Assembly (NCBI GenBank): GCA_027492035.1
Contig: JAOZFT010000032.1
Location: 1 to 64,000 of the forward strand
DNA length: 64,000 nt
Origin: Thermoproteota archaeon
GTDB taxonomy: Archaea; Korarchaeota; JAOZGF01; JAOZFZ01
Reading direction: 5' to 3'
Shown: in pieces, positions 1-64,000 of the stretch
Layout: the number at the start of each line of letters is the position of its first letter
Position numbering within the stretch: position 1 is the first letter of the stretch
Made by a program: the position numbers and the translations under genes
The notes under the pieces: model-generated
Databases searched by the model: none
What the model was told of the DNA's origin: nothing
Seen by the model: the letters and a program-made list of their open reading frames with translations, nothing else

Positions 1-264
1 TGTTTCAGGTTTCTCCCCAGTTACTTTCCCATATCCTTCCAAAATCCTGTTTAACCTTTCAACAATTACAGCGTACTTCTCAACTTCTGCGCTTTCCGCC
101 CTCCTAAACTTAAAAAGTTCTATTTCATCAATGGGGGTAATTTGTAATGAATCTGATTTCTCTATAACCTTTAGTAATTCTTTTTCTATTGATTTAGGTG
201 CTACAATAGTCACCTTCTCCATTGGTTCTTTCTTGTTTTTCTTCAAAGCTTCTTGGATTGACAT
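1..264 (-). CDS. atpI: A/V-type ATP synthase subunit I, N-terminal part (runs off window edge)
   Basis: Manual translation from ATG at 264 is open to position 1 (MSIQEALKKNKKEPMEKVTIVAPKSIEKELLKVIEK...). The 'PMEKVTIV' start is typical of subunit I, and the gene follows atpC. Not in the ORF track. Confidence 0.75.
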   Translation of the reverse strand, partial: MSIQEALKKNKKEPMEKVTIVAPKSIEKELLKVIEKSDSLQITPIDEIELFKFRRAESAEVEKYAVIVERLNRILEGYGKVTGEKPET

Positions 265-320
265 TTTTCAACACTTTCTCTGTATAAATTTGTTTTTTTC
301 AGGTAGTCAAGACTTCCTCC

Positions 321-1355
321 TTAAAATATTATCTTTTCTTTAACGCTTAAACCTCTAGCTTTAGAGTTGATGATCTTGACAAGGTTTTGTATCTCTATTT
401 CTTTCAGAATTAAGTAACCGAAAAGGAAACCTATTCCGAAATAGTCCTTTTCCATTAGTTCAATGGCTAAGTTCTCAAGTGCCCTCGTTACTGTGTCTTC
501 AATAAAACCTATCTCCCTTGTTTTTTCATATTCTTCGGCAGCTGTCTCCATCATTTTCCAATACTTAGCCGAGGAAAGGATTTTCAGGCTTTCTTGGGTT
601 GTTTTAGCTTTCAGCACCTTTTTTAACAATTCATCTCCTCGGAAAGGTATGATTAACTCTCTTATTTCTTTCTGTGTATACCCTGCACTTTTAAGTACAA
701 ATATAACCATTAAGTTTTTGAGGATAAAACGTGTTTTATAGTATCTTTCAGTTAGTTCTTTCTCTGTTCCGCTTAATCTAAGGGTTGTTTTGAACATTAC
801 TTCCCTGTAACTTTCTTCTAATGCTTTCTCAAAAAACAAGACCTGTTTTGTTTCTTCGTACTTTTCTAAGGCATTCTTTAAATTTTCACCGTAAATTGTC
901 AATTCTAGGTAATCAATTAACTGTTTAAGGTCTCTAGTTTTCGCTAATGCTTCAAAGTTTATGGTTGCCAGTCTTCTAGGGATTGGGATAAGGTATTGAA
1001 GGTCTTCTTTCCTGAAGGGTTTTCTCTTCGCTTTCCAAAGAATTATTTTCTTCAGGTTCTCAACTTCAAAAACTCTAGCGTAACTGTAAATTAAGTTTCT
1101 TAATTCTCCAACGGTGGCTGTTGAATAAAGCAAGTATACATGGTTTACCCAGTTCTGCATCAGCACTTTTTCAATTCTTGGAACTGTTAATTCCTCTCTC
1201 GGAAGTTTACTTAATTCCTCATCGTAATTTATTTTGATTAAGTAATCAATTACCTCCTCTAAGGTTTTGGTTTGTAGTAGTTTCTGGTAGTCTTCTCTTG
1301 TGAGAAGCCTTGTTTTTAGGCCGTGGGCCCTGTGGTATGTGTATTCTTCAGACAT
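321..1355 (-). CDS. atpC: A/V-type ATP synthase subunit C (AhaC/V0 d-like)
   Basis: 344 aa; 'RAHGLKTRLLTREDY' N-terminus and 'GYLILKEIEIQNL' C-terminus; operon context. Confidence 0.88.
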   Translation of the reverse strand: MSEEYTYHRAHGLKTRLLTREDYQKLLQTKTLEEVIDYLIKINYDEELSKLPREELTVPRIEKVLMQNWVNHVYLLYSTATVGELRNLIYSYARVFEVENLKKIILWKAKRKPFRKEDLQYLIPIPRRLATINFEALAKTRDLKQLIDYLELTIYGENLKNALEKYEETKQVLFFEKALEESYREVMFKTTLRLSGTEKELTERYYKTRFILKNLMVIFVLKSAGYTQKEIRELIIPFRGDELLKKVLKAKTTQESLKILSSAKYWKMMETAAEEYEKTREIGFIEDTVTRALENLAIELMEKDYFGIGFLFGYLILKEIEIQNLVKIINSKARGLSVKEKIIF

Positions 1356-1987
1356 TACTTAACAGCCTCTTTCCTTTCAATTATTCTCTTCACTTTCTTT
1401 GTCCGGAAAAATTCTTCTAGTTCCTGCTCTTCCAGCTTTTCCGAAATATATTTTATGGCTTTATCGTATTCAGGTATTATTATTTTGTCTATAGCGTTCA
1501 CTTTCCTGTTTACTTCTGATAAACTCACTGCTAACTTCTCAATTTTAGCTTCAAGAACTCCCACTTTTATGCTTTCCTTCAGTGCCTTACTCATTTCTTC
1601 CACAGGTTTTTTCAGTTTAATTGGTGAAAGGGGGTGGGTTATTTCCTCTTTCTCAACCAGTTTTATTTCAGGTATGAAGACCCCCATTAAGTTTTTAGGT
1701 TTAACATTTACTTCTAAAGCTCCTGCATTGGTTTCAGCTATACATTCGATCTCTGTTTCTCCCCAGGTTATGTAGGCGTTAAGTATTGCTGAGTAAGCTT
1801 TTGAAAGAGTTTCTTCAAGTTTTTCACGGTTCTTAGTCATTTCTCCAACCAATTTCCTTAGTTCTTTAGCTAAACTTTCTCTTTTATGTTTTAAAAGTTC
1901 ATTAGCTCCTTTAACGTATTCTCTCCTTTTCTTTAAAGCTAGTAATGCGCCTTTTGTTGGTTTTACTTTGCCGGTGAGTGAACTCAT
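1355..1987 (-). CDS. atpD: A/V-type ATP synthase subunit D
   Basis: 'VKPTKGALL...LLKHKRESL' and '[12 protein letters not shown]' motifs; coiled coil. Confidence 0.95.
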
Positions 1988-3393
1988 CTCTCTTCCTCTA
2001 CTCTAACTTCTCTGGGGTAGTACTTCTCGATGTATTCCTCCTTTATCCTAATTAGTTCAGATTTAGGTATGACTGTAAGTATTTCCCACGCTATTTCAAG
2101 TGTTCTTTCAATTGTTCTGTTTTCATAGAACCCTTGGTTCAGAAATTTCTTTTCGAATTGGTTAGCGAATTCTAGGAAATATCTTTCTCTTTCACTTAAC
2201 CCCTTTTCTCCAATTATTCTTGCCAGGTCCCTTGATTTCACTCCTTCTGAGTAAGCTAAGTAAAGTTGATCTGAAACGTTTTTATGGTCTTCTCTTGTTT
2301 TTCCTTTCCCTATTCCTTTCTGCATTAAACGTGAAAGAGAGTCTAACACATTTATGGGTGGATATATTCCTTTGGCATCCAATTCCCTGCTTAAAACTAT
2401 TTGTCCCTCTGTTATGTACCCGGAAAGGTCAGGGATGGGGTGAGTTATGTCGTCGTCAGGCATTGTAAGTATGGGCATCTGGGTGATTGACCCTTTCTTT
2501 CCTTTCACTCTTCCCGCCCTTTCATAGATAGTTGCCAAGTCTGTGTAAAGGTAACCTGGGTACCCCTTCCTGCTCGGAACTTCTTCTCTGGCTGCACTTA
2601 TTTCTCTTAATGCTTCAGCGTAATTGGTCATGTCAGTGAGAATAACTAATACGTGCATGTTTTGGTCGAAAGCCAAGTATTCAGCTGCTGTTAAAGCTAT
2701 TCTTGGTGTAATTATTCTCTCTATAGTTGGGTCGTTAGCTAAGTTTAAGTAAACAACTGATCTTTCTAATGCTCCTGTGTCTTCGAATTCCTTTATGAAA
2801 AACCTTGCCTCTTCATTTTTTATTCCCATTGCGGCAAAGACTAAAGCAAATTCTTCTTCTTCGCCTAAAACAGTGGCTTGTCTAGCTATTTGAACAGCTA
2901 GTTTATTGTGAGGTAAGCCTGCACCTGAAAAGATGGGGAGTTTCTGCCCTCTTATTAAGGAGTTCATTCCATCTATCGCTGAAATCCCTGTCTGTATAAA
3001 GTCGTTCGGGTACTCTCTGGCTGAGGGGTTTAATGGTGCACCGTTTATGTCTCTTTTATCTTCAAACATTGGTTTAGGTCCGCCGTCAATTGGTTCACCT
3101 AAACCGTTAAACATTCTCCCTAGAAGCTCTATGGAAACAGGTGTTGTCATGGCTGTCCCTGTGAAGCGTACTGAAACTTTTTGAGTGTCTAAGCCTTCTG
3201 TTTCTCCGAATATTTGCACTATAGCGTAGTCTTTTGCTGCTTCAAGCACTCTTCCCGACCTTTTTGATCCGTCAGCCATTACTACTTCAACTACTTCGTC
3301 ATATCCTACACCTGAAACGTTTTCGATAACCATGAGGGAGCCTTTAACTTCCCTTACTCCTATGTAATGTAAACCTGCTGTTTCTAGGGTCAA
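1984..3393 (-). CDS. atpB: A/V-type ATP synthase subunit B
   Basis: '[16 protein letters not shown]', '[18 protein letters not shown]' and '[16 protein letters not shown]' motifs. Confidence 0.98.
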
Positions 3394-5159
3394 AGTATCA
3401 CCTCAACTTCTTTTTTAGCGAGTTGTTCAAGTTTATCTTTTATTTTTCTCCAAATTTCATCTATTTCTTCAGAAGTTTTCTTTTCTTTCATCCTCACTAA
3501 ACCCATTATTTCCCTTAAGCCTCTAAGGTCGTCTATGGAGACTCCTTTGCTTATTAATTTTTTAGCTTCCCTATAAAACTCCATAATTATACTTAACATT
3601 TTACTTTGTTTCCAGGGGAAACAGTAAGAATCCACTTCGCTGAACGCGTTCTGTGTTAAGAACCCTTCCTTAATAAGGTAAGCAGCTAAGAGAGTTAATT
3701 GCTGATCATCAGGCAATGCACTTTCACCTATAATCTTAGCTATTTCCTCTACTCTTGAAGCTTCTGTAAGTAAGCTAAGCATTTCTTCCCTGTCTCTGTA
3801 CCAGTTTGGGAACTGTTTCACCCACCAATCCTTCAAAATCTCCACGTATTGTGAATAACTTGTTATCCAGTTTATTGCTGGGAAGTGTCTCCTAAAAGCT
3901 AAGTCCTTGTCTAAAGCCCAAAAAACACTTATGAATCTTTTAGTGTGTTGGGTGACAGGTTCAGAAAAGTCTCCTCCAGGAGGGGACACAGCCCCCATAA
4001 TTGTGACAGAGCCTAATCTCTGCTGGCTTCCTAACAAAATAGCCCTTCCAGCTCTTTCATAGAACTCAGCTAACCTGGTTGGCAAATAAGCTGGGTACCC
4101 TCTTTCAGCAGGCATTTCTTCAAGTCTGCCTGAAATCTCCCTCAAGGCTTCAGCCCATCTAGAGGTTGAATCAGCCACTACAGCAACATCATATCCTTGG
4201 TCTCTATAATACTCTCCCAAAGTAACTCCCATGTAAATGCTTGCTTCTCTCGCAGCAACAGGCATGTTGCTAGTGTTAGCTATCAAAATTGTTCTTTTAA
4301 TTAATTTTTCGCCTGTTTTAGGGTCTGTTAATTCAGGGAACTCCTTCAGAACATCAGTCATTTCATTTCCTCTTTCACCGCACCCAATGTAAATAATTAC
4401 TTTTGCATCAGCCCATTTAGCTATTTGGTGAAGCATGACTGTTTTTCCTGTGCCAAATCCTCCAGGTATTGCCGCTGTTCCCCCTTTAGGTATAGGAAAT
4501 ACTGTGTCTATTATTCTTTGCCCTGTCAGTAAAGGTTCAACTAATCTAAGCCTTTCTTTTACTGGTCTAGGTATTCTGACAGGCCACTCTTGTTTCATGT
4601 ACAAATTCTTTCTTCCTTCTTTTGTCTGAATTACACCTATTGGGTCTTTAACAGTGAATTCTCCTTCATTTATTTCCTTTATTTCTCCTTTCATGAAGGG
4701 AGGTAGAAGTATAAAGTGTTGAACCAGGCTTGTTTCCTCTACTACCCCCAGTATATCTCCTCCTAAAACTTTATCTCCCTCCTTAACTGTGGGGGTAAAG
4801 AACCATTTCTTGTCTCTTAGAAGGGCTGGGATTGATACTCCTCTAGTTATTGTATAACCTGTTTTCTCTCTTATAACTTCTAGAGGTCTTTGAATGCCGT
4901 CATAAACCGAACTTATTAACCCCGGCCCTAATTCAGCCCTTAAAGGTTTTTTTGTTCTGTAGACTGGTTCACCTGGTTTTACTCCACTTGTGCTTTCATA
5001 AACCTGTATAACCGCTGTGTCTTTAGCTAACCTAATGATTTCACCTATAAATTTTCCTTCCCCCACATGTACAACTTCTCCTATTTCGGCACCTGCCATT
5101 TTACTTGCCCAAACAACAGGTCCAGAAACTTTATCTATAATCCCTATTTCTTCACTCAT
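3390..5159 (-). CDS. atpA: A/V-type ATP synthase subunit A
   Basis: Walker A 'GGFGTGKT', plus 'GCGERGNEM' and '[21 protein letters not shown]'. Likely start is ATG 5159 after GGAG (ORF track gives 5183). No intein. Confidence 0.98.
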
Positions 5160-5865
5160 ACTCCTCCCCCTCCCCAAAAACAATTTTAAGGATGTTGTTT
5201 ATGAGGTCCTCCTTTATTGCTGTTATTTTTGATTCTAAAGTGTTTATGAACCTTTTACTTCCGTTCTTTGAAACAGCTATGAACCCCCCCACTGTTTCTA
5301 TTGGCTTTCCCATTTCTAAAGAGATGCCAGGATCTGTTTCTTTCATTTTTTCCATTACTATCTTTAACCCTTCCTTTCTCATCCACTCAGTGTCTCTTTT
5401 GTTCATTTGAAGTATTATTTCTGTGGTGTCCAGCTTCTTTATTGAATCCTCTACCCATTTAGTTAAAAGATTTATATATGCTTCACGGTCTTGGGTTATT
5501 TTTTCACTTATTTTAGCCAGTGCCCTCTCCAATATCCTTCTTGTTTCTTCTTCTCTTGCGAGTAAATATCTTCTATTTTCCTGCAGCCTTAACCTAGCCA
5601 GTTTAGCGTTTTCTCTTCCGATGAGCTCCTCTACTATTTTTTTCTTCCTTTCTTCCTTTATCTTTTCTGCTTTTTTCTTGGCTTCATTTACTATTTCACT
5701 GTATTTCTTATTTGTTTCTTGGATTACTTTCTCCATTTCTTTAACGGTTCTGTCCCTTATTTCGCTAAGAATTATTTTGGCTCCTTCAGGCAGTTCCTCC
5801 AGTTTTAACTCAGCGTTTAACTTGTTTTCAAACTTGTTTAAATTTAAAGGGAATTTTTCAGGCAT
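5152..5865 (-). CDS. atpE: A/V-type ATP synthase subunit E
   Basis: E/K-rich N-terminal helix and 'ETVGGFIAVS...INTLESKI' C-terminal domain; upstream of atpA. Confidence 0.88.
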   Translation of the reverse strand: MPEKFPLNLNKFENKLNAELKLEELPEGAKIILSEIRDRTVKEMEKVIQETNKKYSEIVNEAKKKAEKIKEERKKKIVEELIGRENAKLARLRLQENRRYLLAREEETRRILERALAKISEKITQDREAYINLLTKWVEDSIKKLDTTEIILQMNKRDTEWMRKEGLKIVMEKMKETDPGISLEMGKPIETVGGFIAVSKNGSKRFINTLESKITAIKEDLINNILKIVFGEGEEYE

Positions 5866-5871
5866 TTCCTT

Positions 5872-6189
5872 TTACTCCCTTAAAACAGTATCTAAAACAT
5901 ATCTTATGGCTTCTTCCTCTTTCTCTTTAAACTTCTTCCTCATTTCCTCTATTTTCTTGTCTGTTTCCCTTTTTATGTTTTCTTCCTCTTCTCTTATTCT
6001 CTTTTCCAGTTCTTTCTTTGCTTCTTCTTCTAAAGAAACTGTTTCAGCTTCCTTTATTATTTCTTCAGATTTTGAAAGGGCTTCGTCAATTGCTTTAGCA
6101 GCTTCTTTCTTTGTTTCCTCTAACATTTTCAAGATTTTCTCTTCATTTAAAACTAACGCATCTATTGCTTCATAACCTTGATTGAACAA
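5872..6189 (-). CDS. A-type ATP synthase subunit H/G (peripheral stalk)
   Basis: 105-aa highly charged E/K helix located between F and E. Confidence 0.7.
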   Translation of the reverse strand: MFNQGYEAIDALVLNEEKILKMLEETKKEAAKAIDEALSKSEEIIKEAETVSLEEEAKKELEKRIREEEENIKRETDKKIEEMRKKFKEKEEEAIRYVLDTVLRE

Positions 6190-6190
6190 T

Positions 6191-6511
6191 TTACATTTTC
6201 ACCTCCGCACCTACTCCTATACTTATTAAATCAATTAATTCCCTCCTTCTGTAACCTGGCGCTTCCCCAAATGAAGGAATGACAACTACTAATGGGGTTA
6301 ATCTTTTTTCATCAGCCCTTATCTTTCCTCTCTCTCTTTCAAGTATTTTAGCATGTTTCTCGCAAAGAATAACTATGCTGTACTCCCTTATGTTGACAAT
6401 TTTGTTGAAAGTGTTTTTAAGCTCTTTTTCTGTTCTCACTGGGAAACCAACTGCCCCTGCAACTTCAAAAGCTTTTACCCAATCCTTTTCCCCTATTACA
6501 GCCACTTTCAA
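6191..6511 (-). CDS. atpF: A/V-type ATP synthase subunit F
   Basis: 'KVAVIGEKDWVKAFEVAG' and 'PLVVVIPS' match subunit F. Confidence 0.9.
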   Translation of the reverse strand: MKVAVIGEKDWVKAFEVAGAVGFPVRTEKELKNTFNKIVNIREYSIVILCEKHAKILERERGKIRADEKRLTPLVVVIPSFGEAPGYRRRELIDLISIGVGAEVKM

Positions 6512-6569
6512 ATCCTAAACACCTCAAATTTTTAAACATCTTTTTCTACGGATTCACTACACAAAAGGT

Positions 6570-8063
6570 TCATCCTAAATTGGTTAATGCTGAAGCAGCT
6601 GTTTCGGCTAATTTAACAGGTGTTTCTGGGAATAAACCTATGACTATGCAAAGTATAGTTAAAACAATTATTGGGAGGGTTACAATTATTGAGTTTCTGT
6701 TTTTCACTGTTTTTTCCGGTTTACCGATCATTATTCTTTGGATAAGCCATAAATAATACCCTATGGAGAAAGCACTGTTTAACATGCCTATGGCTGCAAG
6801 TAGAGGTAAACCTGCCTCTATTGCACTTGTGAAAAGCATCCATTTACTCATAAACCCATTTAATGGCGGAACTCCACCTAGGGCAAGTAACGAAATAGAC
6901 AGACTCACCCCTATTAAGGGTGAAACCCTACCTGTTCCACTCAACTGGTTTATGTCCCTTGTATGAAACTGGTGAATAATAACTCCTGCAGCTAAGAAAG
7001 CAAGCCCCTTCATCACTGCATGGTTCAGTATGTGGAACAATGAACTTGTTAACCCGAACAGTGCAGTTTGAGCGTTTTTGCTGTAGACTGCTGCACTAAC
7101 CCCTATCAAGATGAAACCTACTTGTGTCACTGTACTACAGGCTAAAAGTCTTTTTATGTCTTTTTGAAGCAAAGCAGTTAAGTTTCCAATGGTCATTGTT
7201 AAAATAGATAAGACAACCAGTATCATCCCGTAATTGAAAACTTCAGGCTTAAAAACTGTGAAAAAAACCCTTAACAGAGCATAAATACCTGTTTTTATAA
7301 CAACTCCTGACAGAAGAGCACTTATGGGGGAAGGTGCAGCTGGGTGTGCATCAGGTAACCATGTATGGAAGGGAACAATTGAAGCCTTTATTCCAAAAGC
7401 CACGATCATCATGCCTAATGAAAGATAGAAGAGGGGAGGAGGTGAACCTGAAAAAGCAAGTTTTGTAAGATACTGAAGATTTAAAGTCCCTGTTAAACCG
7501 TAAATTAAAGCTATCGAGAAAAGATAAGTTGCTGACCCTGAAGAACTCATCACAAAATACTTTAAAGCTGCCTCAACAGGCTCCATTTCTTCTTTCCTGA
7601 AAGCAACTAAAACATAAGAGGAAATGGACATCATTTCCCAGAAAATAAATAGAGTGAATAGGTCCCCTGAAAAAGTTACACCAACCATTCCAGCAATCAT
7701 GGTTTGAACCAGCGTGTAGTAGGTAGTTAAGCCTGTGTCATGTTCCATGTAACGAATAGAGTAAAAAGTAGCTATCAAACCCATACCTAGAAAGAGAGTT
7801 GAAACATAAATTGTCAACATGTCTGCAAAAAACACTGTGTAAAACTGTTTACCTGTAACTTGCACGATTAAGTAGTCTTTGTAAATAAAGTAAATGGCTG
7901 CGATGAAACCTAAAGTAGCCCATACGCCGCTTAAATACTTAAACTTTATTTTCCTCCCTAAGTAATCAATTAAAGGAGTTAGTAACGCGAAAACTATTAA
8001 GGAAAGGAAAGGGTAAATCAAGTTTATGTTTTGGAAGTTTATCAATTCAAGCCACCCCTCCAA
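6570..8063 (-). CDS. nuoN: Complex I-like antiporter subunit N (NuoN/FpoN/MrpD-like)
   Basis: Multi-TM protein with 'FWEMMS', 'EAALKY', 'PFHTWLPDAHPAAPSPISALLSG' and 'GFMSKW'; last gene of the operon. Confidence 0.85.
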   Translation of the reverse strand: MEGWLELINFQNINLIYPFLSLIVFALLTPLIDYLGRKIKFKYLSGVWATLGFIAAIYFIYKDYLIVQVTGKQFYTVFFADMLTIYVSTLFLGMGLIATFYSIRYMEHDTGLTTYYTLVQTMIAGMVGVTFSGDLFTLFIFWEMMSISSYVLVAFRKEEMEPVEAALKYFVMSSSGSATYLFSIALIYGLTGTLNLQYLTKLAFSGSPPPLFYLSLGMMIVAFGIKASIVPFHTWLPDAHPAAPSPISALLSGVVIKTGIYALLRVFFTVFKPEVFNYGMILVVLSILTMTIGNLTALLQKDIKRLLACSTVTQVGFILIGVSAAVYSKNAQTALFGLTSSLFHILNHAVMKGLAFLAAGVIIHQFHTRDINQLSGTGRVSPLIGVSLSISLLALGGVPPLNGFMSKWMLFTSAIEAGLPLLAAIGMLNSAFSIGYYLWLIQRIMIGKPEKTVKNRNSIIVTLPIIVLTILCIVIGLFPETPVKLAETAASALTNLG

Positions 8064-9516
8064 TAAGGTTTATAAAGTTGTGGACATAGGGCACTATTAT
8101 CTTTAAAACAGGAGTTGGGTAAACTCCAAGCACCACAGCTAAAACAGTAAGTAAACCCATGGGTATCAGCATGGATAAAGGTGCATCTTTAACATTTGTT
8201 AAGTTTTCGGGTAATGGGCCAAAGTAAACTTTCCTAATCATCCAAAGCATGTAACCAACTGTCAAAGCTGTTGAAACAACCCCTATAATTGTCAAAAACG
8301 GGTGATGAGCCTGGAAACCCCCCTCAAAAATTAACCATTCACTTTGAAAACCATTTGTTGGAGGTGCACCTGCAATACCTAAAGCCCCAACTAAAGCAGC
8401 TGTTGCTGTCACAGGCATTTTGTCAGCTAAGCCGTTCAACTTGTCCATGTTCCTTAAACCTGTTTGGTAAGTAATTGCCCCAACTGTCATAAAGAGAAGC
8501 CCTTTACATATTCCATGGTTTACAATGTGGAAAACTGAACCTGTTAAGCCTTGGATTGAAACCATGCTTAACCCAAAAGTTATGTAACCCATTTGACTTA
8601 TGCTTGAGTAAGCAAGTAGTCTTTTCATGTCATCTTGAACTAAAGCCATGGCTCCACCGTAAATCATTGAAAACAAAGCTATTCCCGCCACTACATAAAC
8701 AAACTCAATCCATGTAGGTGCAAAAACAGTGACAACCATTCTCACCAAGGCGTAAGCCCCTATTTCACTCATCACTCCACTCAACAACACGCTTATAGGT
8801 GTAGGTGCTTCTGCGTAAGCGTCAGGCAGCCATGTATGGAAGGGGAATAAACCCATTTTGAAAGCAAAGCCTAAGAAAAGCAGGGTGGCTATCAAGGTTT
8901 GTGCAGACCTTTGAAGCAGAGAAACCTGGGTAGGTAAATCTGAAATTGTGAAAGTGTGGGTTGGGGTTAAAACATAAATTGAAAGTATGCCGAACAATAT
9001 AGCTATGGCCCCTACATGTGTGAAAAGGAAGTATTTGAAAGCCACTTTCTTGGCTTCCTTGTACCCCCATTCAGCAATTAAGAAATAGGAAGGAACAAGC
9101 ATTAACTCCCAGAACAAATAGAATTGGAGAAGGTTTGTTGATAACACTACACCAAGCATTCCTGCAACGTAAAGGACATATAAAGCAAAATATGAACCGT
9201 ATTCTCCCCCGTAATCAGAGTAATTTATTGAGTAAATTGCTGTAATGGTCCCTAAAAAGGTGATCATTAAAGCTGGAGCAGCGCTTAAACCATCAACTAA
9301 TAACCCGAAATTGAAGAAGTCAGTCCAACGGTATGTTTCAAGAATAGTTCCTCCATAGAAAACCTTAATGGAGGAAAGTACAATGATTGCTGTCGATACA
9401 GCTAATGGAATAAAGGCTAACCAGCTTGTTTTTCTCTTCAGTTTCCCACCTAAGAAGTAAATTATAGGTGATGCTAAAACAGGAAGAATCACTGAAACAA
9501 GTAATAAATTATCCAT
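8047..9516 (-). CDS. nuoM: Complex I-like subunit M
   Basis: 'FWELMLVPSYFLI', 'KMGLFPFHTWLPDAYAEAPTP' and 'GFQSEW' motifs. Confidence 0.9.
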   Translation of the reverse strand: MDNLLLVSVILPVLASPIIYFLGGKLKRKTSWLAFIPLAVSTAIIVLSSIKVFYGGTILETYRWTDFFNFGLLVDGLSAAPALMITFLGTITAIYSINYSDYGGEYGSYFALYVLYVAGMLGVVLSTNLLQFYLFWELMLVPSYFLIAEWGYKEAKKVAFKYFLFTHVGAIAILFGILSIYVLTPTHTFTISDLPTQVSLLQRSAQTLIATLLFLGFAFKMGLFPFHTWLPDAYAEAPTPISVLLSGVMSEIGAYALVRMVVTVFAPTWIEFVYVVAGIALFSMIYGGAMALVQDDMKRLLAYSSISQMGYITFGLSMVSIQGLTGSVFHIVNHGICKGLLFMTVGAITYQTGLRNMDKLNGLADKMPVTATAALVGALGIAGAPPTNGFQSEWLIFEGGFQAHHPFLTIIGVVSTALTVGYMLWMIRKVYFGPLPENLTNVKDAPLSMLIPMGLLTVLAVVLGVYPTPVLKIIVPYVHNFINLIGGVA

Positions 9517-9523
9517 TTCATTT

Positions 9524-11536
9524 TCACCCTAAAACCCAGTAAAAAACAATGAAGAGGAACCCTAACAATATAAGGATCATGTTCCAACTTAGAACCCCTG
9601 TCTGAATTCTCCTGAATACGTTTGAAAACCATTTGCCCACGTCAGCTATGAAGTAATTGAATTGATCAATTTCATACTCTAACGTTCTAAAGATTAATCT
9701 AGATAAACCAATTACGCCGTACACAAAGACTTTATAGTAGAAAGAGTTAATGTACCATCTGTTCCAGAGGAAGGTATACAGTCCCTTAAGTATAGTTGAT
9801 TTTTTAATTAGTTCAAGGGGTGAAGCTGTTCTTGAAACGTAGAGGAAGTAAGCCGGCACCCCACCTAAAACAAGAACTATTATAGTGACTATGAAAGTGG
9901 GTGAAGTGAAGGTTTCAGTTGCAAAAGTAGGTAAACTAGTTATCTCCACATGTGGAAGCACAGGTGAGAAGAACCCTTGGAGGAACGGTTGAAAAGCTCC
10001 ACCTATAAGGGTAAAGAAGGCTAACACAATTAGAGGCACCCACATAATGGGTGAGGGGTCACGTATGTGGTGCCCCTCCTTCTCCAGTTCTTTTACATGT
10101 TCACTTTCTTCACCTAGGAAAGTCATCCCTATCATTCTTATGCTGTAAAAGAAGGTGAAGGCAGCTGTAACTGCTGCAACAATTAAAAGCGGAATGTGGT
10201 TGGTTAAGTAACAAGCGTGGAATATTGTTTCTTTGCTCCAAAAACCTGCGAAAGGGGGTATTCCTGAAAGGGATAAAGCACCTATAAGCATTACCGTGAA
10301 AGTGATAGGCATCTTACCTTTTATTCCACCCATTTCATCCATGTAAATTGTTTCAGTGGCGTGAAGTACAGCTCCTGCTCCAAGGAAAAGTAACGCCTTG
10401 AAAATAGCGTGGCTCATTAAATGGAAAACACCTGCTGAGTAACCAGCTACGAACTCTTTTGAAGCCTCAAAAGCCAACCCTCCAACACCCAAGGCAAGCA
10501 TCATATACCCTATCTGCGAAACCGTGGAGTAAGCTAAAACCTTCTTTAATTGACGTGAAACCATGGCTATTGACCCTGCAAGGAAAGCTGTGAAACCACC
10601 AATCCATGCAACTGTTAAAAAGAATGGTTGAATAGCTTCAAAAGCTAAAGCATGAGACACATAAGCTGCATAGAATATTAAACTGACCCTTGCCACAAGG
10701 TAAACTCCAGCTTTCACCATTGTAGCTGCATGAATTAGGGCGCTTACTGTTGTCGGGCCAGCCATAGCTTCAGGCAGCCATACATGTAAAGGAAACTGAG
10801 CTGATTTACCAATAGGTCCTAAAAACAAAAGTAACGTTGTTAAGGTTAGTAACCCTGCGGAAGTTAATTGCCCAAGCCACTGGAAATTCCTTTGTAGTTC
10901 CATGAAGTTAAATGTTCCAGAGTAAAGGTAAATAATAAGCATTGCAGCAAGTAAGCCAACGTCTCCAACTCTTGTTGTAACAAAGGCTTTCATTCCGCAA
11001 TGTGAAGGAGGATATATCCCCAGCCAATGTTTCTTTTCATCGCGGTACCAGAAACCAATTAACGCGTAACTGCATAAGCCTACCCCCTCCCACCCAATAT
11101 ATAACTGCAAGAAATTGTCTGATAAAACCAAGAGAACCATTGAACTTATGAAGAAGTTCATGAAGAACCAGTACCTCATCTTACAAGGGTCTTCCCGCAT
11201 GTACTCAAGGGAGTAAAACATTATCAGGAACCCTATATCCGCAGCAATGTTAGCCATGAACACGCTTAAGGGATCAATTAATACTCCTGCTTTTATGTTT
11301 AAAAGCCAAGGAATTTGCCAATCGAAAGGGATACCGTGCTTTACGCCATTAATAATTACGTTTCCTGACAAGACGTCAGGTATCATTGAAAGAGCTGATG
11401 CAGCAGCTGCAAATGAAAAGAAAACTTCTAAGTAATTCATTACTCTCTCGCTTATTTTATTTAATAAAGGAGAAAGTATGGCTCCTATAGCCGGAACAAA
11501 AATCGCTAACCAAGGAGCATATGGAAGCATCACCAT
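9524..11536 (-). CDS. nuoL: Complex I-like subunit L
   Basis: 'GWEGVGLCSYALIGFW' and 'GKSAQFPLHVWLPEAMAGPTTVSALIHAATMVKAG'; long C-terminal helix. Confidence 0.95.
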   Translation of the reverse strand: MVMLPYAPWLAIFVPAIGAILSPLLNKISERVMNYLEVFFSFAAAASALSMIPDVLSGNVIINGVKHGIPFDWQIPWLLNIKAGVLIDPLSVFMANIAADIGFLIMFYSLEYMREDPCKMRYWFFMNFFISSMVLLVLSDNFLQLYIGWEGVGLCSYALIGFWYRDEKKHWLGIYPPSHCGMKAFVTTRVGDVGLLAAMLIIYLYSGTFNFMELQRNFQWLGQLTSAGLLTLTTLLLFLGPIGKSAQFPLHVWLPEAMAGPTTVSALIHAATMVKAGVYLVARVSLIFYAAYVSHALAFEAIQPFFLTVAWIGGFTAFLAGSIAMVSRQLKKVLAYSTVSQIGYMMLALGVGGLAFEASKEFVAGYSAGVFHLMSHAIFKALLFLGAGAVLHATETIYMDEMGGIKGKMPITFTVMLIGALSLSGIPPFAGFWSKETIFHACYLTNHIPLLIVAAVTAAFTFFYSIRMIGMTFLGEESEHVKELEKEGHHIRDPSPIMWVPLIVLAFFTLIGGAFQPFLQGFFSPVLPHVEITSLPTFATETFTSPTFIVTIIVLVLGGVPAYFLYVSRTASPLELIKKSTILKGLYTFLWNRWYINSFYYKVFVYGVIGLSRLIFRTLEYEIDQFNYFIADVGKWFSNVFRRIQTGVLSWNMILILLGFLFIVFYWVLG

Positions 11537-11844
11537 CTCAACCTCCTTAATTCACGGACATCCAGTGTCTTATATCTCCGATAAGCAATTAAGGCTAAAG
11601 CAATCCCTACACCTAAAATTGCGCCGTCAATTATTATAGCTGTTATTACAAACCCGTGAGCTAACGGATCAATTAAGCCAGAAGCCTGGTTAGCTGAAAA
11701 AGCAATGAAAAGCAGGTTAGGTGCTGCAGACATTATTTCCAAACCAATCAATATCCTTATAATGTTTCTTTTAGTGACTAAGCAATATAGACCTATTGAA
11801 AAAAGAATTGCTGCAACTCCCAAGTAAAAACTTATTTGAATCAT
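11530..11844 (-). CDS. nuoK: Complex I-like subunit K
   Basis: 3-TM protein with 'KRNIIRILIGLEIM' and C-terminal 'TLDVRELRRLRW'. Confidence 0.9.
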   Translation of the reverse strand: MIQISFYLGVAAILFSIGLYCLVTKRNIIRILIGLEIMSAAPNLLFIAFSANQASGLIDPLAHGFVITAIIIDGAILGVGIALALIAYRRYKTLDVRELRRLRW

Positions 11845-11847
11845 TTC

Positions 11848-12126
11848 CTACATTCCCCCCTTAACTTCTCTTCTTAAGAGACATAAAATACATATTGTTG
11901 CTGTGAAAACCACTATCCCCTGAAAAACAGTGTCGTAAAATCTTTTGCTCCAAAGAATTTCAGCGGTTGACCTATATATTCCTTCACTGGCTCTAAGCTC
12001 ATTTCTTCTCTCCTCAGGTACATTTGAAGCAAATTTTTGCGTTGCAACTATGTTTAAGTAAAGAAGTGAAACCAGAACTAAGGCTACAACCACTAAACCA
12101 ACTACGTTTACAGTTTTCACTCCCAT
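11848..12126 (-). CDS. Split NuoJ C-terminal half (J2/MbhE-MrpB-like)
   Basis: 2-TM protein with 'ILWSKRFYDTVFQGIVVF'; sits between J1 and K. Confidence 0.65.
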   Translation of the reverse strand: MGVKTVNVVGLVVVALVLVSLLYLNIVATQKFASNVPEERRNELRASEGIYRSTAEILWSKRFYDTVFQGIVVFTATICILCLLRREVKGGM

Positions 12127-12377
12127 TTACCCCCTTTCGTCATTATTACAGCTAAAAGAAGGAAAACAGCCGCTGCTCCAGCAAATACCCCTATCTGGAA
12201 AAGTGAAACGTAAGGTGCCCCCAAAGTGTAAAATATAATTCCTAAAACAATGCTCATTAAAACAAAAGAAACAACTGCATAAATGAGGTTTTTTGCTTCA
12301 ACAGCTAAAACTGCAAAGAAAATTAAAAGTAAACCAAGGCATATTTCAATTATCGGAGCTATAGAGGCCCAGTTCAT
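12117..12377 (-). CDS. nuoJ: Split NuoJ N-terminal half (J1)
   Basis: 3-TM protein with 'KNLIYAVVSF...LGAPYVSLFQIGVFAGA'. Confidence 0.82.
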   Translation of the reverse strand: MNWASIAPIIEICLGLLLIFFAVLAVEAKNLIYAVVSFVLMSIVLGIIFYTLGAPYVSLFQIGVFAGAAAVFLLLAVIMTKGGKWE

Positions 12378-12877
12378 TTCTTACCCCTCTCCTTCTTTAA
12401 AGGGGCATGTCCAGCTCCCCTCACCTTACTAATCTCTAACTTGACAAGTTTAGGTTTAGGTAAAAGTTTAGGCCTTTCAGGTTGTTTCGAAAGCTTGTAA
12501 GGAGTATAAGTCAACTTGCTTTTTTCGTATTCAGCAAGTTCGACAAGCCAAGTTGACTTTAAAGCTTCAGATGGGCAGTAATCAACGCAGAAGTTACAGA
12601 AACAACATCTGCCGAAATCCAGCTGAGGCTTTTTAAATTTCTTCACTTCACTAAAACCCTCAAGTTCCTTTACTTCAACAAGCTTTATGGCTGCTGTTGG
12701 GCAGACAGATTCGCAAATACCGCATGAAATACATCTTTCTGGAAAGAATTGAATTCTGCCTCTGTAATCATCTTCAATAACAGGTGCTTGGAAAGGGTAC
12801 TTTATAGTGAAGACTCTTCTAAACATATGAGTAAAAGCCAAACATAAAGGCTTCAAAGTTCTAACGACTACAGACAT
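12374..12877 (-). CDS. nuoI: Complex I-like subunit I (2x[4Fe-4S])
   Basis: 'TIKYP', 'CISCGICESVCP' and 'RCCFCNFCVDYCP' motifs. Confidence 0.93.
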   Translation of the reverse strand: MSVVVRTLKPLCLAFTHMFRRVFTIKYPFQAPVIEDDYRGRIQFFPERCISCGICESVCPTAAIKLVEVKELEGFSEVKKFKKPQLDFGRCCFCNFCVDYCPSEALKSTWLVELAEYEKSKLTYTPYKLSKQPERPKLLPKPKLVKLEISKVRGAGHAPLKKERGKK

Positions 12878-12880
12878 TCA

Positions 12881-13900
12881 TTAACCCCCCAAAATCCATG
12901 GATAAAAGTAAATTAGATCCATCGTGACTAAAACATTTAAAATAGCTAAAGGGATAAGCCATTTCCAACCTATAGACAACAATTGATCTATTCTCAGCCT
13001 CGGGTAAGCTCCACGTATAAGTATCAACAAAAATACAAGAATCCCCATTTTAATCAAGATCCAAGCCATTGGTGGAAGAAAAGAGGGCCCCAAGTATCCC
13101 CCTAAATAAAGCGTAACAAATAAAAGTGTTCCAGCAGCAAAGGTAATGTATTCCCCAAACATTAATAAACCGAAAAGTATTCCGCCATACTCTGTTTTCC
13201 AGCCGAAAACAAGTTCCTGTTCAGCTGTAGGAATGTCAAAAGGCACTCTCTCAATTTCACCTATTAAAGCAATAAAGAAAACTAAAGCTCCTAAAGGTTG
13301 AAGGAAAGCAAACCAAAGGCGTCTTTGGCTTTCAACTATGTTCACTAAGTTAAATGAACCTGAAAGCATAACAACTCCCAAAGCAGAAAGAAGTAACGGT
13401 ATCTCAGCCGCAACATCTTGGAAAATAACCCTTAAACTCCCTATCACAGTATACCTGTTGTTGCAAGCCCAACCTGTAATCATGGCAAGTAAAGGAGATA
13501 AAGCAAAAACAGCGAAAGCAATAAGTAAACCTAAGTCGCTTGGGAAAACAACCCAATCTTTACTAAAAGGAATGGCTGTTAACGCCAGCGTAGGAACTGA
13601 AGCTACAAAAACAGGTGTTAAATAGTAAGCTGCCTTATGAGCCCTTCTAGGGGGAATAAATTCTTTAAAAAGCAATTTTAAAGTGTCAGCTATCGTTTGC
13701 AGTATCCCAGCCACTTTGCCTACATGTAAAGGACCGTATCTCATCATGACCCTGGCTAAAATCTTCCTTTCAGCCCAAACTACAATGACAGTGAATAAAG
13801 CTATGAAAGCTATTCCTGGTATAAAAACTAATTCAAGAAACAATTTACTTTGTAGAATGTCCCAAATTAAACTCCATAAATCTGGAGACATATTTTTCAC
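12881..13900 (-). CDS. nuoH: Complex I-like subunit H
   Basis: 'WAERKILAR', 'RVPFDIPTAEQELVFGWKTEYGG' and 'PRLRIDQL' motifs. Confidence 0.95.
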   Translation of the reverse strand: MKNMSPDLWSLIWDILQSKLFLELVFIPGIAFIALFTVIVVWAERKILARVMMRYGPLHVGKVAGILQTIADTLKLLFKEFIPPRRAHKAAYYLTPVFVASVPTLALTAIPFSKDWVVFPSDLGLLIAFAVFALSPLLAMITGWACNNRYTVIGSLRVIFQDVAAEIPLLLSALGVVMLSGSFNLVNIVESQRRLWFAFLQPLGALVFFIALIGEIERVPFDIPTAEQELVFGWKTEYGGILFGLLMFGEYITFAAGTLLFVTLYLGGYLGPSFLPPMAWILIKMGILVFLLILIRGAYPRLRIDQLLSIGWKWLIPLAILNVLVTMDLIYFYPWILGG

Positions 13901-15036
13901 CTGTCACTGTCTAAAGGGAATGGATCTAGACTGAATACTAAAATAGGTAGGTCAGCCACTAAACTCCCCTTTGAAATATGTCTTAACAAAGACAAGTTTT
14001 TGAATGAAGGGGTAGCTATTTTAACCCTGTAAGGGTTAGCTCCCCTTTTGCTTACAACATAAAAATTTATTTCTCCCCTTGCAGACTCTACTCTACTAAA
14101 TGCTTCACCAGGGGGAAGAATCCAAGGGGTTTTGACTTTTACTCGTCCAGAAGGTAACATCTCCAAAACTTGCTTCATTATTTTGACGCTCTCCCTCATT
14201 TCTTTGTATCTAACCATACATCGGTCGTAAGCGTCTCCCCTTTCCCCAACTGGAATTTCGAAATCAACTTCTTCATAAGCTGCATATGGTTCATCCTTTC
14301 TAACATCCATTTTAACCCCTGAACCGCGTAAGGTTGGACCTGCAGCACCTAACCTTATAGCATCTTTCTTTTTTAATACTCCAACCCCTTTTGTTCTCAT
14401 TTCAAACAATTTGTTGTTGAAAAACATGTCATACAGAGTTTTTAATCTTCCTTCGAAATAATCAAGGATTTCAAAGGCTTTCTCCTTAAATCCTTCAGGG
14501 ACATCGTATCTGACACCGCCTGGAACAATGTAAATATAACTGACTCTTGTTTTAGAAAGCATTGCCCCCAAATCTAGGAAAAGTTCCCTTTCATTTATAG
14601 CCCACATTAAAACAGTGTAAAAACCAGCTACAGCCCCCATTAAAGAAGTCCAGTAAAGGTGGCTTGTGATTCTGTTAAGTTCACACATGAAAGTCCTAAG
14701 TAGTTTAGCTTTCTCAGGCACCCTTATATTCAAAAGTTCTTCCATGGCTTTTACGAAACCTAAATCAACATTTGAAGCATCTAAAATGCAAATTTTCTCA
14801 ACGGATGGTATAGCCGAAATTATTGTTCTGAATTCGCAAACCTTTTCAATTCCTCTATGTGTGAAGCCAATATCTGGAATTAAATCTAACAGGTTCTCTC
14901 CATCTGTCTGGAAAAGTACCCTCATTTGTCCACTTGCGGGGTGAACAGGACCCCAAGAAATCCATTTCTCTTCTAGTTTTTGTTTTTCACTCATCTTCCT
15001 TGACCTCGAAATCTTTTCTGAGGGGAAAGCCTTCAT
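13897..15036 (-). CDS. nuoD: Complex I-like subunit D (no NiFe-binding CxxC pairs)
   Basis: 'WGPVHP', 'HRGIEK', 'ELNRITSHL' and 'ESARGE' motifs. The hydrogenase L1/L2 positions read KICILD and DPFPLD. Confidence 0.92.
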   Translation of the reverse strand: MKAFPSEKISRSRKMSEKQKLEEKWISWGPVHPASGQMRVLFQTDGENLLDLIPDIGFTHRGIEKVCEFRTIISAIPSVEKICILDASNVDLGFVKAMEELLNIRVPEKAKLLRTFMCELNRITSHLYWTSLMGAVAGFYTVLMWAINERELFLDLGAMLSKTRVSYIYIVPGGVRYDVPEGFKEKAFEILDYFEGRLKTLYDMFFNNKLFEMRTKGVGVLKKKDAIRLGAAGPTLRGSGVKMDVRKDEPYAAYEEVDFEIPVGERGDAYDRCMVRYKEMRESVKIMKQVLEMLPSGRVKVKTPWILPPGEAFSRVESARGEINFYVVSKRGANPYRVKIATPSFKNLSLLRHISKGSLVADLPILVFSLDPFPLDSDR

Positions 15037-15448
15037 TCCAATCTTCAGGTAAAAGTAGATACGCTAAGTTAGGGTGTCCTTCAAAAACAATGCCTAAAAG
15101 TTCCCATGTTTCTCTTTCATGCCAATTAACTCCTTCCCAAACCTTTATTAACGAGGGAAGGGAGGGGTTATCCCTTTGAACACGGGTTTTGAGGGATAAA
15201 ACAATTCCATCTGCGGTGGAAAGCACATGGTAAACAACAAGGAAATAGCCTTCCTTTATTAAATCAACTCCCGCCACTGACAAGGGATAATCAAAACCTA
15301 GTTTATCCCTAGCAAAAAATGCAGCTTCGATTAATTTCCCTTTAGACACCTCCACAGAAATCCTCTTCTCTCTTTCAATTTTAACTTCAGCCTCAGGGAA
15401 ATGTGCCTTAAACTCTTCCAGAAGTTTAGTTTCTTTCATATTCTTCAC
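14987..15448 (-). CDS. nuoC: Complex I-like subunit C
   Basis: 'NWHERETWELLGIVFEGHP' and 'FPLRKDF' motifs. Confidence 0.93.
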   Translation of the reverse strand: MKNMKETKLLEEFKAHFPEAEVKIEREKRISVEVSKGKLIEAAFFARDKLGFDYPLSVAGVDLIKEGYFLVVYHVLSTADGIVLSLKTRVQRDNPSLPSLIKVWEGVNWHERETWELLGIVFEGHPNLAYLLLPEDWNEGFPLRKDFEVKEDE

Positions 15449-16026
15449 TTCTCTTGACTTTTTTTGTTTTTGTTGCTGTGGGTTGATTTCTGGCCAGTTT
15501 TTTCCTCTAAGCTTTCTGAGTTATTCTTTGGAACTATTGCTCCACTCTCTAAATTCTCTTTTCTAATCTTCTCTTGAAGCATTCTTAAGGCATGGATTTG
15601 AGCTTCAGGTCTGGGAGGACAGCCTGGAACAAAAACATCGACTGGAATAACTTTGTCTATCCCCTTAACTATACTATATGATTCCTTAAATAAGGCGCCA
15701 GTGATGGAGCAATTACCAAGGGCGATGACGTATTTGGGGTCGTAAAGCTGGTCATACATGTGTTTAACTCTCTTAGCCATTTTTTTAGAAACAATACCTT
15801 CAATCACCAGTAAATCATTTTGCCTAGGAGAAGAAATAGGAAGTGTTCCAAAGCGTTCCCAGTCGTAACGAGAGCAAGAAACAGCCATGAACTCTACACA
15901 GCAGCAACCTGTTTCAAAATGTACTGACCATAAAGAACTCAGCCTTGCCCAATTGGCGACATATTGAATCAGGTTATTTAAGGTTTTTATTACTTTAGGC
16001 CCTCTCTTCACTTTTCTCAGGGACAT
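15445..16026 (-). CDS. nuoB: Complex I-like subunit B
   Basis: 'GCCCVE', 'RYDWERFG', 'SPRQ', 'GNC' and 'VDVFVPGCPPRPE' motifs. Confidence 0.94.
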   Translation of the reverse strand: MSLRKVKRGPKVIKTLNNLIQYVANWARLSSLWSVHFETGCCCVEFMAVSCSRYDWERFGTLPISSPRQNDLLVIEGIVSKKMAKRVKHMYDQLYDPKYVIALGNCSITGALFKESYSIVKGIDKVIPVDVFVPGCPPRPEAQIHALRMLQEKIRKENLESGAIVPKNNSESLEEKTGQKSTHSNKNKKSQEK

Positions 16027-16398
16027 TTACCTTATCAGCTCCTTCCCCTTCATTGAGCTTAGGAAGTAAGTGATTGCAAACACTACCGTAACTAAATAAA
16101 CTAACATAGGAAGAACTATTGTAGTTAATGTTTTAAATATGAGGGAGCCTGCAAACAAAATCCAAGTTAAAGCATCTAACACAAAGAAAATGGCAGCGTA
16201 GGAAAAATACCTTATTCCCCCCTTCATCTCATAATATGTTTCTTCTGGAGGAGTCTGGCCGCACTCAAAAGTCGCTATTTTTTTGGGGTTTGGATTTCTT
16301 TTTACAAGAATATAGGAAATTATTACTGTCGTAGCCATGAAAATTGTCATTTCTGCGAAAAATATCCAAAAAACCAAAGGACCTGGTATATTTATCAC
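16027..16398 (-). CDS. nuoA: Complex I-like subunit A
   Basis: 'KIATFECGQ' and 'RYFSYAAIFFVLD' motifs. Likely GTG start at 16398 after GGAGG (ORF track gives 16449). Confidence 0.88.
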   Translation of the reverse strand: MINIPGPLVFWIFFAEMTIFMATTVIISYILVKRNPNPKKIATFECGQTPPEETYYEMKGGIRYFSYAAIFFVLDALTWILFAGSLIFKTLTTIVLPMLVYLVTVVFAITYFLSSMKGKELIR

Positions 16399-16610
16399 AT
16401 CCACTCCTCCCCCTCCTAACCTTCGGAATGGTTTAGAAATATTATTCAATTATAAATTTTTCTATTTTGAAAAAACCCTATAGTTCTCTGTTAAAAACTT
16501 GTTACAGTTAAAAAAATTTATTTTTTATGTAATATTTCTTTATTTTTTTCAAAACATAATCTTTTTGTGGGACAAGGAGAGCCTACGCCCTTTTCCACAA
16601 GTTCTTATAG

Positions 16611-17585
16611 TTACTTGCCGTTCTTTTCTTTAAAGAGAATGCCCTCCACTTCAAGCAGTCTTTGCATACCCTTTACTTCATAGGGGAAGAGGGGGATTTC
16701 GATTATTTCTTTCTCTCTTCCAAAATCTTTCCTCAACATTTCTATGTACCTATTTTGCATCTTTTTCCTTTTGTCAAGGAAGTCACAACCTGTTTCCGGA
16801 ATTACGTAATTAATTATTATTCTTTCAATGTTTACACCATAGCTTGTGAACTCCTGGATTATTCTTTCTGTTTGATAAACTCCTAACGCTTCAGGTAAAG
16901 TTACAACTATAAACTCTGTTTTTTCTGGGCTTTTTAGGAAGTCAATAACTTTTTCCGCTAACAACCGCCACCCCCTAATTATTTCTAATGGCGACCTTTT
17001 AGCCTTTCTTAACCCAATAGTTGACCTCAATTTTTCTACGTACCCTTGTAGGGAAACATAAACTTTAGCAGCTGCTTCTAAATGGTTCAAGAAAACATAA
17101 GGTAAACTTAACAGCCTCATAGTATGCCCTGAGGGGGCTGTGTCCCAAATAATGACTTCAAATTCCTTGTTTTCAATCAATTCAAGTATGTAGTCGAGCA
17201 TGAATTCCTGGTCAATCCCTGGTGCGCCGGCTATGTAATCAATTATGTTATATTCTACTGGCAGAACTGTTGACAATGCTTCATACACTTCAGGGCCGAA
17301 TTTCTTTTTCCACCTTTTTATGACTTCATCAGCTCCTATTTCCACTCCATAAAGGTTGTTTAATTCCTTTATTTTTGTTTGTTTAGGTCCTATGTTTGTT
17401 TCGAAAATATCTGACAGTGAAGGCATCGCATCTGTAGAAATAATCAAGGTCTTCTTTCCTTTTCTTGCAAAATGAACAGCCGTGACAGCTGCACAAGTAG
17501 TTTTGCCTACTCCTCCTTTTCCCCCAAACATTATTACTTTTCTTCCAGCTTTTTCAAGTTCTGAAAGTGAAGGCAAATTTTTCAC
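16611..17585 (-). CDS. ArsA/GET3 (TRC40) family ATPase
   Basis: Deviant Walker A 'KGGVGKTT', plus 'STD', 'PGIDQE' and 'DTAPSGHTMRLL'. Likely GTG start at 17585 (ORF track gives 17672). Confidence 0.92.
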   Translation of the reverse strand: MKNLPSLSELEKAGRKVIMFGGKGGVGKTTCAAVTAVHFARKGKKTLIISTDAMPSLSDIFETNIGPKQTKIKELNNLYGVEIGADEVIKRWKKKFGPEVYEALSTVLPVEYNIIDYIAGAPGIDQEFMLDYILELIENKEFEVIIWDTAPSGHTMRLLSLPYVFLNHLEAAAKVYVSLQGYVEKLRSTIGLRKAKRSPLEIIRGWRLLAEKVIDFLKSPEKTEFIVVTLPEALGVYQTERIIQEFTSYGVNIERIIINYVIPETGCDFLDKRKKMQNRYIEMLRKDFGREKEIIEIPLFPYEVKGMQRLLEVEGILFKEKNGK

Positions 17586-17785
17586 CTTTACCCCTTTCCT
17601 GAAAGTTAAACTTTGAGGAAAAATTTTAAAAGGGTATTTATTTCTTATGTGCAAGTTTTTAGTAAGAGCCAAAAAAGGGTTTATGCATACTTATTTCCCT
17701 TCCTTAAGGCTTAAAAAAAGTAAATTAGTAATGTTTTAAAGAAAAAGTAGTTTCTTCTCTTTCAAGAGAAAATGATGAGGGGGAG

Positions 17786-18559
17786 GTGCATAGTTTGAAT
17801 CTTTTAGGTTGGCTTTACTGGTTTACTTTCAATTTTTTCCCGCCAATAATGTTTACAATTGTCATTATAGGTGTTTTGTTTAGAATAGCTTTGTGGTTCA
17901 GGGGCGGGAAAGTTTCTTGGCTGCGTAACAGTATAGGATGGTCGAACGGGAAAGAAAAACTAGTTTTTTTTGGGAAGTTCATTGTTTATTCACTGGAGGG
18001 GTTAATTCTCGACCTGATTTTCTTCCGTAAAATAGCTAAAAGGTCGATTAAATTTTGGGCTGCAGCTTGGCCCATGCACTTTTCTGCAGGGTTGCTGATT
18101 TTAAGCGGCATCCACCATGCAGCCCACACTTACTTCCTTGGTTTCTCTGCGAATAAACCTATAACTCACTTGAGTGATATTTTACCTCTTTCACGGGTTG
18201 CACCTTTCAATCTTCCTTTTCAAATACCTGGTTTACCAATTCCTCAACTGGTGCAAGTAGTACTTGGAATTATTTTTTTTATTGAATTATTTGTTCTCTT
18301 AATGAGGCGTTTATTATTTGAGGCGCCTAAACTCATTTCTGAAACAGACAACTATTTCGATTTGGCTATTATGATAGTAACTGGTTTTGCTGGGTTAATG
18401 AGCGGTTTAGGTGCAGAACCTGTTATTTTTTTCAGAACTCTCCACGGATTATTTGCTCAACTTTACTTCCTGGCCATACCATTCACTTTTTACACTCACA
18501 TTTTCGGTGCACCTATAAACCAACTTGTTTTAGCTGCTTACAAAGCTAAGTTTAGTTGA
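17786..18559 (+). CDS. NarI/HdrE/DsrM-like membrane cytochrome b subunit
   Basis: About 5 TM helices with His pairs (WPMH...GIHH; RTLH...FYTH) and 'ISETDNYFDL'; overlaps the next gene. Confidence 0.75.
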   Translation: MHSLNLLGWLYWFTFNFFPPIMFTIVIIGVLFRIALWFRGGKVSWLRNSIGWSNGKEKLVFFGKFIVYSLEGLILDLIFFRKIAKRSIKFWAAAWPMHFSAGLLILSGIHHAAHTYFLGFSANKPITHLSDILPLSRVAPFNLPFQIPGLPIPQLVQVVLGIIFFIELFVLLMRRLLFEAPKLISETDNYFDLAIMIVTGFAGLMSGLGAEPVIFFRTLHGLFAQLYFLAIPFTFYTHIFGAPINQLVLAAYKAKFS

Positions 18560-19869
18560 GGTCGCCTAGGATGAGTAAAGGGATTTTTATCTCTGTAGAT
18601 AAAGTATCCAAGGCTCAAATGCTTCAACTGGACATATGTTCACGCTGCGCACTCTGTGCAGAGTATTGTCCAACATATAACGAAACAAGGGACAAAGTTT
18701 TAATACCTGGTGAAAGATCTAAACAGATAATGAGTCTTGTGAAAAAACAAAAAGGACTCCTTACTTTTTTCACAGGCCCTAAATCTGTCAGTAAAGAAGA
18801 ATTAAGTGACCTAAATAAAGCAGGGTACCTTTGTACACTCTGCGGCCAATGCACCTACACCTGCCCTACCGGCATCCAAACAACTAATCTTTGGTTAACT
18901 TTAAGAAATATTTTGTTTGAAGCAGGAGTTTCTCCTCAACCCATGAAAGACTTTTCAAAAATTCTCTCTGAGAATTATAATTTTCTGGGTCACTCCAATA
19001 CTGAAAGAGCTGACTGGGTGGATTTCAGGTTGAAATTCAATAAAAGGAAGATTAAGAAACTAGATGAAAAAAGAAGAAGCGAACTAAGATATGTTGAGTT
19101 AAGGAAGGAAGATATATTAAAAAGGGAAGCAGATGTTGTTTATTTTATAGGTTGTAACTCTTCCTTTTTTAAAGGGTTATCTGGTGCAGCTGACGCAATG
19201 GTTCACATCTTGAATGCTGCAGGTGAAAAAGCAACCATTTTGGGTGAAGATGAATGGTGTTGCGGCTACCCCTTCCTCTTAGCTGGTAACATAAAAAAAT
19301 TTGAAGAATTTGTGCGCCATAATTTGGGAGAATTTAAGAAAAGAAAGGCTGATACCGTTGTTTTCACATGTGCTGGATGCTACAAAACATTTAAGCATGA
19401 GGTACCTGAAATTCTCGGTATAGAATCTAACTTAAATTTTCTACACTCCTCCCAATTAATTGAAATATATTTTAAAGAAGGGAAGCTTCCATCTTTGCCC
19501 GAAGAGCAGGAAGAGTTAGTGATTACCTACCACGATCCGTGTGACATTGGGAGATATGGTTTAATCTATGAAGAGCCCCGTGAAATCCTTAGAAAAGTAA
19601 ATGTAACCCTTAAAGAAATGCGGGATACAAAAGAAAAAGCCCTTTGCTGCGGTGGAGGAGGATTAATGAAAGCAGTGAACAAAGAATTAACAAATAAAAT
19701 AGCTGTCAAAAGAGCTCAGCAGGTGGTGGAAACAAAGGCAAGTAGAGTTTGTTCAGGTTGTCCCTCCTGCGAATCAACCCTTAAAGAAGGGTTACAGAAC
19801 CTAGGAGCCAAGGTACGTGTTTTAGACATAACAGAAATAATAGCTGAAAAACTTGGTTTGCTCCCTTAA
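18556..19869 (+). CDS. HdrD/GlpC-like Fe-S oxidoreductase (2x[4Fe-4S] plus two CCG domains)
   Basis: 'CSRCALCAEYCP' and 'CTLCGQCTYTCP'; CCG domains GC..CCG..CAGC and HDPC..CCG..CPSC. Confidence 0.9.
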   Translation: MRSPRMSKGIFISVDKVSKAQMLQLDICSRCALCAEYCPTYNETRDKVLIPGERSKQIMSLVKKQKGLLTFFTGPKSVSKEELSDLNKAGYLCTLCGQCTYTCPTGIQTTNLWLTLRNILFEAGVSPQPMKDFSKILSENYNFLGHSNTERADWVDFRLKFNKRKIKKLDEKRRSELRYVELRKEDILKREADVVYFIGCNSSFFKGLSGAADAMVHILNAAGEKATILGEDEWCCGYPFLLAGNIKKFEEFVRHNLGEFKKRKADTVVFTCAGCYKTFKHEVPEILGIESNLNFLHSSQLIEIYFKEGKLPSLPEEQEELVITYHDPCDIGRYGLIYEEPREILRKVNVTLKEMRDTKEKALCCGGGGLMKAVNKELTNKIAVKRAQQVVETKASRVCSGCPSCESTLKEGLQNLGAKVRVLDITEIIAEKLGLLP

Positions 19870-19916
19870 TTTAATCCTCCTTTTTTACTTTTTAAAAAAG
19901 GGAAGGGAAGTAATTT

Positions 19917-20345
19917 TTATTTTTTCAGTTTTTCAGTTATTTCTCTTTTAATCCATTGTGTTATCTCGTCTGGTGAGTGGTAAAGATTTTTTAGCTCCTC
20001 CTCTAATTTACTGGGTTTTATTACTGCAATCCATCCCTCTCCATATGGGTCTTTGTTAATTAAGGTGGGATCATCCTCCAATGCCTCATTTGACTCAACA
20101 ACTGTTCCTGAAATAGGTGAAATCAATTTCCCAACCCATTTACCGCTTTCCACAGTACCGATTGGCTGTCCTTGCTCAACTTCATCCCCTTCGAAAGGAG
20201 TATCTATGTAAACTAAATTCCCTGCAGCTTTAGCCCCAAAGTCATTATATCCTATCCTCACCTTATCCCCTTCAACTTTAACCCAACAATGGTCTTTATG
20301 GTAATATAACTCCTCTGGAAACTCATACTCATCTACCTTAACCAT
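19917..20345 (-). CDS. gcvH: Glycine cleavage H-like lipoyl carrier (GcvH/LbpA-like)
   Basis: 'YYHKDHCWV', lipoyl-Lys motif 'VESGKWVG' and 'INKDPYGEGWI'. Confidence 0.92.
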   Translation of the reverse strand: MVKVDEYEFPEELYYHKDHCWVKVEGDKVRIGYNDFGAKAAGNLVYIDTPFEGDEVEQGQPIGTVESGKWVGKLISPISGTVVESNEALEDDPTLINKDPYGEGWIAVIKPSKLEEELKNLYHSPDEITQWIKREITEKLKK

Positions 20346-20879
20346 TTTCTTTAACCTCCAAACCTATAGATTCACAGATATTTGCTTCCTTTCAAAAAGG
20401 AAAGAAGGTAAAGGCTTTTTACACAGGGAAGTAATTTCATTAATTTAAATGTTACTAATTATTCACACCACTTAAATGTATTCACTAGGTTTTCAAACAT
20501 GTTCAGGAAAATGGAAATTTTAAACAGGAAAAGTTTATACTGAGGGAAACATGTCGAAACATCTTTTTTAAATTAAAAATATGAAGAACTATGTTAAAAT
20601 GGAATTTATTACGCGTAAAAAGTATATAAAAGTAAGTGCTTTATTTAAAAACTTTTACCTAACTTCTGCGGTTCCTGTGGATATTACAAAAGTAGTTGGA
20701 GCAATTTCAATTTGAAAATTTATTTCTTCCTTAATCGTTGATTGTCGAATTGAGAAACAGCGAAAACAGTAAAATTTAAATTCCCCAGCCTCATCAAGGG
20801 GACGCAAACAAAAATTCCTTTCTAGAAATAAAAGAAAATTATTAAAAAGGAATTGTTTAAATTGAAAGAAAAGGTTTAG

Positions 20880-21485
20880 GTGATAAAGGGAATGACGGCT
20901 GAAACCGTAGAAGTTACGCCTACTGGAGCAAAAATATTAGCTGTGGTAATGATTCCAGCCATTGCTGTTCTGAACTATGTGACAGGGGTTGTTGTGGAAA
21001 TACTTAAACTCCCCGTATGGGGGGACACATGGGCTACAATGTTCGGTACCCTTGTTTCAGGAGTAGTGGTAGGTGCGATTGGTGGTTTCCTCTATAACAT
21101 AGTCATGGCTATGACCTTATGGGGATTACCTGCTTGGGTCTGGGGACTATGCAACATTGCAATTGCTTTGTTCAGCTGGTTATTCATAAAAGTTGGTTGG
21201 GCTGACCTTAAAAAGCCACTAAAACTAATTCCAGCATTCCTCACGCTAGGGTTTATTTATCCAATTCTTTGTACAATAATAGGGATTGTGATGTATGGTC
21301 CAGGGCCTGTTGCAAAACCTCAAGCTGCTGTTTACTATGCAGTGGAAGCAGCTACTAAAAATCTTTATTTAGCCACATATATTCAGAACGTAAGCGTGGA
21401 AATAATTGATAAAAGCATTTCTTGGGTTATTTCCCTAGCTATAGCTTCAGCAGTACCTAAAAAGTTCATTTTGGCCAAGCGATAA
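20880..21485 (+). CDS. ECF transporter S component (MtsT-like)
   Basis: About 200-aa hydrophobic protein with 'LNYV...LKLPVWGDTWATMFG...GAIGG' and 'EIIDK'; first gene of the S-T-A-A' operon. Confidence 0.8.
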   Translation: MIKGMTAETVEVTPTGAKILAVVMIPAIAVLNYVTGVVVEILKLPVWGDTWATMFGTLVSGVVVGAIGGFLYNIVMAMTLWGLPAWVWGLCNIAIALFSWLFIKVGWADLKKPLKLIPAFLTLGFIYPILCTIIGIVMYGPGPVAKPQAAVYYAVEAATKNLYLATYIQNVSVEIIDKSISWVISLAIASAVPKKFILAKR

Positions 21486-21494
21486 ATTTATATA

Positions 21495-21520
21495 ATTTCT
21501 TTTTCTCCTTTTTTTCTTTT
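21495..21520 (+). terminator. Oligo-T tract after the S-component gene (candidate archaeal intrinsic terminator or attenuator)
   Basis: TTTCTTTTTCTCCTTTTTTTCTTTT starts about 10 nt after the stop. Confidence 0.4.
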
Positions 21521-21563
21521 AAAAATAAGCCACAATAGTTTTTGGTGTAGGGGGAGGATTTTT

Positions 21564-22430
21564 TTGAGTTCTCTTGGTTCAACCATTTTGCGTAAAAGTT
21601 ACACGGTTGGAAACACTTTTTTCCATAGAGCTGATGGGAGAACTAAATTTATTTTCTTTTTCTGGATCTCTATTTTGGCTTATATTTTCCATGATTTAAT
21701 AATTAACACTTTTTTCATCGTTACATGTTTAGTTTTTGTTGCGATTGCTAAGTTAAAGAAACAAATTTATTTGACTGCTGCAGTTGTTGTTATACCTCTT
21801 ATGATTCTTTATTCCTTTGCTTGGGGTTTGCCCCAGCTTGGTTTCAATAAAACAGTTCTTTTTACATTTAATTTCTTCGGACGACATGTAACTTTTTATT
21901 TTGAAGGGTTAGCGGCAGCTTACATTTTCCCTTCAAGGATAGGTACAACTATAATGGCAGCCATGCTTTTTTACCTCACAACTAAACCTTCTGAAATGGT
22001 TTCTATGCTTATGAAATTCAGGTTCCCCTACAAATTTGTTTATGGAGTGGCTGCTACTTTTCAACTCATCCCGATAACTGTTGATGAGGTATCAACGATT
22101 TTTCAGGCTCAGACTTCGAGAGGAATGAATGTAGAAGTAGGTTTACTTGCGAAGTTTAAGAATTTCTTGGCTGTTATTGTGCCGCTTACTCTCGGTACAA
22201 TAAATAAGGTCCAAACAAGGGCTATAACCTTGGAGTCTAGGGGTTTTAGTGCTCCAGTGAAGAAAACAATACTCTATGAGATTAAGTTTAAGAAAGAGGA
22301 TTATCTATTGTTTGTTGGAATGTTTATTGCCTCTGCTATTCTGTTTTACCTTTATTTTGTTTATGCTCCCTCAGTTGGTCACTATATGCATTCACCATTC
22401 TCAAATCTTCAGTACTTCATTGGAAGTTGA
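21564..22430 (+). CDS. ecfT: ECF transporter transmembrane T component
   Basis: 'FFHRADGRTK' and the two XRG motifs 'AQTSRG' and 'LESRGF'. Confidence 0.92.
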   Translation: MSSLGSTILRKSYTVGNTFFHRADGRTKFIFFFWISILAYIFHDLIINTFFIVTCLVFVAIAKLKKQIYLTAAVVVIPLMILYSFAWGLPQLGFNKTVLFTFNFFGRHVTFYFEGLAAAYIFPSRIGTTIMAAMLFYLTTKPSEMVSMLMKFRFPYKFVYGVAATFQLIPITVDEVSTIFQAQTSRGMNVEVGLLAKFKNFLAVIVPLTLGTINKVQTRAITLESRGFSAPVKKTILYEIKFKKEDYLLFVGMFIASAILFYLYFVYAPSVGHYMHSPFSNLQYFIGS

Positions 22431-22444
22431 AAACGTGAAAGAGG

Positions 22445-23464
22445 ATGGCTAAAGAGCCTAAGAAAGTTATTTTGGATGTTGATACAGGAATAGATGACGC
22501 TGTAGCCATTACCTTAGCTGTTAGATCTCCTGAAATAAATGTTATAGGGATAACTACTGTAGCCGGTAATGCAACTGTTAATAATACAACAAGAAACACT
22601 TTAAGAATGCTTGAGTTCCTAGATAAAACAGGTATTCCTGTTGCTAAAGGAATGCCGAGACCTATTCTAGGTGAACTTAAAGTTGCTGAAATGGTTCATG
22701 GGAAAGATGGTTTAGGAGATGTTGATTTGCCTGACCCTAAAATTAAACCTATTAATAAACATGCTATGGATTTCTTAATTGATAAGGTTTATAGTTACAG
22801 AAAGGGGGAAGTTAACATTGTAGCCACCGGGCCTTTAACCAATATTGCAATGGCTTTTTTGAAAGATCCTGACTTGCCTGGTAAAATAGGGCAAATTGTT
22901 TCAATGGGTGGGGCTTTCGGTGTCACAGTGTATGGTTACGGTAACGACACTCCTGTGGCTGAATTTAATATTTACACCGACCCTGTAGCAGCTAAAATTG
23001 TTTATAATTCTGGTGTAAATTTAACTTCTTTTGGTTTAGATGTTACAATGACTCCTGAGGCAGGTTTCACCCGTGAAATGTATAATAACTTAGCCAGAAT
23101 CAATACGAAAACAGCTAATTTGTTTCATGAAATGTTTAGGGGTTTGATAGAGTTTTCAGACCCTATAGCTATGCATGACCCCATGGCTGTTTCTTACTTA
23201 ATCGATTCTTCAATTTTCAAGGTTGAGAAGTACCATGTTGACGTGGAAATTTTTGGTGAATTAACTAGGGGGCAAACTGTGGCTGACAGGAGGTTTTGGT
23301 TTAAAGAAACTGTTGAAAAGTTTTTAAAGAAACCTTTACCCGAAGAATTGAAGAACACATTAAGAAACATGGTTAAAGAACCAAACGTTAATGTTTGTGT
23401 AGATTTAGACTCTAAAAAATTTCTCGATTTACTTCTCAAAAGAACAATTTATGAAAAAGTTTGA
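22445..23464 (+). CDS. Inosine-uridine preferring nucleoside hydrolase family (Rih-like)
   Basis: DxDxxxDD motif 'DVDTGIDDA', plus 'VHGKDGLG', 'TGPLTNIA', 'AEFNIYTDP' and 'HDP'. Confidence 0.95.
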   Translation: MAKEPKKVILDVDTGIDDAVAITLAVRSPEINVIGITTVAGNATVNNTTRNTLRMLEFLDKTGIPVAKGMPRPILGELKVAEMVHGKDGLGDVDLPDPKIKPINKHAMDFLIDKVYSYRKGEVNIVATGPLTNIAMAFLKDPDLPGKIGQIVSMGGAFGVTVYGYGNDTPVAEFNIYTDPVAAKIVYNSGVNLTSFGLDVTMTPEAGFTREMYNNLARINTKTANLFHEMFRGLIEFSDPIAMHDPMAVSYLIDSSIFKVEKYHVDVEIFGELTRGQTVADRRFWFKETVEKFLKKPLPEELKNTLRNMVKEPNVNVCVDLDSKKFLDLLLKRTIYEKV

Positions 23465-23467
23465 AAG

Positions 23468-24364
23468 GTGTTTTTTGTTATGGGTAATGAAACAAAAAAA
23501 GCCGGTGAAGAAAATGTTGTAGTGGTTGAGAACTACTCCTATTCATACCCTACCAAGAAAAACGTTATCCAAAACATTTCATTCACTGTGAAAAAGGGGG
23601 AAGTGTTGGGTATTATAGGACCCAATGGTGCAGGTAAATCAACCCTCTGTAAAACATTAAACGGTTTGGTTCCTCACTTTTATGGAGGATTTTTTGGAGG
23701 AAACGTTACAGTTGCAGGGATGGAAGTCCTTAAACATACAACTGCTGAACTCTCCACCAAAGTTGGTTTAGTTTTTCAGGATCCTGAAAGCCAAATTTCA
23801 GGAATGATGATGACGGTTTGGGAAGAGGTGGGGTTTGGTTTATCCATGCTTGGTTTCCCAAGAGAGGAAGTAGATGAGAGAGTGAATGACGCAATAAAGA
23901 AGGTCGGCTTAGAAGGGTTAGAGAAAAGATCCCCCTTTGAGTTATCTGGCGGCCAACAACAGAGGCTTGCTATAGCTACAGTTTTAGCTATCAAACCTGA
24001 AATAATGGTTTTGGATGAACCTACTGCTCAACTGGATCCCATTGGCAAATACGAAGTTTTTAAAGTAATTGAAGACCTTACACTGGAAGGATTAACAACT
24101 ATTGTGGTTGAACATGAAATAGAGGAGCTTGCGCATTTTGCAGATAATATTATCCTTCTACATGAAGGAAAAATACTTTCTTATGGAAAAGCCAAAAAGG
24201 TTTTAACAGAAGTTGAAAAATTAAAAGCAATAGGTGAGGACCCCCCTTCAGTTACGGAACTAACTTACTTATTGGATAAAGAACTTGATTTAAGTCTCGT
24301 CAACTACCCAATAACTCTAGATGAAGCAATAAAAATTTACAAAGAGTTAATGGTGAGTTCATGA
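23468..24364 (+). CDS. ecfA: ECF transporter ATPase A1
   Basis: Walker A 'GPNGAGKST', Q-loop 'FQDPESQ', 'LSGGQQQR' and 'LDEPT'. Confidence 0.93.
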   Translation: MFFVMGNETKKAGEENVVVVENYSYSYPTKKNVIQNISFTVKKGEVLGIIGPNGAGKSTLCKTLNGLVPHFYGGFFGGNVTVAGMEVLKHTTAELSTKVGLVFQDPESQISGMMMTVWEEVGFGLSMLGFPREEVDERVNDAIKKVGLEGLEKRSPFELSGGQQQRLAIATVLAIKPEIMVLDEPTAQLDPIGKYEVFKVIEDLTLEGLTTIVVEHEIEELAHFADNIILLHEGKILSYGKAKKVLTEVEKLKAIGEDPPSVTELTYLLDKELDLSLVNYPITLDEAIKIYKELMVSS

Positions 24365-25188
24365 AAGAAAAAATAATAGAAACCAAGAACCTTTGGTTCT
24401 CTTACAGCCCAGAAGTCACAGCTTTAAGGAACATAAACTTGGAAATTTATAAGGGTGAATTAATAGCTTTAATTGGTCAAAACGGAGGTGGAAAAACGAC
24501 CCTGGCTAAACATTTCAATGGTTTATTGAAGCCAACGAAAGGCGATGTATACGTTAAGGGCCAAAACACTAAAGATGTCCCTGCAAACAGGTTAGCCTTA
24601 ACTGTGGGCTACGTTTTTCAAAACCCAGCTCACCAGATTTTTACAAGCAAAGTCTATGATGAGGTAGCTTATGGTGCAAGAAATGAAGGTTTGAATGAAG
24701 AAGAAGTTAAAGAAAGGGTGGAATATGCCTTAGAGGAAGTAGGGTTAATAGGTTATGAAGATTGGCACCCTTACGACTTAGACTATGGAAAAATGAAGCT
24801 TTTAACTGTTGCCTCCATCATTTCAATGAAACCTGAGGTTTATGTTTTAGATGAACCCACAACTGGACAAGATCATAAAGGAAGAAGAGTCCTAGCTGAC
24901 TTAGTAATTAAATTAAACAAGGAAGGAAACACTGTGATAGTAATTACACATGATATGAAGTTTGTTGCTAGAACGGCTAAAAGAACGATACTGCTTGCAA
25001 ACGGTGAAGTAATAAAGGATGGAGCTACAAATGAAGTATTGCATGATCTTGAAACACTTAAGAAGGCAATGATTAAACCTCCTCAAGTAGTGCAACTAGC
25101 CTACTCTCTAAAATCATACGGGGTCCCCACAAACATTTTAACGATAGATGATGCCTTTAATTCTTTTAAGAAATTAATAAATAGGTAG
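24361..25188 (+). CDS. ecfA: ECF transporter ATPase A2
   Basis: 'GQNGGGKTT', 'FQNPAHQ', degenerate signature 'LDYGKMK' and 'LDEPTTGQD'. Confidence 0.92.
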   Translation: MKEKIIETKNLWFSYSPEVTALRNINLEIYKGELIALIGQNGGGKTTLAKHFNGLLKPTKGDVYVKGQNTKDVPANRLALTVGYVFQNPAHQIFTSKVYDEVAYGARNEGLNEEEVKERVEYALEEVGLIGYEDWHPYDLDYGKMKLLTVASIISMKPEVYVLDEPTTGQDHKGRRVLADLVIKLNKEGNTVIVITHDMKFVARTAKRTILLANGEVIKDGATNEVLHDLETLKKAMIKPPQVVQLAYSLKSYGVPTNILTIDDAFNSFKKLINR

Positions 25189-25468
25189 GAAGACAAATTT
25201 TTTAGGATGTGCTGTTTCTTAAATGAAGTCTTTTTTCATGTTTTTTGATTTTAGTGAAACAGAGAATGGGAATGAATGTTTCTTCGGTTTCTTAGCTTTA
25301 ACGGTCTATGCTTTGTTTTTTCAGTAAATTTTACATTTTCTTATCCTTTGATTTTTTTAAAAGGGTAAATTTTAAATTTCTCTTTCAATTCACTCGTATC
25401 GGAGAAAATCAAATTTAATCGCTTATCTCTCCTCACCTTTAAAAGCCTAATGGTACATTTACTAGAAC

Positions 25469-25888
25469 ATGGGGTTGTTTATGATGGCTGAAAAGATAAG
25501 GGTTTTATTGGCTAAACCTGGACTTGACGGGCATGATAGGGGAATAAAAGTTGTAGCTAGGGCTTTAAGGGACAGCGGAATGGAAGTAATTTATCTAGGA
25601 ATAAGGAACACACCTGAACAAATAGTTGAAACAGCCATTCAAGAAGATGTGGATGTAATAGGTTTAAGCATTCTTTCCGGTTCTCACATGTACCATTTCC
25701 CAAGAATTTTACAGCTTCTTAAAGAAAGGAAAGCTGAAGACATAGTGGTGATAGGTGGAGGGATAATACCTCAGGAAGACAAGGAAAAACTAGAAAAAAT
25801 GGGAGTTAAAGCAATTTTTGGACCTGGAACCTCAACTCAAGAAATAATAAAGAAAATTAAGGAACTAATAGGGAATAAGAAAAACTAA
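25469..25888 (+). CDS. Acyl-CoA mutase cobalamin-binding small subunit
   Basis: '[11 protein letters not shown]' (DxHxxG), 'GLSILSGSH' and 'GGGIIP' motifs. Confidence 0.96.
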
Positions 25889-25909
25889 AGGGATACTTAA
25901 GGTGTCATA

Positions 25910-26851
25910 ATGGGTTTGGTTGAAGACATGCTTAAAGGAGATAAGAGAGCCCTCTCTAGAGTCATTACTTTAGTGGAAAACAACTCTCAAAATTGTGAAG
26001 AGATACTCTCCAAACTTTACCCTCACACAGGTAACTCCCAAATCATAGGGGTTACCGGTCCACCTGGAAGTGGTAAATCTACTTTAATTAATCACTTAGT
26101 AAGAGAATTTGTGAGGAAGGGATATAAAGTAGGAGTTCTTGCAATTGATCCTTCAAGTGAATTCACGGGAGGGGCCTTGCTTGGTGACAGAATAAGGATG
26201 CTGGAAGTTTCTTTAGACAGTAACGTGTTTATTAGGAGTATGGGTACTAGAGGTACTCTTGGAGGTATTTCAAGAAAAACAAAGGAGGTTGTGAGGGTTT
26301 TAGAAGCATTTGGGAAAGATAAAATAATAATTGAAACCATAGGTGCTGGCCAAAGCGACATTGAAATAACTAGAACAGCCCACACGGTTATAGTTGTCTT
26401 AACCCCTGAAACTGGGGATGATGTCCAAGTTTTAAAGGCAGGAATAATGGAGATTGGAGACATATACGTGGTAAACAAGGCCGACATAGGGAATGCTGAG
26501 TTTATGGTTGAAGAAATAAAGGCTTTAATTGCCAGTAAATCCAGTAACGTAAGTAAAGAATGGACTGCCCCAGTTATTAAAGCTTCAGCTAAAAAGAAGG
26601 AAGGAATAAGAGAATTAGTTGAGCAGGTAGAGAAACATTGGAATTACCTTAAAGTTTCAGGTGAAATTAATAAACTAGAGGAAAGAAGAGTTAAAAATGA
26701 AGTAGTAGATACTTTAAACAGGAAAATCTCAAATTACCTACTTTCTAAACTGGAATCTGAATTCGGTAAAGAAATTTTTGATGAGATTTTAAAACGGAAA
26801 GAATCCCCTTACTCTGTAGTTAATCGTTTAATAAAGAAATTTCTTTGTTAA
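25910..26851 (+). CDS. meaB: Mutase-associated GTPase MeaB/ArgK
   Basis: 'GPPGSGKST', 'AIDPSSEFTGGALLGDRIRM' and 'NKAD' motifs. Confidence 0.96.
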   Translation: MGLVEDMLKGDKRALSRVITLVENNSQNCEEILSKLYPHTGNSQIIGVTGPPGSGKSTLINHLVREFVRKGYKVGVLAIDPSSEFTGGALLGDRIRMLEVSLDSNVFIRSMGTRGTLGGISRKTKEVVRVLEAFGKDKIIIETIGAGQSDIEITRTAHTVIVVLTPETGDDVQVLKAGIMEIGDIYVVNKADIGNAEFMVEEIKALIASKSSNVSKEWTAPVIKASAKKKEGIRELVEQVEKHWNYLKVSGEINKLEERRVKNEVVDTLNRKISNYLLSKLESEFGKEIFDEILKRKESPYSVVNRLIKKFLC

Positions 26852-26893
26852 ATTTTAGACAATTAATAAGTTAAATTTGCCTTTTTTCTCAAA

Positions 26894-28591
26894 ATGTGTA
26901 GGGGAATAAACTTGTTTAATTCCAAAAAAATTGATGAAATGAAAAAGAGCATAGACAAGTGGGAAAAAACTACTTTAGAAGAATCCTTGAAGCTTAAAAG
27001 TGAGAGGAAAAAGGAATTCTTCACTTCTTCAAACATAGTGGTTAAAAGGGTTTATACTCCCCTAGATATTGCAAACAAAGACTATCTAAAGGAAATAGGT
27101 TTACCTGGAGAATACCCTTTCACAAGAGGGATTCATGCCACCATGTACAGGGCCAGAATATGGACAATGAGGCAGTTTGCAGGTTTTGGAACAGCCGAAC
27201 AAACGAATAAAAGATTTAAATACCTACTTCAACATGGAGAGACAGGTTTAAGTGTAGCTTTTGATTTTCCAACTTTGTGCGGGTACGATTCAGATGATTT
27301 AATGTCTAAGGGGGAAGTTGGAGCTTGTGGAGTAGCAGTTGACACTTTGAAAGACATGGAAATACTGTTTGAAGGGATTCCCTTAAATAAAGTAACTACA
27401 AGTATGACTATTAACGGCCCTGCAGCAACTATTTGGTCCATGTACATAGTTACTGCTGAAAAACAAGGTGCAAAAAAGGAAGAACTCGGCGGCACAATCC
27501 AAAATGATATCTTAAAGGAGTATATGGCACAAAAGTCATTTATCTTTCCTCCTGAGCCCTCGCTTAAACTGGTGGTTGACACAATAGAGTATGCTTCAAA
27601 ATACCTACCTAAATGGAACCCTATAAGTATTAGCGGCTACCATATAAGGGAAGCTGGAGCTAACGCTGTTCAAGAATTAGCTTTCACTTTAGCTGATGGA
27701 TTAACATATGTTGAAGCCACTTTGGAGAGAGGTTTAAAAGTTGATGACTTCGCTCCACGCTTATCTTTCTTTTTCGCTTGCCACAATAACTTCTTTGAAG
27801 AAATAGCTAAGTTCAGGGCTGCAAGAAGGATATGGGCTAGAGAAATGAAGGAAAGATTTCAAGCCAAGAAGAAAAGAAGTTTATGGTTAAGGTTTCATAC
27901 CCAAACCTCAGGTTGCACATTAACAGCCCAACAACCTTACAACAACATAGTAAGGGTTGCTATTCAAGCTTTGGCTGCTGTGCTTGGGGGTACTCAAAGT
28001 TTACACACTAACAGCATGGATGAAGCATTAAGTTTACCTACTGAATTCGCTGTAAGAATAGCTTTGAGAACGCAGCAAATAATAGCCCATGAATCAGGCG
28101 TAACTGATACAATAGATCCGTTAGGGGGGTCATATTATGTTGAATGGTTAACTGATAAAATGGAGGAGGAATGTTACAAATACTTTGACAAAATAGATAA
28201 GCTAGGAGGGGTTGTGGAGGGAATAAAAAGAGGGTTTTTCCAAAAAGAAATTGCTAATTCAGCTCATAAGTATCAAGAAGGTATAGATAAAGGGGAGATA
28301 ATAGTGGTTGGTGTTAACGGCTACGCAACTGAAGAATTAATGCCTGTTCCCATTTTCAGAATTGAGCCAGAAGTTGAAAAGAAACAAATTGAAAGGTTAA
28401 AAAGGGTTAAAATGGAAAGAAATAGTAAGAAGGTTGAGGAAGCTATTGATCAACTTAAAAAAGCCGCTGAAAAAGAAGAAAACCTTATGCCTTACATAAT
28501 AAATGCAGTGAAAGAGTATGCAACCTTGGGAGAAATCACTAAAGCTTTAAAAGAAATTTATGGAGAATATCATGAACTACTAATTTACTGA
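26894..28591 (+). CDS. icmA: Acyl-CoA mutase large subunit, isobutyryl-CoA mutase type
   Basis: Mutase TIM barrel whose specificity residues are Phe ('MRQFAGF') and Gln ('LKEYMAQK') instead of the MCM Tyr/Arg. Confidence 0.8.
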   Translation: MCRGINLFNSKKIDEMKKSIDKWEKTTLEESLKLKSERKKEFFTSSNIVVKRVYTPLDIANKDYLKEIGLPGEYPFTRGIHATMYRARIWTMRQFAGFGTAEQTNKRFKYLLQHGETGLSVAFDFPTLCGYDSDDLMSKGEVGACGVAVDTLKDMEILFEGIPLNKVTTSMTINGPAATIWSMYIVTAEKQGAKKEELGGTIQNDILKEYMAQKSFIFPPEPSLKLVVDTIEYASKYLPKWNPISISGYHIREAGANAVQELAFTLADGLTYVEATLERGLKVDDFAPRLSFFFACHNNFFEEIAKFRAARRIWAREMKERFQAKKKRSLWLRFHTQTSGCTLTAQQPYNNIVRVAIQALAAVLGGTQSLHTNSMDEALSLPTEFAVRIALRTQQIIAHESGVTDTIDPLGGSYYVEWLTDKMEEECYKYFDKIDKLGGVVEGIKRGFFQKEIANSAHKYQEGIDKGEIIVVGVNGYATEELMPVPIFRIEPEVEKKQIERLKRVKMERNSKKVEEAIDQLKKAAEKEENLMPYIINAVKEYATLGEITKALKEIYGEYHELLIY

Positions 28592-29049
28592 ATTAGGAAT
28601 TCTGCACTCTAATAAACTAATTTTTTAGGCCATGTTCCGCATACTGCATAACTTCACTGTTTTTTGGTTCAGTTTTTCTTTATAATTCCCTCTGCAGCAG
28701 ATAAATTTATAGTGAAGCGTCATAGAACTTGTATTTAGGTTTCAGGTTTTCTTTAAGCCCTTTTTTCTGGCGTTATTAACATCTTCATATTTAGCCAATT
28801 CATAACTTAGAACCTTCAGTCTTGACCAGCTTCTTCAAAATAAATACTACATTTTTGGGAAACTTCCACAACTTTAAATCTACTTCTCTTGCTTTATTTG
28901 ACCCGGTGTAGGAAAATTGTTTTAAGGAGAGTTTTAACTGGTAGGAACTTATCTTGGAATATAAAAACGTTCATTTATAATATCTTTAAGTTTTTTAAAT
29001 GAACAAAATGGAATTGATCAACATAAAGATTTTTTGCGGGTGTAGTGGA

Positions 29050-29580
29050 GTGAAGAAACTTAAGAAGGGCCTTGTCCAAGTTTATACAGGTAACGGTAAA
29101 GGTAAAACAACCGCTGCTTTAGGTTTGGCTTTAAGGGCTTTAGGTCACGGTTACAGGGTTTGTATGGTTCAATTTATGAAAGGTGGGATAAGGTACGGTG
29201 AAATAGAGATTGCTAAAAAACTTGACAATTTTGAGGTTAAGAGTTTTGGGAGGCCTGAATTTGTAGATAAAAACAATCCAGAAGAAATAGATATAAAATT
29301 AGCCCATGAAGCTTTAAACTACGCCTCTGAAATAATTAAATCTAGGAAATGTGACATAGTGATCCTAGATGAAATTAATGTCGCCCTCGAGTGGAAACTC
29401 ATAAAGCTAGGTGATGTCCTAGATATATTAAAAAGTAAACCTGAAGATGTAGAAATTATTTTGACAGGTAGATACGCCCCTAAAGAAATAATTAACTTAG
29501 CTGATTTAGTTACTGAAATGAAAGAAATTAAACATCCTTACCAAAAGGGTGTAAAGGCTAGGGAAGGGATAGAGTTTTAG
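29050..29580 (+). CDS. cobO: Cob(I)alamin adenosyltransferase (CobO/BtuR)
   Basis: 'YTGNGKGKTTAALG', 'QFMKG', 'ILDE' and 'LTGR' motifs. Likely GTG start at 29050 (ORF track gives 28999). Confidence 0.95.
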   Translation: MKKLKKGLVQVYTGNGKGKTTAALGLALRALGHGYRVCMVQFMKGGIRYGEIEIAKKLDNFEVKSFGRPEFVDKNNPEEIDIKLAHEALNYASEIIKSRKCDIVILDEINVALEWKLIKLGDVLDILKSKPEDVEIILTGRYAPKEIINLADLVTEMKEIKHPYQKGVKAREGIEF

Positions 29581-29625
29581 AGGGAGAAAGAAGCTTTCTT
29601 TAACCTCTTCAATCCATTTTCTTTG

Positions 29626-29976
29626 TCAAGTTGCTGGTTTGAATTTGAAACCATAAACTTCTTTACTGTCTATTTTTCTCAGAAAACCCCATACTGGCTT
29701 CATCTTCATTCCTATTTCGACATTTTCTGAAGTTAATTGCCCAGTTGCTCTAACCCCGTTTTCAAATTCAACAATGCCTAAAATTAAGGGTTTCTCTTCA
29801 ACTCCTTTAGGTGTAGCGTAAAGTTTGGTATAAGTTATTAGTTTGCATTTGTCACCTAGTTCGACTTTTTCGAATTCTCGAGAGTCACAGTTCATACACA
29901 CAGCATGTTTAGGGTAATATATCCTTCCGCAACGCTTACACCTGTATCCAATCATCCTCTTTTCTGTTTCATTCAT
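29626..29976 (-). CDS. DUF35 Zn-ribbon/OB-fold protein (thiolase partner)
   Basis: CxxC...CxxC (CKRC, CMNC) followed by an OB fold; immediately downstream of the thiolase. Confidence 0.9.
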   Translation of the reverse strand: MNETEKRMIGYRCKRCGRIYYPKHAVCMNCDSREFEKVELGDKCKLITYTKLYATPKGVEEKPLILGIVEFENGVRATGQLTSENVEIGMKMKPVWGFLRKIDSKEVYGFKFKPAT

Positions 29977-29979
29977 TTC

Positions 29980-31164
29980 TTAATCCCCTCTTTTTAAAAC
30001 GAAAGCTACAACGTTACTTCCGAAACTGAAAAAGTTACAGGAGAAACCTATTTCAGCGTTTTCAACCTGCCTTTCCCCAGCTTCGTTTCTAAGCTGCCAG
30101 ACTAACTCCACTATTTGTGCAGCCCCTGTAGCTCCTACAGGATGGCCTCGTGCTTTCAATCCACCCGAGGGGTTAATTGGTATTTTTCCACCTATTTCTG
30201 TTAACCCTTCTTCTAAGGCCTTATGTCCTTCTCCCTTTTTAAAGAAACCAGCTTCTTCGCTTTCAGCTATTTCAAGTATGGTGAATGCGTCATGCAGCTC
30301 AGCTACATCTACATCTTTAGGTTCAACCTTAGCTATTTCAAATGCTTTCTTAGCTGCTATTCTTAAAGATTTAATTTCTGTCGGATCCTCTCTTTCGTGG
30401 ACAGCTTGAACCTCTGTAGCCTGGCCAAAACCTATTATTTCAACAGGTGTGTCAATGTATTTCTTTGCTTCCTCTAATGGGCATAGAATAACTGAGGCTG
30501 CGCCGTCACTTACGGGGCAGCAATCATAAAGTCTTAGGGGGTCAGCTATAACTGGGTTTTTTATTCCGGATTTTTCAGGGTATAGTATGTCGTCAACAGT
30601 TACTGCTTTATGTATGTGTGCATAAGGGTTTTTTAAAGCATTTTTATGGTTTTTTGCTGCAACCATTGCTAAATGTTTCCTTTCTACACCGTATTTATGC
30701 ATGTAAAGCCTGGTAAACATTCCAGCTAAAGAAGGTAATGTTACTCCTTGTGCATATTCAGCTTCAGGATGAGTCATGGTAGCTATGAAATCAGTGATTT
30801 CATTTCCAGTTGTAACCCTCATTTTTTCACCTGCAGCCACTAATACTTTGTCAAAATAACCTGAAGCCACTGCCAAAAAACCATTTTTTATGGCTGAAGA
30901 ACCTGAAGCAGTTCCGTTCTGTACGGTGTCAACAGCTGCTGGTAAAAGGTTTAAGTTGGCTGTTAAAGCTGTAGCTAAACCTGTTTGGTGATTAAGCAAT
31001 AAACTACCCATGTTTCCCACATAAACAGCATCTATTTGTTTATTGTCTAAGTTTGAGTCATCTAAAGCTTTTAAAGAAGCTTCAGTTAAAAGATCCATCA
31101 AGGTTGCATTTTCGTGTTTACCGAATTTAGTCATGCCGCACCCAATTATTGCCACTTTCCTCAT
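29980..31164 (-). CDS. SCP2-type thiolase-family protein lacking the nucleophilic Cys
   Basis: 'AELHDAFT', 'NPSGGLKARGHPVGATG' and 'DCCPVSDGA' motifs; 'VQNGTASG' replaces 'VENACASG'. Likely ATG start at 31164. Confidence 0.9.
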   Translation of the reverse strand: MRKVAIIGCGMTKFGKHENATLMDLLTEASLKALDDSNLDNKQIDAVYVGNMGSLLLNHQTGLATALTANLNLLPAAVDTVQNGTASGSSAIKNGFLAVASGYFDKVLVAAGEKMRVTTGNEITDFIATMTHPEAEYAQGVTLPSLAGMFTRLYMHKYGVERKHLAMVAAKNHKNALKNPYAHIHKAVTVDDILYPEKSGIKNPVIADPLRLYDCCPVSDGAASVILCPLEEAKKYIDTPVEIIGFGQATEVQAVHEREDPTEIKSLRIAAKKAFEIAKVEPKDVDVAELHDAFTILEIAESEEAGFFKKGEGHKALEEGLTEIGGKIPINPSGGLKARGHPVGATGAAQIVELVWQLRNEAGERQVENAEIGFSCNFFSFGSNVVAFVLKRGD

Positions 31165-31368
31165 TTTCTTTCTTACCTCCCAGGGAAATGGATAAGAATG
31201 GTCACTTACCTTCACTTTTTAAATTTTCCCTTTAATTCCTCCCTGTTTTGTTGGAATAGAAAACTTTTTTAAGTGAAGGGAAGAGAATTTCTTTGTTCAC
31301 TTATTTAACGCTCTGTTGTCACATTTTTTTCAATGAAGGTTTTTGGAGGCTTATAAAGGGTATAAATA

Positions 31369-33054
31369 ATGAATAGGAGCAATTTAGAAAAAATAAGTAA
31401 GGGCAAAAAGGAATGGGAGGAAAAACAATTGAAGAACCTTTTGAAGAAAGCACCTGAAAGAAAGAGTGTTTTCAAAAATTCCTCAGGAATAGAAGTGGGA
31501 AGGGTCTACACCCCCCTTGAGATCCAAGGTTTTGATTACTTAACCAAGTTAGGCTTCCCCGGCAGTTACCCTTACACTAGAGGCCCCTATGCAACAATGT
31601 ATAGAGGCAGGTTATGGACCATGAGGCAATACGCCGGCTTCGGAACAGCTGAAGAAACAAATAAACACTTCAAATACTTGCTGAGTCAGGGTCAGACAGG
31701 TTTAAGTGTAGCTTTCGACTTGCCTACACAGATAGGCTACGACTCTGATCACCCCTTAGCTAGAGGGGAAGTAGGGAGGGTGGGTGTAGCTGTTGATTCA
31801 TTAAAAGACATGGAAATACTATTTCAGGGGATTCCTCTGGACAAAGTAAGCACCTCAATGACAATTAATGCACCCGCCAATGTGTTATTGGCGATGTACT
31901 TAACCCTAGGGGAAATGCAAGGTATAAATAGATCTCTTTTAAGAGGAACTGTTCAGAACGACATATTGAAGGAATACATTGCTAGGGGAACCTACATCTT
32001 TCCTCCAACACCCTCACTGAAAATAGCTGTAGATGTTTTTGAATTTTGTTCGAAAGAAATGCCTAAATGGAACTTCATAAGCGTAAGTGGCTACCATATG
32101 AGAGAAGCTGGGGCTAATGCTGTTCAAGAATTAGCTTTCACTTTAGCTGATGGGTTAGCTTACATAAATGCTGCTTTAGAAAGAGGTTTAAAAATTGATG
32201 ACTTTGCTCCCAGGATCTCCTTCTTTTTCGCTTGCCACAATAACTTCTTCGAAGAAATAGCTAAGTTCAGGGCTGCAAGAAGGTTGTGGGCTGAAATTTT
32301 AAAGGAAAAGTATTCTCCAAAGAAAGAAAGATCCTTACTTATGAGGTTCCACACTCAAACCTCAGGTTGTACATTAACTGCTCAGCAGCCTATGAACAAT
32401 ATAATACGTGTAGCTTATCAAGCTTTGGCTGCTGTGCTTGGGGGTACTCAAAGTTTACACACTAACAGCATGGATGAAGCCCTATGTTTACCCAGTAAAC
32501 AATCAGTTAAGATTGCTTTAAGAACTCAACAAATCCTAGCTTATGAAACAGGCGTCTCTGACACTATAGACCCCTTAGGTGGATCCTATTACCTTGAATG
32601 GTTAACTGATGAATTAGAAGAAAAAGCTAGGAAGTATATTGATGAAATAGAGGAAATGGGGGGAATGGCGAAAGCTATTGAGAAAGGATTTATCCAGAAG
32701 GAAATACTTGAAACAGCTTATCACTACCAGAAAGAAATAGAGAAAGGAGAAACTGTAGTTGTGGGAGTGAATAAATTCAAGGAAGAAAGGGAAGAAATAA
32801 AAATTGAAATTTTCAACGTTTCAAAACTTGAAGAAACAGCTAAAATGCAAATTAAAAAACTTCAAATAGTTAAAAGAGAAAGGAATAAGTCTAAGGTTGA
32901 AGAGGCATTGTGTAAACTAGGTAAAGCGGCTGAAAAGAATGAAAACCTTGTACCTCCAATAATTGAGGCAGTTAAAGCTTATGCCACTTTAGGAGAAATA
33001 TGTGGTGTGTTAAGAAACATTTATGGGGAGTATAGAGCCCCAAATATTCTTTAA
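31369..33054 (+). CDS. Methylmalonyl-CoA mutase large subunit
   Basis: 'MRQYAGF' (Tyr) and '[10 protein letters not shown]' (Arg) are the MCM-type determinants; followed by the epimerase. Confidence 0.9.
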
Positions 33055-33070
33055 AAAAGGGTGAAAGATA

Positions 33071-33469
33071 ATGTTTAAGAAGATAGACCATATTGGAATA
33101 GCTGTCAAAGACCTTGAAGAAACCATGAAAAAATTTAAGGATGTTTACGGTTTAGAACTGCATAAAGTAAGGGAAGTGAAGGATCAAAAAGTGAAAATTG
33201 CAGTTTTTAAAATAGGTGAAACCAAAATAGAACTTCTTGAACCAACCGAAGAAGAAAGTGCAGTTGGAAGATTTATTCGAAAAAGAGGGGAAGGTTTCCA
33301 TCACATAGCTTTTCAAGTTGAAGATTTAGGATCTACATTGGAAAAAATTGAGGGGGCAGGCATAAAAACAGTGACTGATAAGCCGACTTTAGGCTACGAA
33401 AACCACAAAATCATTTTCTTGCATCCAAAAACAACTAACGGCGTATTAATAGAACTTGTGGAAAAGTAA
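33071..33469 (+). CDS. mce: Methylmalonyl-CoA epimerase
   Basis: 'IDHIGIAV', 'IELLEP', 'GEGFHHIAF' and 'FLHPKTTNGVLIEL' motifs. Confidence 0.95.
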   Translation: MFKKIDHIGIAVKDLEETMKKFKDVYGLELHKVREVKDQKVKIAVFKIGETKIELLEPTEEESAVGRFIRKRGEGFHHIAFQVEDLGSTLEKIEGAGIKTVTDKPTLGYENHKIIFLHPKTTNGVLIELVEK

Positions 33470-33609
33470 AAAACTAAGTATTCTTCCTAAATTCTTTTCC
33501 TTACCTTTTAAAGTGGGTTTTTCCTTTAATTCAATATTAAGAAAAACTTTTAAAAAAGAAGATATGAAAACAGGTTATTCATTTAACTAGGAAAAAAAGG
33601 TGATCTGTA

Positions 33610-34884
33610 TTGGCTTCTTCAAGCATTAAGGAAGAGATAGAAAAGGCAAATCAGGAATCTGTTACAAGAATGATGGAGTCAGATCCACTGTGGGTCGATA
33701 TAGGATTTGCTAAGAAAGTAATTCCGGGAATGAAGGATTATAAACTGATACATGCAGGTCCCCCAATTGAATGGGAAAGAATGAGCGGACCCATGAGAGG
33801 GGCAATAATAGGTGCTATACTCTACGAAAAGTGGGCTGAAACACCTAAAGAAGCTGAGGAATTAGCTAAGTCAGGTAAAGTTAGTTTCGAACCTAACCAT
33901 CACTATAACGCAGTAGGTCCCATGAGCGGGGTTATTTCCCCAACTATGCCAGCAATTGTTCTGAAAGATAAAAAGTATGGGAACCAAACCTATTCTCTCC
34001 TTAATGAAGGAATAGGGAAAGTGCTCCGTTACGGCGGCTACGACAAGGAAGTAATAGATAGGTTAAACTGGATAAGAGACGTCTTAGGCCCAGTTTTAGA
34101 AGCTACAATAAAGGAAGTAAAGAAGGAGAAGGAAGGTGTAGCTTTAAAACCAATTATGTCGCAGGCTCTCCACATGGGTGACGAATGCCATAACAGACAT
34201 GTAGCTGCTACTTCTCTCTTCCTGAGGGAAATAATTCCTTACATGATGCAGACAAGGTTAGACAAGAAAGACCTAATTGATGCATACAACTTCATGAACA
34301 AAAATAACTTCACTTTCCTAGGGTTCGCTATGGCTGCAGCTAAGGCAATGACTTTAGCAGCTCACAATATTAAGTACAGTACAATAGTGACTGTCATGAG
34401 TAGGAACGGTACAGACATAGGTATTTGGGTTAGTGGTTTAGGTAATGAATGGTTCACTGCACCAGCTCCTGTACCTAAGGGTGTTTGGTTCCCAGGGTTC
34501 AGTGAGAAAGATGCTAACCCTGATCTAGGAGACAGCGCCATAATGGAAACAGCTGGTATAGGAGGATTTGCTATGGCGGCAGCACCCGCGATTGTAGCCT
34601 GGGTTGGAGGATCTGTTTCCTTCGCTGTTGAAAACACTAAAAAGATGCAAGAAATCTGTTACACCAAACATAAATACTTCACCATACCCTATCTTGAATT
34701 TGAAGGAACCCCTACAGGCGTAGATATAAGAAAGGTTGTGAAGACAGGGATAACTCCAACTATAAACACAGGCATTGCTCACAAGGAAGCAGGAATAGGT
34801 CAAGTGGGGGCAGGAATTGTGAAATTCCCAATGAAGATGTTTAAAGATGCGTTAAAAGCCTTTGCAGAAAAATATGGGTTATAA
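33610..34884 (+). CDS. DUF1116 protein (YlbE/AllG-, YahG-like; oxamate carbamoyltransferase-like subunit)
   Basis: 'HAGPPIEW', 'ALHMGDECHNR', 'NPDLGDSAIME' and 'INTGIAHK' motifs. Confidence 0.9.
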   Translation: MASSSIKEEIEKANQESVTRMMESDPLWVDIGFAKKVIPGMKDYKLIHAGPPIEWERMSGPMRGAIIGAILYEKWAETPKEAEELAKSGKVSFEPNHHYNAVGPMSGVISPTMPAIVLKDKKYGNQTYSLLNEGIGKVLRYGGYDKEVIDRLNWIRDVLGPVLEATIKEVKKEKEGVALKPIMSQALHMGDECHNRHVAATSLFLREIIPYMMQTRLDKKDLIDAYNFMNKNNFTFLGFAMAAAKAMTLAAHNIKYSTIVTVMSRNGTDIGIWVSGLGNEWFTAPAPVPKGVWFPGFSEKDANPDLGDSAIMETAGIGGFAMAAAPAIVAWVGGSVSFAVENTKKMQEICYTKHKYFTIPYLEFEGTPTGVDIRKVVKTGITPTINTGIAHKEAGIGQVGAGIVKFPMKMFKDALKAFAEKYGL

Positions 34885-34935
34885 AACCCATCCCTTATTC
34901 TTTTTTGCCTACAAAAATATGCGAAAGACCGATTT

Positions 34936-35898
34936 TTGATGCATTTAGAAAGTATTGGCGAAATAGCTTTAAATGAAATAACCAAGTCAGAAGGGGAAAG
35001 TAAATTAGGGACAGTGTTGAACGTTTTCAAATCCACAGCCTACATAAAAACAATAAGTAATGAATTAATTATATTAACCACCCTCCCCTTAAAATCCCCT
35101 ATAACCATGAACTTAAACTATAGAGGTAACCTTAAATCTGTTTTAAAACCTTTAGCAAAAATTAAAGTAAGGGACGGTAAACTTCAAACAAATGGTTTCA
35201 CAGCATCTTTAGTTGAAGCCAAAAAATATGTTGTTCAAAAACAATGCCTTAACGCTGATGTATTGTTTTCTATTCTGGAAAAAGATTTCCGAAACATCCT
35301 TTCTCTCTTAAACCTTGAACTTTATAATGCATCAATTACTTGGTTAAAAACTTATCAAGTAGTTACCGAAAAGTTTATGGAGTGTCTTAACGAAACTAAA
35401 AAATTGAAAAATAATTTACAGAACTCAATTTTAAATTTTTTAACTAAAATTATAGGGTTAGGGCCTGGTTTCACCCCTTCAGGGGATGACTTTGCGGCAG
35501 GTTTTCTTTTCATATTCAACACCTTTTCTCCCTTACTCAAACTTAAAAAAATAAAAATAAGCAATAGTATCCTCTTCTCCCACACAAATTGGGTTAGTGG
35601 AAAAATAGTAGATTATATACAGCGAGGTATTGCTGATGAAGTGCTTTACAAGGTTCTTTGCTGCTTAAAGAACCTTCAAAGGAATTCTTTAACAGATTCC
35701 TTCCTAGACCTGATTTCAAGGGGTCATACCACCGGAGTAGATCTTGCGATGGGGTTTCTTGCAGCTATTTCCTTTCTACAAGATACTGCCTATAACTCAA
35801 GTTTAACTTCTAAACTGATCCTTTTCTTGCTTGAAAATACAAAGCAAGTTTTGTTTGTTGGGGGAGATGGGAACCTAAGGAAATTACCTAAGAACTAA
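34936..35898 (+). CDS. DUF2877 protein (YlbF/AllH-like)
   Basis: 'GLGPGFTPSGDDF' and 'GHTTGVD' signature motifs; adjacent to DUF1116. Confidence 0.85.
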   Translation: MMHLESIGEIALNEITKSEGESKLGTVLNVFKSTAYIKTISNELIILTTLPLKSPITMNLNYRGNLKSVLKPLAKIKVRDGKLQTNGFTASLVEAKKYVVQKQCLNADVLFSILEKDFRNILSLLNLELYNASITWLKTYQVVTEKFMECLNETKKLKNNLQNSILNFLTKIIGLGPGFTPSGDDFAAGFLFIFNTFSPLLKLKKIKISNSILFSHTNWVSGKIVDYIQRGIADEVLYKVLCCLKNLQRNSLTDSFLDLISRGHTTGVDLAMGFLAAISFLQDTAYNSSLTSKLILFLLENTKQVLFVGGDGNLRKLPKN

Positions 35899-36074
35899 AA
35901 CATTTATCTTTTTTCAGGGAGGAAAAGTAAACATTTAAAAATGAAGCCTTTCCTGTGAAAGGGTATTACCCATACTCCCCTACAATTCCTTTAATGAATG
36001 TCTCAGGGGGAAAACATGTTAAAGAACTGTTTTTCTTATTCTGAAAAGGGTGAAGTAATGCAGGTGAAATTTAT

Positions 36075-38459
36075 TTGAGGCAGAAATATATAGGTAAAGC
36101 TTTACCTCAGCTTGATTCATTTCATAAAGTTACCGGTATAGCCAAATACACACACGACATCTCCCTTCCCGGTATGCTCCACGTTAAACTCGTAACTAGT
36201 ACGGAGCCACATGCAGAAATAATCAACATTGATGCAAGTGAAGCTTTAAAAATTCCTGGAGTGGTGGCAGTTCTTACAGGGAAAGATTTTCCTTACAGGC
36301 TTGGGATTTATGTAGGAGATAGAGATGTTTTGGCAATTGACAAAGTTAACTGGGTAGGTCATCCTGTAGCCGCTGTAGTTGCCGAAACAATGGAGGCAGC
36401 TGAGAAAGCCATTGACTTGGTTGAAGTAGATTATAAGCCTTTGAAACCTGTCTTCGACCCCTTTGAAGCTTTAAAGGAAGAAGCGCCGATTATCCACCCA
36501 AAACTTGGTGAATATAGACGTGCACCTGCTTTTACGCCGGTTCCAGGAACAAATATAGCTAATAAATTCACTTTAAGGAAGGGAGATGTGGAGAAAGGGT
36601 TTAAAGAAGCAGATGTGGTGGTTGAAAACAGATTTTACATGCCCTTCGTAAGTCACTGTTACATGGAGACACAATCCGTGGTTGCACATTACCACAAAGA
36701 CGGGACAATTGAAATATGGACGAGTGCACAGTCTCCATTCGCTGTAAGGAACCTAATGGGTTTGTCACTAGGTATCCCTATCGGTAAAATAATTATTTAT
36801 CAGCCCTTTGTGGGAGGAGGTTTCGGAGGTAAAGCAGGGTTACATTGGGAACCATTGGCAGCCTTAATTTCTAAAAAGGTAGGTTACAAACCTGTTAAGC
36901 TTAAACTTTCAAGGAAGGAACAGTTTACTTCAGCACCTGTAAGGGAAGGGTTCCATGCAGAAGTTAAAGTAGGGGCTAAAAGAAACGGTAAATTAACAGC
37001 TTTAAAAGCAAAATTCATTCTTGACAGTGGAGCATTCGCAGATTACACAGTAAATGTTTCTAGAGCTGCAGGTTACTCTGTGGGGGAAGTATATGACATT
37101 CCTAATGTGTACTGTGACTCCTTAGCTGTTTACACAAACAAAGTACCTACTACAGCTATGAGAGGTTTTGGTCACCCGGAAAGTGCGTGGGCTGTTGAAA
37201 GATCCATTGAAATGTTAGCTAACGAATTAAAAATGGATCCCCTAAAACTAAGGTTAATGAATGTTGTTAAAGCAGGCATATCAACAACCGTAACAGGTGA
37301 AAGACTTAGGGAAGATGCAGGTAATCCAGTCCAGTGTTTGGAGGCTGTAGCTAAAGCAATTAACTGGGGTAAAACCGAAGAAAAACCCAAGGAACCTTGG
37401 AAATTTATAGGTAAAGGGTTAGCTGTTTTCTCCAAGGGTCCAGCTCAACCTCCTAATGCTGCTTCTGCAGCTATTATAAAAATAAATGAGGATGTAACTG
37501 TCGATTTAATGGTTGGGACTGGAAACTTCGGACAAGGCACCCTAACAAGTCTGGCGCAAATTGTCGCTGATGAATTGGGGGTACCTGTAGAAAAAGTAAG
37601 AATAAGAACTATGCGTAGTACAGACACTGTAGCCTATACTTGGCAAACAGTAGGTAGTAGAGGCCTTTTCACTGATGGAAACGCTGTGCTTGAAGCACTA
37701 AAGGATGCTAAAAAACAAATAAAGGAAGTAGCTTCACAGGTCCTTAGAGTTAAGCCTGCAGATTTGGAAATAAAAGACGGAAAAGTTATGGTAAAGGGCA
37801 GACCCTGGGAAAATGTCCCTTTGAGTGACATAGTCATGGGATATACTTACCCCAATGGCAACTCTATAGGAGGCCCAATAATAGGTAGAGGTAAATACAT
37901 CTCCCCAATAAATACTTATTTAGATCCTGAAACAGGTCAAGGAATACCCACTATCTTCTACACCTTTGGTGCTGCTGCATGCAAAGTTGAAGTTGACGTC
38001 CTTACAGGTAAAGTGAAAGTGCTGGAAGCTGCCCAGGCTTTCGATCTAGGAAAAGCCATAAACCCATTACTTGTCCGTCAACAAGTTGAAGGGGGCTTTA
38101 TAATGGGTCTAAGTGTAGCGTTATTTGAAGAGATACAATTTGATGAAAGAGGGTGGGTTCTTAACCCTAACTTCTCAACTTACTGGGTTGCCAGGGCTGC
38201 AGATATTCCTTCAAAAATAGACACTATACCAGTGGAGAATCCTCAGAAAGATGCACCTTACGGCGCAAGAGGGATAGGGGAAGTAGTAATGTTAGGTGTC
38301 CCCCCTACAATAGCCAACGCTGTACAGAATGCAATAGGGGTAAACATCAATAATTTGCCTTTAACGCCTGAAAACGTTTGGAAAGCTATAAAGAAGCAGA
38401 GGCCTGAATTGGTAGAAGAAATAAAGAAGAAATTGGTTTCATGGAAATGGAAAGTTTAG
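36075..38459 (+). CDS. Xanthine dehydrogenase-family molybdopterin-binding large subunit
   Basis: 'VGGGFGGK', 'AMRGFGHPE', 'GQG', 'TVGSRG' and 'GARGIGE' (catalytic Glu). Lacks the CODH AYRCSFR/AYRGAGR loop. Confidence 0.93.
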   Translation: MRQKYIGKALPQLDSFHKVTGIAKYTHDISLPGMLHVKLVTSTEPHAEIINIDASEALKIPGVVAVLTGKDFPYRLGIYVGDRDVLAIDKVNWVGHPVAAVVAETMEAAEKAIDLVEVDYKPLKPVFDPFEALKEEAPIIHPKLGEYRRAPAFTPVPGTNIANKFTLRKGDVEKGFKEADVVVENRFYMPFVSHCYMETQSVVAHYHKDGTIEIWTSAQSPFAVRNLMGLSLGIPIGKIIIYQPFVGGGFGGKAGLHWEPLAALISKKVGYKPVKLKLSRKEQFTSAPVREGFHAEVKVGAKRNGKLTALKAKFILDSGAFADYTVNVSRAAGYSVGEVYDIPNVYCDSLAVYTNKVPTTAMRGFGHPESAWAVERSIEMLANELKMDPLKLRLMNVVKAGISTTVTGERLREDAGNPVQCLEAVAKAINWGKTEEKPKEPWKFIGKGLAVFSKGPAQPPNAASAAIIKINEDVTVDLMVGTGNFGQGTLTSLAQIVADELGVPVEKVRIRTMRSTDTVAYTWQTVGSRGLFTDGNAVLEALKDAKKQIKEVASQVLRVKPADLEIKDGKVMVKGRPWENVPLSDIVMGYTYPNGNSIGGPIIGRGKYISPINTYLDPETGQGIPTIFYTFGAAACKVEVDVLTGKVKVLEAAQAFDLGKAINPLLVRQQVEGGFIMGLSVALFEEIQFDERGWVLNPNFSTYWVARAADIPSKIDTIPVENPQKDAPYGARGIGEVVMLGVPPTIANAVQNAIGVNINNLPLTPENVWKAIKKQRPELVEEIKKKLVSWKWKV

Positions 38460-38471
38460 AGGTGAAGAAAA

Positions 38472-39353
38472 ATGTCTTTTGGTGCACCCTATATTTCAAT
38501 ACCTGAATTCCAGTATCTTAAACCTAAAACTTTGAAAGAAGCGCTTGAAACACTTTCAAAATATGAAGATGAAGCTAAAGTGTTAGCTGGGGGTGTAGGC
38601 CTTTTAAATCTCATGAAAGAAAGACTAGTGGAGCCTGAATATGTAGTTGATATTAAAGGGATTCCTGAACTTAGGAAGGTAACATATGAAGAGGGGAAAG
38701 GGTTGACTATAGGGGCAACAGTGACTTTAAGTGAACTGGAAAACAATGAAATAGTGGAGAGGAAGTACACAGCCTTACATGAAGCAATAAAGGTTTTAAG
38801 TGACCCAGTTTTAAGAAATAGGTCAACATTGGTTGGAAATGTCTGTGAAGCCTTTGCTTGGATGGATAGTCTATCTCCTCTACTTGTTTTCGACGCTGAA
38901 TTAAAAGCTTTAAGCGTAAACGGTGAAAGAATGATAAAAGCCAAAGATTTTATTATCGGCCTAGCTGAAACAGCCTTGGAACCAAATGAACTGGTTGCAT
39001 CCATTTTTCTGCCAGAACCACCTAAAAACTCGGCAAGTAAATTTATTAAATTCAGGTCCAGAAGCGAATTCAGTGTGATCAACGTGGCTTCTCTCTTGGC
39101 AAACAGGGACAATCCTCCAGAAAGAATCTTGAGATTAGCTTATGGAGGAGCTACGCCTTCTCCCGTTAGGGTATTTGCAGTAGAAAAAGTTTTTAAGCAA
39201 CAGAAACCCTTAAATGAATTACTTAAGGAAGCTTTAGATGTTGTTTTCAAAGAAGTTTCCCCAATGGAAGACATGCATGCTTCTAAGGAATACAGGGAAC
39301 ATTTAATGGAAACTTTAACCATTAAAATTATTAGGGAACTCTGGGGTGAATGA
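38472..39353 (+). CDS. Xanthine dehydrogenase-family FAD subunit (CoxM-like)
   Basis: 'LAGG', 'IGATVTL', 'LRNRSTLVGNV' and 'ASKEYR' motifs. Confidence 0.92.
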   Translation: MSFGAPYISIPEFQYLKPKTLKEALETLSKYEDEAKVLAGGVGLLNLMKERLVEPEYVVDIKGIPELRKVTYEEGKGLTIGATVTLSELENNEIVERKYTALHEAIKVLSDPVLRNRSTLVGNVCEAFAWMDSLSPLLVFDAELKALSVNGERMIKAKDFIIGLAETALEPNELVASIFLPEPPKNSASKFIKFRSRSEFSVINVASLLANRDNPPERILRLAYGGATPSPVRVFAVEKVFKQQKPLNELLKEALDVVFKEVSPMEDMHASKEYREHLMETLTIKIIRELWGE

Positions 39354-39826
39354 AAATGCCAAGAAAAATCACCTTCACCGTGAATGGTGTGAAAAAACAG
39401 GTGGAGGTTAAGGATAATGAGTTGTTGGCTGATGTTTTAAGAGATAAGCTTCAACTTACAGGTGTAAAGCAGGCATGTTGGAGAGGGGAATGTGGACTTT
39501 GCACAGTACTCCTTAACGGTAAACCTGTTAAATCATGCCTTATCTTAGCTGTTGAAGCAAACGGGGCTGAAATAGTTACCAGTGAAGGATTAATGGAGGG
39601 TGACAAACTATCCCATCTACAAAAGTCATTTGTTGAAAACGGAGCTCTTCAATGTGGTTTCTGCACACCAGCTTTCACATTGGTAACTCATTATTTACTG
39701 ACTCAAAAACCTGACGCGTCAGAAGAAGAAATAAGGGAATATATTAGTGGCTTAATTTGTAGGTGTGGAACCTATAATGAAATAGTGAAAGCTGTGAAAC
39801 AGGCTTCTCAATACTACAAAAAATAA
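39350..39826 (+). CDS. Xanthine dehydrogenase-family 2x[2Fe-2S] subunit (CoxS-like)
   Basis: 'CWRGECGLCTV', 'QCGFCTP' and 'CRC' motifs. Confidence 0.95.
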   Translation: MKMPRKITFTVNGVKKQVEVKDNELLADVLRDKLQLTGVKQACWRGECGLCTVLLNGKPVKSCLILAVEANGAEIVTSEGLMEGDKLSHLQKSFVENGALQCGFCTPAFTLVTHYLLTQKPDASEEEIREYISGLICRCGTYNEIVKAVKQASQYYKK

Positions 39827-39858
39827 GGAAATGAATTTCTTTTCCTCTTTTTCTTTCT

Positions 39859-40044
39859 TTAAAGGATTTTTGAAAGGATGTCCTTGTATTCTTTTTCTAG
39901 TTTAGGGGGCGGCTGCCAAGTGACGTGTACAGCCTTTATTTCTTGGTCAAGCAAGGCATTATAAAATATTTCTATGCCTATGTTTATTACTTTTAATTCA
40001 GATTTAAATAACTCCATCACTTTCTCACTCATTCCTTTTTTCAC
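39859..40044 (-). CDS. Small stand-alone FdrA-associated domain protein
   Basis: 'LKVINIGIEIFYNALLDQEIKAVHVTWQPP' resembles the C-terminal module of E. coli FdrA and the N-terminal module of YahG; 2 bp downstream of fdrA. Confidence 0.8.
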   Translation of the reverse strand: MKKGMSEKVMELFKSELKVINIGIEIFYNALLDQEIKAVHVTWQPPPKLEKEYKDILSKIL

Positions 40045-40046
40045 CT

Positions 40047-41669
40047 CTATTGTGGAAACAGGAAAGATTCATATGTTCTTTCTAATGTATCCTCTTTCAT
40101 TCTCCCCTTCGATGCCACTGCTGAAGCTAATATAGCCATTAAAGCATTAGTTGGAAGAACTGTAACACCTAAACTTTCCAGTTTCTTTGTTTGGAGCGAA
40201 AGGTTTTGGGGGTCTCTATCCGTCCCGCATACATGGGCTAAAATAGCTAAGTACCTTCCGTTTTTTTCAGCTGTTTCTTTTGCTTTCCTTATAGCTTCTG
40301 TATGGGCTTCAGCTGGGTCTGAATGTGAACCGTAACCTAGAACGAAATCAAGGAGTATAACAGCAACTTCTGGGTCCTTTGCCTCTTCTATCAACCTTAA
40401 ATTCCTAATCGTCGGGTCAATCATCGGATGAGCTCTGCCTATGGTGAACTCTTCCTCCCCTAAATCAACTACTGTGTGTTGAAAACTTTTGTAAGGGTTT
40501 TTTAATCCAAGCCTAGGTTCTAGGGGTGCATTGGAGTAAACGTCTCCCAAAGTTTCTTTTAAGATAATAAGTGACTCATACGTTAATGTTCCCCCTGTAA
40601 AAAGTCCCCTTATGTATTTCTGTTTTTCTTCAAATTGAGAATAAAGCTTTTCACTTTTCCTTAACAACTCCTCTGCAGGTATTGAAATCTTCTTTTCTGC
40701 CTCTTTGAAAAGTTTTTCGTCAAGGAGTCTTACCGACTCTAAAGCTGCTGCATGTAACGTTCTTGTTTGGACAAGTCTTTCCTTAAGTTGATTGGGTACT
40801 TCAAAAACTTTCCCGCCCATGAAACAGGTAACATATTTCTTTTTTGTGTTGTATGTTATATAATCAAGTATTTTTTTCTGAACTTCGGGATCTGGTGGTT
40901 TAGCCACTAGAGTTACTACTTTTGTTTCGGTATCTTTCTCTAAAGCCTTTATTGACTCTAAAGCCATTATTCCCCCCACTTTCTTTTTAACATCTCCTCC
41001 ACCTATTCCTATTCCCTGTGAAACACCTGAACCGGCTACAGTTATTAAAACACTTACCTCCTGTAAACCTGTTCCAGCTGCTGCAACTATGCCTATTGGT
41101 CCCTTATTTACTACGTTAGCGAAAGCTATTGCTTTGTTATTTATTATTGAGGTGCCTGCAGCAGCCCCCATTACAAGGAGACCCCTCTCCTTTGCGTATT
41201 CCTTTATTTCAAGTTCATCCTCAATGGGTACATGGTCACTGAATAAGTGCACGTGAATTCCTCTATCTAAAAGTTTCAGCGTTATTTCTTTAGCGTATTC
41301 CCCTGGGACGGAAACGATTGCTAAATTAGCATCAGGTAATGCCTCTAATGCAGTTTCTAAGCTGTAAAAGTATTGTCCAGCTTTTGGAGGCTTAGTTAGC
41401 ATTTTTTCAATTGTTTCAACAGCCTTATTTATTATTTCTTCAGTTGATGCGGAAACAGCTATTACCATGTCGCTTTCTCCAGCTATTTTCCCTTCCTCAA
41501 CCAATAAACCTAGTTTTTCCAGTATTTCCTTGTTTGTTTTTGTACCCATAACTACAGCTGCATCCATTACTCCCTCTATTTTTTTAGCTTGTTCTGACAA
41601 ATGGAGGAGCTGTAAAGAGTCCCTATAAAAATTCTTCTTCACCACATTTTTTACAGGCAAATTTATCAC
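40047..41669 (-). CDS. fdrA: FdrA (AllF/YahF)-type acyl-CoA-synthetase-like protein
   Basis: 'YRDSLQL', 'VMGTKTNK', 'SVPGEYA', 'GTGLQE', 'GRAHPMIDP' and 'DFVLGYGSH' motifs. Confidence 0.93.
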   Translation of the reverse strand: MINLPVKNVVKKNFYRDSLQLLHLSEQAKKIEGVMDAAVVMGTKTNKEILEKLGLLVEEGKIAGESDMVIAVSASTEEIINKAVETIEKMLTKPPKAGQYFYSLETALEALPDANLAIVSVPGEYAKEITLKLLDRGIHVHLFSDHVPIEDELEIKEYAKERGLLVMGAAAGTSIINNKAIAFANVVNKGPIGIVAAAGTGLQEVSVLITVAGSGVSQGIGIGGGDVKKKVGGIMALESIKALEKDTETKVVTLVAKPPDPEVQKKILDYITYNTKKKYVTCFMGGKVFEVPNQLKERLVQTRTLHAAALESVRLLDEKLFKEAEKKISIPAEELLRKSEKLYSQFEEKQKYIRGLFTGGTLTYESLIILKETLGDVYSNAPLEPRLGLKNPYKSFQHTVVDLGEEEFTIGRAHPMIDPTIRNLRLIEEAKDPEVAVILLDFVLGYGSHSDPAEAHTEAIRKAKETAEKNGRYLAILAHVCGTDRDPQNLSLQTKKLESLGVTVLPTNALMAILASAVASKGRMKEDTLERTYESFLFPQ

Positions 41670-41715
41670 CTAAATTTTTAATTCTATTTCTCCTTCTTTG
41701 TTTCCAAGAGTTTAC

Positions 41716-42675
41716 TCATTTATTTTTGTATATTAAGGTCCCTGTTTTTCCATCTAAAGCGTCAACCGCTTTATTTAACGAGGTAATTATCGCCTTTTTC
41801 CCCCCAAACTCCAGAAACCTTATGCAAGCCTTTACTTTCGGCCCCATACTTCCAGCCAAGAAATGGCCCTCCTCTAAATATTTTTTGGCTTCTTCAATAG
41901 ACATTGTGTCAATGTCTTTCTCGTTTGGTTTTCCATAGTTCAATTTAGCTTTTTCTACATCCGTCAAGATAAGGAAAATGTCGGGTTTCACCACTTCAGC
42001 TAGTCTCTCCCCTGCTAAATCTTTATCTATCACTGCTTCAACTCCCTTTAATGAGCCATCCTTCTGCGAAACAACAGGTATTCCTCCGCCTCCTGAGGCT
42101 ATAACTATTACCCCTGCATTAACTAGCCTCTTTATTGCTTCCCCCTCTATTGGACGTATAGGGTCAGGTGAAGGAACAACTCTCCGGTACACTCGTTCAC
42201 CAGCAGGTTTCACTTTTCTAATGAAGTAATTTCTTTCTTTCTTCAATTCTTCAGCCTCTTCTAAAGTGTAAAACGGTCCAACGGGTTTATGTGGATCTTG
42301 GAAATCCGGATCGTCCTCTCTAACCAACACTTGTGTCACAATAGTTGCTACAGGAATGTTTATACCCTCTCTTTGTAAATAGTTTATTAATGTCTGTTGT
42401 AACATGTAACCTATTTGTCCTTGTGTCATAGCACCTAAGACATCTAAGGGTTGTGCAGGAACTTTACTTACTCCCTCTTCCTGTTGGATAAGTAAGTTAC
42501 CCACCTGAGGACCGTTTCCATGAGTAATAACTAAACCGTAGCCTCTTTTCACTATTTCAAGCAAGTGTTTACATGTTTCTCTAACGTTTCTAAACTGTTC
42601 TTCAGCTGTTCCTTTTTCATCGGCTTGTTTTATTGCGTTTCCTCCCAATGCAATAAGAATAACTTCTTTTTTCAT
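41716..42675 (-). CDS. arcC: Carbamate kinase
   Basis: 'ALGGNA', 'THGNGPQVG', 'RRVVPSP', 'EAVIDKD' and 'GSMGPKV' motifs. Confidence 0.97.
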   Translation of the reverse strand: MKKEVILIALGGNAIKQADEKGTAEEQFRNVRETCKHLLEIVKRGYGLVITHGNGPQVGNLLIQQEEGVSKVPAQPLDVLGAMTQGQIGYMLQQTLINYLQREGINIPVATIVTQVLVREDDPDFQDPHKPVGPFYTLEEAEELKKERNYFIRKVKPAGERVYRRVVPSPDPIRPIEGEAIKRLVNAGVIVIASGGGGIPVVSQKDGSLKGVEAVIDKDLAGERLAEVVKPDIFLILTDVEKAKLNYGKPNEKDIDTMSIEEAKKYLEEGHFLAGSMGPKVKACIRFLEFGGKKAIITSLNKAVDALDGKTGTLIYKNK

Positions 42676-42807
42676 GTTATCAACCTTTGCAAAAGCGTTT
42701 TATCCTTATTTAGAAAGGATGTGAAATAAAGAATAAGGGAAAGCAGTAGTGCTTTTAAAAAATTTTTGCTTAATTTACCATTTTTCCAGCGTAGAATGTA
42801 AAATTCT

Positions 42808-43599
42808 TTATTTTCTTTTAAGAACAATCCCCGCTGGATCTATTTCTTCCCTCAAAACTTTTAATTCCTTTTCAGTTGGAGAAGGAGTTTGAGGTATCTT
42901 TTCCGGGATTATCAGTTCAAAGCTTGTATTTTCAACCACTTCCTTAACAGTTACTCCCGGGTGTAGTGAAAGTAATTTCATCCTTTTAGTTTCTTCATCG
43001 AAACCCATAACCCCTAACTGTGTAATTACTCTGTAAGGACCTGTATCTTCCGGTAAACCAGCTTTTTCCCTTTCACCTGGCCCTGTTAAATAACCTGGCG
43101 TAGTTATGAAATCTACCTTCTTCACGAATCTTTTCTTGTCCTGCCTCATAATAATGATGGTTTTCCATGCAAGGGAGCCTGCGTCATTAGCCCCACCACT
43201 ACCAGGCAACCTAACCTTTGGTTTATCAATATCCCCTATCACTGTTGTGTTTATGTTCCCATACATATCTATTTGAGCGGCACCCAGGAAACCATAGTCA
43301 GCGTAACCAGCTTGTAAAAAGGACATTACATAATTCATTGAAGTAGCCATCACTGCCTTGTAGAAAGTTCTGGAGTCACCAACTGAAATAGGCAGGGTGG
43401 GAAGCTGAGGCCCTACTCCTCCTGCTTCAAAAATAATTAAGAGATGGGGTGCATGGGTTTTTTGGGCAAGTGAAGCTGCTATTATAGGTAAACCAGTGCC
43501 CACTAAAACTGATCTGTTATCTTTAAGCATTTTAGAAGCTGCGCAAGCCATTAATTCAATAGTAGAAAATCCTCCTTTATCCCTTTCCACAACTCTCAC
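42808..43599 (-). CDS. Family I CoA-transferase beta subunit (GctB-like)
   Basis: 'VGTGLP', catalytic Glu in 'IFEAG', 'GAAQIDMYGNIN' and 'RLPGSGGAND'. Confidence 0.92.
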   Translation of the reverse strand: MRVVERDKGGFSTIELMACAASKMLKDNRSVLVGTGLPIIAASLAQKTHAPHLLIIFEAGGVGPQLPTLPISVGDSRTFYKAVMATSMNYVMSFLQAGYADYGFLGAAQIDMYGNINTTVIGDIDKPKVRLPGSGGANDAGSLAWKTIIIMRQDKKRFVKKVDFITTPGYLTGPGEREKAGLPEDTGPYRVITQLGVMGFDEETKRMKLLSLHPGVTVKEVVENTSFELIIPEKIPQTPSPTEKELKVLREEIDPAGIVLKRK

Positions 43600-44609
43600 C
43601 TCTCCATCCAGGGAGCTTCCAACCTTACTTGAAGTTTCTCAAGTTTCTTCAAGTAGTTAAGCTTCTTCACTCCCCCTACTAAGTTTAAATATTCCACGAA
43701 GTCTTTAACACCGTAAACGTATTTGTCTAAATATTGCTCAACCCCTTCATCTGTTTTAGAAAGTTTGAGCCATTCACCAATATGTTCCTCATCAAAATAG
43801 TAAAGATACGGCATGTGACAGGGGTGGCTGCCGTAAGGCACCTCCACAACAGCATCTACGAGGAAGAAAGGAATAACTGTTCTGTCAGGCCTCTTCCTAA
43901 TTTCTTCTTCCTCAACTATCTCCTCAGTTGTAACAATTAACCTTCTAGCAGCCCTAGCTAATTCGAAATCCATAACCAATATTCCGTCAATTTGGGAGTT
44001 TCCGTAAATATCACATCTGTGTACATGCAGTATTGCAACATCTGGATAGCATGCAGGAACAAGGCATATTCTTTTCCCAGAGAAGGGGTCTTTCACAACC
44101 TTTGATGAACTTCTTTTAAAAGTGTCTGTTCCAAGCAAAACCCTTACAGGCATAAAAGGTAAACCTAAAGCCGCAGCTTCTAACCTCCATTGGAAAGCAG
44201 CGTTGCTCCATTCACTGGCTACTTTCACCTTGCCTTTTTCAACTGCTCTTCTTGAAGCTGGAGACAACCCCCTTAATTCATGTCCAAAACAGTAAGCAAC
44301 CTCTACCTTGCTTGCACAACCCGAAGCCATGAGCAAATCTGTGTCATGAACCCCTGTTTTCCCTCCAACAATCAAATCCTTCTTTTTCTGCCTAATTATT
44401 TCATAAACAGCAGCCATTGGAACTCTTACATGACCAAAGCCGCCGAAAGCAATGTAGCAGCCATTTTTGACGTATCTTTTCACCGCTTCCCTTAGATCCA
44501 TCCTTTTATCCTTTAATGTCCTAAACTTGTTCCTTTCCACCCATTTCCTATGCTCATCAGGATCATGCCAAGCTAGAAGTTCACCCTCACCTTCCTCGAC
44601 CACTTCCAT
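43596..44609 (-). CDS. Family I CoA-transferase alpha subunit (GctA-like)
   Basis: 'GGFG..RVPMAAVYEIIRQ', 'AAALGLPFMP', 'PDVAILHV' and 'PYGSHP' motifs. Confidence 0.92.
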   Translation of the reverse strand: MEVVEEGEGELLAWHDPDEHRKWVERNKFRTLKDKRMDLREAVKRYVKNGCYIAFGGFGHVRVPMAAVYEIIRQKKKDLIVGGKTGVHDTDLLMASGCASKVEVAYCFGHELRGLSPASRRAVEKGKVKVASEWSNAAFQWRLEAAALGLPFMPVRVLLGTDTFKRSSSKVVKDPFSGKRICLVPACYPDVAILHVHRCDIYGNSQIDGILVMDFELARAARRLIVTTEEIVEEEEIRKRPDRTVIPFFLVDAVVEVPYGSHPCHMPYLYYFDEEHIGEWLKLSKTDEGVEQYLDKYVYGVKDFVEYLNLVGGVKKLNYLKKLEKLQVRLEAPWMER

Positions 44610-44892
44610 TCCTAAACCCCAGTAAAAGTTTTATCTTTATTTGAGGAAGGTAAGGTGTCCCCTCTAAAATAAATATTTTACTACTTTCCTTTTGGTTCAA
44701 TTGACGATTAAGCCTAACCTATTCAGTTGGAAGTAATTATTAAAAAAATAAGACTATTCTTTGAACTTTTCAGCTTTAAGGTTATGTGTAAATATTTAAA
44801 AGAAATTAAGTTAGGAAAAAGAGAATCTGTTTTTAAAACGTTAAAATAAACAAGGAATTAACCAGTAAAGATAGAAAGAAAAAGAAGGGGAA

Positions 44893-45627
44893 TTAAATTT
44901 CTACTTTTTCCGAAATTGTAAAGTTCTTGGCCTTTTTCAACATGTCTTCAGGGACAGGTCTCTCCCCTATAAAGTAGGGGAACCTCTTTTTTATGAAACT
45001 GTCCCAGTCTTCTTTGGTTATATAAAAGACTCTTGCTCCTCCGAGTTCATGCTGATATTCAGGCCATGGCTTTTGTTTTTTACCCCATTTTAGTGCAAAT
45101 ACACGTATCCCTATGTAAGACTCGAAAGTCGCCCACCACTCCTTCACTCCAAGGTAGTCGAAAGCGTATTCAACTTTTGCAGCATATAGTGACGGACCTA
45201 ATCCTACTCCCCTTACAAATGACATTGTATGTAAACTATATGCTATGTCGTTGCTATATAACCTAGCATTCACTATTCCTGCTAATTTCCCGTCTATTGT
45301 CCCCAATAGTAAGTAATGATCTTTTATTCTGTACCTGTACCATGCAAGGATCTCTGCGTAAGTTCTCACTGCGACTATGTCGTAGAAATCTTTCTCTACA
45401 TCGAAATAGGGCCTTATTGCCTTTAAAACTTTTGGTACATCTTCTCTAGTTGCTTGGTGGACAACCATTTTTGTTCCATCTCTCAAAGTAAGTACTTTCG
45501 GTGGGTAAGGAGTGTTTTGCAGTACTGGTGACTCCGGAGGCCTTAAGTTTGGTTCTAAATCCTCAACTTTAACAGTATATTCAGTTGCTGAAACAGGACA
45601 AGGCGGTTTTAAAGCCACGTTCATCAC
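44893..45627 (-). CDS. GNAT-fold protein of unknown specificity
   Basis: Acetyl-CoA-binding motif A-like 'VRGVGLGPSLY', preceded by 'GTIDGKLAG' and followed by 'EYAFDYLGVK'. Confidence 0.6.
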   Translation of the reverse strand: MMNVALKPPCPVSATEYTVKVEDLEPNLRPPESPVLQNTPYPPKVLTLRDGTKMVVHQATREDVPKVLKAIRPYFDVEKDFYDIVAVRTYAEILAWYRYRIKDHYLLLGTIDGKLAGIVNARLYSNDIAYSLHTMSFVRGVGLGPSLYAAKVEYAFDYLGVKEWWATFESYIGIRVFALKWGKKQKPWPEYQHELGGARVFYITKEDWDSFIKKRFPYFIGERPVPEDMLKKAKNFTISEKVEI

Positions 45628-45764
45628 TCTCCTTTTTATTTTATTTAAAAAGCTTAAAGCTTACTTTTCTAACCTATTAGGAAATAAGTATGCATAAGTT
45701 TGTGGGTTCAAATTTAAATATTTCTAATTTTTCATTTATCTTTCGATTCTTCCTTTATGTTTTT

Positions 45765-46211
45765 TTAAGTTGCTTCTAATGATTCCTTCACGCATTCAAA
45801 CATTTTCTTAATCACTTTATCCATGGCTCCTTGGATCATTCCCTTTGCTAATCCCCCAAGTAAGCCACTTGTTTCTGCAGTTGCTTTCCAAGCAAAGGTT
45901 GTAGTGTTTGGTGATTCCTCCTCCAATTTTATCTCTACCTCTGAATTAAATGAACTGTTCACTCCTTTACCTTTTAAAGCAAGTCTTGCGAAGTAGTCAT
46001 CGGGTTTTTCCTCCAAAATTGCCACGTTTATATTGAAGGTTCCCTTAATAAACCCAACTCCAGCCTTGACTTTAGCTGTGAAAGATCTTTCTCCTGTCTT
46101 TTCGTATTCTTTTAAGCCTGGAACACATTTAACTATTTCATCTGTATTGGAAACAAACTCCCAAACTTTGTTCCGAGGCGCATTTATTAAGAACTTACCT
46201 TCAAACTCCAT
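45765..46211 (-). CDS. coxG: CoxG/SRPBCC (START-like) family protein
   Basis: 'MEFEGKFLINAPRNKVWEF...KCVPG' and 'VGFIKGTF'. Likely ATG start at 46211. Confidence 0.87.
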   Translation of the reverse strand: MEFEGKFLINAPRNKVWEFVSNTDEIVKCVPGLKEYEKTGERSFTAKVKAGVGFIKGTFNINVAILEEKPDDYFARLALKGKGVNSSFNSEVEIKLEEESPNTTTFAWKATAETSGLLGGLAKGMIQGAMDKVIKKMFECVKESLEAT

Positions 46212-46363
46212 ACGAAAGTCACCCTCTACAGGAAAATTCAAATAGTAAAAGGTTACTTTCGCTTGCTCTTTTTAAATGTATCCTTCATTTTCTTGCTCTG
46301 AAAACTTTCTTAAGGCTTTTTCTAAGTTTTTCTCATGTTTTATATCAAATATAAAATTTAATG

Positions 46364-46377
46364 AGCCTACGTAGGCT
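46364..46377. promoter_or_regulatory. Perfect 14-bp palindrome AGCCTACGTAGGCT in the divergent coxG/BMP intergenic region
   Basis: The palindrome is read directly and is GC-richer than its surroundings; the operator role is inferred. Confidence 0.35.
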
Positions 46378-46643
46378 GCAAATTAATGCTTATCCCTGTC
46401 TCTTCTTGAACAAAAGCCAATTCCCTTTGAAATTTATTCAAGTTTATTTATTGGGTTCTTAATAAAATAGGAAACACATCGGCTGAAAAAAGATAAAGTG
46501 AGGTTCTGAAACATTAAAATTTAAATATAAAGTGAAGGATAAGTATGAGTTATTCCCTTACGGAGGCATTTCCCGTCCAAAAAAGGGAAAAAATCTATGG
46601 AATCACTTAAGAATTTGTTTTTTAAAAATACGAGGGGTAAAAT

Positions 46644-47786
46644 GTGATTGAGAATAAAATAAAGGTTGGATCTGCAGTCTTTATCTTTGTATTGGCAATA
46701 GTTCTAGCTGGATGCGTTGGTCAACCACCATCTCCAACTCCTACACCTACACCAACAGCAACTCCTACACCTACACCAACTGTTTCACCAACAGCAACTC
46801 CGACTCCTAAACATCCAGAAATAAAAATTGCTCTCATCTTACCGGGTTCAATAACTGACAGAGGATGGGATCAAGATCCTTACGAGGGTTTCATGCAAGC
46901 TAAGAAAGATTTCGGAATTACTGCTGAATACACTGAAGGGACAGACATCACAGGTACCGCTGAAGACTACCCAAGGATAATAAGAGATTATTGTAGAAGA
47001 GGGTTCCAATTAATCATTGCACATGGATTCCAGTACAGAGACGCTGTAAAAGAAGCTGCTAAGGATTATCCGAATGTTTGGTTCACTTTCGATGGTTCAG
47101 CTGAAGACATAACTAGCAATACTGCTCCGTGGATATCCCTAGGCCATGAACCAGCTTATTTAGCGGGCATATTAGCTGCAAAAATGACAAAATCAAAAAT
47201 TGTAGGCGTCTATAATGGAATGCCTGTACCTATTGAAGTCCCATGCATGGAGGCTTTCAAGGCAGGTGTACACTCAGTTGACCCTAATATAAAAATATTG
47301 TCAACTTACATAGGTGTTTGGCATGACGTACAGAAGGGGTATGACACTGCTTCCTCAATGATTGATGCAGGAGCGGATGTAATCTATGGTATCGGAGACG
47401 GAATCAATGTCGGAGGCCAGCAGGCATGTAAAGAGAAAGGAGTTTGGTTCATTGGAGGAACAGGTGGTATACATCAAGTAGAAGGAGCCCCTGATATAAC
47501 CTTGGCCTCTGTCTCATGGGGACTCGACAGAGTAATTTATCACTTAGTTAAGATCTTTGTTGAAAACGGTAAATTAGAACCTAAATTCTACCAATACTCA
47601 ATGCACACTACTATAACCGAGAAAGGCAAACGCGTAGGACCATACTTTGTCTGGAACATGGATTTAGTAAATAAAGGAGTTATTCCCAAAGACGTCTACA
47701 ACCTCATAGAATCAACTAAAGAAGATATAATGAAAGGATTAGTCCAAGTTCCACTTGTCTTCACAGCCCCTGAGGCGCAGGGCTAA
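46644..47786 (+). CDS. BMP/PnrA family ABC substrate-binding lipoprotein (nucleoside-type)
   Basis: Lipobox 'LAGC', Pro/Thr linker, and 'DRGWDQ', 'IAHGFQY', 'AYLAGILAA' and 'GADVIY' motifs. Confidence 0.9.
   Translation: MIENKIKVGSAVFIFVLAIVLAGCVGQPPSPTPTPTPTATPTPTPTVSPTATPTPKHPEIKIALILPGSITDRGWDQDPYEGFMQAKKDFGITAEYTEGTDITGTAEDYPRIIRDYCRRGFQLIIAHGFQYRDAVKEAAKDYPNVWFTFDGSAEDITSNTAPWISLGHEPAYLAGILAAKMTKSKIVGVYNGMPVPIEVPCMEAFKAGVHSVDPNIKILSTYIGVWHDVQKGYDTASSMIDAGADVIYGIGDGINVGGQQACKEKGVWFIGGTGGIHQVEGAPDITLASVSWGLDRVIYHLVKIFVENGKLEPKFYQYSMHTTITEKGKRVGPYFVWNMDLVNKGVIPKDVYNLIESTKEDIMKGLVQVPLVFTAPEAQG
46725..46808 (+). repeat. Pro/Thr low-complexity linker repeat (PSPTPTPTPTATPTPTPTVSPTATPTP)
   Basis: Repeated CCTACACCTACACCAAC and CCAACAGCAACTCC units within the BMP gene. 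Confidence 0.85.
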
Positions 47787-47841
47787 CCCCTTCCCCTTTT
47801 TTCTTTATTTTTTAAATATAACGCAATGGAGGTCTTTTGCT

Positions 47842-48900
47842 GTGTACTTGGGAGGTGGACAGCGTTACATACTCTGGAGAGTTATTTCGGTCATAATTTC
47901 ACTTGCCATAGCTTTAGGTATAGCTTCCATTTTTATTGTAGCAGTGGGTGCTAACCCTTTAGTTGCTTTTTATGCTATATATGATGGCTCATTAAGCAAT
48001 CCAGAAGGTATTTCTGAAACCTTAATTAAAGCAACTCCTTTAATTTTTACTTCTTTAGCTTGTGCGGTGGCTTTTAAGTCTAACATGTTGAACATAGGTG
48101 CTGAAGGACAAATGTATATAGGACAAGCAGTAGCTGCAGTTGCAGCCTTAACAATGCCTTTAAATTTACCTATTTACCTTTTTATTCCCTATCTTATAGC
48201 AGTAAGTTTTATTGGCGGCGCAGCATGGGCAGCTATACCAGGATATTTAAAGTTGAAATTTGGGATAAGTGAAGTAGTAACTACTATGTTAATGAACTGG
48301 ATCCCTATTTATTTAGTGGATTACTTGGTTTTTGGCCCGTTTTATGAAACAGAGCATATTCATCCTCAAACAAATCCTATCCCTGAGGCAGCTAGGCTTC
48401 CGAGGCTTTTTCCAAGGTACAGAGTTCACGCAGGCATTTTCATAGCTGTAGCTACGGCTGTTATTCTTTATTTCTTTTTGTGGAAGACTCATAAAGGGTT
48501 TGAGTTTAGAGCTACTGGAGCTAGTGTAACTGGGGCCAGGGCCATGGGTATTAACGTGAATAAGAGGCTGATGCAAGCTATGATAATAAGTGGGGGAATT
48601 GCTGGTTTAGCAGGTTTCTCAATTGTTTCAGGCACTTACCATAAGCTCAAACTTGGAACTACAGCCATCCTCGGACATGGTTATGCAGGTATACTAGTAG
48701 CCTTAGTAGCCAATAATCACCCCTTAGGAACCGCTGTTGCAGCGTTTATTTTTGCAGTCCTAATCATTGGCTCTGAAACCATGCAACGTGCAGCAGGAGT
48801 TCCTTTCCCGGTAATAAACATAGTAGAAGCGTTGCTAGTTTTAGCTGTTTTGTTAAGTGGGAGAATGTTTGAGTACTTGTCAAAGAAGGTGAAACTTTGA
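47842..48900 (+). CDS. Nucleoside ABC transporter permease 1 (CUT2/NupB-like)
   Basis: 'NIGAEGQ', 'SEVVTTMLMN' and 'GYAGILVALVANNHP' motifs. Likely GTG start at 47842 after GGAGGT (ORF track gives 47755). Confidence 0.9.
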   Translation: MYLGGGQRYILWRVISVIISLAIALGIASIFIVAVGANPLVAFYAIYDGSLSNPEGISETLIKATPLIFTSLACAVAFKSNMLNIGAEGQMYIGQAVAAVAALTMPLNLPIYLFIPYLIAVSFIGGAAWAAIPGYLKLKFGISEVVTTMLMNWIPIYLVDYLVFGPFYETEHIHPQTNPIPEAARLPRLFPRYRVHAGIFIAVATAVILYFFLWKTHKGFEFRATGASVTGARAMGINVNKRLMQAMIISGGIAGLAGFSIVSGTYHKLKLGTTAILGHGYAGILVALVANNHPLGTAVAAFIFAVLIIGSETMQRAAGVPFPVINIVEALLVLAVLLSGRMFEYLSKKVKL

Positions 48901-48901
48901 A

Positions 48902-49864
48902 ATGTTTCCATTAAGTGAAACAATTGCTAGTATAGTTGGGAGAGGAATAATGTTCGGTGCAGCTTTACTGCTAGCTTCCCTGGGAGAAATATTTGCCCAA
49001 AAATCAGGTTTCATGAATTTAGCCATGGAAGGATTAATGACGCTTGCAGCCTCCGTCTCTTACCAAGTTATGTTTTTAACAGGTAATCCAGCTTTAGCTC
49101 TTGCAGCAGCAATGGCTAGCAGTATGGCCGTCTCGTTCATAAGTGTTTATCTCAACCAAAGATTTTACCTTGACCAAGTAGTTGCAGGCATGGCACTCTA
49201 CATCTTCTCTTTCGGCCTAGGTGTTTATATCCATAGGGTTGTTTCTGGAGGAGTTACAGGCGTAAAATTTATTGAAGTACTTAAACCTATAAATATACCC
49301 TTACTATCTAATATTCCAATCCTAGGACCTATTCTTTTCAAACAAAACGTACTAGTCTACACGGCAATTATTTTGTCTTTTATTGCTTACATAGTTTTAT
49401 TCAGGACCAGTTGGGGCTTAACAGTTAGGGCGGTTGGGGAGAACCCTAAGGCTGCTGACAATGCCGGTATAAACGTTTATAGGACAAGGTACTTAGCGAC
49501 TCTACTTAGCGGGGCTGGTGCAGGTTTAGGTGGGGCATACATTGTCTTAGCAGTGCTAGGCAATTTCCAAGAACTTGTAGTTAGCGGAAGAGGATGGATA
49601 ACCATTGCAATGGTTATTTTTTCGCAATGGAACCCCCTTTACGCAATAATAGGTTCCTTCTTTTTTGGTACCATGGAGTCGGTGGCGAAATTCATGGAAA
49701 TAACTAGAGAAATATCTATTACCGGAGGTATACCCTACCAGTTTTTCTGGATGATACCTTACATAGCCAGTATTTTAGCTTTAGTGGTAGCCTTTAAGAA
49801 AGCAGCTCTACCCTCTGCTTTGTTTAAAGTTTATAAAAGAGAAGAAGCTATAAGTGAAGTATAG
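48902..49864 (+). CDS. Nucleoside ABC transporter permease 2 (NupC-like)
   Basis: 'KSGFMNLAMEG', 'RAVGENPKAADNAGINV' and 'GRGW' motifs. Confidence 0.9.
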   Translation: MFPLSETIASIVGRGIMFGAALLLASLGEIFAQKSGFMNLAMEGLMTLAASVSYQVMFLTGNPALALAAAMASSMAVSFISVYLNQRFYLDQVVAGMALYIFSFGLGVYIHRVVSGGVTGVKFIEVLKPINIPLLSNIPILGPILFKQNVLVYTAIILSFIAYIVLFRTSWGLTVRAVGENPKAADNAGINVYRTRYLATLLSGAGAGLGGAYIVLAVLGNFQELVVSGRGWITIAMVIFSQWNPLYAIIGSFFFGTMESVAKFMEITREISITGGIPYQFFWMIPYIASILALVVAFKKAALPSALFKVYKREEAISEV

Positions 49865-49997
49865 GATCCTCAGAGAGGCGATATTGAAATGGTTCCTTTT
49901 TTCTTCGGTACCTTTATTAATTGGAAAAAGGTTAAGTGTATTTTTGGTTTTTCGAAAATTTCAATATGTAAAAAATTTTTTGATGGGGGAGCCATTA

Positions 49998-51587
49998 ATG
50001 GGAAAACAATACACAAAGGGAGAAATCAGGGAAAAATTGACTAAATTAGAGATAGGAACCACCGTTCTGGAAATGAAAAACATAACTAAAACATTTCCAG
50101 GTGTTGTAGCGGATGACCATGTTAATTTCGAATTGAAGAAAGGTGAAATTCATGGCTTACTTGGGGAAAATGGAGCAGGTAAAACAGTTCTTATGAGTGT
50201 TTTATATGGTCTCTACAAGCCTGATGAAGGCGAGATATGGTTAGCCGGTGAAAAAGTTGACATAAAATCCCCTAAAGACGCTATAGAGCTGGGTATTTCA
50301 ATGGTTCATCAAAGGTTTGCGTTAGTTAAAAACATTACTGCTTTAGAGAACATAATTCTTGGAACTCAATCCTCCAAGAAATTCTTTCTTGATGAGAAAG
50401 AGGCCGAGGAAAAAGTAAAGAAACTTTCAGAAAAATTCGGGTTGGAAGTGAAACTAAACTCTTTAGTAATGGATTTATCAATGGGTGAAAGGCAGAAAGT
50501 TGAAATTTTAAAAGCTCTCTACCGTGGCTCAAACATTTTAATACTTGATGAACCCACAACCATGATTACCCCTCAAGAAATCGATTCATTATTTGAAACA
50601 TTAAGGAAAATGGTTAAGGAAGGGCTATCCATCGTGTTTATCTCCCACAAAATACCTGTTGTCCTAAGAGTAACTGACAGAATAACTATTTTAAGAAACG
50701 GGAGAGTGATAACTACTGTAAAAACAAGTGAAACAAATGAAAGGGACCTAGCAGTGAAAATGGTTGGGAGGGAAGTTCTTTACAGGCTTCCAAAAGTTAA
50801 AAGAGAAAGAGGTGAAAGAATTTTGCACATAGAAAATCTTTGGGCCCCTGGCGAAGAGGAAGGAGTTCCTGTTCTAAAAAGCATTTCCTTCTCCGTCCAT
50901 AAAGGTGAAATTCTAGGAATAGCGGGAGTAGCAGGTAACGGGCAGAAAGAACTGGTTGAGTGTATCTTGGGGCTTAGGAAAGTAAGTAAAGGGAAAATTT
51001 TCCTAAACGGGAAAGATTACACTAACAAATTTACAAGAGAAATATATGAAGCAGGAGTTGCTTGGATACCTGACGAAAAAGACAGGGGAGCAATTCTTGG
51101 TTTATCAGTTGCTGAAAATTTAGTTATGAAAAAATTCTATAAACCACCCTTCTCTAAAGGATTAATGTATAATGAAAAGGAATCCTTAAGCTTCGCTGAA
51201 AAAATTGTAAAGGAGTACGGTGTCAAAACAGCGGGAGTTAAGGCTCCAGTTAGAACACTTTCAGGGGGGAACATCCAAAGATTAATTCTAGCACGTGAAT
51301 TTTCAGCAAACCCTAAACTATTGATAGCTTTCAACCCAACCCAAGGCTTAGATGTCAACGCTACGGAATTCACTAGAAGAAAAATACTTGAATTGAGGGA
51401 AAAGGGATCAGGGGTGCTTCTTGTTTCAATGGACCTGGACGAAGTTATGATGTTAAGTGACAGAATAGCGGTAATGTATAAGGGGGAGATAGTAGGTATA
51501 ATTGATGCAGCTAAAGCTGAAAGATACGAATTAGGTTTAATGATGGCTGGATCCAAACGTTTAGAATCAAGCAACTGGGCCAGCTAA
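49998..51587 (+). CDS. Nucleoside ABC transporter ATPase (two ABC domains, NupA-like)
   Basis: 'GENGAGKT', 'LDEPT', 'GVAGNGQ' and 'LSGGNIQR' motifs. Likely ATG start at 49998 (ORF track gives 49854). Confidence 0.93.
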   Translation: MGKQYTKGEIREKLTKLEIGTTVLEMKNITKTFPGVVADDHVNFELKKGEIHGLLGENGAGKTVLMSVLYGLYKPDEGEIWLAGEKVDIKSPKDAIELGISMVHQRFALVKNITALENIILGTQSSKKFFLDEKEAEEKVKKLSEKFGLEVKLNSLVMDLSMGERQKVEILKALYRGSNILILDEPTTMITPQEIDSLFETLRKMVKEGLSIVFISHKIPVVLRVTDRITILRNGRVITTVKTSETNERDLAVKMVGREVLYRLPKVKRERGERILHIENLWAPGEEEGVPVLKSISFSVHKGEILGIAGVAGNGQKELVECILGLRKVSKGKIFLNGKDYTNKFTREIYEAGVAWIPDEKDRGAILGLSVAENLVMKKFYKPPFSKGLMYNEKESLSFAEKIVKEYGVKTAGVKAPVRTLSGGNIQRLILAREFSANPKLLIAFNPTQGLDVNATEFTRRKILELREKGSGVLLVSMDLDEVMMLSDRIAVMYKGEIVGIIDAAKAERYELGLMMAGSKRLESSNWAS

Positions 51588-51709
51588 TTAAAACAACCAA
51601 GTCTTTCACAGCTTCAAAAGAAGTTTAACATAAGCCCCCTTTAAATAACTCATTTTAAAAAGTTTAATTTGTCGTAGAGATAGTTTAGGAAGGTTACAGC
51701 TGGTGGAAA

Positions 51710-53410
51710 ATGAAATATTCCCTAGTTTTAACAATTTACTTGCCTTTACTCTTGATTTTTCTGTTTTCTTTCACTTCTAACATCCGCTGCTTAAACTCCT
51801 ATGACCTTAACCCTCAGAACCCTTTAGAAGCTAAGAGTGACAAATGTTTCTCTTTAACTCTCCCACTTCAAGGTTCACGGTTTCAGAAGGGGACAAGTCT
51901 AAACCATAACCTATCAAGTAACTTAACTCCCCAAATCCAGTTAGAAGTTTTACCTCATTACCAAACAGCCAGATTTAAGAGTTTTGTGTCTTATCTCCTC
52001 CTTATTAAAGTAATTAATGTGACCAAAAATGTAACTATACATCTTAAAGTAAGTGGTTTACCTTTTGAAATGAATCCCACCTTTGGAGAAACACGTTACT
52101 TGTCAAAGAATTCTGCAACTGTTGAATTGTTGCTCTACTCAGGTAAAAAGGAAGGAGTTTACTCCTTCAACGTTACGGCTTCAGCTCCTAACACAAGTAA
52201 GGGCTTCTGTAATGTTCAATTGCGGGTAGTTAATATAGAAAAAGACTTTTCTCTTCCCCTAAATAGATACAATGCTAAGGTAGTGCCTGGAGGCAATCTC
52301 ATCTTTTCAGTTTATATAAATCCTATAAATGGATATAATAGACTTGTCGCTTTAAGCTGTCCAAATTTACCTGAAGGGTTTAAAATAAAATTCACGCCTT
52401 CAAAGGCGTATCCGTCTTACAATGTCCAAATTAATTTATCAATACCCGAAAATGTTAAGCCTCAGGAAAAGATTTTTGTTATAGAGGGTGAAGACAACCA
52501 AGGGTTGCATCATGCCTCAATTTTCAGGTTAGGAATTCTTGAACCTGGTTCAATAGATTTCAAACTGAAAATCAAACCAGAGAAAGGAAGTGTTCTCCAA
52601 GGTGGGAAAATATATTTTAAAGTCGAAGTAATCAATTTGACACAGGAAAAAGATAAAGTTTTTCTTTTTGTTAAAGGCATCCCAAACGACACCTTGTACG
52701 GGTTTGGGGAAGATGAACTTGAACCTCCGGGTGAATCAGATCTTGTTATTCAAGCAGGAAACATAACAGGTACTTACCTTTTCACAGTCTATGGTGTGGG
52801 GGGAGGTTTAAAAAGAATAACTCATGCAACCCTTACAATCAAAAAGAAAGAATGCTTTATAGCTACAGCCACTTTTAATTCAGAAGTTTCAGATGAAGTC
52901 AATACTTTAAGAAAATTCAGAGACAGCCTGATACTTAAAACCTACACTGGAACCCTGTTTTACAAAGTGTTTGATGAAATTTATTACGCATTCAGTCCAC
53001 AAATAGCTGAACAGGAGAAGGTTAATCCCTCTCTCCAACTCTTTTTCAAATTCACACTTTATCCATTAATCTACACCCTGAAACTAGCAACTTTTGTCTC
53101 TGAACCACTTTCTTACATAAACTTGGAAGCAGCCGCCTTAACAGCGGGGGCAATAGCCTCTTTTTTGCTAGGCTTCATTTATATAAGCCCCCTTATCTTC
53201 ATCGTTTCTAAAATGGTTGGGGGAAAAGTTAAGTTCTGGGAAGAAATAAAAGTCTTTTTACTCCTTTTCTTAATCTCTTCTATGTCAATAATGGTAGGGG
53301 TTATCTTTAGGGAAAACAATTTAACAACATTCTTCATCTTCAGTTACATCATGTCCTTCCTTTACTTAGGTACCGTATCTGCTCTAAACTTTCTAAATAA
53401 GTTCTTTTAA
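51710..53410 (+). CDS. Secreted Ig-like repeat protein with CFI-box-CTERM
   Basis: Signal peptide, three beta-rich repeats, 'ECFIATATFNSE...LRKFRD...YYAFSP' and C-terminal TM helices. Confidence 0.8.
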   Translation: MKYSLVLTIYLPLLLIFLFSFTSNIRCLNSYDLNPQNPLEAKSDKCFSLTLPLQGSRFQKGTSLNHNLSSNLTPQIQLEVLPHYQTARFKSFVSYLLLIKVINVTKNVTIHLKVSGLPFEMNPTFGETRYLSKNSATVELLLYSGKKEGVYSFNVTASAPNTSKGFCNVQLRVVNIEKDFSLPLNRYNAKVVPGGNLIFSVYINPINGYNRLVALSCPNLPEGFKIKFTPSKAYPSYNVQINLSIPENVKPQEKIFVIEGEDNQGLHHASIFRLGILEPGSIDFKLKIKPEKGSVLQGGKIYFKVEVINLTQEKDKVFLFVKGIPNDTLYGFGEDELEPPGESDLVIQAGNITGTYLFTVYGVGGGLKRITHATLTIKKKECFIATATFNSEVSDEVNTLRKFRDSLILKTYTGTLFYKVFDEIYYAFSPQIAEQEKVNPSLQLFFKFTLYPLIYTLKLATFVSEPLSYINLEAAALTAGAIASFLLGFIYISPLIFIVSKMVGGKVKFWEEIKVFLLLFLISSMSIMVGVIFRENNLTTFFIFSYIMSFLYLGTVSALNFLNKFF

Positions 53411-53486
53411 CTAGCCATTTTAAAATAAAGGTTCTCTTAATGGTTAAAAGGAAATTATGCAAGAAGTTAAATAGGAGGGCCTAAGA

Positions 53487-54413
53487 TTGATTCACTCTCT
53501 CAGAAATGGAACGTTGAAACTTATTGAATTAAGGCCAGAAATCCCTGGCTTCAAAAAATTTATAGGTTCATGGGTTTGGACTGAGGAAAAGGAAAAGTTT
53601 TTAGTGGATGTAGGGCCCAGTTCAACAGTTCCTCTCCTTCTTGAGTCATTAAAGAAATTAAAAATTAACAAACTGGATTATGTTTTTCTCACCCACATTC
53701 ATATAGATCATGCTGGAGGCTTGGGAGAATTTGTTAAACACTTCCCTGAAACAAAAATCTTCTGTTATGAAAAAGCAGTTAAACACTTACTGAAACCTTC
53801 AAAGCTATGGGAGGCCAGCAAAAAAGTTTTGGGGGATTTAGCAATCAAATACGGGGAAATACTCCCTGTTCCTAAAGAAAACTTTATTAAAAGGGAAGAA
53901 ATTGAAATAGAAGGGTTCAAAGTAATTAATACACCAGGCCACTCTTCCCATCATGTAAGTTTCCTTTACAAAAATTATCTTTTTGTTGGAGAGGCAGCTG
54001 GAGTTTTTCAATCACTAAACAATGAATTTTACCTAAGACCTGTTACACCTCCGAAATTCTTTTTCGAAACATACCTGAACAGTTTAGAAAAACTTTTAAA
54101 CTTAGTAAGTACAGAAAAAATCTGTTATGGTCATTTCGGAATCTATGTAAATGCGAAAAAAATGCTAAGAACCCATAAAAAACAACTTCTACTTTGGGGA
54201 AAGGTTATAAAAGAAGAAATTGAAACCGCTACTGAAACGAATTCAGAAGATGTAATAGATAAATGCCTCAGAATCTTGCTGGAAAAAGATCAACTGTTGA
54301 AACTGGATAAATTAGAAAAAGATATCCAGCAAAGAGAAAAAGAATTCCTTAGAAACAGTATAAAAGGATATTTAAGGTATTTCAAGCAAAGAAAAAGACT
54401 AACAAACCTGTAA
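53487..54413 (+). CDS. MBL-fold metallo-hydrolase
   Basis: 'THIHIDHAGG', 'TPGHSSHH' and 'GHFG' motifs. Confidence 0.9.
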   Translation: MIHSLRNGTLKLIELRPEIPGFKKFIGSWVWTEEKEKFLVDVGPSSTVPLLLESLKKLKINKLDYVFLTHIHIDHAGGLGEFVKHFPETKIFCYEKAVKHLLKPSKLWEASKKVLGDLAIKYGEILPVPKENFIKREEIEIEGFKVINTPGHSSHHVSFLYKNYLFVGEAAGVFQSLNNEFYLRPVTPPKFFFETYLNSLEKLLNLVSTEKICYGHFGIYVNAKKMLRTHKKQLLLWGKVIKEEIETATETNSEDVIDKCLRILLEKDQLLKLDKLEKDIQQREKEFLRNSIKGYLRYFKQRKRLTNL

Positions 54414-54478
54414 CTCTCTTCCCTGTACCCTTTCACTCTCAACAATCCCTACTGAAAAACTTCTCCAAAGATTTTTGT

Positions 54479-54778
54479 TCAACCACCACCTACAGTCTCC
54501 ATTATAGTTATCATGTCTCCTGTCACCAAATCCCCCTCTGCCAATGGAGTATCCAAACCCTTAAGTAATTTAACGCTGTGCCCATTAACTAATATTATAA
54601 GTTGGCTTCTCACTGTGGGAGAATCTTGCTCCTTCACTAAGTCAGCAAACTTTGGCCCCAGCTTCTGGTTTAAAACATTCAATAATTCACGTACCGTTTT
54701 AGGTGGAGGATCGATCTCTAACTCCGAAACCCCTGCAGCTTCCCTTAATGTAGAGTAAAACTTAACTTTCACACCCAC
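54479..54778 (-). CDS. MoaD/SAMP ubiquitin-like sulfur carrier
   Basis: 'VKVKFYSTLREAAG', 'ILVNG', 'GLDTPL' and C-terminal VGGG. Confidence 0.88.
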   Translation of the reverse strand: MGVKVKFYSTLREAAGVSELEIDPPPKTVRELLNVLNQKLGPKFADLVKEQDSPTVRSQLIILVNGHSVKLLKGLDTPLAEGDLVTGDMITIMETVGGG

Positions 54779-54986
54779 AAATCAACCCCTCAAAAACTTT
54801 CCCTTAAGTTTCCTGAAAGTATTGTGTTCTAAGTTTAATTCAAAAACCATTATGTTGAAAAATTAAAACCCTCTTTTCCAACTTGGGAAAAACAAAATAT
54901 ATAAAAATTTTGGCGAGAATTCATTCTTTTCATAGATACCTCTCCTCTATGGCCTTTTTCTGTAGAAAGCTGTAAAGGGGTTTAAA

Positions 54987-56141
54987 ATGGAGTTTAAGTT
55001 AAAACCTGAACATGAATTAATGAAGAAAATGCTTCGAGAATTTGTAGATAATGAAGTTATTCCCGTAGCTGGAGAAATAGATGAAAAAGAGAAGTTTCCC
55101 TGGGAGCTAATTAAAAAAATGAGTAAATTAGGCTTAATGGGTTTAACAATACCCGAAAAATATGGGGGAGCAAACCTGGACTCCATAGGAGTCGTTATTG
55201 TGGCGGAAGAAATAGCCAGAGGATCAGGTTCACTAGCTTTAATTTTAGACGCCCATGATTGTTTAGCCTTGGAACACATTTACAAATTCGCAAACGAAAA
55301 ACAAATTGAAAAATATGTACCTCCCTTGACTAAAGGCGAAAAAATAGGTGCATGGGCTTTAACAGAGCCTGGTGCAGGTTCAGACGTTAAATCCATGCAA
55401 ACATTCGCTAAACAAGAAAATGGTAAATGGGTTCTCAACGGAACAAAAATCTTTATCACTAACGGCCCTGTGGCAGACGTTATAGTTACAATGGCTAAGA
55501 CAAAAGATGAAAAAGGGAAAATCGGGATAAGTGCCTTCATTGTTGAGAAAAACTTTAAAGGATTTAAGGTGGGGCAGAAATTCAGGAAACTAGGTCTAAA
55601 AGCTTCTCCAATAGGTGAACTCGTCTTTGAAAACTGTGAAGTGCCAAAAGAAAATTTGATAGGCAATGTAAATGAGGGCTTTAACCAACTACTTCACGTC
55701 TTAAACAACGGAAGAATCTACATCTCGGGGATGGCTATAGGATTAGCAGTTGCAGCTTTTGAAGAAGCAATGAAGTATTCACTTGAAAGGAAGCAGTTCA
55801 ATAAATTAATTTCAGAGTTTCAGGGGATTCAGTTCCCCTTAGCGGAAATATATACAGAAATAGAGGCAGCTAGGCTGCTGGCCTATAAAGCAGCTTGCTT
55901 AAAAGATAAAGGGGAAAAGTATGTTAAAGAGGCTGCAATGGCCAAATTATTCTCTTCACAAGTGGCTATGAAGGCAACGGTAAAAGCTGTTCAAATTCAT
56001 GGAGGATATGGTTACACAAAGGATTATCCGGTAGAAAGATTCCTCAGAGACGCTAAACTAACAGAAATAGGGGAAGGGACAAGTGAAATTCAAAAAATAG
56101 TCATATTTAAACAGCTTCTGAAGGAATATGGGAAAGCATAG
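54987..56141 (+). CDS. Acyl-CoA dehydrogenase (short/branched-chain type)
   Basis: 'WALTEPGAGSD', 'GTKIFITNG', 'QIHGGYGY' and 'IGEGTSEIQ' motifs. Confidence 0.95.
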   Translation: MEFKLKPEHELMKKMLREFVDNEVIPVAGEIDEKEKFPWELIKKMSKLGLMGLTIPEKYGGANLDSIGVVIVAEEIARGSGSLALILDAHDCLALEHIYKFANEKQIEKYVPPLTKGEKIGAWALTEPGAGSDVKSMQTFAKQENGKWVLNGTKIFITNGPVADVIVTMAKTKDEKGKIGISAFIVEKNFKGFKVGQKFRKLGLKASPIGELVFENCEVPKENLIGNVNEGFNQLLHVLNNGRIYISGMAIGLAVAAFEEAMKYSLERKQFNKLISEFQGIQFPLAEIYTEIEAARLLAYKAACLKDKGEKYVKEAAMAKLFSSQVAMKATVKAVQIHGGYGYTKDYPVERFLRDAKLTEIGEGTSEIQKIVIFKQLLKEYGKA

Positions 56142-56148
56142 TCACAGG

Positions 56149-56667
56149 TCAAAACAGCACCCTTCCTTCCTTTATCCTCACCCCCTCAAGTTTAAGAAGC
56201 TCCTTTTTTATTTCTATTCCACTCCCGAATCCACCTACTTCACCATTGCTCTTAATTACTCGATGGCAAGGTATTATTATGAGGATAGGATTCTTGTCTA
56301 AAGCATTGCCAACTGCCCTGTATGCTTTAGGCTTTCCTATCCTTTCAGCTACCCATTTATATGTTTTTACTTCACCATATTCAATTTTCCTTGTTGTTTC
56401 CCAAACCATCCTCTCAAATTTTGAACCTGTAAGAAAACAGGTTTCTGTGTTTCTAAAAACTGTTTTTGTTTTCTTGAAGTATTTGTCAAGTTCTCCTACT
56501 ACCTCCTCACCTCCCCTTTTCTGATAAATCTCTATTTCCCCCTGTAACTTTTTGATTTGGTTTAAAAAGGAGCTTTCCTCCAGAACTAAGCCGCAAACCC
56601 TTTTTCTGTAGAAGAATATTGTCAACGAACCTATTGGTGAATCATACCCTTTTTTATAAATCTTCAT
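56149..56667 (-). CDS. ogt: Methylated-DNA--protein-cysteine methyltransferase
   Basis: Active site 'IPCHRV', plus 'YDSPIG' and 'RAVGNA'. Likely ATG start at 56667. Confidence 0.93.
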   Translation of the reverse strand: MKIYKKGYDSPIGSLTIFFYRKRVCGLVLEESSFLNQIKKLQGEIEIYQKRGGEEVVGELDKYFKKTKTVFRNTETCFLTGSKFERMVWETTRKIEYGEVKTYKWVAERIGKPKAYRAVGNALDKNPILIIIPCHRVIKSNGEVGGFGSGIEIKKELLKLEGVRIKEGRVLF

Positions 56668-56776
56668 AATCCCCCCCTTTTTTAAAAAGGGTTTTATTCC
56701 TTTAATTCCTCCCAATTTCTCTAAAGTCAAAATTTCATTAAAGGTTTCCCCCTAAAATTTTTTTAGGTGTGTCTGT

Positions 56777-57478
56777 TTGAAATTTTTTTTTGGAGGGATT
56801 AAGAGGAAAGAGCTTCTTGAAAGCCTAATCATTATTTTATTCCTTGTAATTGTTAGTTTCCTTTTTCTGATTTATTATTCACAAATAAAGTGGTTACTGC
56901 TTAATCTACCTCCTAACTTAATATGGCTCAGTTCTTTCCTTCTCGGCTTCATTGGAGCAGCGAGCATAATCATTCCAATTCCCTACACTGCACTCTTTCT
57001 TCTCCTTTCAGCTAACTTCCCTGAACTTGACATTTTAAGCCTATCTATCTTCAGCGGCATCGGTTCAGGATTCGGAGAATTAACAGGTTGGATTCTCGGT
57101 TACTACTTAACCAATCCTTTAACAGGCAAATACAAAAAAAGAATTGAAACTTTTGAAAAGTTTCTGGAGAACACTAGTGAGTGGCTTCTCTTAACATTCG
57201 TTTTTCTTTTCGCCTTCACGCCTCTTCCGGATGACTTGATTTTTATAGCTTTGGGGATGCTTAGGTATAGTTTATGGAAGGCTGTTCTCAGCTGTACAAC
57301 CGGAAAAATCCTCATGTTTCTTACAATAGGGTGGTTTGGAAAACTTTTAGGCTTAAGTGTAGGAAAGGTCTCTGAACAGTTAGTAATGGCGGTAACTCTT
57401 GTTCTTGTCATTCTTCTTTTTTTAATTCTTGTAGTTATTGATTGGGAAAGAATTTTAAGCGAGAAACTGGAAAAATAA
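56777..57478 (+). CDS. DedA/VTT-domain membrane protein
   Basis: 'IIPIP', 'GSGFGELTGWILG' and 'FTPLPDDLIFIALG' motifs. Confidence 0.82.
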   Translation: MKFFFGGIKRKELLESLIIILFLVIVSFLFLIYYSQIKWLLLNLPPNLIWLSSFLLGFIGAASIIIPIPYTALFLLLSANFPELDILSLSIFSGIGSGFGELTGWILGYYLTNPLTGKYKKRIETFEKFLENTSEWLLLTFVFLFAFTPLPDDLIFIALGMLRYSLWKAVLSCTTGKILMFLTIGWFGKLLGLSVGKVSEQLVMAVTLVLVILLFLILVVIDWERILSEKLEK

Positions 57479-57550
57479 ATCCAATGTTTTTAGAACTTTC
57501 GTTTAAAGGGAGGGAAATTTATTATTTGCTTGTTAAGGGAGTTTCTCTTC

Positions 57551-57682
57551 CTAAAGAGAGAGGTAAGGATCCAAAAAATAATTGAGAAAATGGGGAAAGG
57601 AAAAGTTAAATACGTTAAACTTGTCTTTACGGACATAAACAGCTTAGTTAAGGGTGTACTTGCTCCCTTCAGCTACTCTTAG
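57551..57682 (+). pseudogene. Remnant of the glutamine synthetase N-terminus
   Basis: Translates as ...IQKIIEKMGKGKVKYVKLVFTDINSLVKGVLAPFSYS*, resembling GlnA 'VKFIRLQFTDING..K.V..P'. Stops at TAG 57680-57682. Confidence 0.55.
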
Positions 57683-58110
57683 TCAGGCTTTAACTTTTTT
57701 GGAATACATCTGAAAAAGGCTTTTTCCTTACTTTTTCAAGTAATTTCTTCCCGGTGCCTCTGAAAGAGTTCAGGCTTTTTCTTTTCCTTAAATAATTGAT
57801 CGTACCTCAATTTATGCCTAATTGAACTGCAAATGTAGACTTCTGGGTTAATTCTCTATTTCTCAGCTCCCCGTTATCTATATCCCTTAATGTAACCCAA
57901 CCTTTACTTGTGAGGAGCTTTTAAAAAAAGGAGGTAGTGGGAATCTTCTCCTCCCATAGATTTCTAGTAACATATACTTTTCATGCTTAGTTTGAAGGGA
58001 GGGATAACTTAACATAAAACACATTTTTCCTGGTTAGAGAGGCGTTGCACCCCAAAGAATTCAGACTCTTTATTTTTTGGTATTTCTGCAACTGAAAGGG
58101 ATCCTTGGTG

Positions 58111-59082
58111 TTAATGGATGTATTGTTGAAGTGTTCTAAGTCTTTTCACTATGTTGGGATGCGTAGAAAACATTTCTGACACTTTATCCAGCCAAGTCAA
58201 TTTCCTACTGGCTATCTCTTCCACTGCTCCCCATTCTCTCCTCAAGTTTGAAGCTTTAATATATGCTGAATCCTTTATTGATGTGTCAGGGTCCGTTATG
58301 AACAGAGTTTTAAATGCATGCACTCCTCCTTTGTTTCTTGAGTAACTTTTCAAATTGCTCGTTGTGTTAACTATTTTAGCTAAGGCTGTTGAAAGCTTCT
58401 CTGCTCCATTATGAACTACCTGTACACTGTGACGGTCTGCATAGTATTCCCTCAACCTGCTGAAGTAAAGGACAAACAACGTAAGTATCCAATAGAAAAC
58501 GTAGGAGACTGCACCTATAGCCATTGTTAACGCTCCTGCCTCTTCCCCCTCTCTTGAATCCGAAAACATGCTTGAATAAAGCAGGGTCATACCTATATAA
58601 TAGAATATGGAGGGCAGGACTGAAACAAACATCATAGTTTGTGCATCTCTATGGGTCAAATGCCCAATTTCATGGCCTAGGACAGCTTCTACCTCGTCCA
58701 TGTTGAGGGTTTGTAGGAGCCCTCTCGTTACAGCCACTCTATAACCCGTTAGTGGTGAGCCATAAGCGAAAGCATTTGGGATATTTGTTTCAGCTATCAT
58801 TAGTTTGGGAGTTTTTATTCCGCTTTTATGACTTAGGTCTTTCACTACTTCATGAAGTTCAGGGGCTTCGTTGTAACTTAATGGTTTAACGCGGTAAACT
58901 AAATCTACTATATAGGGAGCTATTAACCACTGGATGAAGTTGAAAATTATTACGAACCCGAGTAGGAAGTAGAGATTTGTTACCCCAAGTAAATTCATCA
59001 GGAACACTCCGAAAAGTGTTGATAACCCAATTATTAAGGCCAATGTCGTAAACATTGAAATTTTCAGTTTCCATATCTTCAT
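58111..59082 (-). CDS. htpX: Zinc metalloprotease HtpX (M48)
   Basis: 'PNAFAYG', 'HEIGH', 'SRLREYYAD' and 'FSTHP' motifs. Confidence 0.96.
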   Translation of the reverse strand: MKIWKLKISMFTTLALIIGLSTLFGVFLMNLLGVTNLYFLLGFVIIFNFIQWLIAPYIVDLVYRVKPLSYNEAPELHEVVKDLSHKSGIKTPKLMIAETNIPNAFAYGSPLTGYRVAVTRGLLQTLNMDEVEAVLGHEIGHLTHRDAQTMMFVSVLPSIFYYIGMTLLYSSMFSDSREGEEAGALTMAIGAVSYVFYWILTLFVLYFSRLREYYADRHSVQVVHNGAEKLSTALAKIVNTTSNLKSYSRNKGGVHAFKTLFITDPDTSIKDSAYIKASNLRREWGAVEEIASRKLTWLDKVSEMFSTHPNIVKRLRTLQQYIH

Positions 59083-59268
59083 TTTACCACCTTCCTAACC
59101 TTCTCTCACTTACCTTTAAAGTGAACTTAAAGTGAAAAATAGGTTTTAAATTTTTCCCTTATTTTCTTTCTTCCTTACCTCCTCCCATAACCTCTTTTCC
59201 TCCTTTAAAACCGCCCCTTTGTTTTGAATTTCTTTGGGAAGAAACTGGAAAAGTGCGTAGGTCAGTGT

Positions 59269-62200
59269 TTAAGCCTTCTCCTCCACTGGAAAAACTGTTT
59301 TGTTGGGGCCTTGCCTAAGAAATAACTTTAGAATATGAGGTGTAGTTAAAGCTGTGAAAGCGATGAAAGAAATAATTAGGAGAGTGGCTGAGATCATTGC
59401 TAGGGTGCTGTTATGCAAAATCTCGCTCATTGTTAAAAGTAACAATGGAGTTACTGTAAGCAAAGTTTTATTTAAGAGTTTCTTTTTATTTTTTAATTGA
59501 ATTTTCTCTCTTTCGCTTCTACATTCCTCAGCTCCTTTCCTTTCCTTCCATTCCTTATGAATACTCAGTGGTAAACCTAAGTAGGTGAAACCTAGTAACA
59601 TACTTACAATTAATCCTGCCGTTATGGACCCAATTTCTTTGTTTATTTTGAAGATTGGAAGTGTCAGGGTTGCTGCTGCATGTAGGGAGCCTATTAATGG
59701 GTAGAGGATTGTTTTAAATATTGGTTTGGTTTGTGGGTGTTTGTAAATGAAATCTGCAACGTACGGACTGAATGAATAATAGAAAAGGTTAAACGCTCTA
59801 TAGAAATTCTTTCCAATGAAGGAAGAAAGAATGAAACGGTTCCTGAATTTCCTTAGGAAAATAACTTCTGGAGATAATTCTGAACCGTAAGTGGCTGTTG
59901 CTATGAAACATTTCCTTTTTTCGACCATTAACTTGATTGTTTTCTTATGTGTAACACCTCCTCCTGAAGCTTTAATACTCACCAAGAAATATCCTGTAGT
60001 GGTTCCTGTTTTGATTGTTAGGTTAGCTGTTTCTCCTGTTTTTAAGTTCTTAGGTATCAATTTATAACTAGCATCTTCAGGTAAACCTGTAATCTCCAGT
60101 TTTATCGTTTGAGGCTGCCCCTTAACAAGAGAAACTTTAACTGTTATGTATGTTTTCTCTCCCTCCTCGATTTTCACTTCCTCAGGTTCAACTCTTAATT
60201 TAAAGTCAAAACCTGTGGAAGGGTGCTTCTTTTTTTCAGTGACATGTAAAGTCAAGGTGCAGCTGTGTATTTTGTTATCTGTCCCTGTTGCCTTCACCAT
60301 TAACTTGTAAGTTCCCGACGGACATGAATCGGACACTGTAATTTTCATTTCGGAGTTGAAATTAGGCTTAGCCTGGGAAGGGTTAAACTTTACCCCTATA
60401 TTCACTGGCGGAGTTGAACAACTCAATGTCACGTTATTGCTGTAACCTGATGTAGAAGTAACTGAAACAGCTAATGTTAATGATTCCCCTGGCACTATTT
60501 CGATGTCTTTTTTATTTAACGCTATATTGAAGTCTCTAACTGGTTTTTCCTGAATTATTAACACGGCAGGTGCGCTGCGGATTAAATCTCCACTTGAAAC
60601 ATTAATTGTTAATTCGTAGTTTCCAACAGTGTTCCCTGCTTGAATGTTTACTTTAATTTTTTTGCTTCCACCTGTACCGTTTTCAGGCGGAGATACTTGG
60701 TAATAGGTGTCTGAAGGCAGGTTTAGGACAGTGACTGCTACTGTTTGGATTGTGAACGAACCTGTAGGAGTTAAGGTTAGGGTGTAGCTTGTGTTTCCGC
60801 CTTGGTAAACTACTCTCGTTGGAGGATTAATCAATAACTGGAAACCTGGTGCTTCTCCCCTTATTACTAATGTTTCATTTACAGGATTTGACCATGCTCC
60901 TTTGTTATCTTTCACTTTAAAGGTTATTGTGTGGTTGCCTGGTGATAAGTTAGAAATAGAAAAAATAGCTTGGTTGCTTAGGTGCCCGTCTATGTTTGAG
61001 TCCCAACTGTAGCCTGTAATTGCCCCATCTGGGTCTGAACCATGTCCTGTAAAGGTTACAGTATCACTTACATTTGCTGGGTTAGGGGTTATTGAGTCAA
61101 TAAATGCAACAGGTGGTTGATTAGCTGTACTTACTACTTGAACTGGAACCACAACATATTCAGACCATGCTCCTTCATTATCTTGAACCCTTAAAGTTAT
61201 GTTAAACGTGGCAGGGAGTGAATAAGTATGATTAATTGTTTTTGAAATGTTGTTCCCGATTAAATTGCCTGTAACAAGTGGGGAGCCATCTCCCCAAGCT
61301 ATTTCATATTTTGTGACGTTTCCATCTGGGTCAAACCCTGCGAAACTGAATACGATTTCCTCACTTACATTTACGGGTGCAGTTGGATGCTCTAGAACTA
61401 AGGTGATAGGTGGTTTATTTCCTGAAATTCTTTGGTTGTAAGTATTGCTTGACCAAATCCAGTAATACATTTTTTCGGTGTTAGAGGAGAAATTTAGGTA
61501 GTAAAGTTTGTTGGGGTCACCTGAATCTGTTATTTCTCCAATAGAGGGTACTTCAACAAGTGAATCCTTTACAAAATCAAATAGGTTAGCAACAGTTGCA
61601 GTTGTTAAGGTGGTGTAAAATAAGAAATTGTTTTTTTCGCAAGCGAAAATCCACCCTATTCTCCCTATGGAGGGATTAGCTACTGCTAGCATGAAAGGTT
61701 CTCCCGGTGGAAAAATAATAGAGTTGCTGTTTGGAGCCTTTACACTACCTTGACTGTAAGAGTTACGTGACCAAATAGCGAAGTCAATATTTCCTTGGAG
61801 TGAGTGAATAAAAAGTGTATAAGGGTTTGTGCTGCTTCCTGAATCCTTAACTTCAGCTAGGCTAGTAAGATTTATTAAGATGTCTTGGTTACTGTCGCCA
61901 ATGTTTACAAATTGGGGGGACTCTTTACTTGAAGAAACAAGAATGTTACCGTGTTTAAAACAGAAAATCCATCCAGATTTATTTGAGGAGGGGTTTATAA
62001 GAGTTACAACGAAAAATTTTGAATCAGGGAAGGGCACTTGCACAAAACTTCCAGCTGAAACCGACCCTGAGAAATAAGAACCATAAAACCATACAAAGTA
62101 GTAAAGTGTCGAATTAAAAGCATATATCTCTAAAATAAGGGGCTGTGCCGGATTGCCTGAATCCCTAACTCCACCTAAACCTGAAACATTTATTAAAACC

Positions 62201-62454
62201 TGTTTTGAAGTATCATTTAAGTAAGCGACATTAGTTGCTGTTAAAGGTGACGAAACTAAAATGTAATCCCTCTCTTTACTAAAAACTAGCCCTAGGCCTT
62301 CACCAGCTGAAAATCCTCCAATAAAAAACTTATTGCTTGGAAACTCGATTCCGCCAGTTAAAGCCTGAGAGAAAACAGGAGAAACATGTAATGACAAATC
62401 AGGAATCAAAATAAGTGAAAGGAGAAAAAGAATATTGTAAAATCTTTTCAACAT
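59269..62454 (-). CDS. Large surface protein: N-terminal repeats, two PKD-like domains, Ig-like repeats, CFI-box-CTERM
   Basis: Signal peptide; 'DPDG...WGDG', 'NQPPVA' and 'DNKGAWS' (PKD); 'KCFIATATYGSE...LRKFRN...YYSFSP'; C-terminal TMs. Confidence 0.85.
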   Translation of the reverse strand: MLKRFYNILFLLSLILIPDLSLHVSPVFSQALTGGIEFPSNKFFIGGFSAGEGLGLVFSKERDYILVSSPLTATNVAYLNDTSKQVLINVSGLGGVRDSGNPAQPLILEIYAFNSTLYYFVWFYGSYFSGSVSAGSFVQVPFPDSKFFVVTLINPSSNKSGWIFCFKHGNILVSSSKESPQFVNIGDSNQDILINLTSLAEVKDSGSSTNPYTLFIHSLQGNIDFAIWSRNSYSQGSVKAPNSNSIIFPPGEPFMLAVANPSIGRIGWIFACEKNNFLFYTTLTTATVANLFDFVKDSLVEVPSIGEITDSGDPNKLYYLNFSSNTEKMYYWIWSSNTYNQRISGNKPPITLVLEHPTAPVNVSEEIVFSFAGFDPDGNVTKYEIAWGDGSPLVTGNLIGNNISKTINHTYSLPATFNITLRVQDNEGAWSEYVVVPVQVVSTANQPPVAFIDSITPNPANVSDTVTFTGHGSDPDGAITGYSWDSNIDGHLSNQAIFSISNLSPGNHTITFKVKDNKGAWSNPVNETLVIRGEAPGFQLLINPPTRVVYQGGNTSYTLTLTPTGSFTIQTVAVTVLNLPSDTYYQVSPPENGTGGSKKIKVNIQAGNTVGNYELTINVSSGDLIRSAPAVLIIQEKPVRDFNIALNKKDIEIVPGESLTLAVSVTSTSGYSNNVTLSCSTPPVNIGVKFNPSQAKPNFNSEMKITVSDSCPSGTYKLMVKATGTDNKIHSCTLTLHVTEKKKHPSTGFDFKLRVEPEEVKIEEGEKTYITVKVSLVKGQPQTIKLEITGLPEDASYKLIPKNLKTGETANLTIKTGTTTGYFLVSIKASGGGVTHKKTIKLMVEKRKCFIATATYGSELSPEVIFLRKFRNRFILSSFIGKNFYRAFNLFYYSFSPYVADFIYKHPQTKPIFKTILYPLIGSLHAAATLTLPIFKINKEIGSITAGLIVSMLLGFTYLGLPLSIHKEWKERKGAEECRSEREKIQLKNKKKLLNKTLLTVTPLLLLTMSEILHNSTLAMISATLLIISFIAFTALTTPHILKLFLRQGPNKTVFPVEEKA

Positions 62455-62746
62455 TCAATTAAGCCCTCCTACCTTCCATTTCATTTTTGAAAGCTTATTT
62501 CCTTTCTAAACTATTAAATTTAGGTTTATAATTAAGATCTACGAAAATTAAGAAAACCACTTCCAGAGTTTTTATTTAAACTTTGTTCTTAAAAAACAAT
62601 CATACCTTACTTCCCTAAAAATGGAAATTTTTATTTTTTTAAGGTTTCCATCTTGGATGAACCGTAAAGTTTATAAGTTTCCTTCGTAAGAAATCCTCAT
62701 TACATATTACGTTGCAAAGTTTGATGTGGAAGAGGAATTTTCCTGA

Positions 62747-63289
62747 ATGGCTCACGAAGTCTGTTTGAACGTGGTTGTAACAGGTAAAGTTCAGAATTTC
62801 GGTTTCAGAGAATTCACTGTCAATTTAGCGAACATACTTGGTTTGAAGGGGTATGTTTTTAATGATGTGGATGGCACCGTCAAAATGGTTGTTGCTGGAA
62901 ATAAAGAAGAAATCCTTGGCTTTTTAAATGAACTAAAAAGTAAATCCGGTAAAACAGGGGCTGTGATTGAAGAAATTAATTTTTCAGAAATTGGAGCTAC
63001 AGTTTTTCTTCCTCCTAAATTTGTTAAGCTCGAAACTGAAGAAGTTATGGATTTAGCAAGAAAATTTGATAAAGGAATTGAAATTTTAAGAGAAATAAAA
63101 AATAATACAGAAGCTATTCCGAGGGTTGAAAGTGCCATCCAGGAAATGAATGTGAAGCTTGGTAAGTTGGACAATGTGGAAAAGGGTATTAATGAATTGA
63201 ATACTTCCATTAAATCTAACACTGAGTACTTAAGAAAGTTGGGGGAAGCTATCTTGGAGATCCTAAAGAAAAAGAGCATGGAAGAGTGA
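62747..63289 (+). CDS. Acylphosphatase domain with a C-terminal coiled-coil extension
   Basis: 'GKVQNFGFR...GLKGYVFN..DGTV' followed by a helical tail of about 85 aa. Confidence 0.82.
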   Translation: MAHEVCLNVVVTGKVQNFGFREFTVNLANILGLKGYVFNDVDGTVKMVVAGNKEEILGFLNELKSKSGKTGAVIEEINFSEIGATVFLPPKFVKLETEEVMDLARKFDKGIEILREIKNNTEAIPRVESAIQEMNVKLGKLDNVEKGINELNTSIKSNTEYLRKLGEAILEILKKKSMEE

Positions 63290-63292
63290 AAA

Positions 63293-64000
63293 TCAGGTCT
63301 GTTTTTCTAGTTCTTTCTTAAGGAAACTTAAAATTATTTCTTCATTGTTCTCGGTTCCCACAAAAATTGGTATGTTTTTTCTTTTTGTTGCGGTATGGGA
63401 AATAAAAATCCACTCCCCTGGCTCCAGCTGAGAAGTTTTTTCAAGTATTTCTGGGCTAACTCCAGCTGCTTCTGCTACAACATGCCTATCATAGCTCCTA
63501 GGTAATGTTCCGGTAAAGTATGAATGAATCTGTTGGATAGCGTTTACGTTTAAATGGGCTACTCTTTGTGTAGCAACCCAGCAGTGTAAACGATACTTTC
63601 TTCCTTGCCTTAACAGTCTTTCCACTGCCTCATTTGATTGCCAAGTATAATCCTCCCTCCTCACCCTGTCAGGTATGAATTCCTGGGCTTCATCTATGAC
63701 AACCAGTACTCTAGATCCTCTGCTAGTGTATTTTCTCAGCTTGAAAAGATTGCTTATTAACTTCTCAGTTAAAATTCTTGTTTTTAAAGGGTCAGGAGTA
63801 TAAAGTATAAACAGTCTGCACTTTTCTTCCTCTACAGTTTTTATAGCTTCTAAAGCTATTTTTTCAGGGGTGTATTCTACTTCCTTAACTTTAGCAGATT
63901 CTGACGAGGTTGAATCTATAACCCTTACTACTTCTTCAATTACGTTAATTACTTTGTAAACTCTTTTCTTCTCTAGATCCGCTGCTTCTTCCTTAAGTAC
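63293..64000 (-). CDS. HerA/FtsK-like P-loop ATPase, C-terminal part (start outside window)
   Basis: The frame is open from 64000. Walker B 'VLVVIDEAQEF', Arg finger 'RQGRKY' and 'ATQR' are present. Confidence 0.85.
   Translation of the reverse strand, partial: VLKEEAADLEKKRVYKVINVIEEVVRVIDSTSSESAKVKEVEYTPEKIALEAIKTVEEEKCRLFILYTPDPLKTRILTEKLISNLFKLRKYTSRGSRVLVVIDEAQEFIPDRVRREDYTWQSNEAVERLLRQGRKYRLHCWVATQRVAHLNVNAIQQIHSYFTGTLPRSYDRHVVAEAAGVSPEILEKTSQLEPGEWIFISHTATKRKNIPIFVGTENNEEIILSFLKKELEKQT

What the first reader, a model, noticed from the sequence alone, without database searches (positions are those of the whole stretch)
33610..51587. Archaeal AllFGH/AllK-like carbamoyl-phosphate module wrapped around a molybdenum hydroxylase: candidate undescribed N-heterocycle catabolic island
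Seen: DUF1116-DUF2877-L-M-S converges on carbamate kinase-FdrA-small domain, with a CoA transferase, GNAT, CoxG and a BMP nucleoside ABC transporter alongside; a nucleoside hydrolase and a SAMP/MoaD are also in the window. Known: in E. coli, FdrA/YlbE/YlbF (AllFGH) form oxamate carbamoyltransferase and carbamate kinase makes ATP from carbamoyl phosphate; the paralogous Yah system is unresolved. Also seen: allantoinase, allantoate amidohydrolase, ureidoglycolate dehydrogenase and uricase are absent from this window. Inference: an anaerobic archaeal route from nucleoside uptake through Mo-dependent base hydroxylation to a carbamoyl/ureido intermediate and substrate-level ATP, possibly by a ring-opening route or substrate different from E. 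coli. This is the strongest candidate for a new system in the window.
Basis: partly seen in the sequence, partly recalled or inferred. Interest (0 to 1): 0.78.

Follow-up and report, generated by a model that had tools for sequence, protein, structure and literature searches.

The report
Archaeal nucleobase breakdown island making carbamoyl phosphate
An archaeal genome carries a gene cluster, also found in distant bacteria, that joins a molybdenum hydroxylase to a carbamoyl-phosphate-forming enzyme and most likely breaks down uracil or thymine by a route not yet described.

Summary
AllG and AllH, an XDH-family L/M/S hydroxylase, FdrA, a 61-aa ORF, carbamate kinase, a two-subunit CoA-transferase, a GNAT-fold protein, CoxG and a Bmp ABC transporter lie at the stated coordinates.

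The linkage is not chance. Of 33 AllG loci with full 10-kb flanks, 20 hold an XdhL homologue, in both archaea and bacteria.

It is not the E. coli allantoin pathway. The genome (93% complete) has no uricase, OHCU decarboxylase or AllC above cut-off. AllG is as close to YahG as to AllG, and FdrA is closer to YahF.

Recurring partners are a cyclase-family hydrolase, the GNAT protein, nucleobase permeases, CoA-transferases of two unrelated families, and enzymes acting on (methyl)malonyl-CoA. One permease is a UraA equivalog.

Best reading (about 0.45): an oxidative pyrimidine route, uracil/thymine to barbiturate to ureidomalonate to carbamoyl phosphate plus a malonyl unit. The substrate is inferred, not shown.

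No paper describing this cluster was found.

The parts
22445..23464 (+). Inosine-uridine-preferring nucleoside hydrolase, set inside an ECF-type transporter operon. Peripheral; possible supplier of free bases.
   Evidence: PF01156, 320 bits
25469..28591 (+). Acyl-CoA mutase set: B12-binding small subunit 25469-25888, MeaB GTPase 25910-26851, mutase large subunit 26894-28591.
   Evidence: PF02310, PF03308; PF01642, 774 bits
28999..29580 (+). ATP:corrinoid adenosyltransferase.
   Evidence: PF02572, 234 bits
29626..29976 (-). DUF35 OB-fold/Zn-ribbon partner of the thiolase.
   Evidence: PDB 6esq_E 'Pfam DUF35', E 8e-18. Clusters with ORFs next to the thiolase in 5 Chloroflexota AllG loci.
29980..31215 (-). 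Thiolase-like protein. The same pair recurs beside the GNAT gene in Chloroflexota clusters.
   Evidence: Thiolase_N and Thiolase_C_1. 57-62% identical to thiolases in L038, L052, L055, L063 and L080, against 33-43% to the genome's own paralogues.
31369..33054 (+). Second methylmalonyl-CoA-mutase-type large subunit.
   Evidence: PF01642, 780 bits. Homologues lie next to AllG/AllH or CK in L006 and L095.
33071..33469 (+). Glyoxalase-fold protein; I read it as methylmalonyl-CoA epimerase. 140 bp upstream of AllG on the same strand.
   Evidence: Glyoxalase_4, 83 bits. Homologue beside MCM-AllH-AllG in L095. The epimerase assignment is inferred from fold and neighbours.
33610..34884 (+). AllG/DUF1116 body (424 aa); it lacks the N-terminal segment of the long bacterial forms.
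   Evidence: PF06545, 296 bits. 45% identical to E. coli AllG and 44% to YahG. PDB 3clq, E 2e-125.
34936..35898 (+). AllH/DUF2877 subunit.
   Evidence: PF11392, 66 bits against cut-off 25. 26% and 25% identical to E. coli AllH and YahE.
36075..38459 (+). Molybdenum hydroxylase large subunit of the XDH/CoxL family.
   Evidence: Ald_Xan_dh_C, MoCoBD_1 and MoCoBD_2. Below every NCBIfam equivalog cut-off. Motifs GGGFGGKAG, AMRGFGHPE and GIGE.
38472..39353 (+). FAD-binding medium subunit.
   Evidence: FAD_binding_5 and CO_deh_flav_C
39350..39826 (+). [2Fe-2S] small subunit.
   Evidence: Fer2 and Fer2_2
39859..40044 (-). 61-aa free-standing homologue of the N-terminal 45-60 residues of long AllG/YahG. 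Probably a fourth subunit of the carbamoyltransferase.
   Evidence: blastp to the N-termini of 40+ long AllG ORFs, and to the C-terminus of the FdrA ORF in L024. Matches the YahG N-terminus. Conserved after FdrA in archaeal loci at 41-68% identity.
40047..41669 (-). FdrA/AllF-type subunit with succinyl-CoA-synthetase-alpha-like domains.
   Evidence: NF004760, 447 bits against 433; CoA_binding and Ligase_CoA. 41% identical to YahF and 35% to AllF. Near-invariant His414.
41716..42675 (-). Carbamate kinase; the only one found in the genome.
   Evidence: TIGR00746, 419 bits against 358. Single hit above cut-off genome-wide.
42808..44609 (-). Family I CoA-transferase, subunits A (43596-44609) and B (42808-43599).
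   Evidence: PF01144, 131 and 123 bits. Not found in the 80 other loci. An unrelated family III CoA-transferase holds an equivalent place in L030, L035, L051 and L071.
44893..45627 (-). GNAT-fold protein of a small, narrow family ('GNAT244').
   Evidence: No Pfam or NCBIfam hit. AF2 pLDDT 87.8. Foldseek GNAT hits, prob 1.0. Present in 20 of 80 loci, never in a locus with the AtzD-family or 521-aa-family genes. Only 227 representatives in 1.84 billion proteins.
45765..46241 (-). CoxG-type accessory protein.
   Evidence: PF06240, 94 bits
46644..51587 (+). Bmp/PnrA-type ABC importer: binding protein, two permeases, double ATPase.
   Evidence: PF02608, PF02653 twice, PF00005. Homologous sets beside AllG in 13-14 of 80 loci.
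54479..54778 (-). ThiS/MoaD-like small protein.
   Evidence: Clusters with a 9-locus family whose L004 member hits PF02597. The window ORF itself was not scanned.

Best explanation
The island is a nucleobase-catabolic module that is not the E. coli allantoin route. My most likely reading is a phosphorolytic version of the oxidative pyrimidine pathway. Every step below is inferred, not shown.

1. Nucleosides enter through the Bmp ABC transporter and are split by a nucleoside hydrolase.
2. The XDH-family L/M/S enzyme, with CoxG, hydroxylates uracil or thymine to barbiturate or 5-methylbarbiturate.
3. A ring-opening amidohydrolase makes ureido(methyl)malonate, which is an N-acylurea like oxalurate. 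Relatives keep a cyclase-family (PF04199) hydrolase in the cluster. In this genome the only copy is on contig C14.
4. A four-piece AllFGH/YahEFG-like enzyme (FdrA, the 61-aa peptide, AllG, AllH) cleaves the N-acylurea with phosphate, giving carbamoyl phosphate and a malonyl or methylmalonyl amide.
5. Carbamate kinase turns carbamoyl phosphate into ATP. Alternatively the carbamoyl phosphate feeds biosynthesis, because no CarB was found.
6. The C3/C4 acid is moved onto CoA, by the CoA-transferase and perhaps the GNAT-fold protein.
7. The CoA ester is then drained. Here that is by methylmalonyl-CoA epimerase and mutase. In relatives it is by a biotin-dependent, Na+-pump-type (methyl)malonyl-CoA decarboxylase.

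The broader claim, a conserved nucleobase-degrading module distinct from the allantoin pathway, I put at about 0.75. Pyrimidine as the substrate I put at 0.45.
For: SHOWN

- Gene content.
- Conserved linkage. In 80 AllG loci: FdrA 69, AllH 49, XdhL 33, cyclase hydrolase 33, CK 30, GNAT 20, NCS2 permease 17, carboxyltransferase 14. In the 33 full-flank loci: XdhL 20, cyclase 16.
- In the AllG tree the window sits in an archaeal clade of 25-27 rows (SH-aLRT 97 and 93). Nearly all rows with enough flank carry XDH, cyclase or the GNAT gene.
- AllG-linked large subunits from both domains share GGGFG[GCS]KAG, [FMY]RGFG and G.GE motifs.

POINTERS TO PYRIMIDINE AND MALONATE

- In Anaerospora hongkongensis (L044) the operon reads permease-PucR-AllH-FdrA-AllG-cyclase-XdhM-XdhS-XdhL. 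The permease passes the UraA uracil-permease equivalog cut-off (701 against 477). In L051 and L075 the best hit is also uracil permease, but below cut-off.
- The carboxyltransferase (14 loci) comes with OAD_beta (5 loci), a biotin carrier and OAD_gamma. Together these are the parts of a Na+-pumping (methyl)malonyl-CoA-type decarboxylase.
- Methylmalonyl-CoA mutase and/or epimerase lie next to the AllG-cluster genes in the window, L006 and L095.
- CoA-transferases of two unrelated families occupy the cluster: family I in the window, family III in L030, L035, L051 and L071.
- CodA-like amidohydrolases occur in 5 loci and an NCS1 permease in L018.
- Barbiturase/cyanuric-acid-hydrolase-family ring openers sit beside AllFGH-CK in 6 other loci. 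This shows the enzyme family is used after ring opening to N-acylureas.

ESTABLISHED KNOWLEDGE

- AllFGH converts oxalurate, an N-acylurea, to carbamoyl phosphate and oxamate (PMC11326118, abstract and passages).
- The oxidative pyrimidine pathway runs pyrimidine to barbiturate to 3-oxo-3-ureidopropanoate to malonate plus urea (PMC3758960, passages).
Against: - No substrate was tested; every chemical step is inferred from context.
- Of the 7 permeases tested from XDH/cyclase-type loci, 4 score best as xanthine-permease subfamily, all far below cut-off (L005, L009, L021, L035). Only 1 of the 7 passes the uracil cut-off.
- The window itself holds no ring-opening hydrolase. The genome's single cyclase gene sits beside alanyl-tRNA synthetase on another contig.
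- The CoA-transferase of the window is not found in the other 80 loci.
- CK is less frequent in XDH-linked loci: 5 of 20, against 10 of 13 without XDH.
- The mutase, epimerase, thiolase and decarboxylase genes could be unrelated central metabolism that happens to lie nearby.
- The roles of the GNAT-fold protein and of thiolase/DUF35 are not explained by the scheme.
- The amide left after phosphorolysis needs an amidase. None is assigned in the window.
- The ring openers in the AtzD-type loci score as cyanuric acid hydrolase (537 against 360), not as barbiturase.
Confidence: 0.45

Rival explanations
1. A new purine route. The L/M/S enzyme oxidises hypoxanthine or xanthine (or another purine). 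A cyclase-family hydrolase opens the pyrimidine ring of the purine to a ureido-imidazole. The AllFGH-like enzyme removes the ureido carbon as carbamoyl phosphate.
For: - The best NCBIfam hits of the large and FAD subunits are E. coli-type XdhA and XdhB.
- PucR-family regulators occur in 9 loci.
- Four permeases from XDH/cyclase-type loci score best as the xanthine-permease subfamily.
- Adenine deaminase is present in the genome.
- The nucleoside hydrolase and Bmp transporter would serve purines equally well.
Against: - All XdhA/XdhB scores are well below cut-off (522 against 780; 192 against 287).
- The residue after the GGGFGGK motif is Ala in every AllG-linked member. From recall, not a call, xanthine-oxidising enzymes have a substrate-binding Glu there.
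- CoA-transferases and (methyl)malonyl-CoA decarboxylase/mutase have no obvious role in purine breakdown.
- The only permease above an equivalog cut-off in an XDH-type operon is a uracil permease.
- A ureido-imidazole is not an N-acylurea, the only substrate type shown for AllFGH.
Confidence: 0.2
2. Another ureide heterocycle is the substrate, for example a hydantoin, parabanate, an alloxan-like compound, or cyanurate/biuret-related compounds. It is oxidised, ring-opened to an N-acylurea and phosphorolysed.
For: - AllFGH-like genes sit in several different contexts: with cyanuric-acid-hydrolase-family genes, with isochorismatase-family genes, and with an unknown 521-aa family.
- allFGHK has been reported next to biuH/trtA in nitrifiers (PMC12625717, passages).
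- Cyclase-family enzymes include isatin hydrolase, which opens a cyclic keto-amide.
Against: - Nucleobase and nucleoside transporters of three families accompany the XDH-type clusters: NCS2, NCS1 and Bmp ABC.
- One of them is a UraA equivalog.
- The (methyl)malonyl-CoA enzymes fit a pyrimidine C4-C5-C6 fragment best.
Confidence: 0.12
3. This is the ordinary E. coli-type oxalurate branch. Purines go through urate and allantoin to oxalurate, and AllFGH plus CK finish the pathway. The XDH is a normal xanthine dehydrogenase.
For: - AllG, AllH, FdrA and CK all pass their family cut-offs.
- An Ldh_2-family dehydrogenase exists on C20.
Against: - No uricase and no OHCU decarboxylase were found. AllC scores 25 bits against a cut-off of 598.
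- The only allantoinase-like protein is just below cut-off (346 against 358). It passes the dihydroorotase model and lies next to an ATCase-family gene.
- The Ldh_2 protein is below the AllD cut-offs.
- AllG is no closer to E. coli AllG than to YahG, and FdrA is closer to YahF.
- E. coli AllG falls outside the window's clade.
- Caveat: the genome is 93% complete.
Confidence: 0.08
4. The functions are unrelated and merely adjacent. The L/M/S enzyme is a generic aldehyde or CO-type oxidoreductase. Carbamate kinase works anabolically as the cell's carbamoyl-phosphate source, as CK-like enzymes are reported to do in some hyperthermophilic archaea (recalled, not from a call).
For: - No CarB above cut-off: best 70 bits against 1027.
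- Three OTC/ATC-family genes need carbamoyl phosphate.
- The window's CK is the only CK.
- The closest solved relatives of the large subunit are CoxL and 4-hydroxybenzoyl-CoA reductase.
- CK is not tightly linked in most XDH-type loci.
Against: - XDH-AllG linkage is kept across two domains and several phyla despite rearranged gene order.
- L044 has a single uninterrupted operon from the permease to XdhL.
- AllG-linked large subunits share a signature. It lacks the Cys-containing active-site loop seen in the aligned CO dehydrogenase.
- An anabolic CK would not explain FdrA, AllG and AllH.
Confidence: 0.1

Closest known systems
E. coli AllFGH oxamate carbamoyltransferase with AllK carbamate kinase (PMC11326118)
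   Same: The same three protein families plus carbamate kinase, all above family cut-offs. The expected chemistry is the same: phosphorolysis of an N-acylurea to carbamoyl phosphate.
   Different: - There is no allECD-type upstream pathway in the genome.
- AllG is split into a 61-aa peptide plus a body.
- The genes lie in two convergent operons around a Mo hydroxylase.
- Identity is 45% (AllG), 35% (AllF), 26% (AllH) and 41% (AllK).
- E. coli AllG lies outside the window's clade.
E. coli YahEFG-YahI-YahJ cluster (uncharacterised paralogues)
   Same: - FdrA is closer to YahF (41%) and CK to YahI (44%).
- The 61-aa peptide matches the YahG N-terminus.
- YahG falls in the bacterial clade that also holds XDH+cyclase-type Chloroflexota and Bacillota clusters.
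- YahJ is annotated 'amidohydrolase family protein' in the record. CodA-like amidohydrolases occur in 5 AllG loci; their likeness to YahJ was not tested.
   Different: The yah cluster as annotated has no Mo hydroxylase, GNAT, cyclase or CoA-transferase. I found no paper on its function; the four papers listed were seen only as a listing.
Oxidative pyrimidine pathway (uracil/thymine dehydrogenase, barbiturase, ureidomalonase; PMC3758960 passages)
   Same: The proposed order is the same: oxidation to barbiturate, ring opening to an N-acylurea, release of a malonyl unit.
   Different: - The known pathway ends hydrolytically in urea plus malonate, without carbamoyl phosphate.
- Its ring opener is an AtzD-family enzyme, not a cyclase-family one.
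- I found no paper that names a gene for the dehydrogenase.
- Here the last step would be phosphorolytic and coupled to CK and to CoA-level handling of the acid.
2,8-dioxopurine / reductive uric acid pathway (XdhD-YgfM, SsnA, HyuA, YgeW, YqeA; bioRxiv 10.1101/2025.04.24.650524, PMC12507026)
   Same: It also uses an XDH-family enzyme, a carbamoyltransferase and a carbamate kinase to gain ATP from a nucleobase (passages).
   Different: - Its transcarbamylase is YgeW of the OTC/ATC fold, not FdrA/DUF1116/DUF2877.
- Neither paper mentions FdrA, DUF1116, oxamate or cyclase (0 occurrences).
- Its C3 product is diaminopropionate, not a malonyl unit.
allFGHK next to biuH/trtA and bmpA-nupABC in nitrifiers (PMC12625717)
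   Same: AllFGH-like genes with CK and a Bmp nucleoside transporter in archaea, read as use of ureides (passages).
   Different: No Mo hydroxylase, cyclase hydrolase or GNAT is described there. That context matches my second neighbourhood type (isochorismatase family), not the window's type. The supplements (Figs S12, S15) could not be seen.

Membership tests
AllFGH-type carbamoyltransferase (FdrA/DUF1116/DUF2877) | FdrA/AllF subunit | tested here: met
   NF004760, 447 bits against cut-off 433
AllFGH-type carbamoyltransferase (FdrA/DUF1116/DUF2877) | AllG (DUF1116) subunit | tested here: met
   PF06545, 296 bits against 27. The N-terminal segment is encoded separately at 39859-40044.
AllFGH-type carbamoyltransferase (FdrA/DUF1116/DUF2877) | AllH (DUF2877) subunit | tested here: met
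   PF11392, 66 bits against 25
AllFGH-type carbamoyltransferase (FdrA/DUF1116/DUF2877) | Oxalurate + Pi gives oxamate + carbamoyl phosphate | not testable with these tools
   Needs an enzyme assay
E. coli anaerobic allantoin (ALL) pathway | Orthology to AllF/AllG rather than to YahF/YahG | tested here: not met
   AllG 45% against 44%; FdrA 35% to AllF against 41% to YahF. E. coli AllG lies outside the window's clade, on a long branch.
E. coli anaerobic allantoin (ALL) pathway | Upstream enzymes that make oxalurate (allantoinase, AllC, AllE, AllD) or urate-opening enzymes | tested here: not met
   - AllC 25 bits against 598.
- Allantoinase model 346 against 358, on a protein that passes the dihydroorotase model and lies beside an ATCase-family gene.
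- AllD models below cut-off.
- No uricase or OHCU decarboxylase.
- AllE was not searched. The genome is 93% complete.
Xanthine dehydrogenase proper | Score above an XdhA/PucD/XdhB equivalog cut-off | tested here: not met
   XdhA 522 against 780; pucD 437 against 784; xdhB 347 against 850
Xanthine dehydrogenase proper | Substrate-binding Glu after the Gly-rich motif, plus Arg and the catalytic Glu (residue roles recalled from bovine XDH) | tested here: inconclusive
   Ala follows GGGFGGK. The Arg in AMRGFG and the Glu in GIGE are present. No XDH sequence was aligned here, so the equivalence rests on recall.
XDH/CoxL molybdenum hydroxylase family | L/M/S architecture with MoCo-binding, FAD and two 2Fe-2S domains | tested here: met
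   Pfam domains of the three ORFs
Form I CO dehydrogenase | Cys-containing active-site loop | tested here: not met
   In the alignment to 1n5w the CODH loop reads AYRCSFR where the window has AMRGFGH
Carbamate kinase | arcC equivalog score | tested here: met
   TIGR00746, 419 against 358
GNAT acyl-CoA N-acyltransferase fold | GNAT fold | tested here: met
   AF2 model pLDDT 87.8, pTM 0.84. Foldseek top hits are PatZ, PA3270, SpeG and the PAT GNAT domain, prob 1.0, TM to target 0.5-0.69.
GNAT acyl-CoA N-acyltransferase fold | Sequence-level membership (Pfam Acetyltransf models) | tested here: not met
   No Pfam or NCBIfam hit at E up to 0.1. Atlas clusters carry PF00583 on only 19-27% of members.
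Known oxidative pyrimidine pathway | AtzD/barbiturase-family ring opener | tested here: inconclusive
   PF09663 was not found in the genome, but the control rang in no genome. The family is present beside AllFGH-CK in 6 other loci.

The most novel reading that the evidence does not exclude
An energy-conserving oxidative pyrimidine fermentation shared by thermophilic archaea, Chloroflexota and some Bacillota.
- The XDH-family L/M/S enzyme would be the uracil/thymine dehydrogenase, for which I found no published gene.
- A cyclase-family hydrolase would replace barbiturase.
- A four-piece AllFGH/Yah-type enzyme would phosphorolyse ureido(methyl)malonate to carbamoyl phosphate, giving ATP through carbamate kinase.
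- The malonyl or methylmalonyl unit would be handled as a CoA ester by a new GNAT-fold enzyme, a CoA-transferase, and either a Na+-pumping decarboxylase or the mutase route.
- This would also give the E. coli Yah system a testable function class.
Probability: 0.35. Interest if true: 0.85.

Novelty: new variant of a known kind. Interest (0 to 1): 0.72.

Why it matters
- AllFGH was identified only in 2024 and has one known substrate, oxalurate. This cluster suggests the family is a general N-acylurea phosphorylase used in several ring-degradation pathways.
- The cluster offers concrete gene candidates for the oxidative pyrimidine pathway's dehydrogenase. I found no paper naming that gene.
- It would show how hyperthermophile-like archaea and Chloroflexota gain ATP, and possibly ion-gradient energy, from nucleic-acid bases.
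- It gives a starting hypothesis for the uncharacterised E. coli yah genes and for a narrow GNAT-fold family of unknown function.
- Cultured bacteria carry the same operon (L044 Anaerospora hongkongensis, L030 Fuchsiella alkaliacetigena), so the idea can be tested directly.

Tried and rejected
- Expression: the look-up of sequencing runs listed no run for 33610-43600. No RNA holder was listed, and read laying was not used.
- Riboswitch clue to the ligand: Rfam at gathering thresholds found nothing in the window. In seven bacterial XDH-type loci it found only a cobalamin riboswitch, at L044:206-390.
- PF09663 (barbiturase/AtzD) search of the genome found no hit, but the control rang nowhere, so it says nothing.
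- The idea that one of the genome's nine Amidohydro_1 proteins is a true allantoinase or hydantoinase was rejected.
  - Four are TRZ/ATZ/SsnA-like, below cut-offs.
  - One is adenine deaminase, one FwdA and one CodA-like.
  - One has only weak hits (Xaa-Pro dipeptidase and imidazolonepropionase models, far below cut-off).
  - One passes the dihydroorotase model and lies beside an ATCase-family gene.
- The idea that the window's cluster is the known 2,8-dioxopurine/reductive urate pathway was rejected. Those papers do not involve FdrA or DUF1116.
- Phylum-wide co-occurrence: the genome's GTDB phylum holds few genomes. 41 were searched and 4 have AllG. That is too few for a profile test.
- I did not run complex prediction, because the report does not rest on a binding claim.
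- Literature searches for a published description of an XDH + AllFGH cluster or a uracil dehydrogenase gene found nothing relevant.
  - The library lacks most subscription journals.
  - Supplements were not opened. Table S3 of PMC11326118 and Figs S12 and S15 of PMC12625717 may bear on distribution and synteny.
- Window ORFs at 1-17.7 kb and some small ORFs were not annotated.

Full report
**1. What is in the window**

The + strand carries AllG/DUF1116 (33610-34884), AllH/DUF2877 (34936-35898) and an XDH-family hydroxylase. The hydroxylase has a large subunit (36075-38459), an FAD subunit (38472-39353) and a 2Fe-2S subunit (39350-39826).

A - strand operon converges on these genes with a 33-bp gap. 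In transcription order it holds:
- a 244-aa protein without a Pfam hit (44893-45627);
- CoA-transferase subunits A and B (43596-44609, 42808-43599);
- carbamate kinase (41716-42675; TIGR00746, 419 against 358);
- FdrA (40047-41669; NF004760, 447 against 433);
- a 61-aa ORF (39859-40044).

CoxG (45765-46241, -) and a four-gene Bmp-type ABC transporter (46644-51587, +) follow.

Directly upstream of AllG, on the same strand, lie a glyoxalase-fold protein (33071-33469; I read it as an epimerase) and a methylmalonyl-CoA-mutase-type large subunit (31369-33054). Further upstream are:
- a thiolase (29980-31215, -) with a DUF35 partner (29626-29976, -; PDB 6esq_E, E 8e-18);
- a corrinoid adenosyltransferase;
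- a second mutase large subunit, MeaB and the B12-binding small subunit.

A nucleoside hydrolase sits at 22445-23464.

The window is contig C31 of a genome of 1.87 Mb in 42 contigs, rated 93% complete. Its closest AllG relatives are archaeal MAGs.

**2. The two unannotated pieces**

The 244-aa protein has a GNAT fold.
- An AlphaFold2 model built on 19 homologues has pLDDT 87.8.
- Its Foldseek hits in the PDB are GNAT acyltransferases at probability 1.0.
- The family is narrow. A profile search of 1.84 billion representatives found 227 proteins at E up to 0.001 and 52 at E up to 1e-30, many of them fragments.
- The 19 aligned members share 28 invariant residues, including an HELGG motif.

The 61-aa ORF is a detached piece of AllG.
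- It is homologous to the first 45-60 residues of the longer bacterial AllG proteins (about 465-510 aa) and of E. coli YahG.
- In L024 it is fused to the C-terminus of FdrA.

**3. Is the linkage real?**

The search for related loci returned the best 80 of 577 confirmed AllG loci, each with up to 10 kb of flank. I compared them with the window by tblastn. I also clustered all their ORFs and named the recurrent families.

Counts over all 80 loci:

| Family | Loci |
|---|---|
| FdrA | 69 |
| AllH | 49 |
| XdhL | 33 |
| PF04199 'cyclase' hydrolase | 33 |
| XdhM | 30 |
| CK | 30 |
| XdhS | 29 |
| GNAT244 | 20 |
| NCS2 permease | 17 |
| Carboxyltransferase | 14 |
| Bmp ABC parts | 13-14 |

Among the 33 loci of at least 19 kb, XdhL is present in 20. 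That is 9 of 12 archaeal and 11 of 21 bacterial loci. Archaeal or bacterial was assigned by me from the record titles.

Gene order differs between lineages while the gene set is kept.

The large subunits fall into two types, judged on 33 locus ORFs of at least 700 aa from 30 loci.
- Twenty-six loci hold a large subunit with the window's signature: GGGFG[GCS]KAG, [FMY]RGFG and G.GE.
- Four loci (L024, L025, L027, L029) hold only a second, CoxL-form-II-like type.
- L026 and L028 hold both types.

Bacterial AllG-linked large subunits are 42-45% identical to the window's. The genome's own paralogues are 36-37% identical.

The same-family genome G001 has thiolase-AllH-AllG, XdhLMS and the 61-aa ORF with FdrA. 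The same-order genome G002 has epimerase-MCM-AllH-AllG.

**4. Two kinds of AllG neighbourhood**

XDH-linked loci tend to carry the cyclase hydrolase: 13 of 20, against 3 of 13 loci without XDH. In the full-flank set they never carry two other gene sets:
- an AtzD-family ring opener (0 of 20, against 5 of 13);
- an unknown 521-aa family that comes with isochorismatase-family and GntR genes (0 of 20, against 7 of 13).

CK is also less often within 10 kb of XDH-linked AllG genes: 5 of 20, against 10 of 13. These loci are related to one another, so the Fisher values printed overstate significance.

The AllG tree (80 rows, quick method, SH-aLRT only) shows the following.
- The window lies in an archaeal clade of 25-27 rows, almost all of the XDH/cyclase/GNAT type.
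- E. coli YahG lies inside a 31-row bacterial clade. That clade holds the XDH+cyclase Chloroflexota and the AtzD+CK Bacillota.
- E. coli AllG sits on a long branch outside these clades.

Identities to the E. coli proteins:

| Window protein | All system | Yah system |
|---|---|---|
| AllG | 45% (AllG) | 44% (YahG) |
| FdrA | 35% (AllF) | 41% (YahF) |
| CK | 41% (AllK) | 44% (YahI) |

**5. Not the allantoin pathway**

Searches of the whole genome gave these results.
- No uricase and no OHCU decarboxylase.
- AllC at 25 bits against a cut-off of 598.
- One Ldh_2 protein, below both AllD cut-offs.
- Nine Amidohydro_1 proteins, none a convincing allantoinase. The one near the allantoinase cut-off (346 against 358) passes the dihydroorotase model and lies beside an ATCase-family gene.

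The published anaerobic purine pathways use YgeW, not FdrA/DUF1116.

**6. What the partners say about the substrate**

The known AllFGH substrate, oxalurate, is an N-acylurea (PMC11326118, abstract). AtzD-family ring openers beside AllFGH-CK in six loci fit the idea that these enzymes act on ring-opened N-acylureas.

For the XDH type, several observations point to a pyrimidine and a malonyl-type carbon product.

(a) Transporters.
- L044 (Anaerospora hongkongensis) has one operon: permease-PucR-AllH-FdrA-AllG-cyclase-XdhM-XdhS-XdhL. Its permease passes the UraA equivalog cut-off, 701 against 477.
- L051 and L075 score best as uracil permease, below cut-off.
- The four other permeases from XDH/cyclase-type loci are ambiguous.
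- The three AtzD-type permeases tested (L033, L037, L064) all score best as the pbuX xanthine-permease subfamily. L037 and L064 pass the cut-off; L033 does not.

(b) Decarboxylase. The carboxyltransferase (14 loci) comes with OAD_beta (5 loci), a biotin carrier and OAD_gamma. These are the parts of a Na+-pumping decarboxylase of the methylmalonyl-CoA type.

(c) Mutase route. In the window's own lineage, methylmalonyl-CoA mutase and epimerase take that place.

(d) CoA-transferases. Two unrelated families are recruited: family I in the window, family III in L030, L035, L051 and L071.

(e) Other partners. CodA-like amidohydrolases, nitrilase-superfamily hydrolases and an NCS1 permease occur in some clusters.

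The classical oxidative pyrimidine pathway gives barbiturate, then 3-oxo-3-ureidopropanoate, then malonate plus urea (PMC3758960, passages). Replacing its last hydrolysis by phosphorolysis would explain the AllFGH-like enzyme, CK and the CoA-level enzymes together.

**7. Caveats**

- The substrate is inferred.
- The window has no ring-opening hydrolase. The genome's single cyclase gene (C14:3354-4142) is 46-48% identical to in-cluster archaeal ones but sits beside alanyl-tRNA synthetase.
- The roles of the GNAT protein and of thiolase/DUF35 are open.
- The thiolase is 57-62% identical to the ones beside the GNAT gene in five Chloroflexota loci. That suggests it travels with the cluster.
- The large subunit is below every equivalog cut-off. 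Its nearest solved relatives are CoxL and 4-hydroxybenzoyl-CoA reductase.
- It lacks the CODH Cys loop. It has Ala where, from recall, xanthine-oxidising enzymes have Glu.
- No CarB was found (best 70 bits against 1027). Three OTC/ATC-family genes exist and this CK is the only one. The carbamoyl phosphate may therefore serve biosynthesis, or CK may run in the anabolic direction.

**8. Novelty**

I searched the held library nine times for such a cluster, for the Yah proteins and for a uracil dehydrogenase gene. I found no description.

The nearest report notes allFGHK beside biuH and bmpA-nupABC in nitrifiers (PMC12625717, passages). That corresponds to my other neighbourhood type.

All the enzyme families are known. 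Their combination, the split AllG, the narrow GNAT family and the proposed pathway are not described. I rate this a new variant of a known kind, with interest 0.72.

Noticed in passing
window 20880-25188: An ECF-type transporter operon has an inosine-uridine nucleoside hydrolase gene (22445-23464) set between its parts. The order is a 201-aa ORF without Pfam hit, a CbiQ T-component, the hydrolase, then two ABC ATPases. This suggests an importer for a nucleoside-like compound.
   Followed up: partly
window 25469-33469: Two mutase-type large subunits (26894-28591 and 31369-33054) share one B12-binding small subunit, MeaB, an adenosyltransferase and a glyoxalase-fold protein. One of the two may be a different acyl-CoA mutase.
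   Followed up: no
genome G000: No CarB-type carbamoyl-phosphate synthetase was found in the 93%-complete genome. It does have three OTC/ATC-family genes, and its only carbamate kinase is the one in this cluster.
   Followed up: partly
window 51710-53410, 59269-62454; G000 C38:61969-63504: The 566-aa protein without Pfam hit next to the ABC transporter is a paralogue (29-37% identity) of the 1061-aa PKD-domain protein in the window and of copies on contig C38. It is probably a surface protein family unrelated to the island.
   Followed up: no
L042, L043, L047, L053, L054, L057, L058, L061, L062, L065, L069, L033: A second AllFGH-CK context carries one or two copies of a 521-aa protein with no Pfam or NCBIfam hit. 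It often comes with an isochorismatase-family gene and a GntR regulator. It never occurs with XDH in full-flank loci.
   Followed up: partly
L032, L033, L037, L050, L058, L064: A third context has an AtzD-family ring opener beside AllH-FdrA-AllG-CK. In L050 it scores as cyanuric acid amidohydrolase (537 against 360). It comes with a pbuX-type permease, PucR, and in L037 a CodA-like amidohydrolase.
   Followed up: partly
L026:3431-6545, L028:3406-6542: In Caldarchaeales loci a second, CoxL-form-II-like large subunit (GGGFGPKIM / VRGAGRP) lies directly beside the GNAT244 gene. A window-type L/M/S set is also present in the same loci.
   Followed up: no
L024:7372-9105: The segment that is a free 61-aa ORF in the window is fused to the C-terminus of FdrA here, and to the N-terminus of AllG in most bacteria. 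The piece has moved between subunits.
   Followed up: partly
L044:206-390: A cobalamin riboswitch (108 bits) lies upstream of the Anaerospora uracil-permease/AllFGH/XDH locus, about 4 kb from the operon.
   Followed up: no
G000 C10:6794-8026: A CodA-like amidohydrolase on another contig is 54% identical to the one beside AllG in L019. It may belong to the same pathway. Its neighbours were listed but not annotated.
   Followed up: partly
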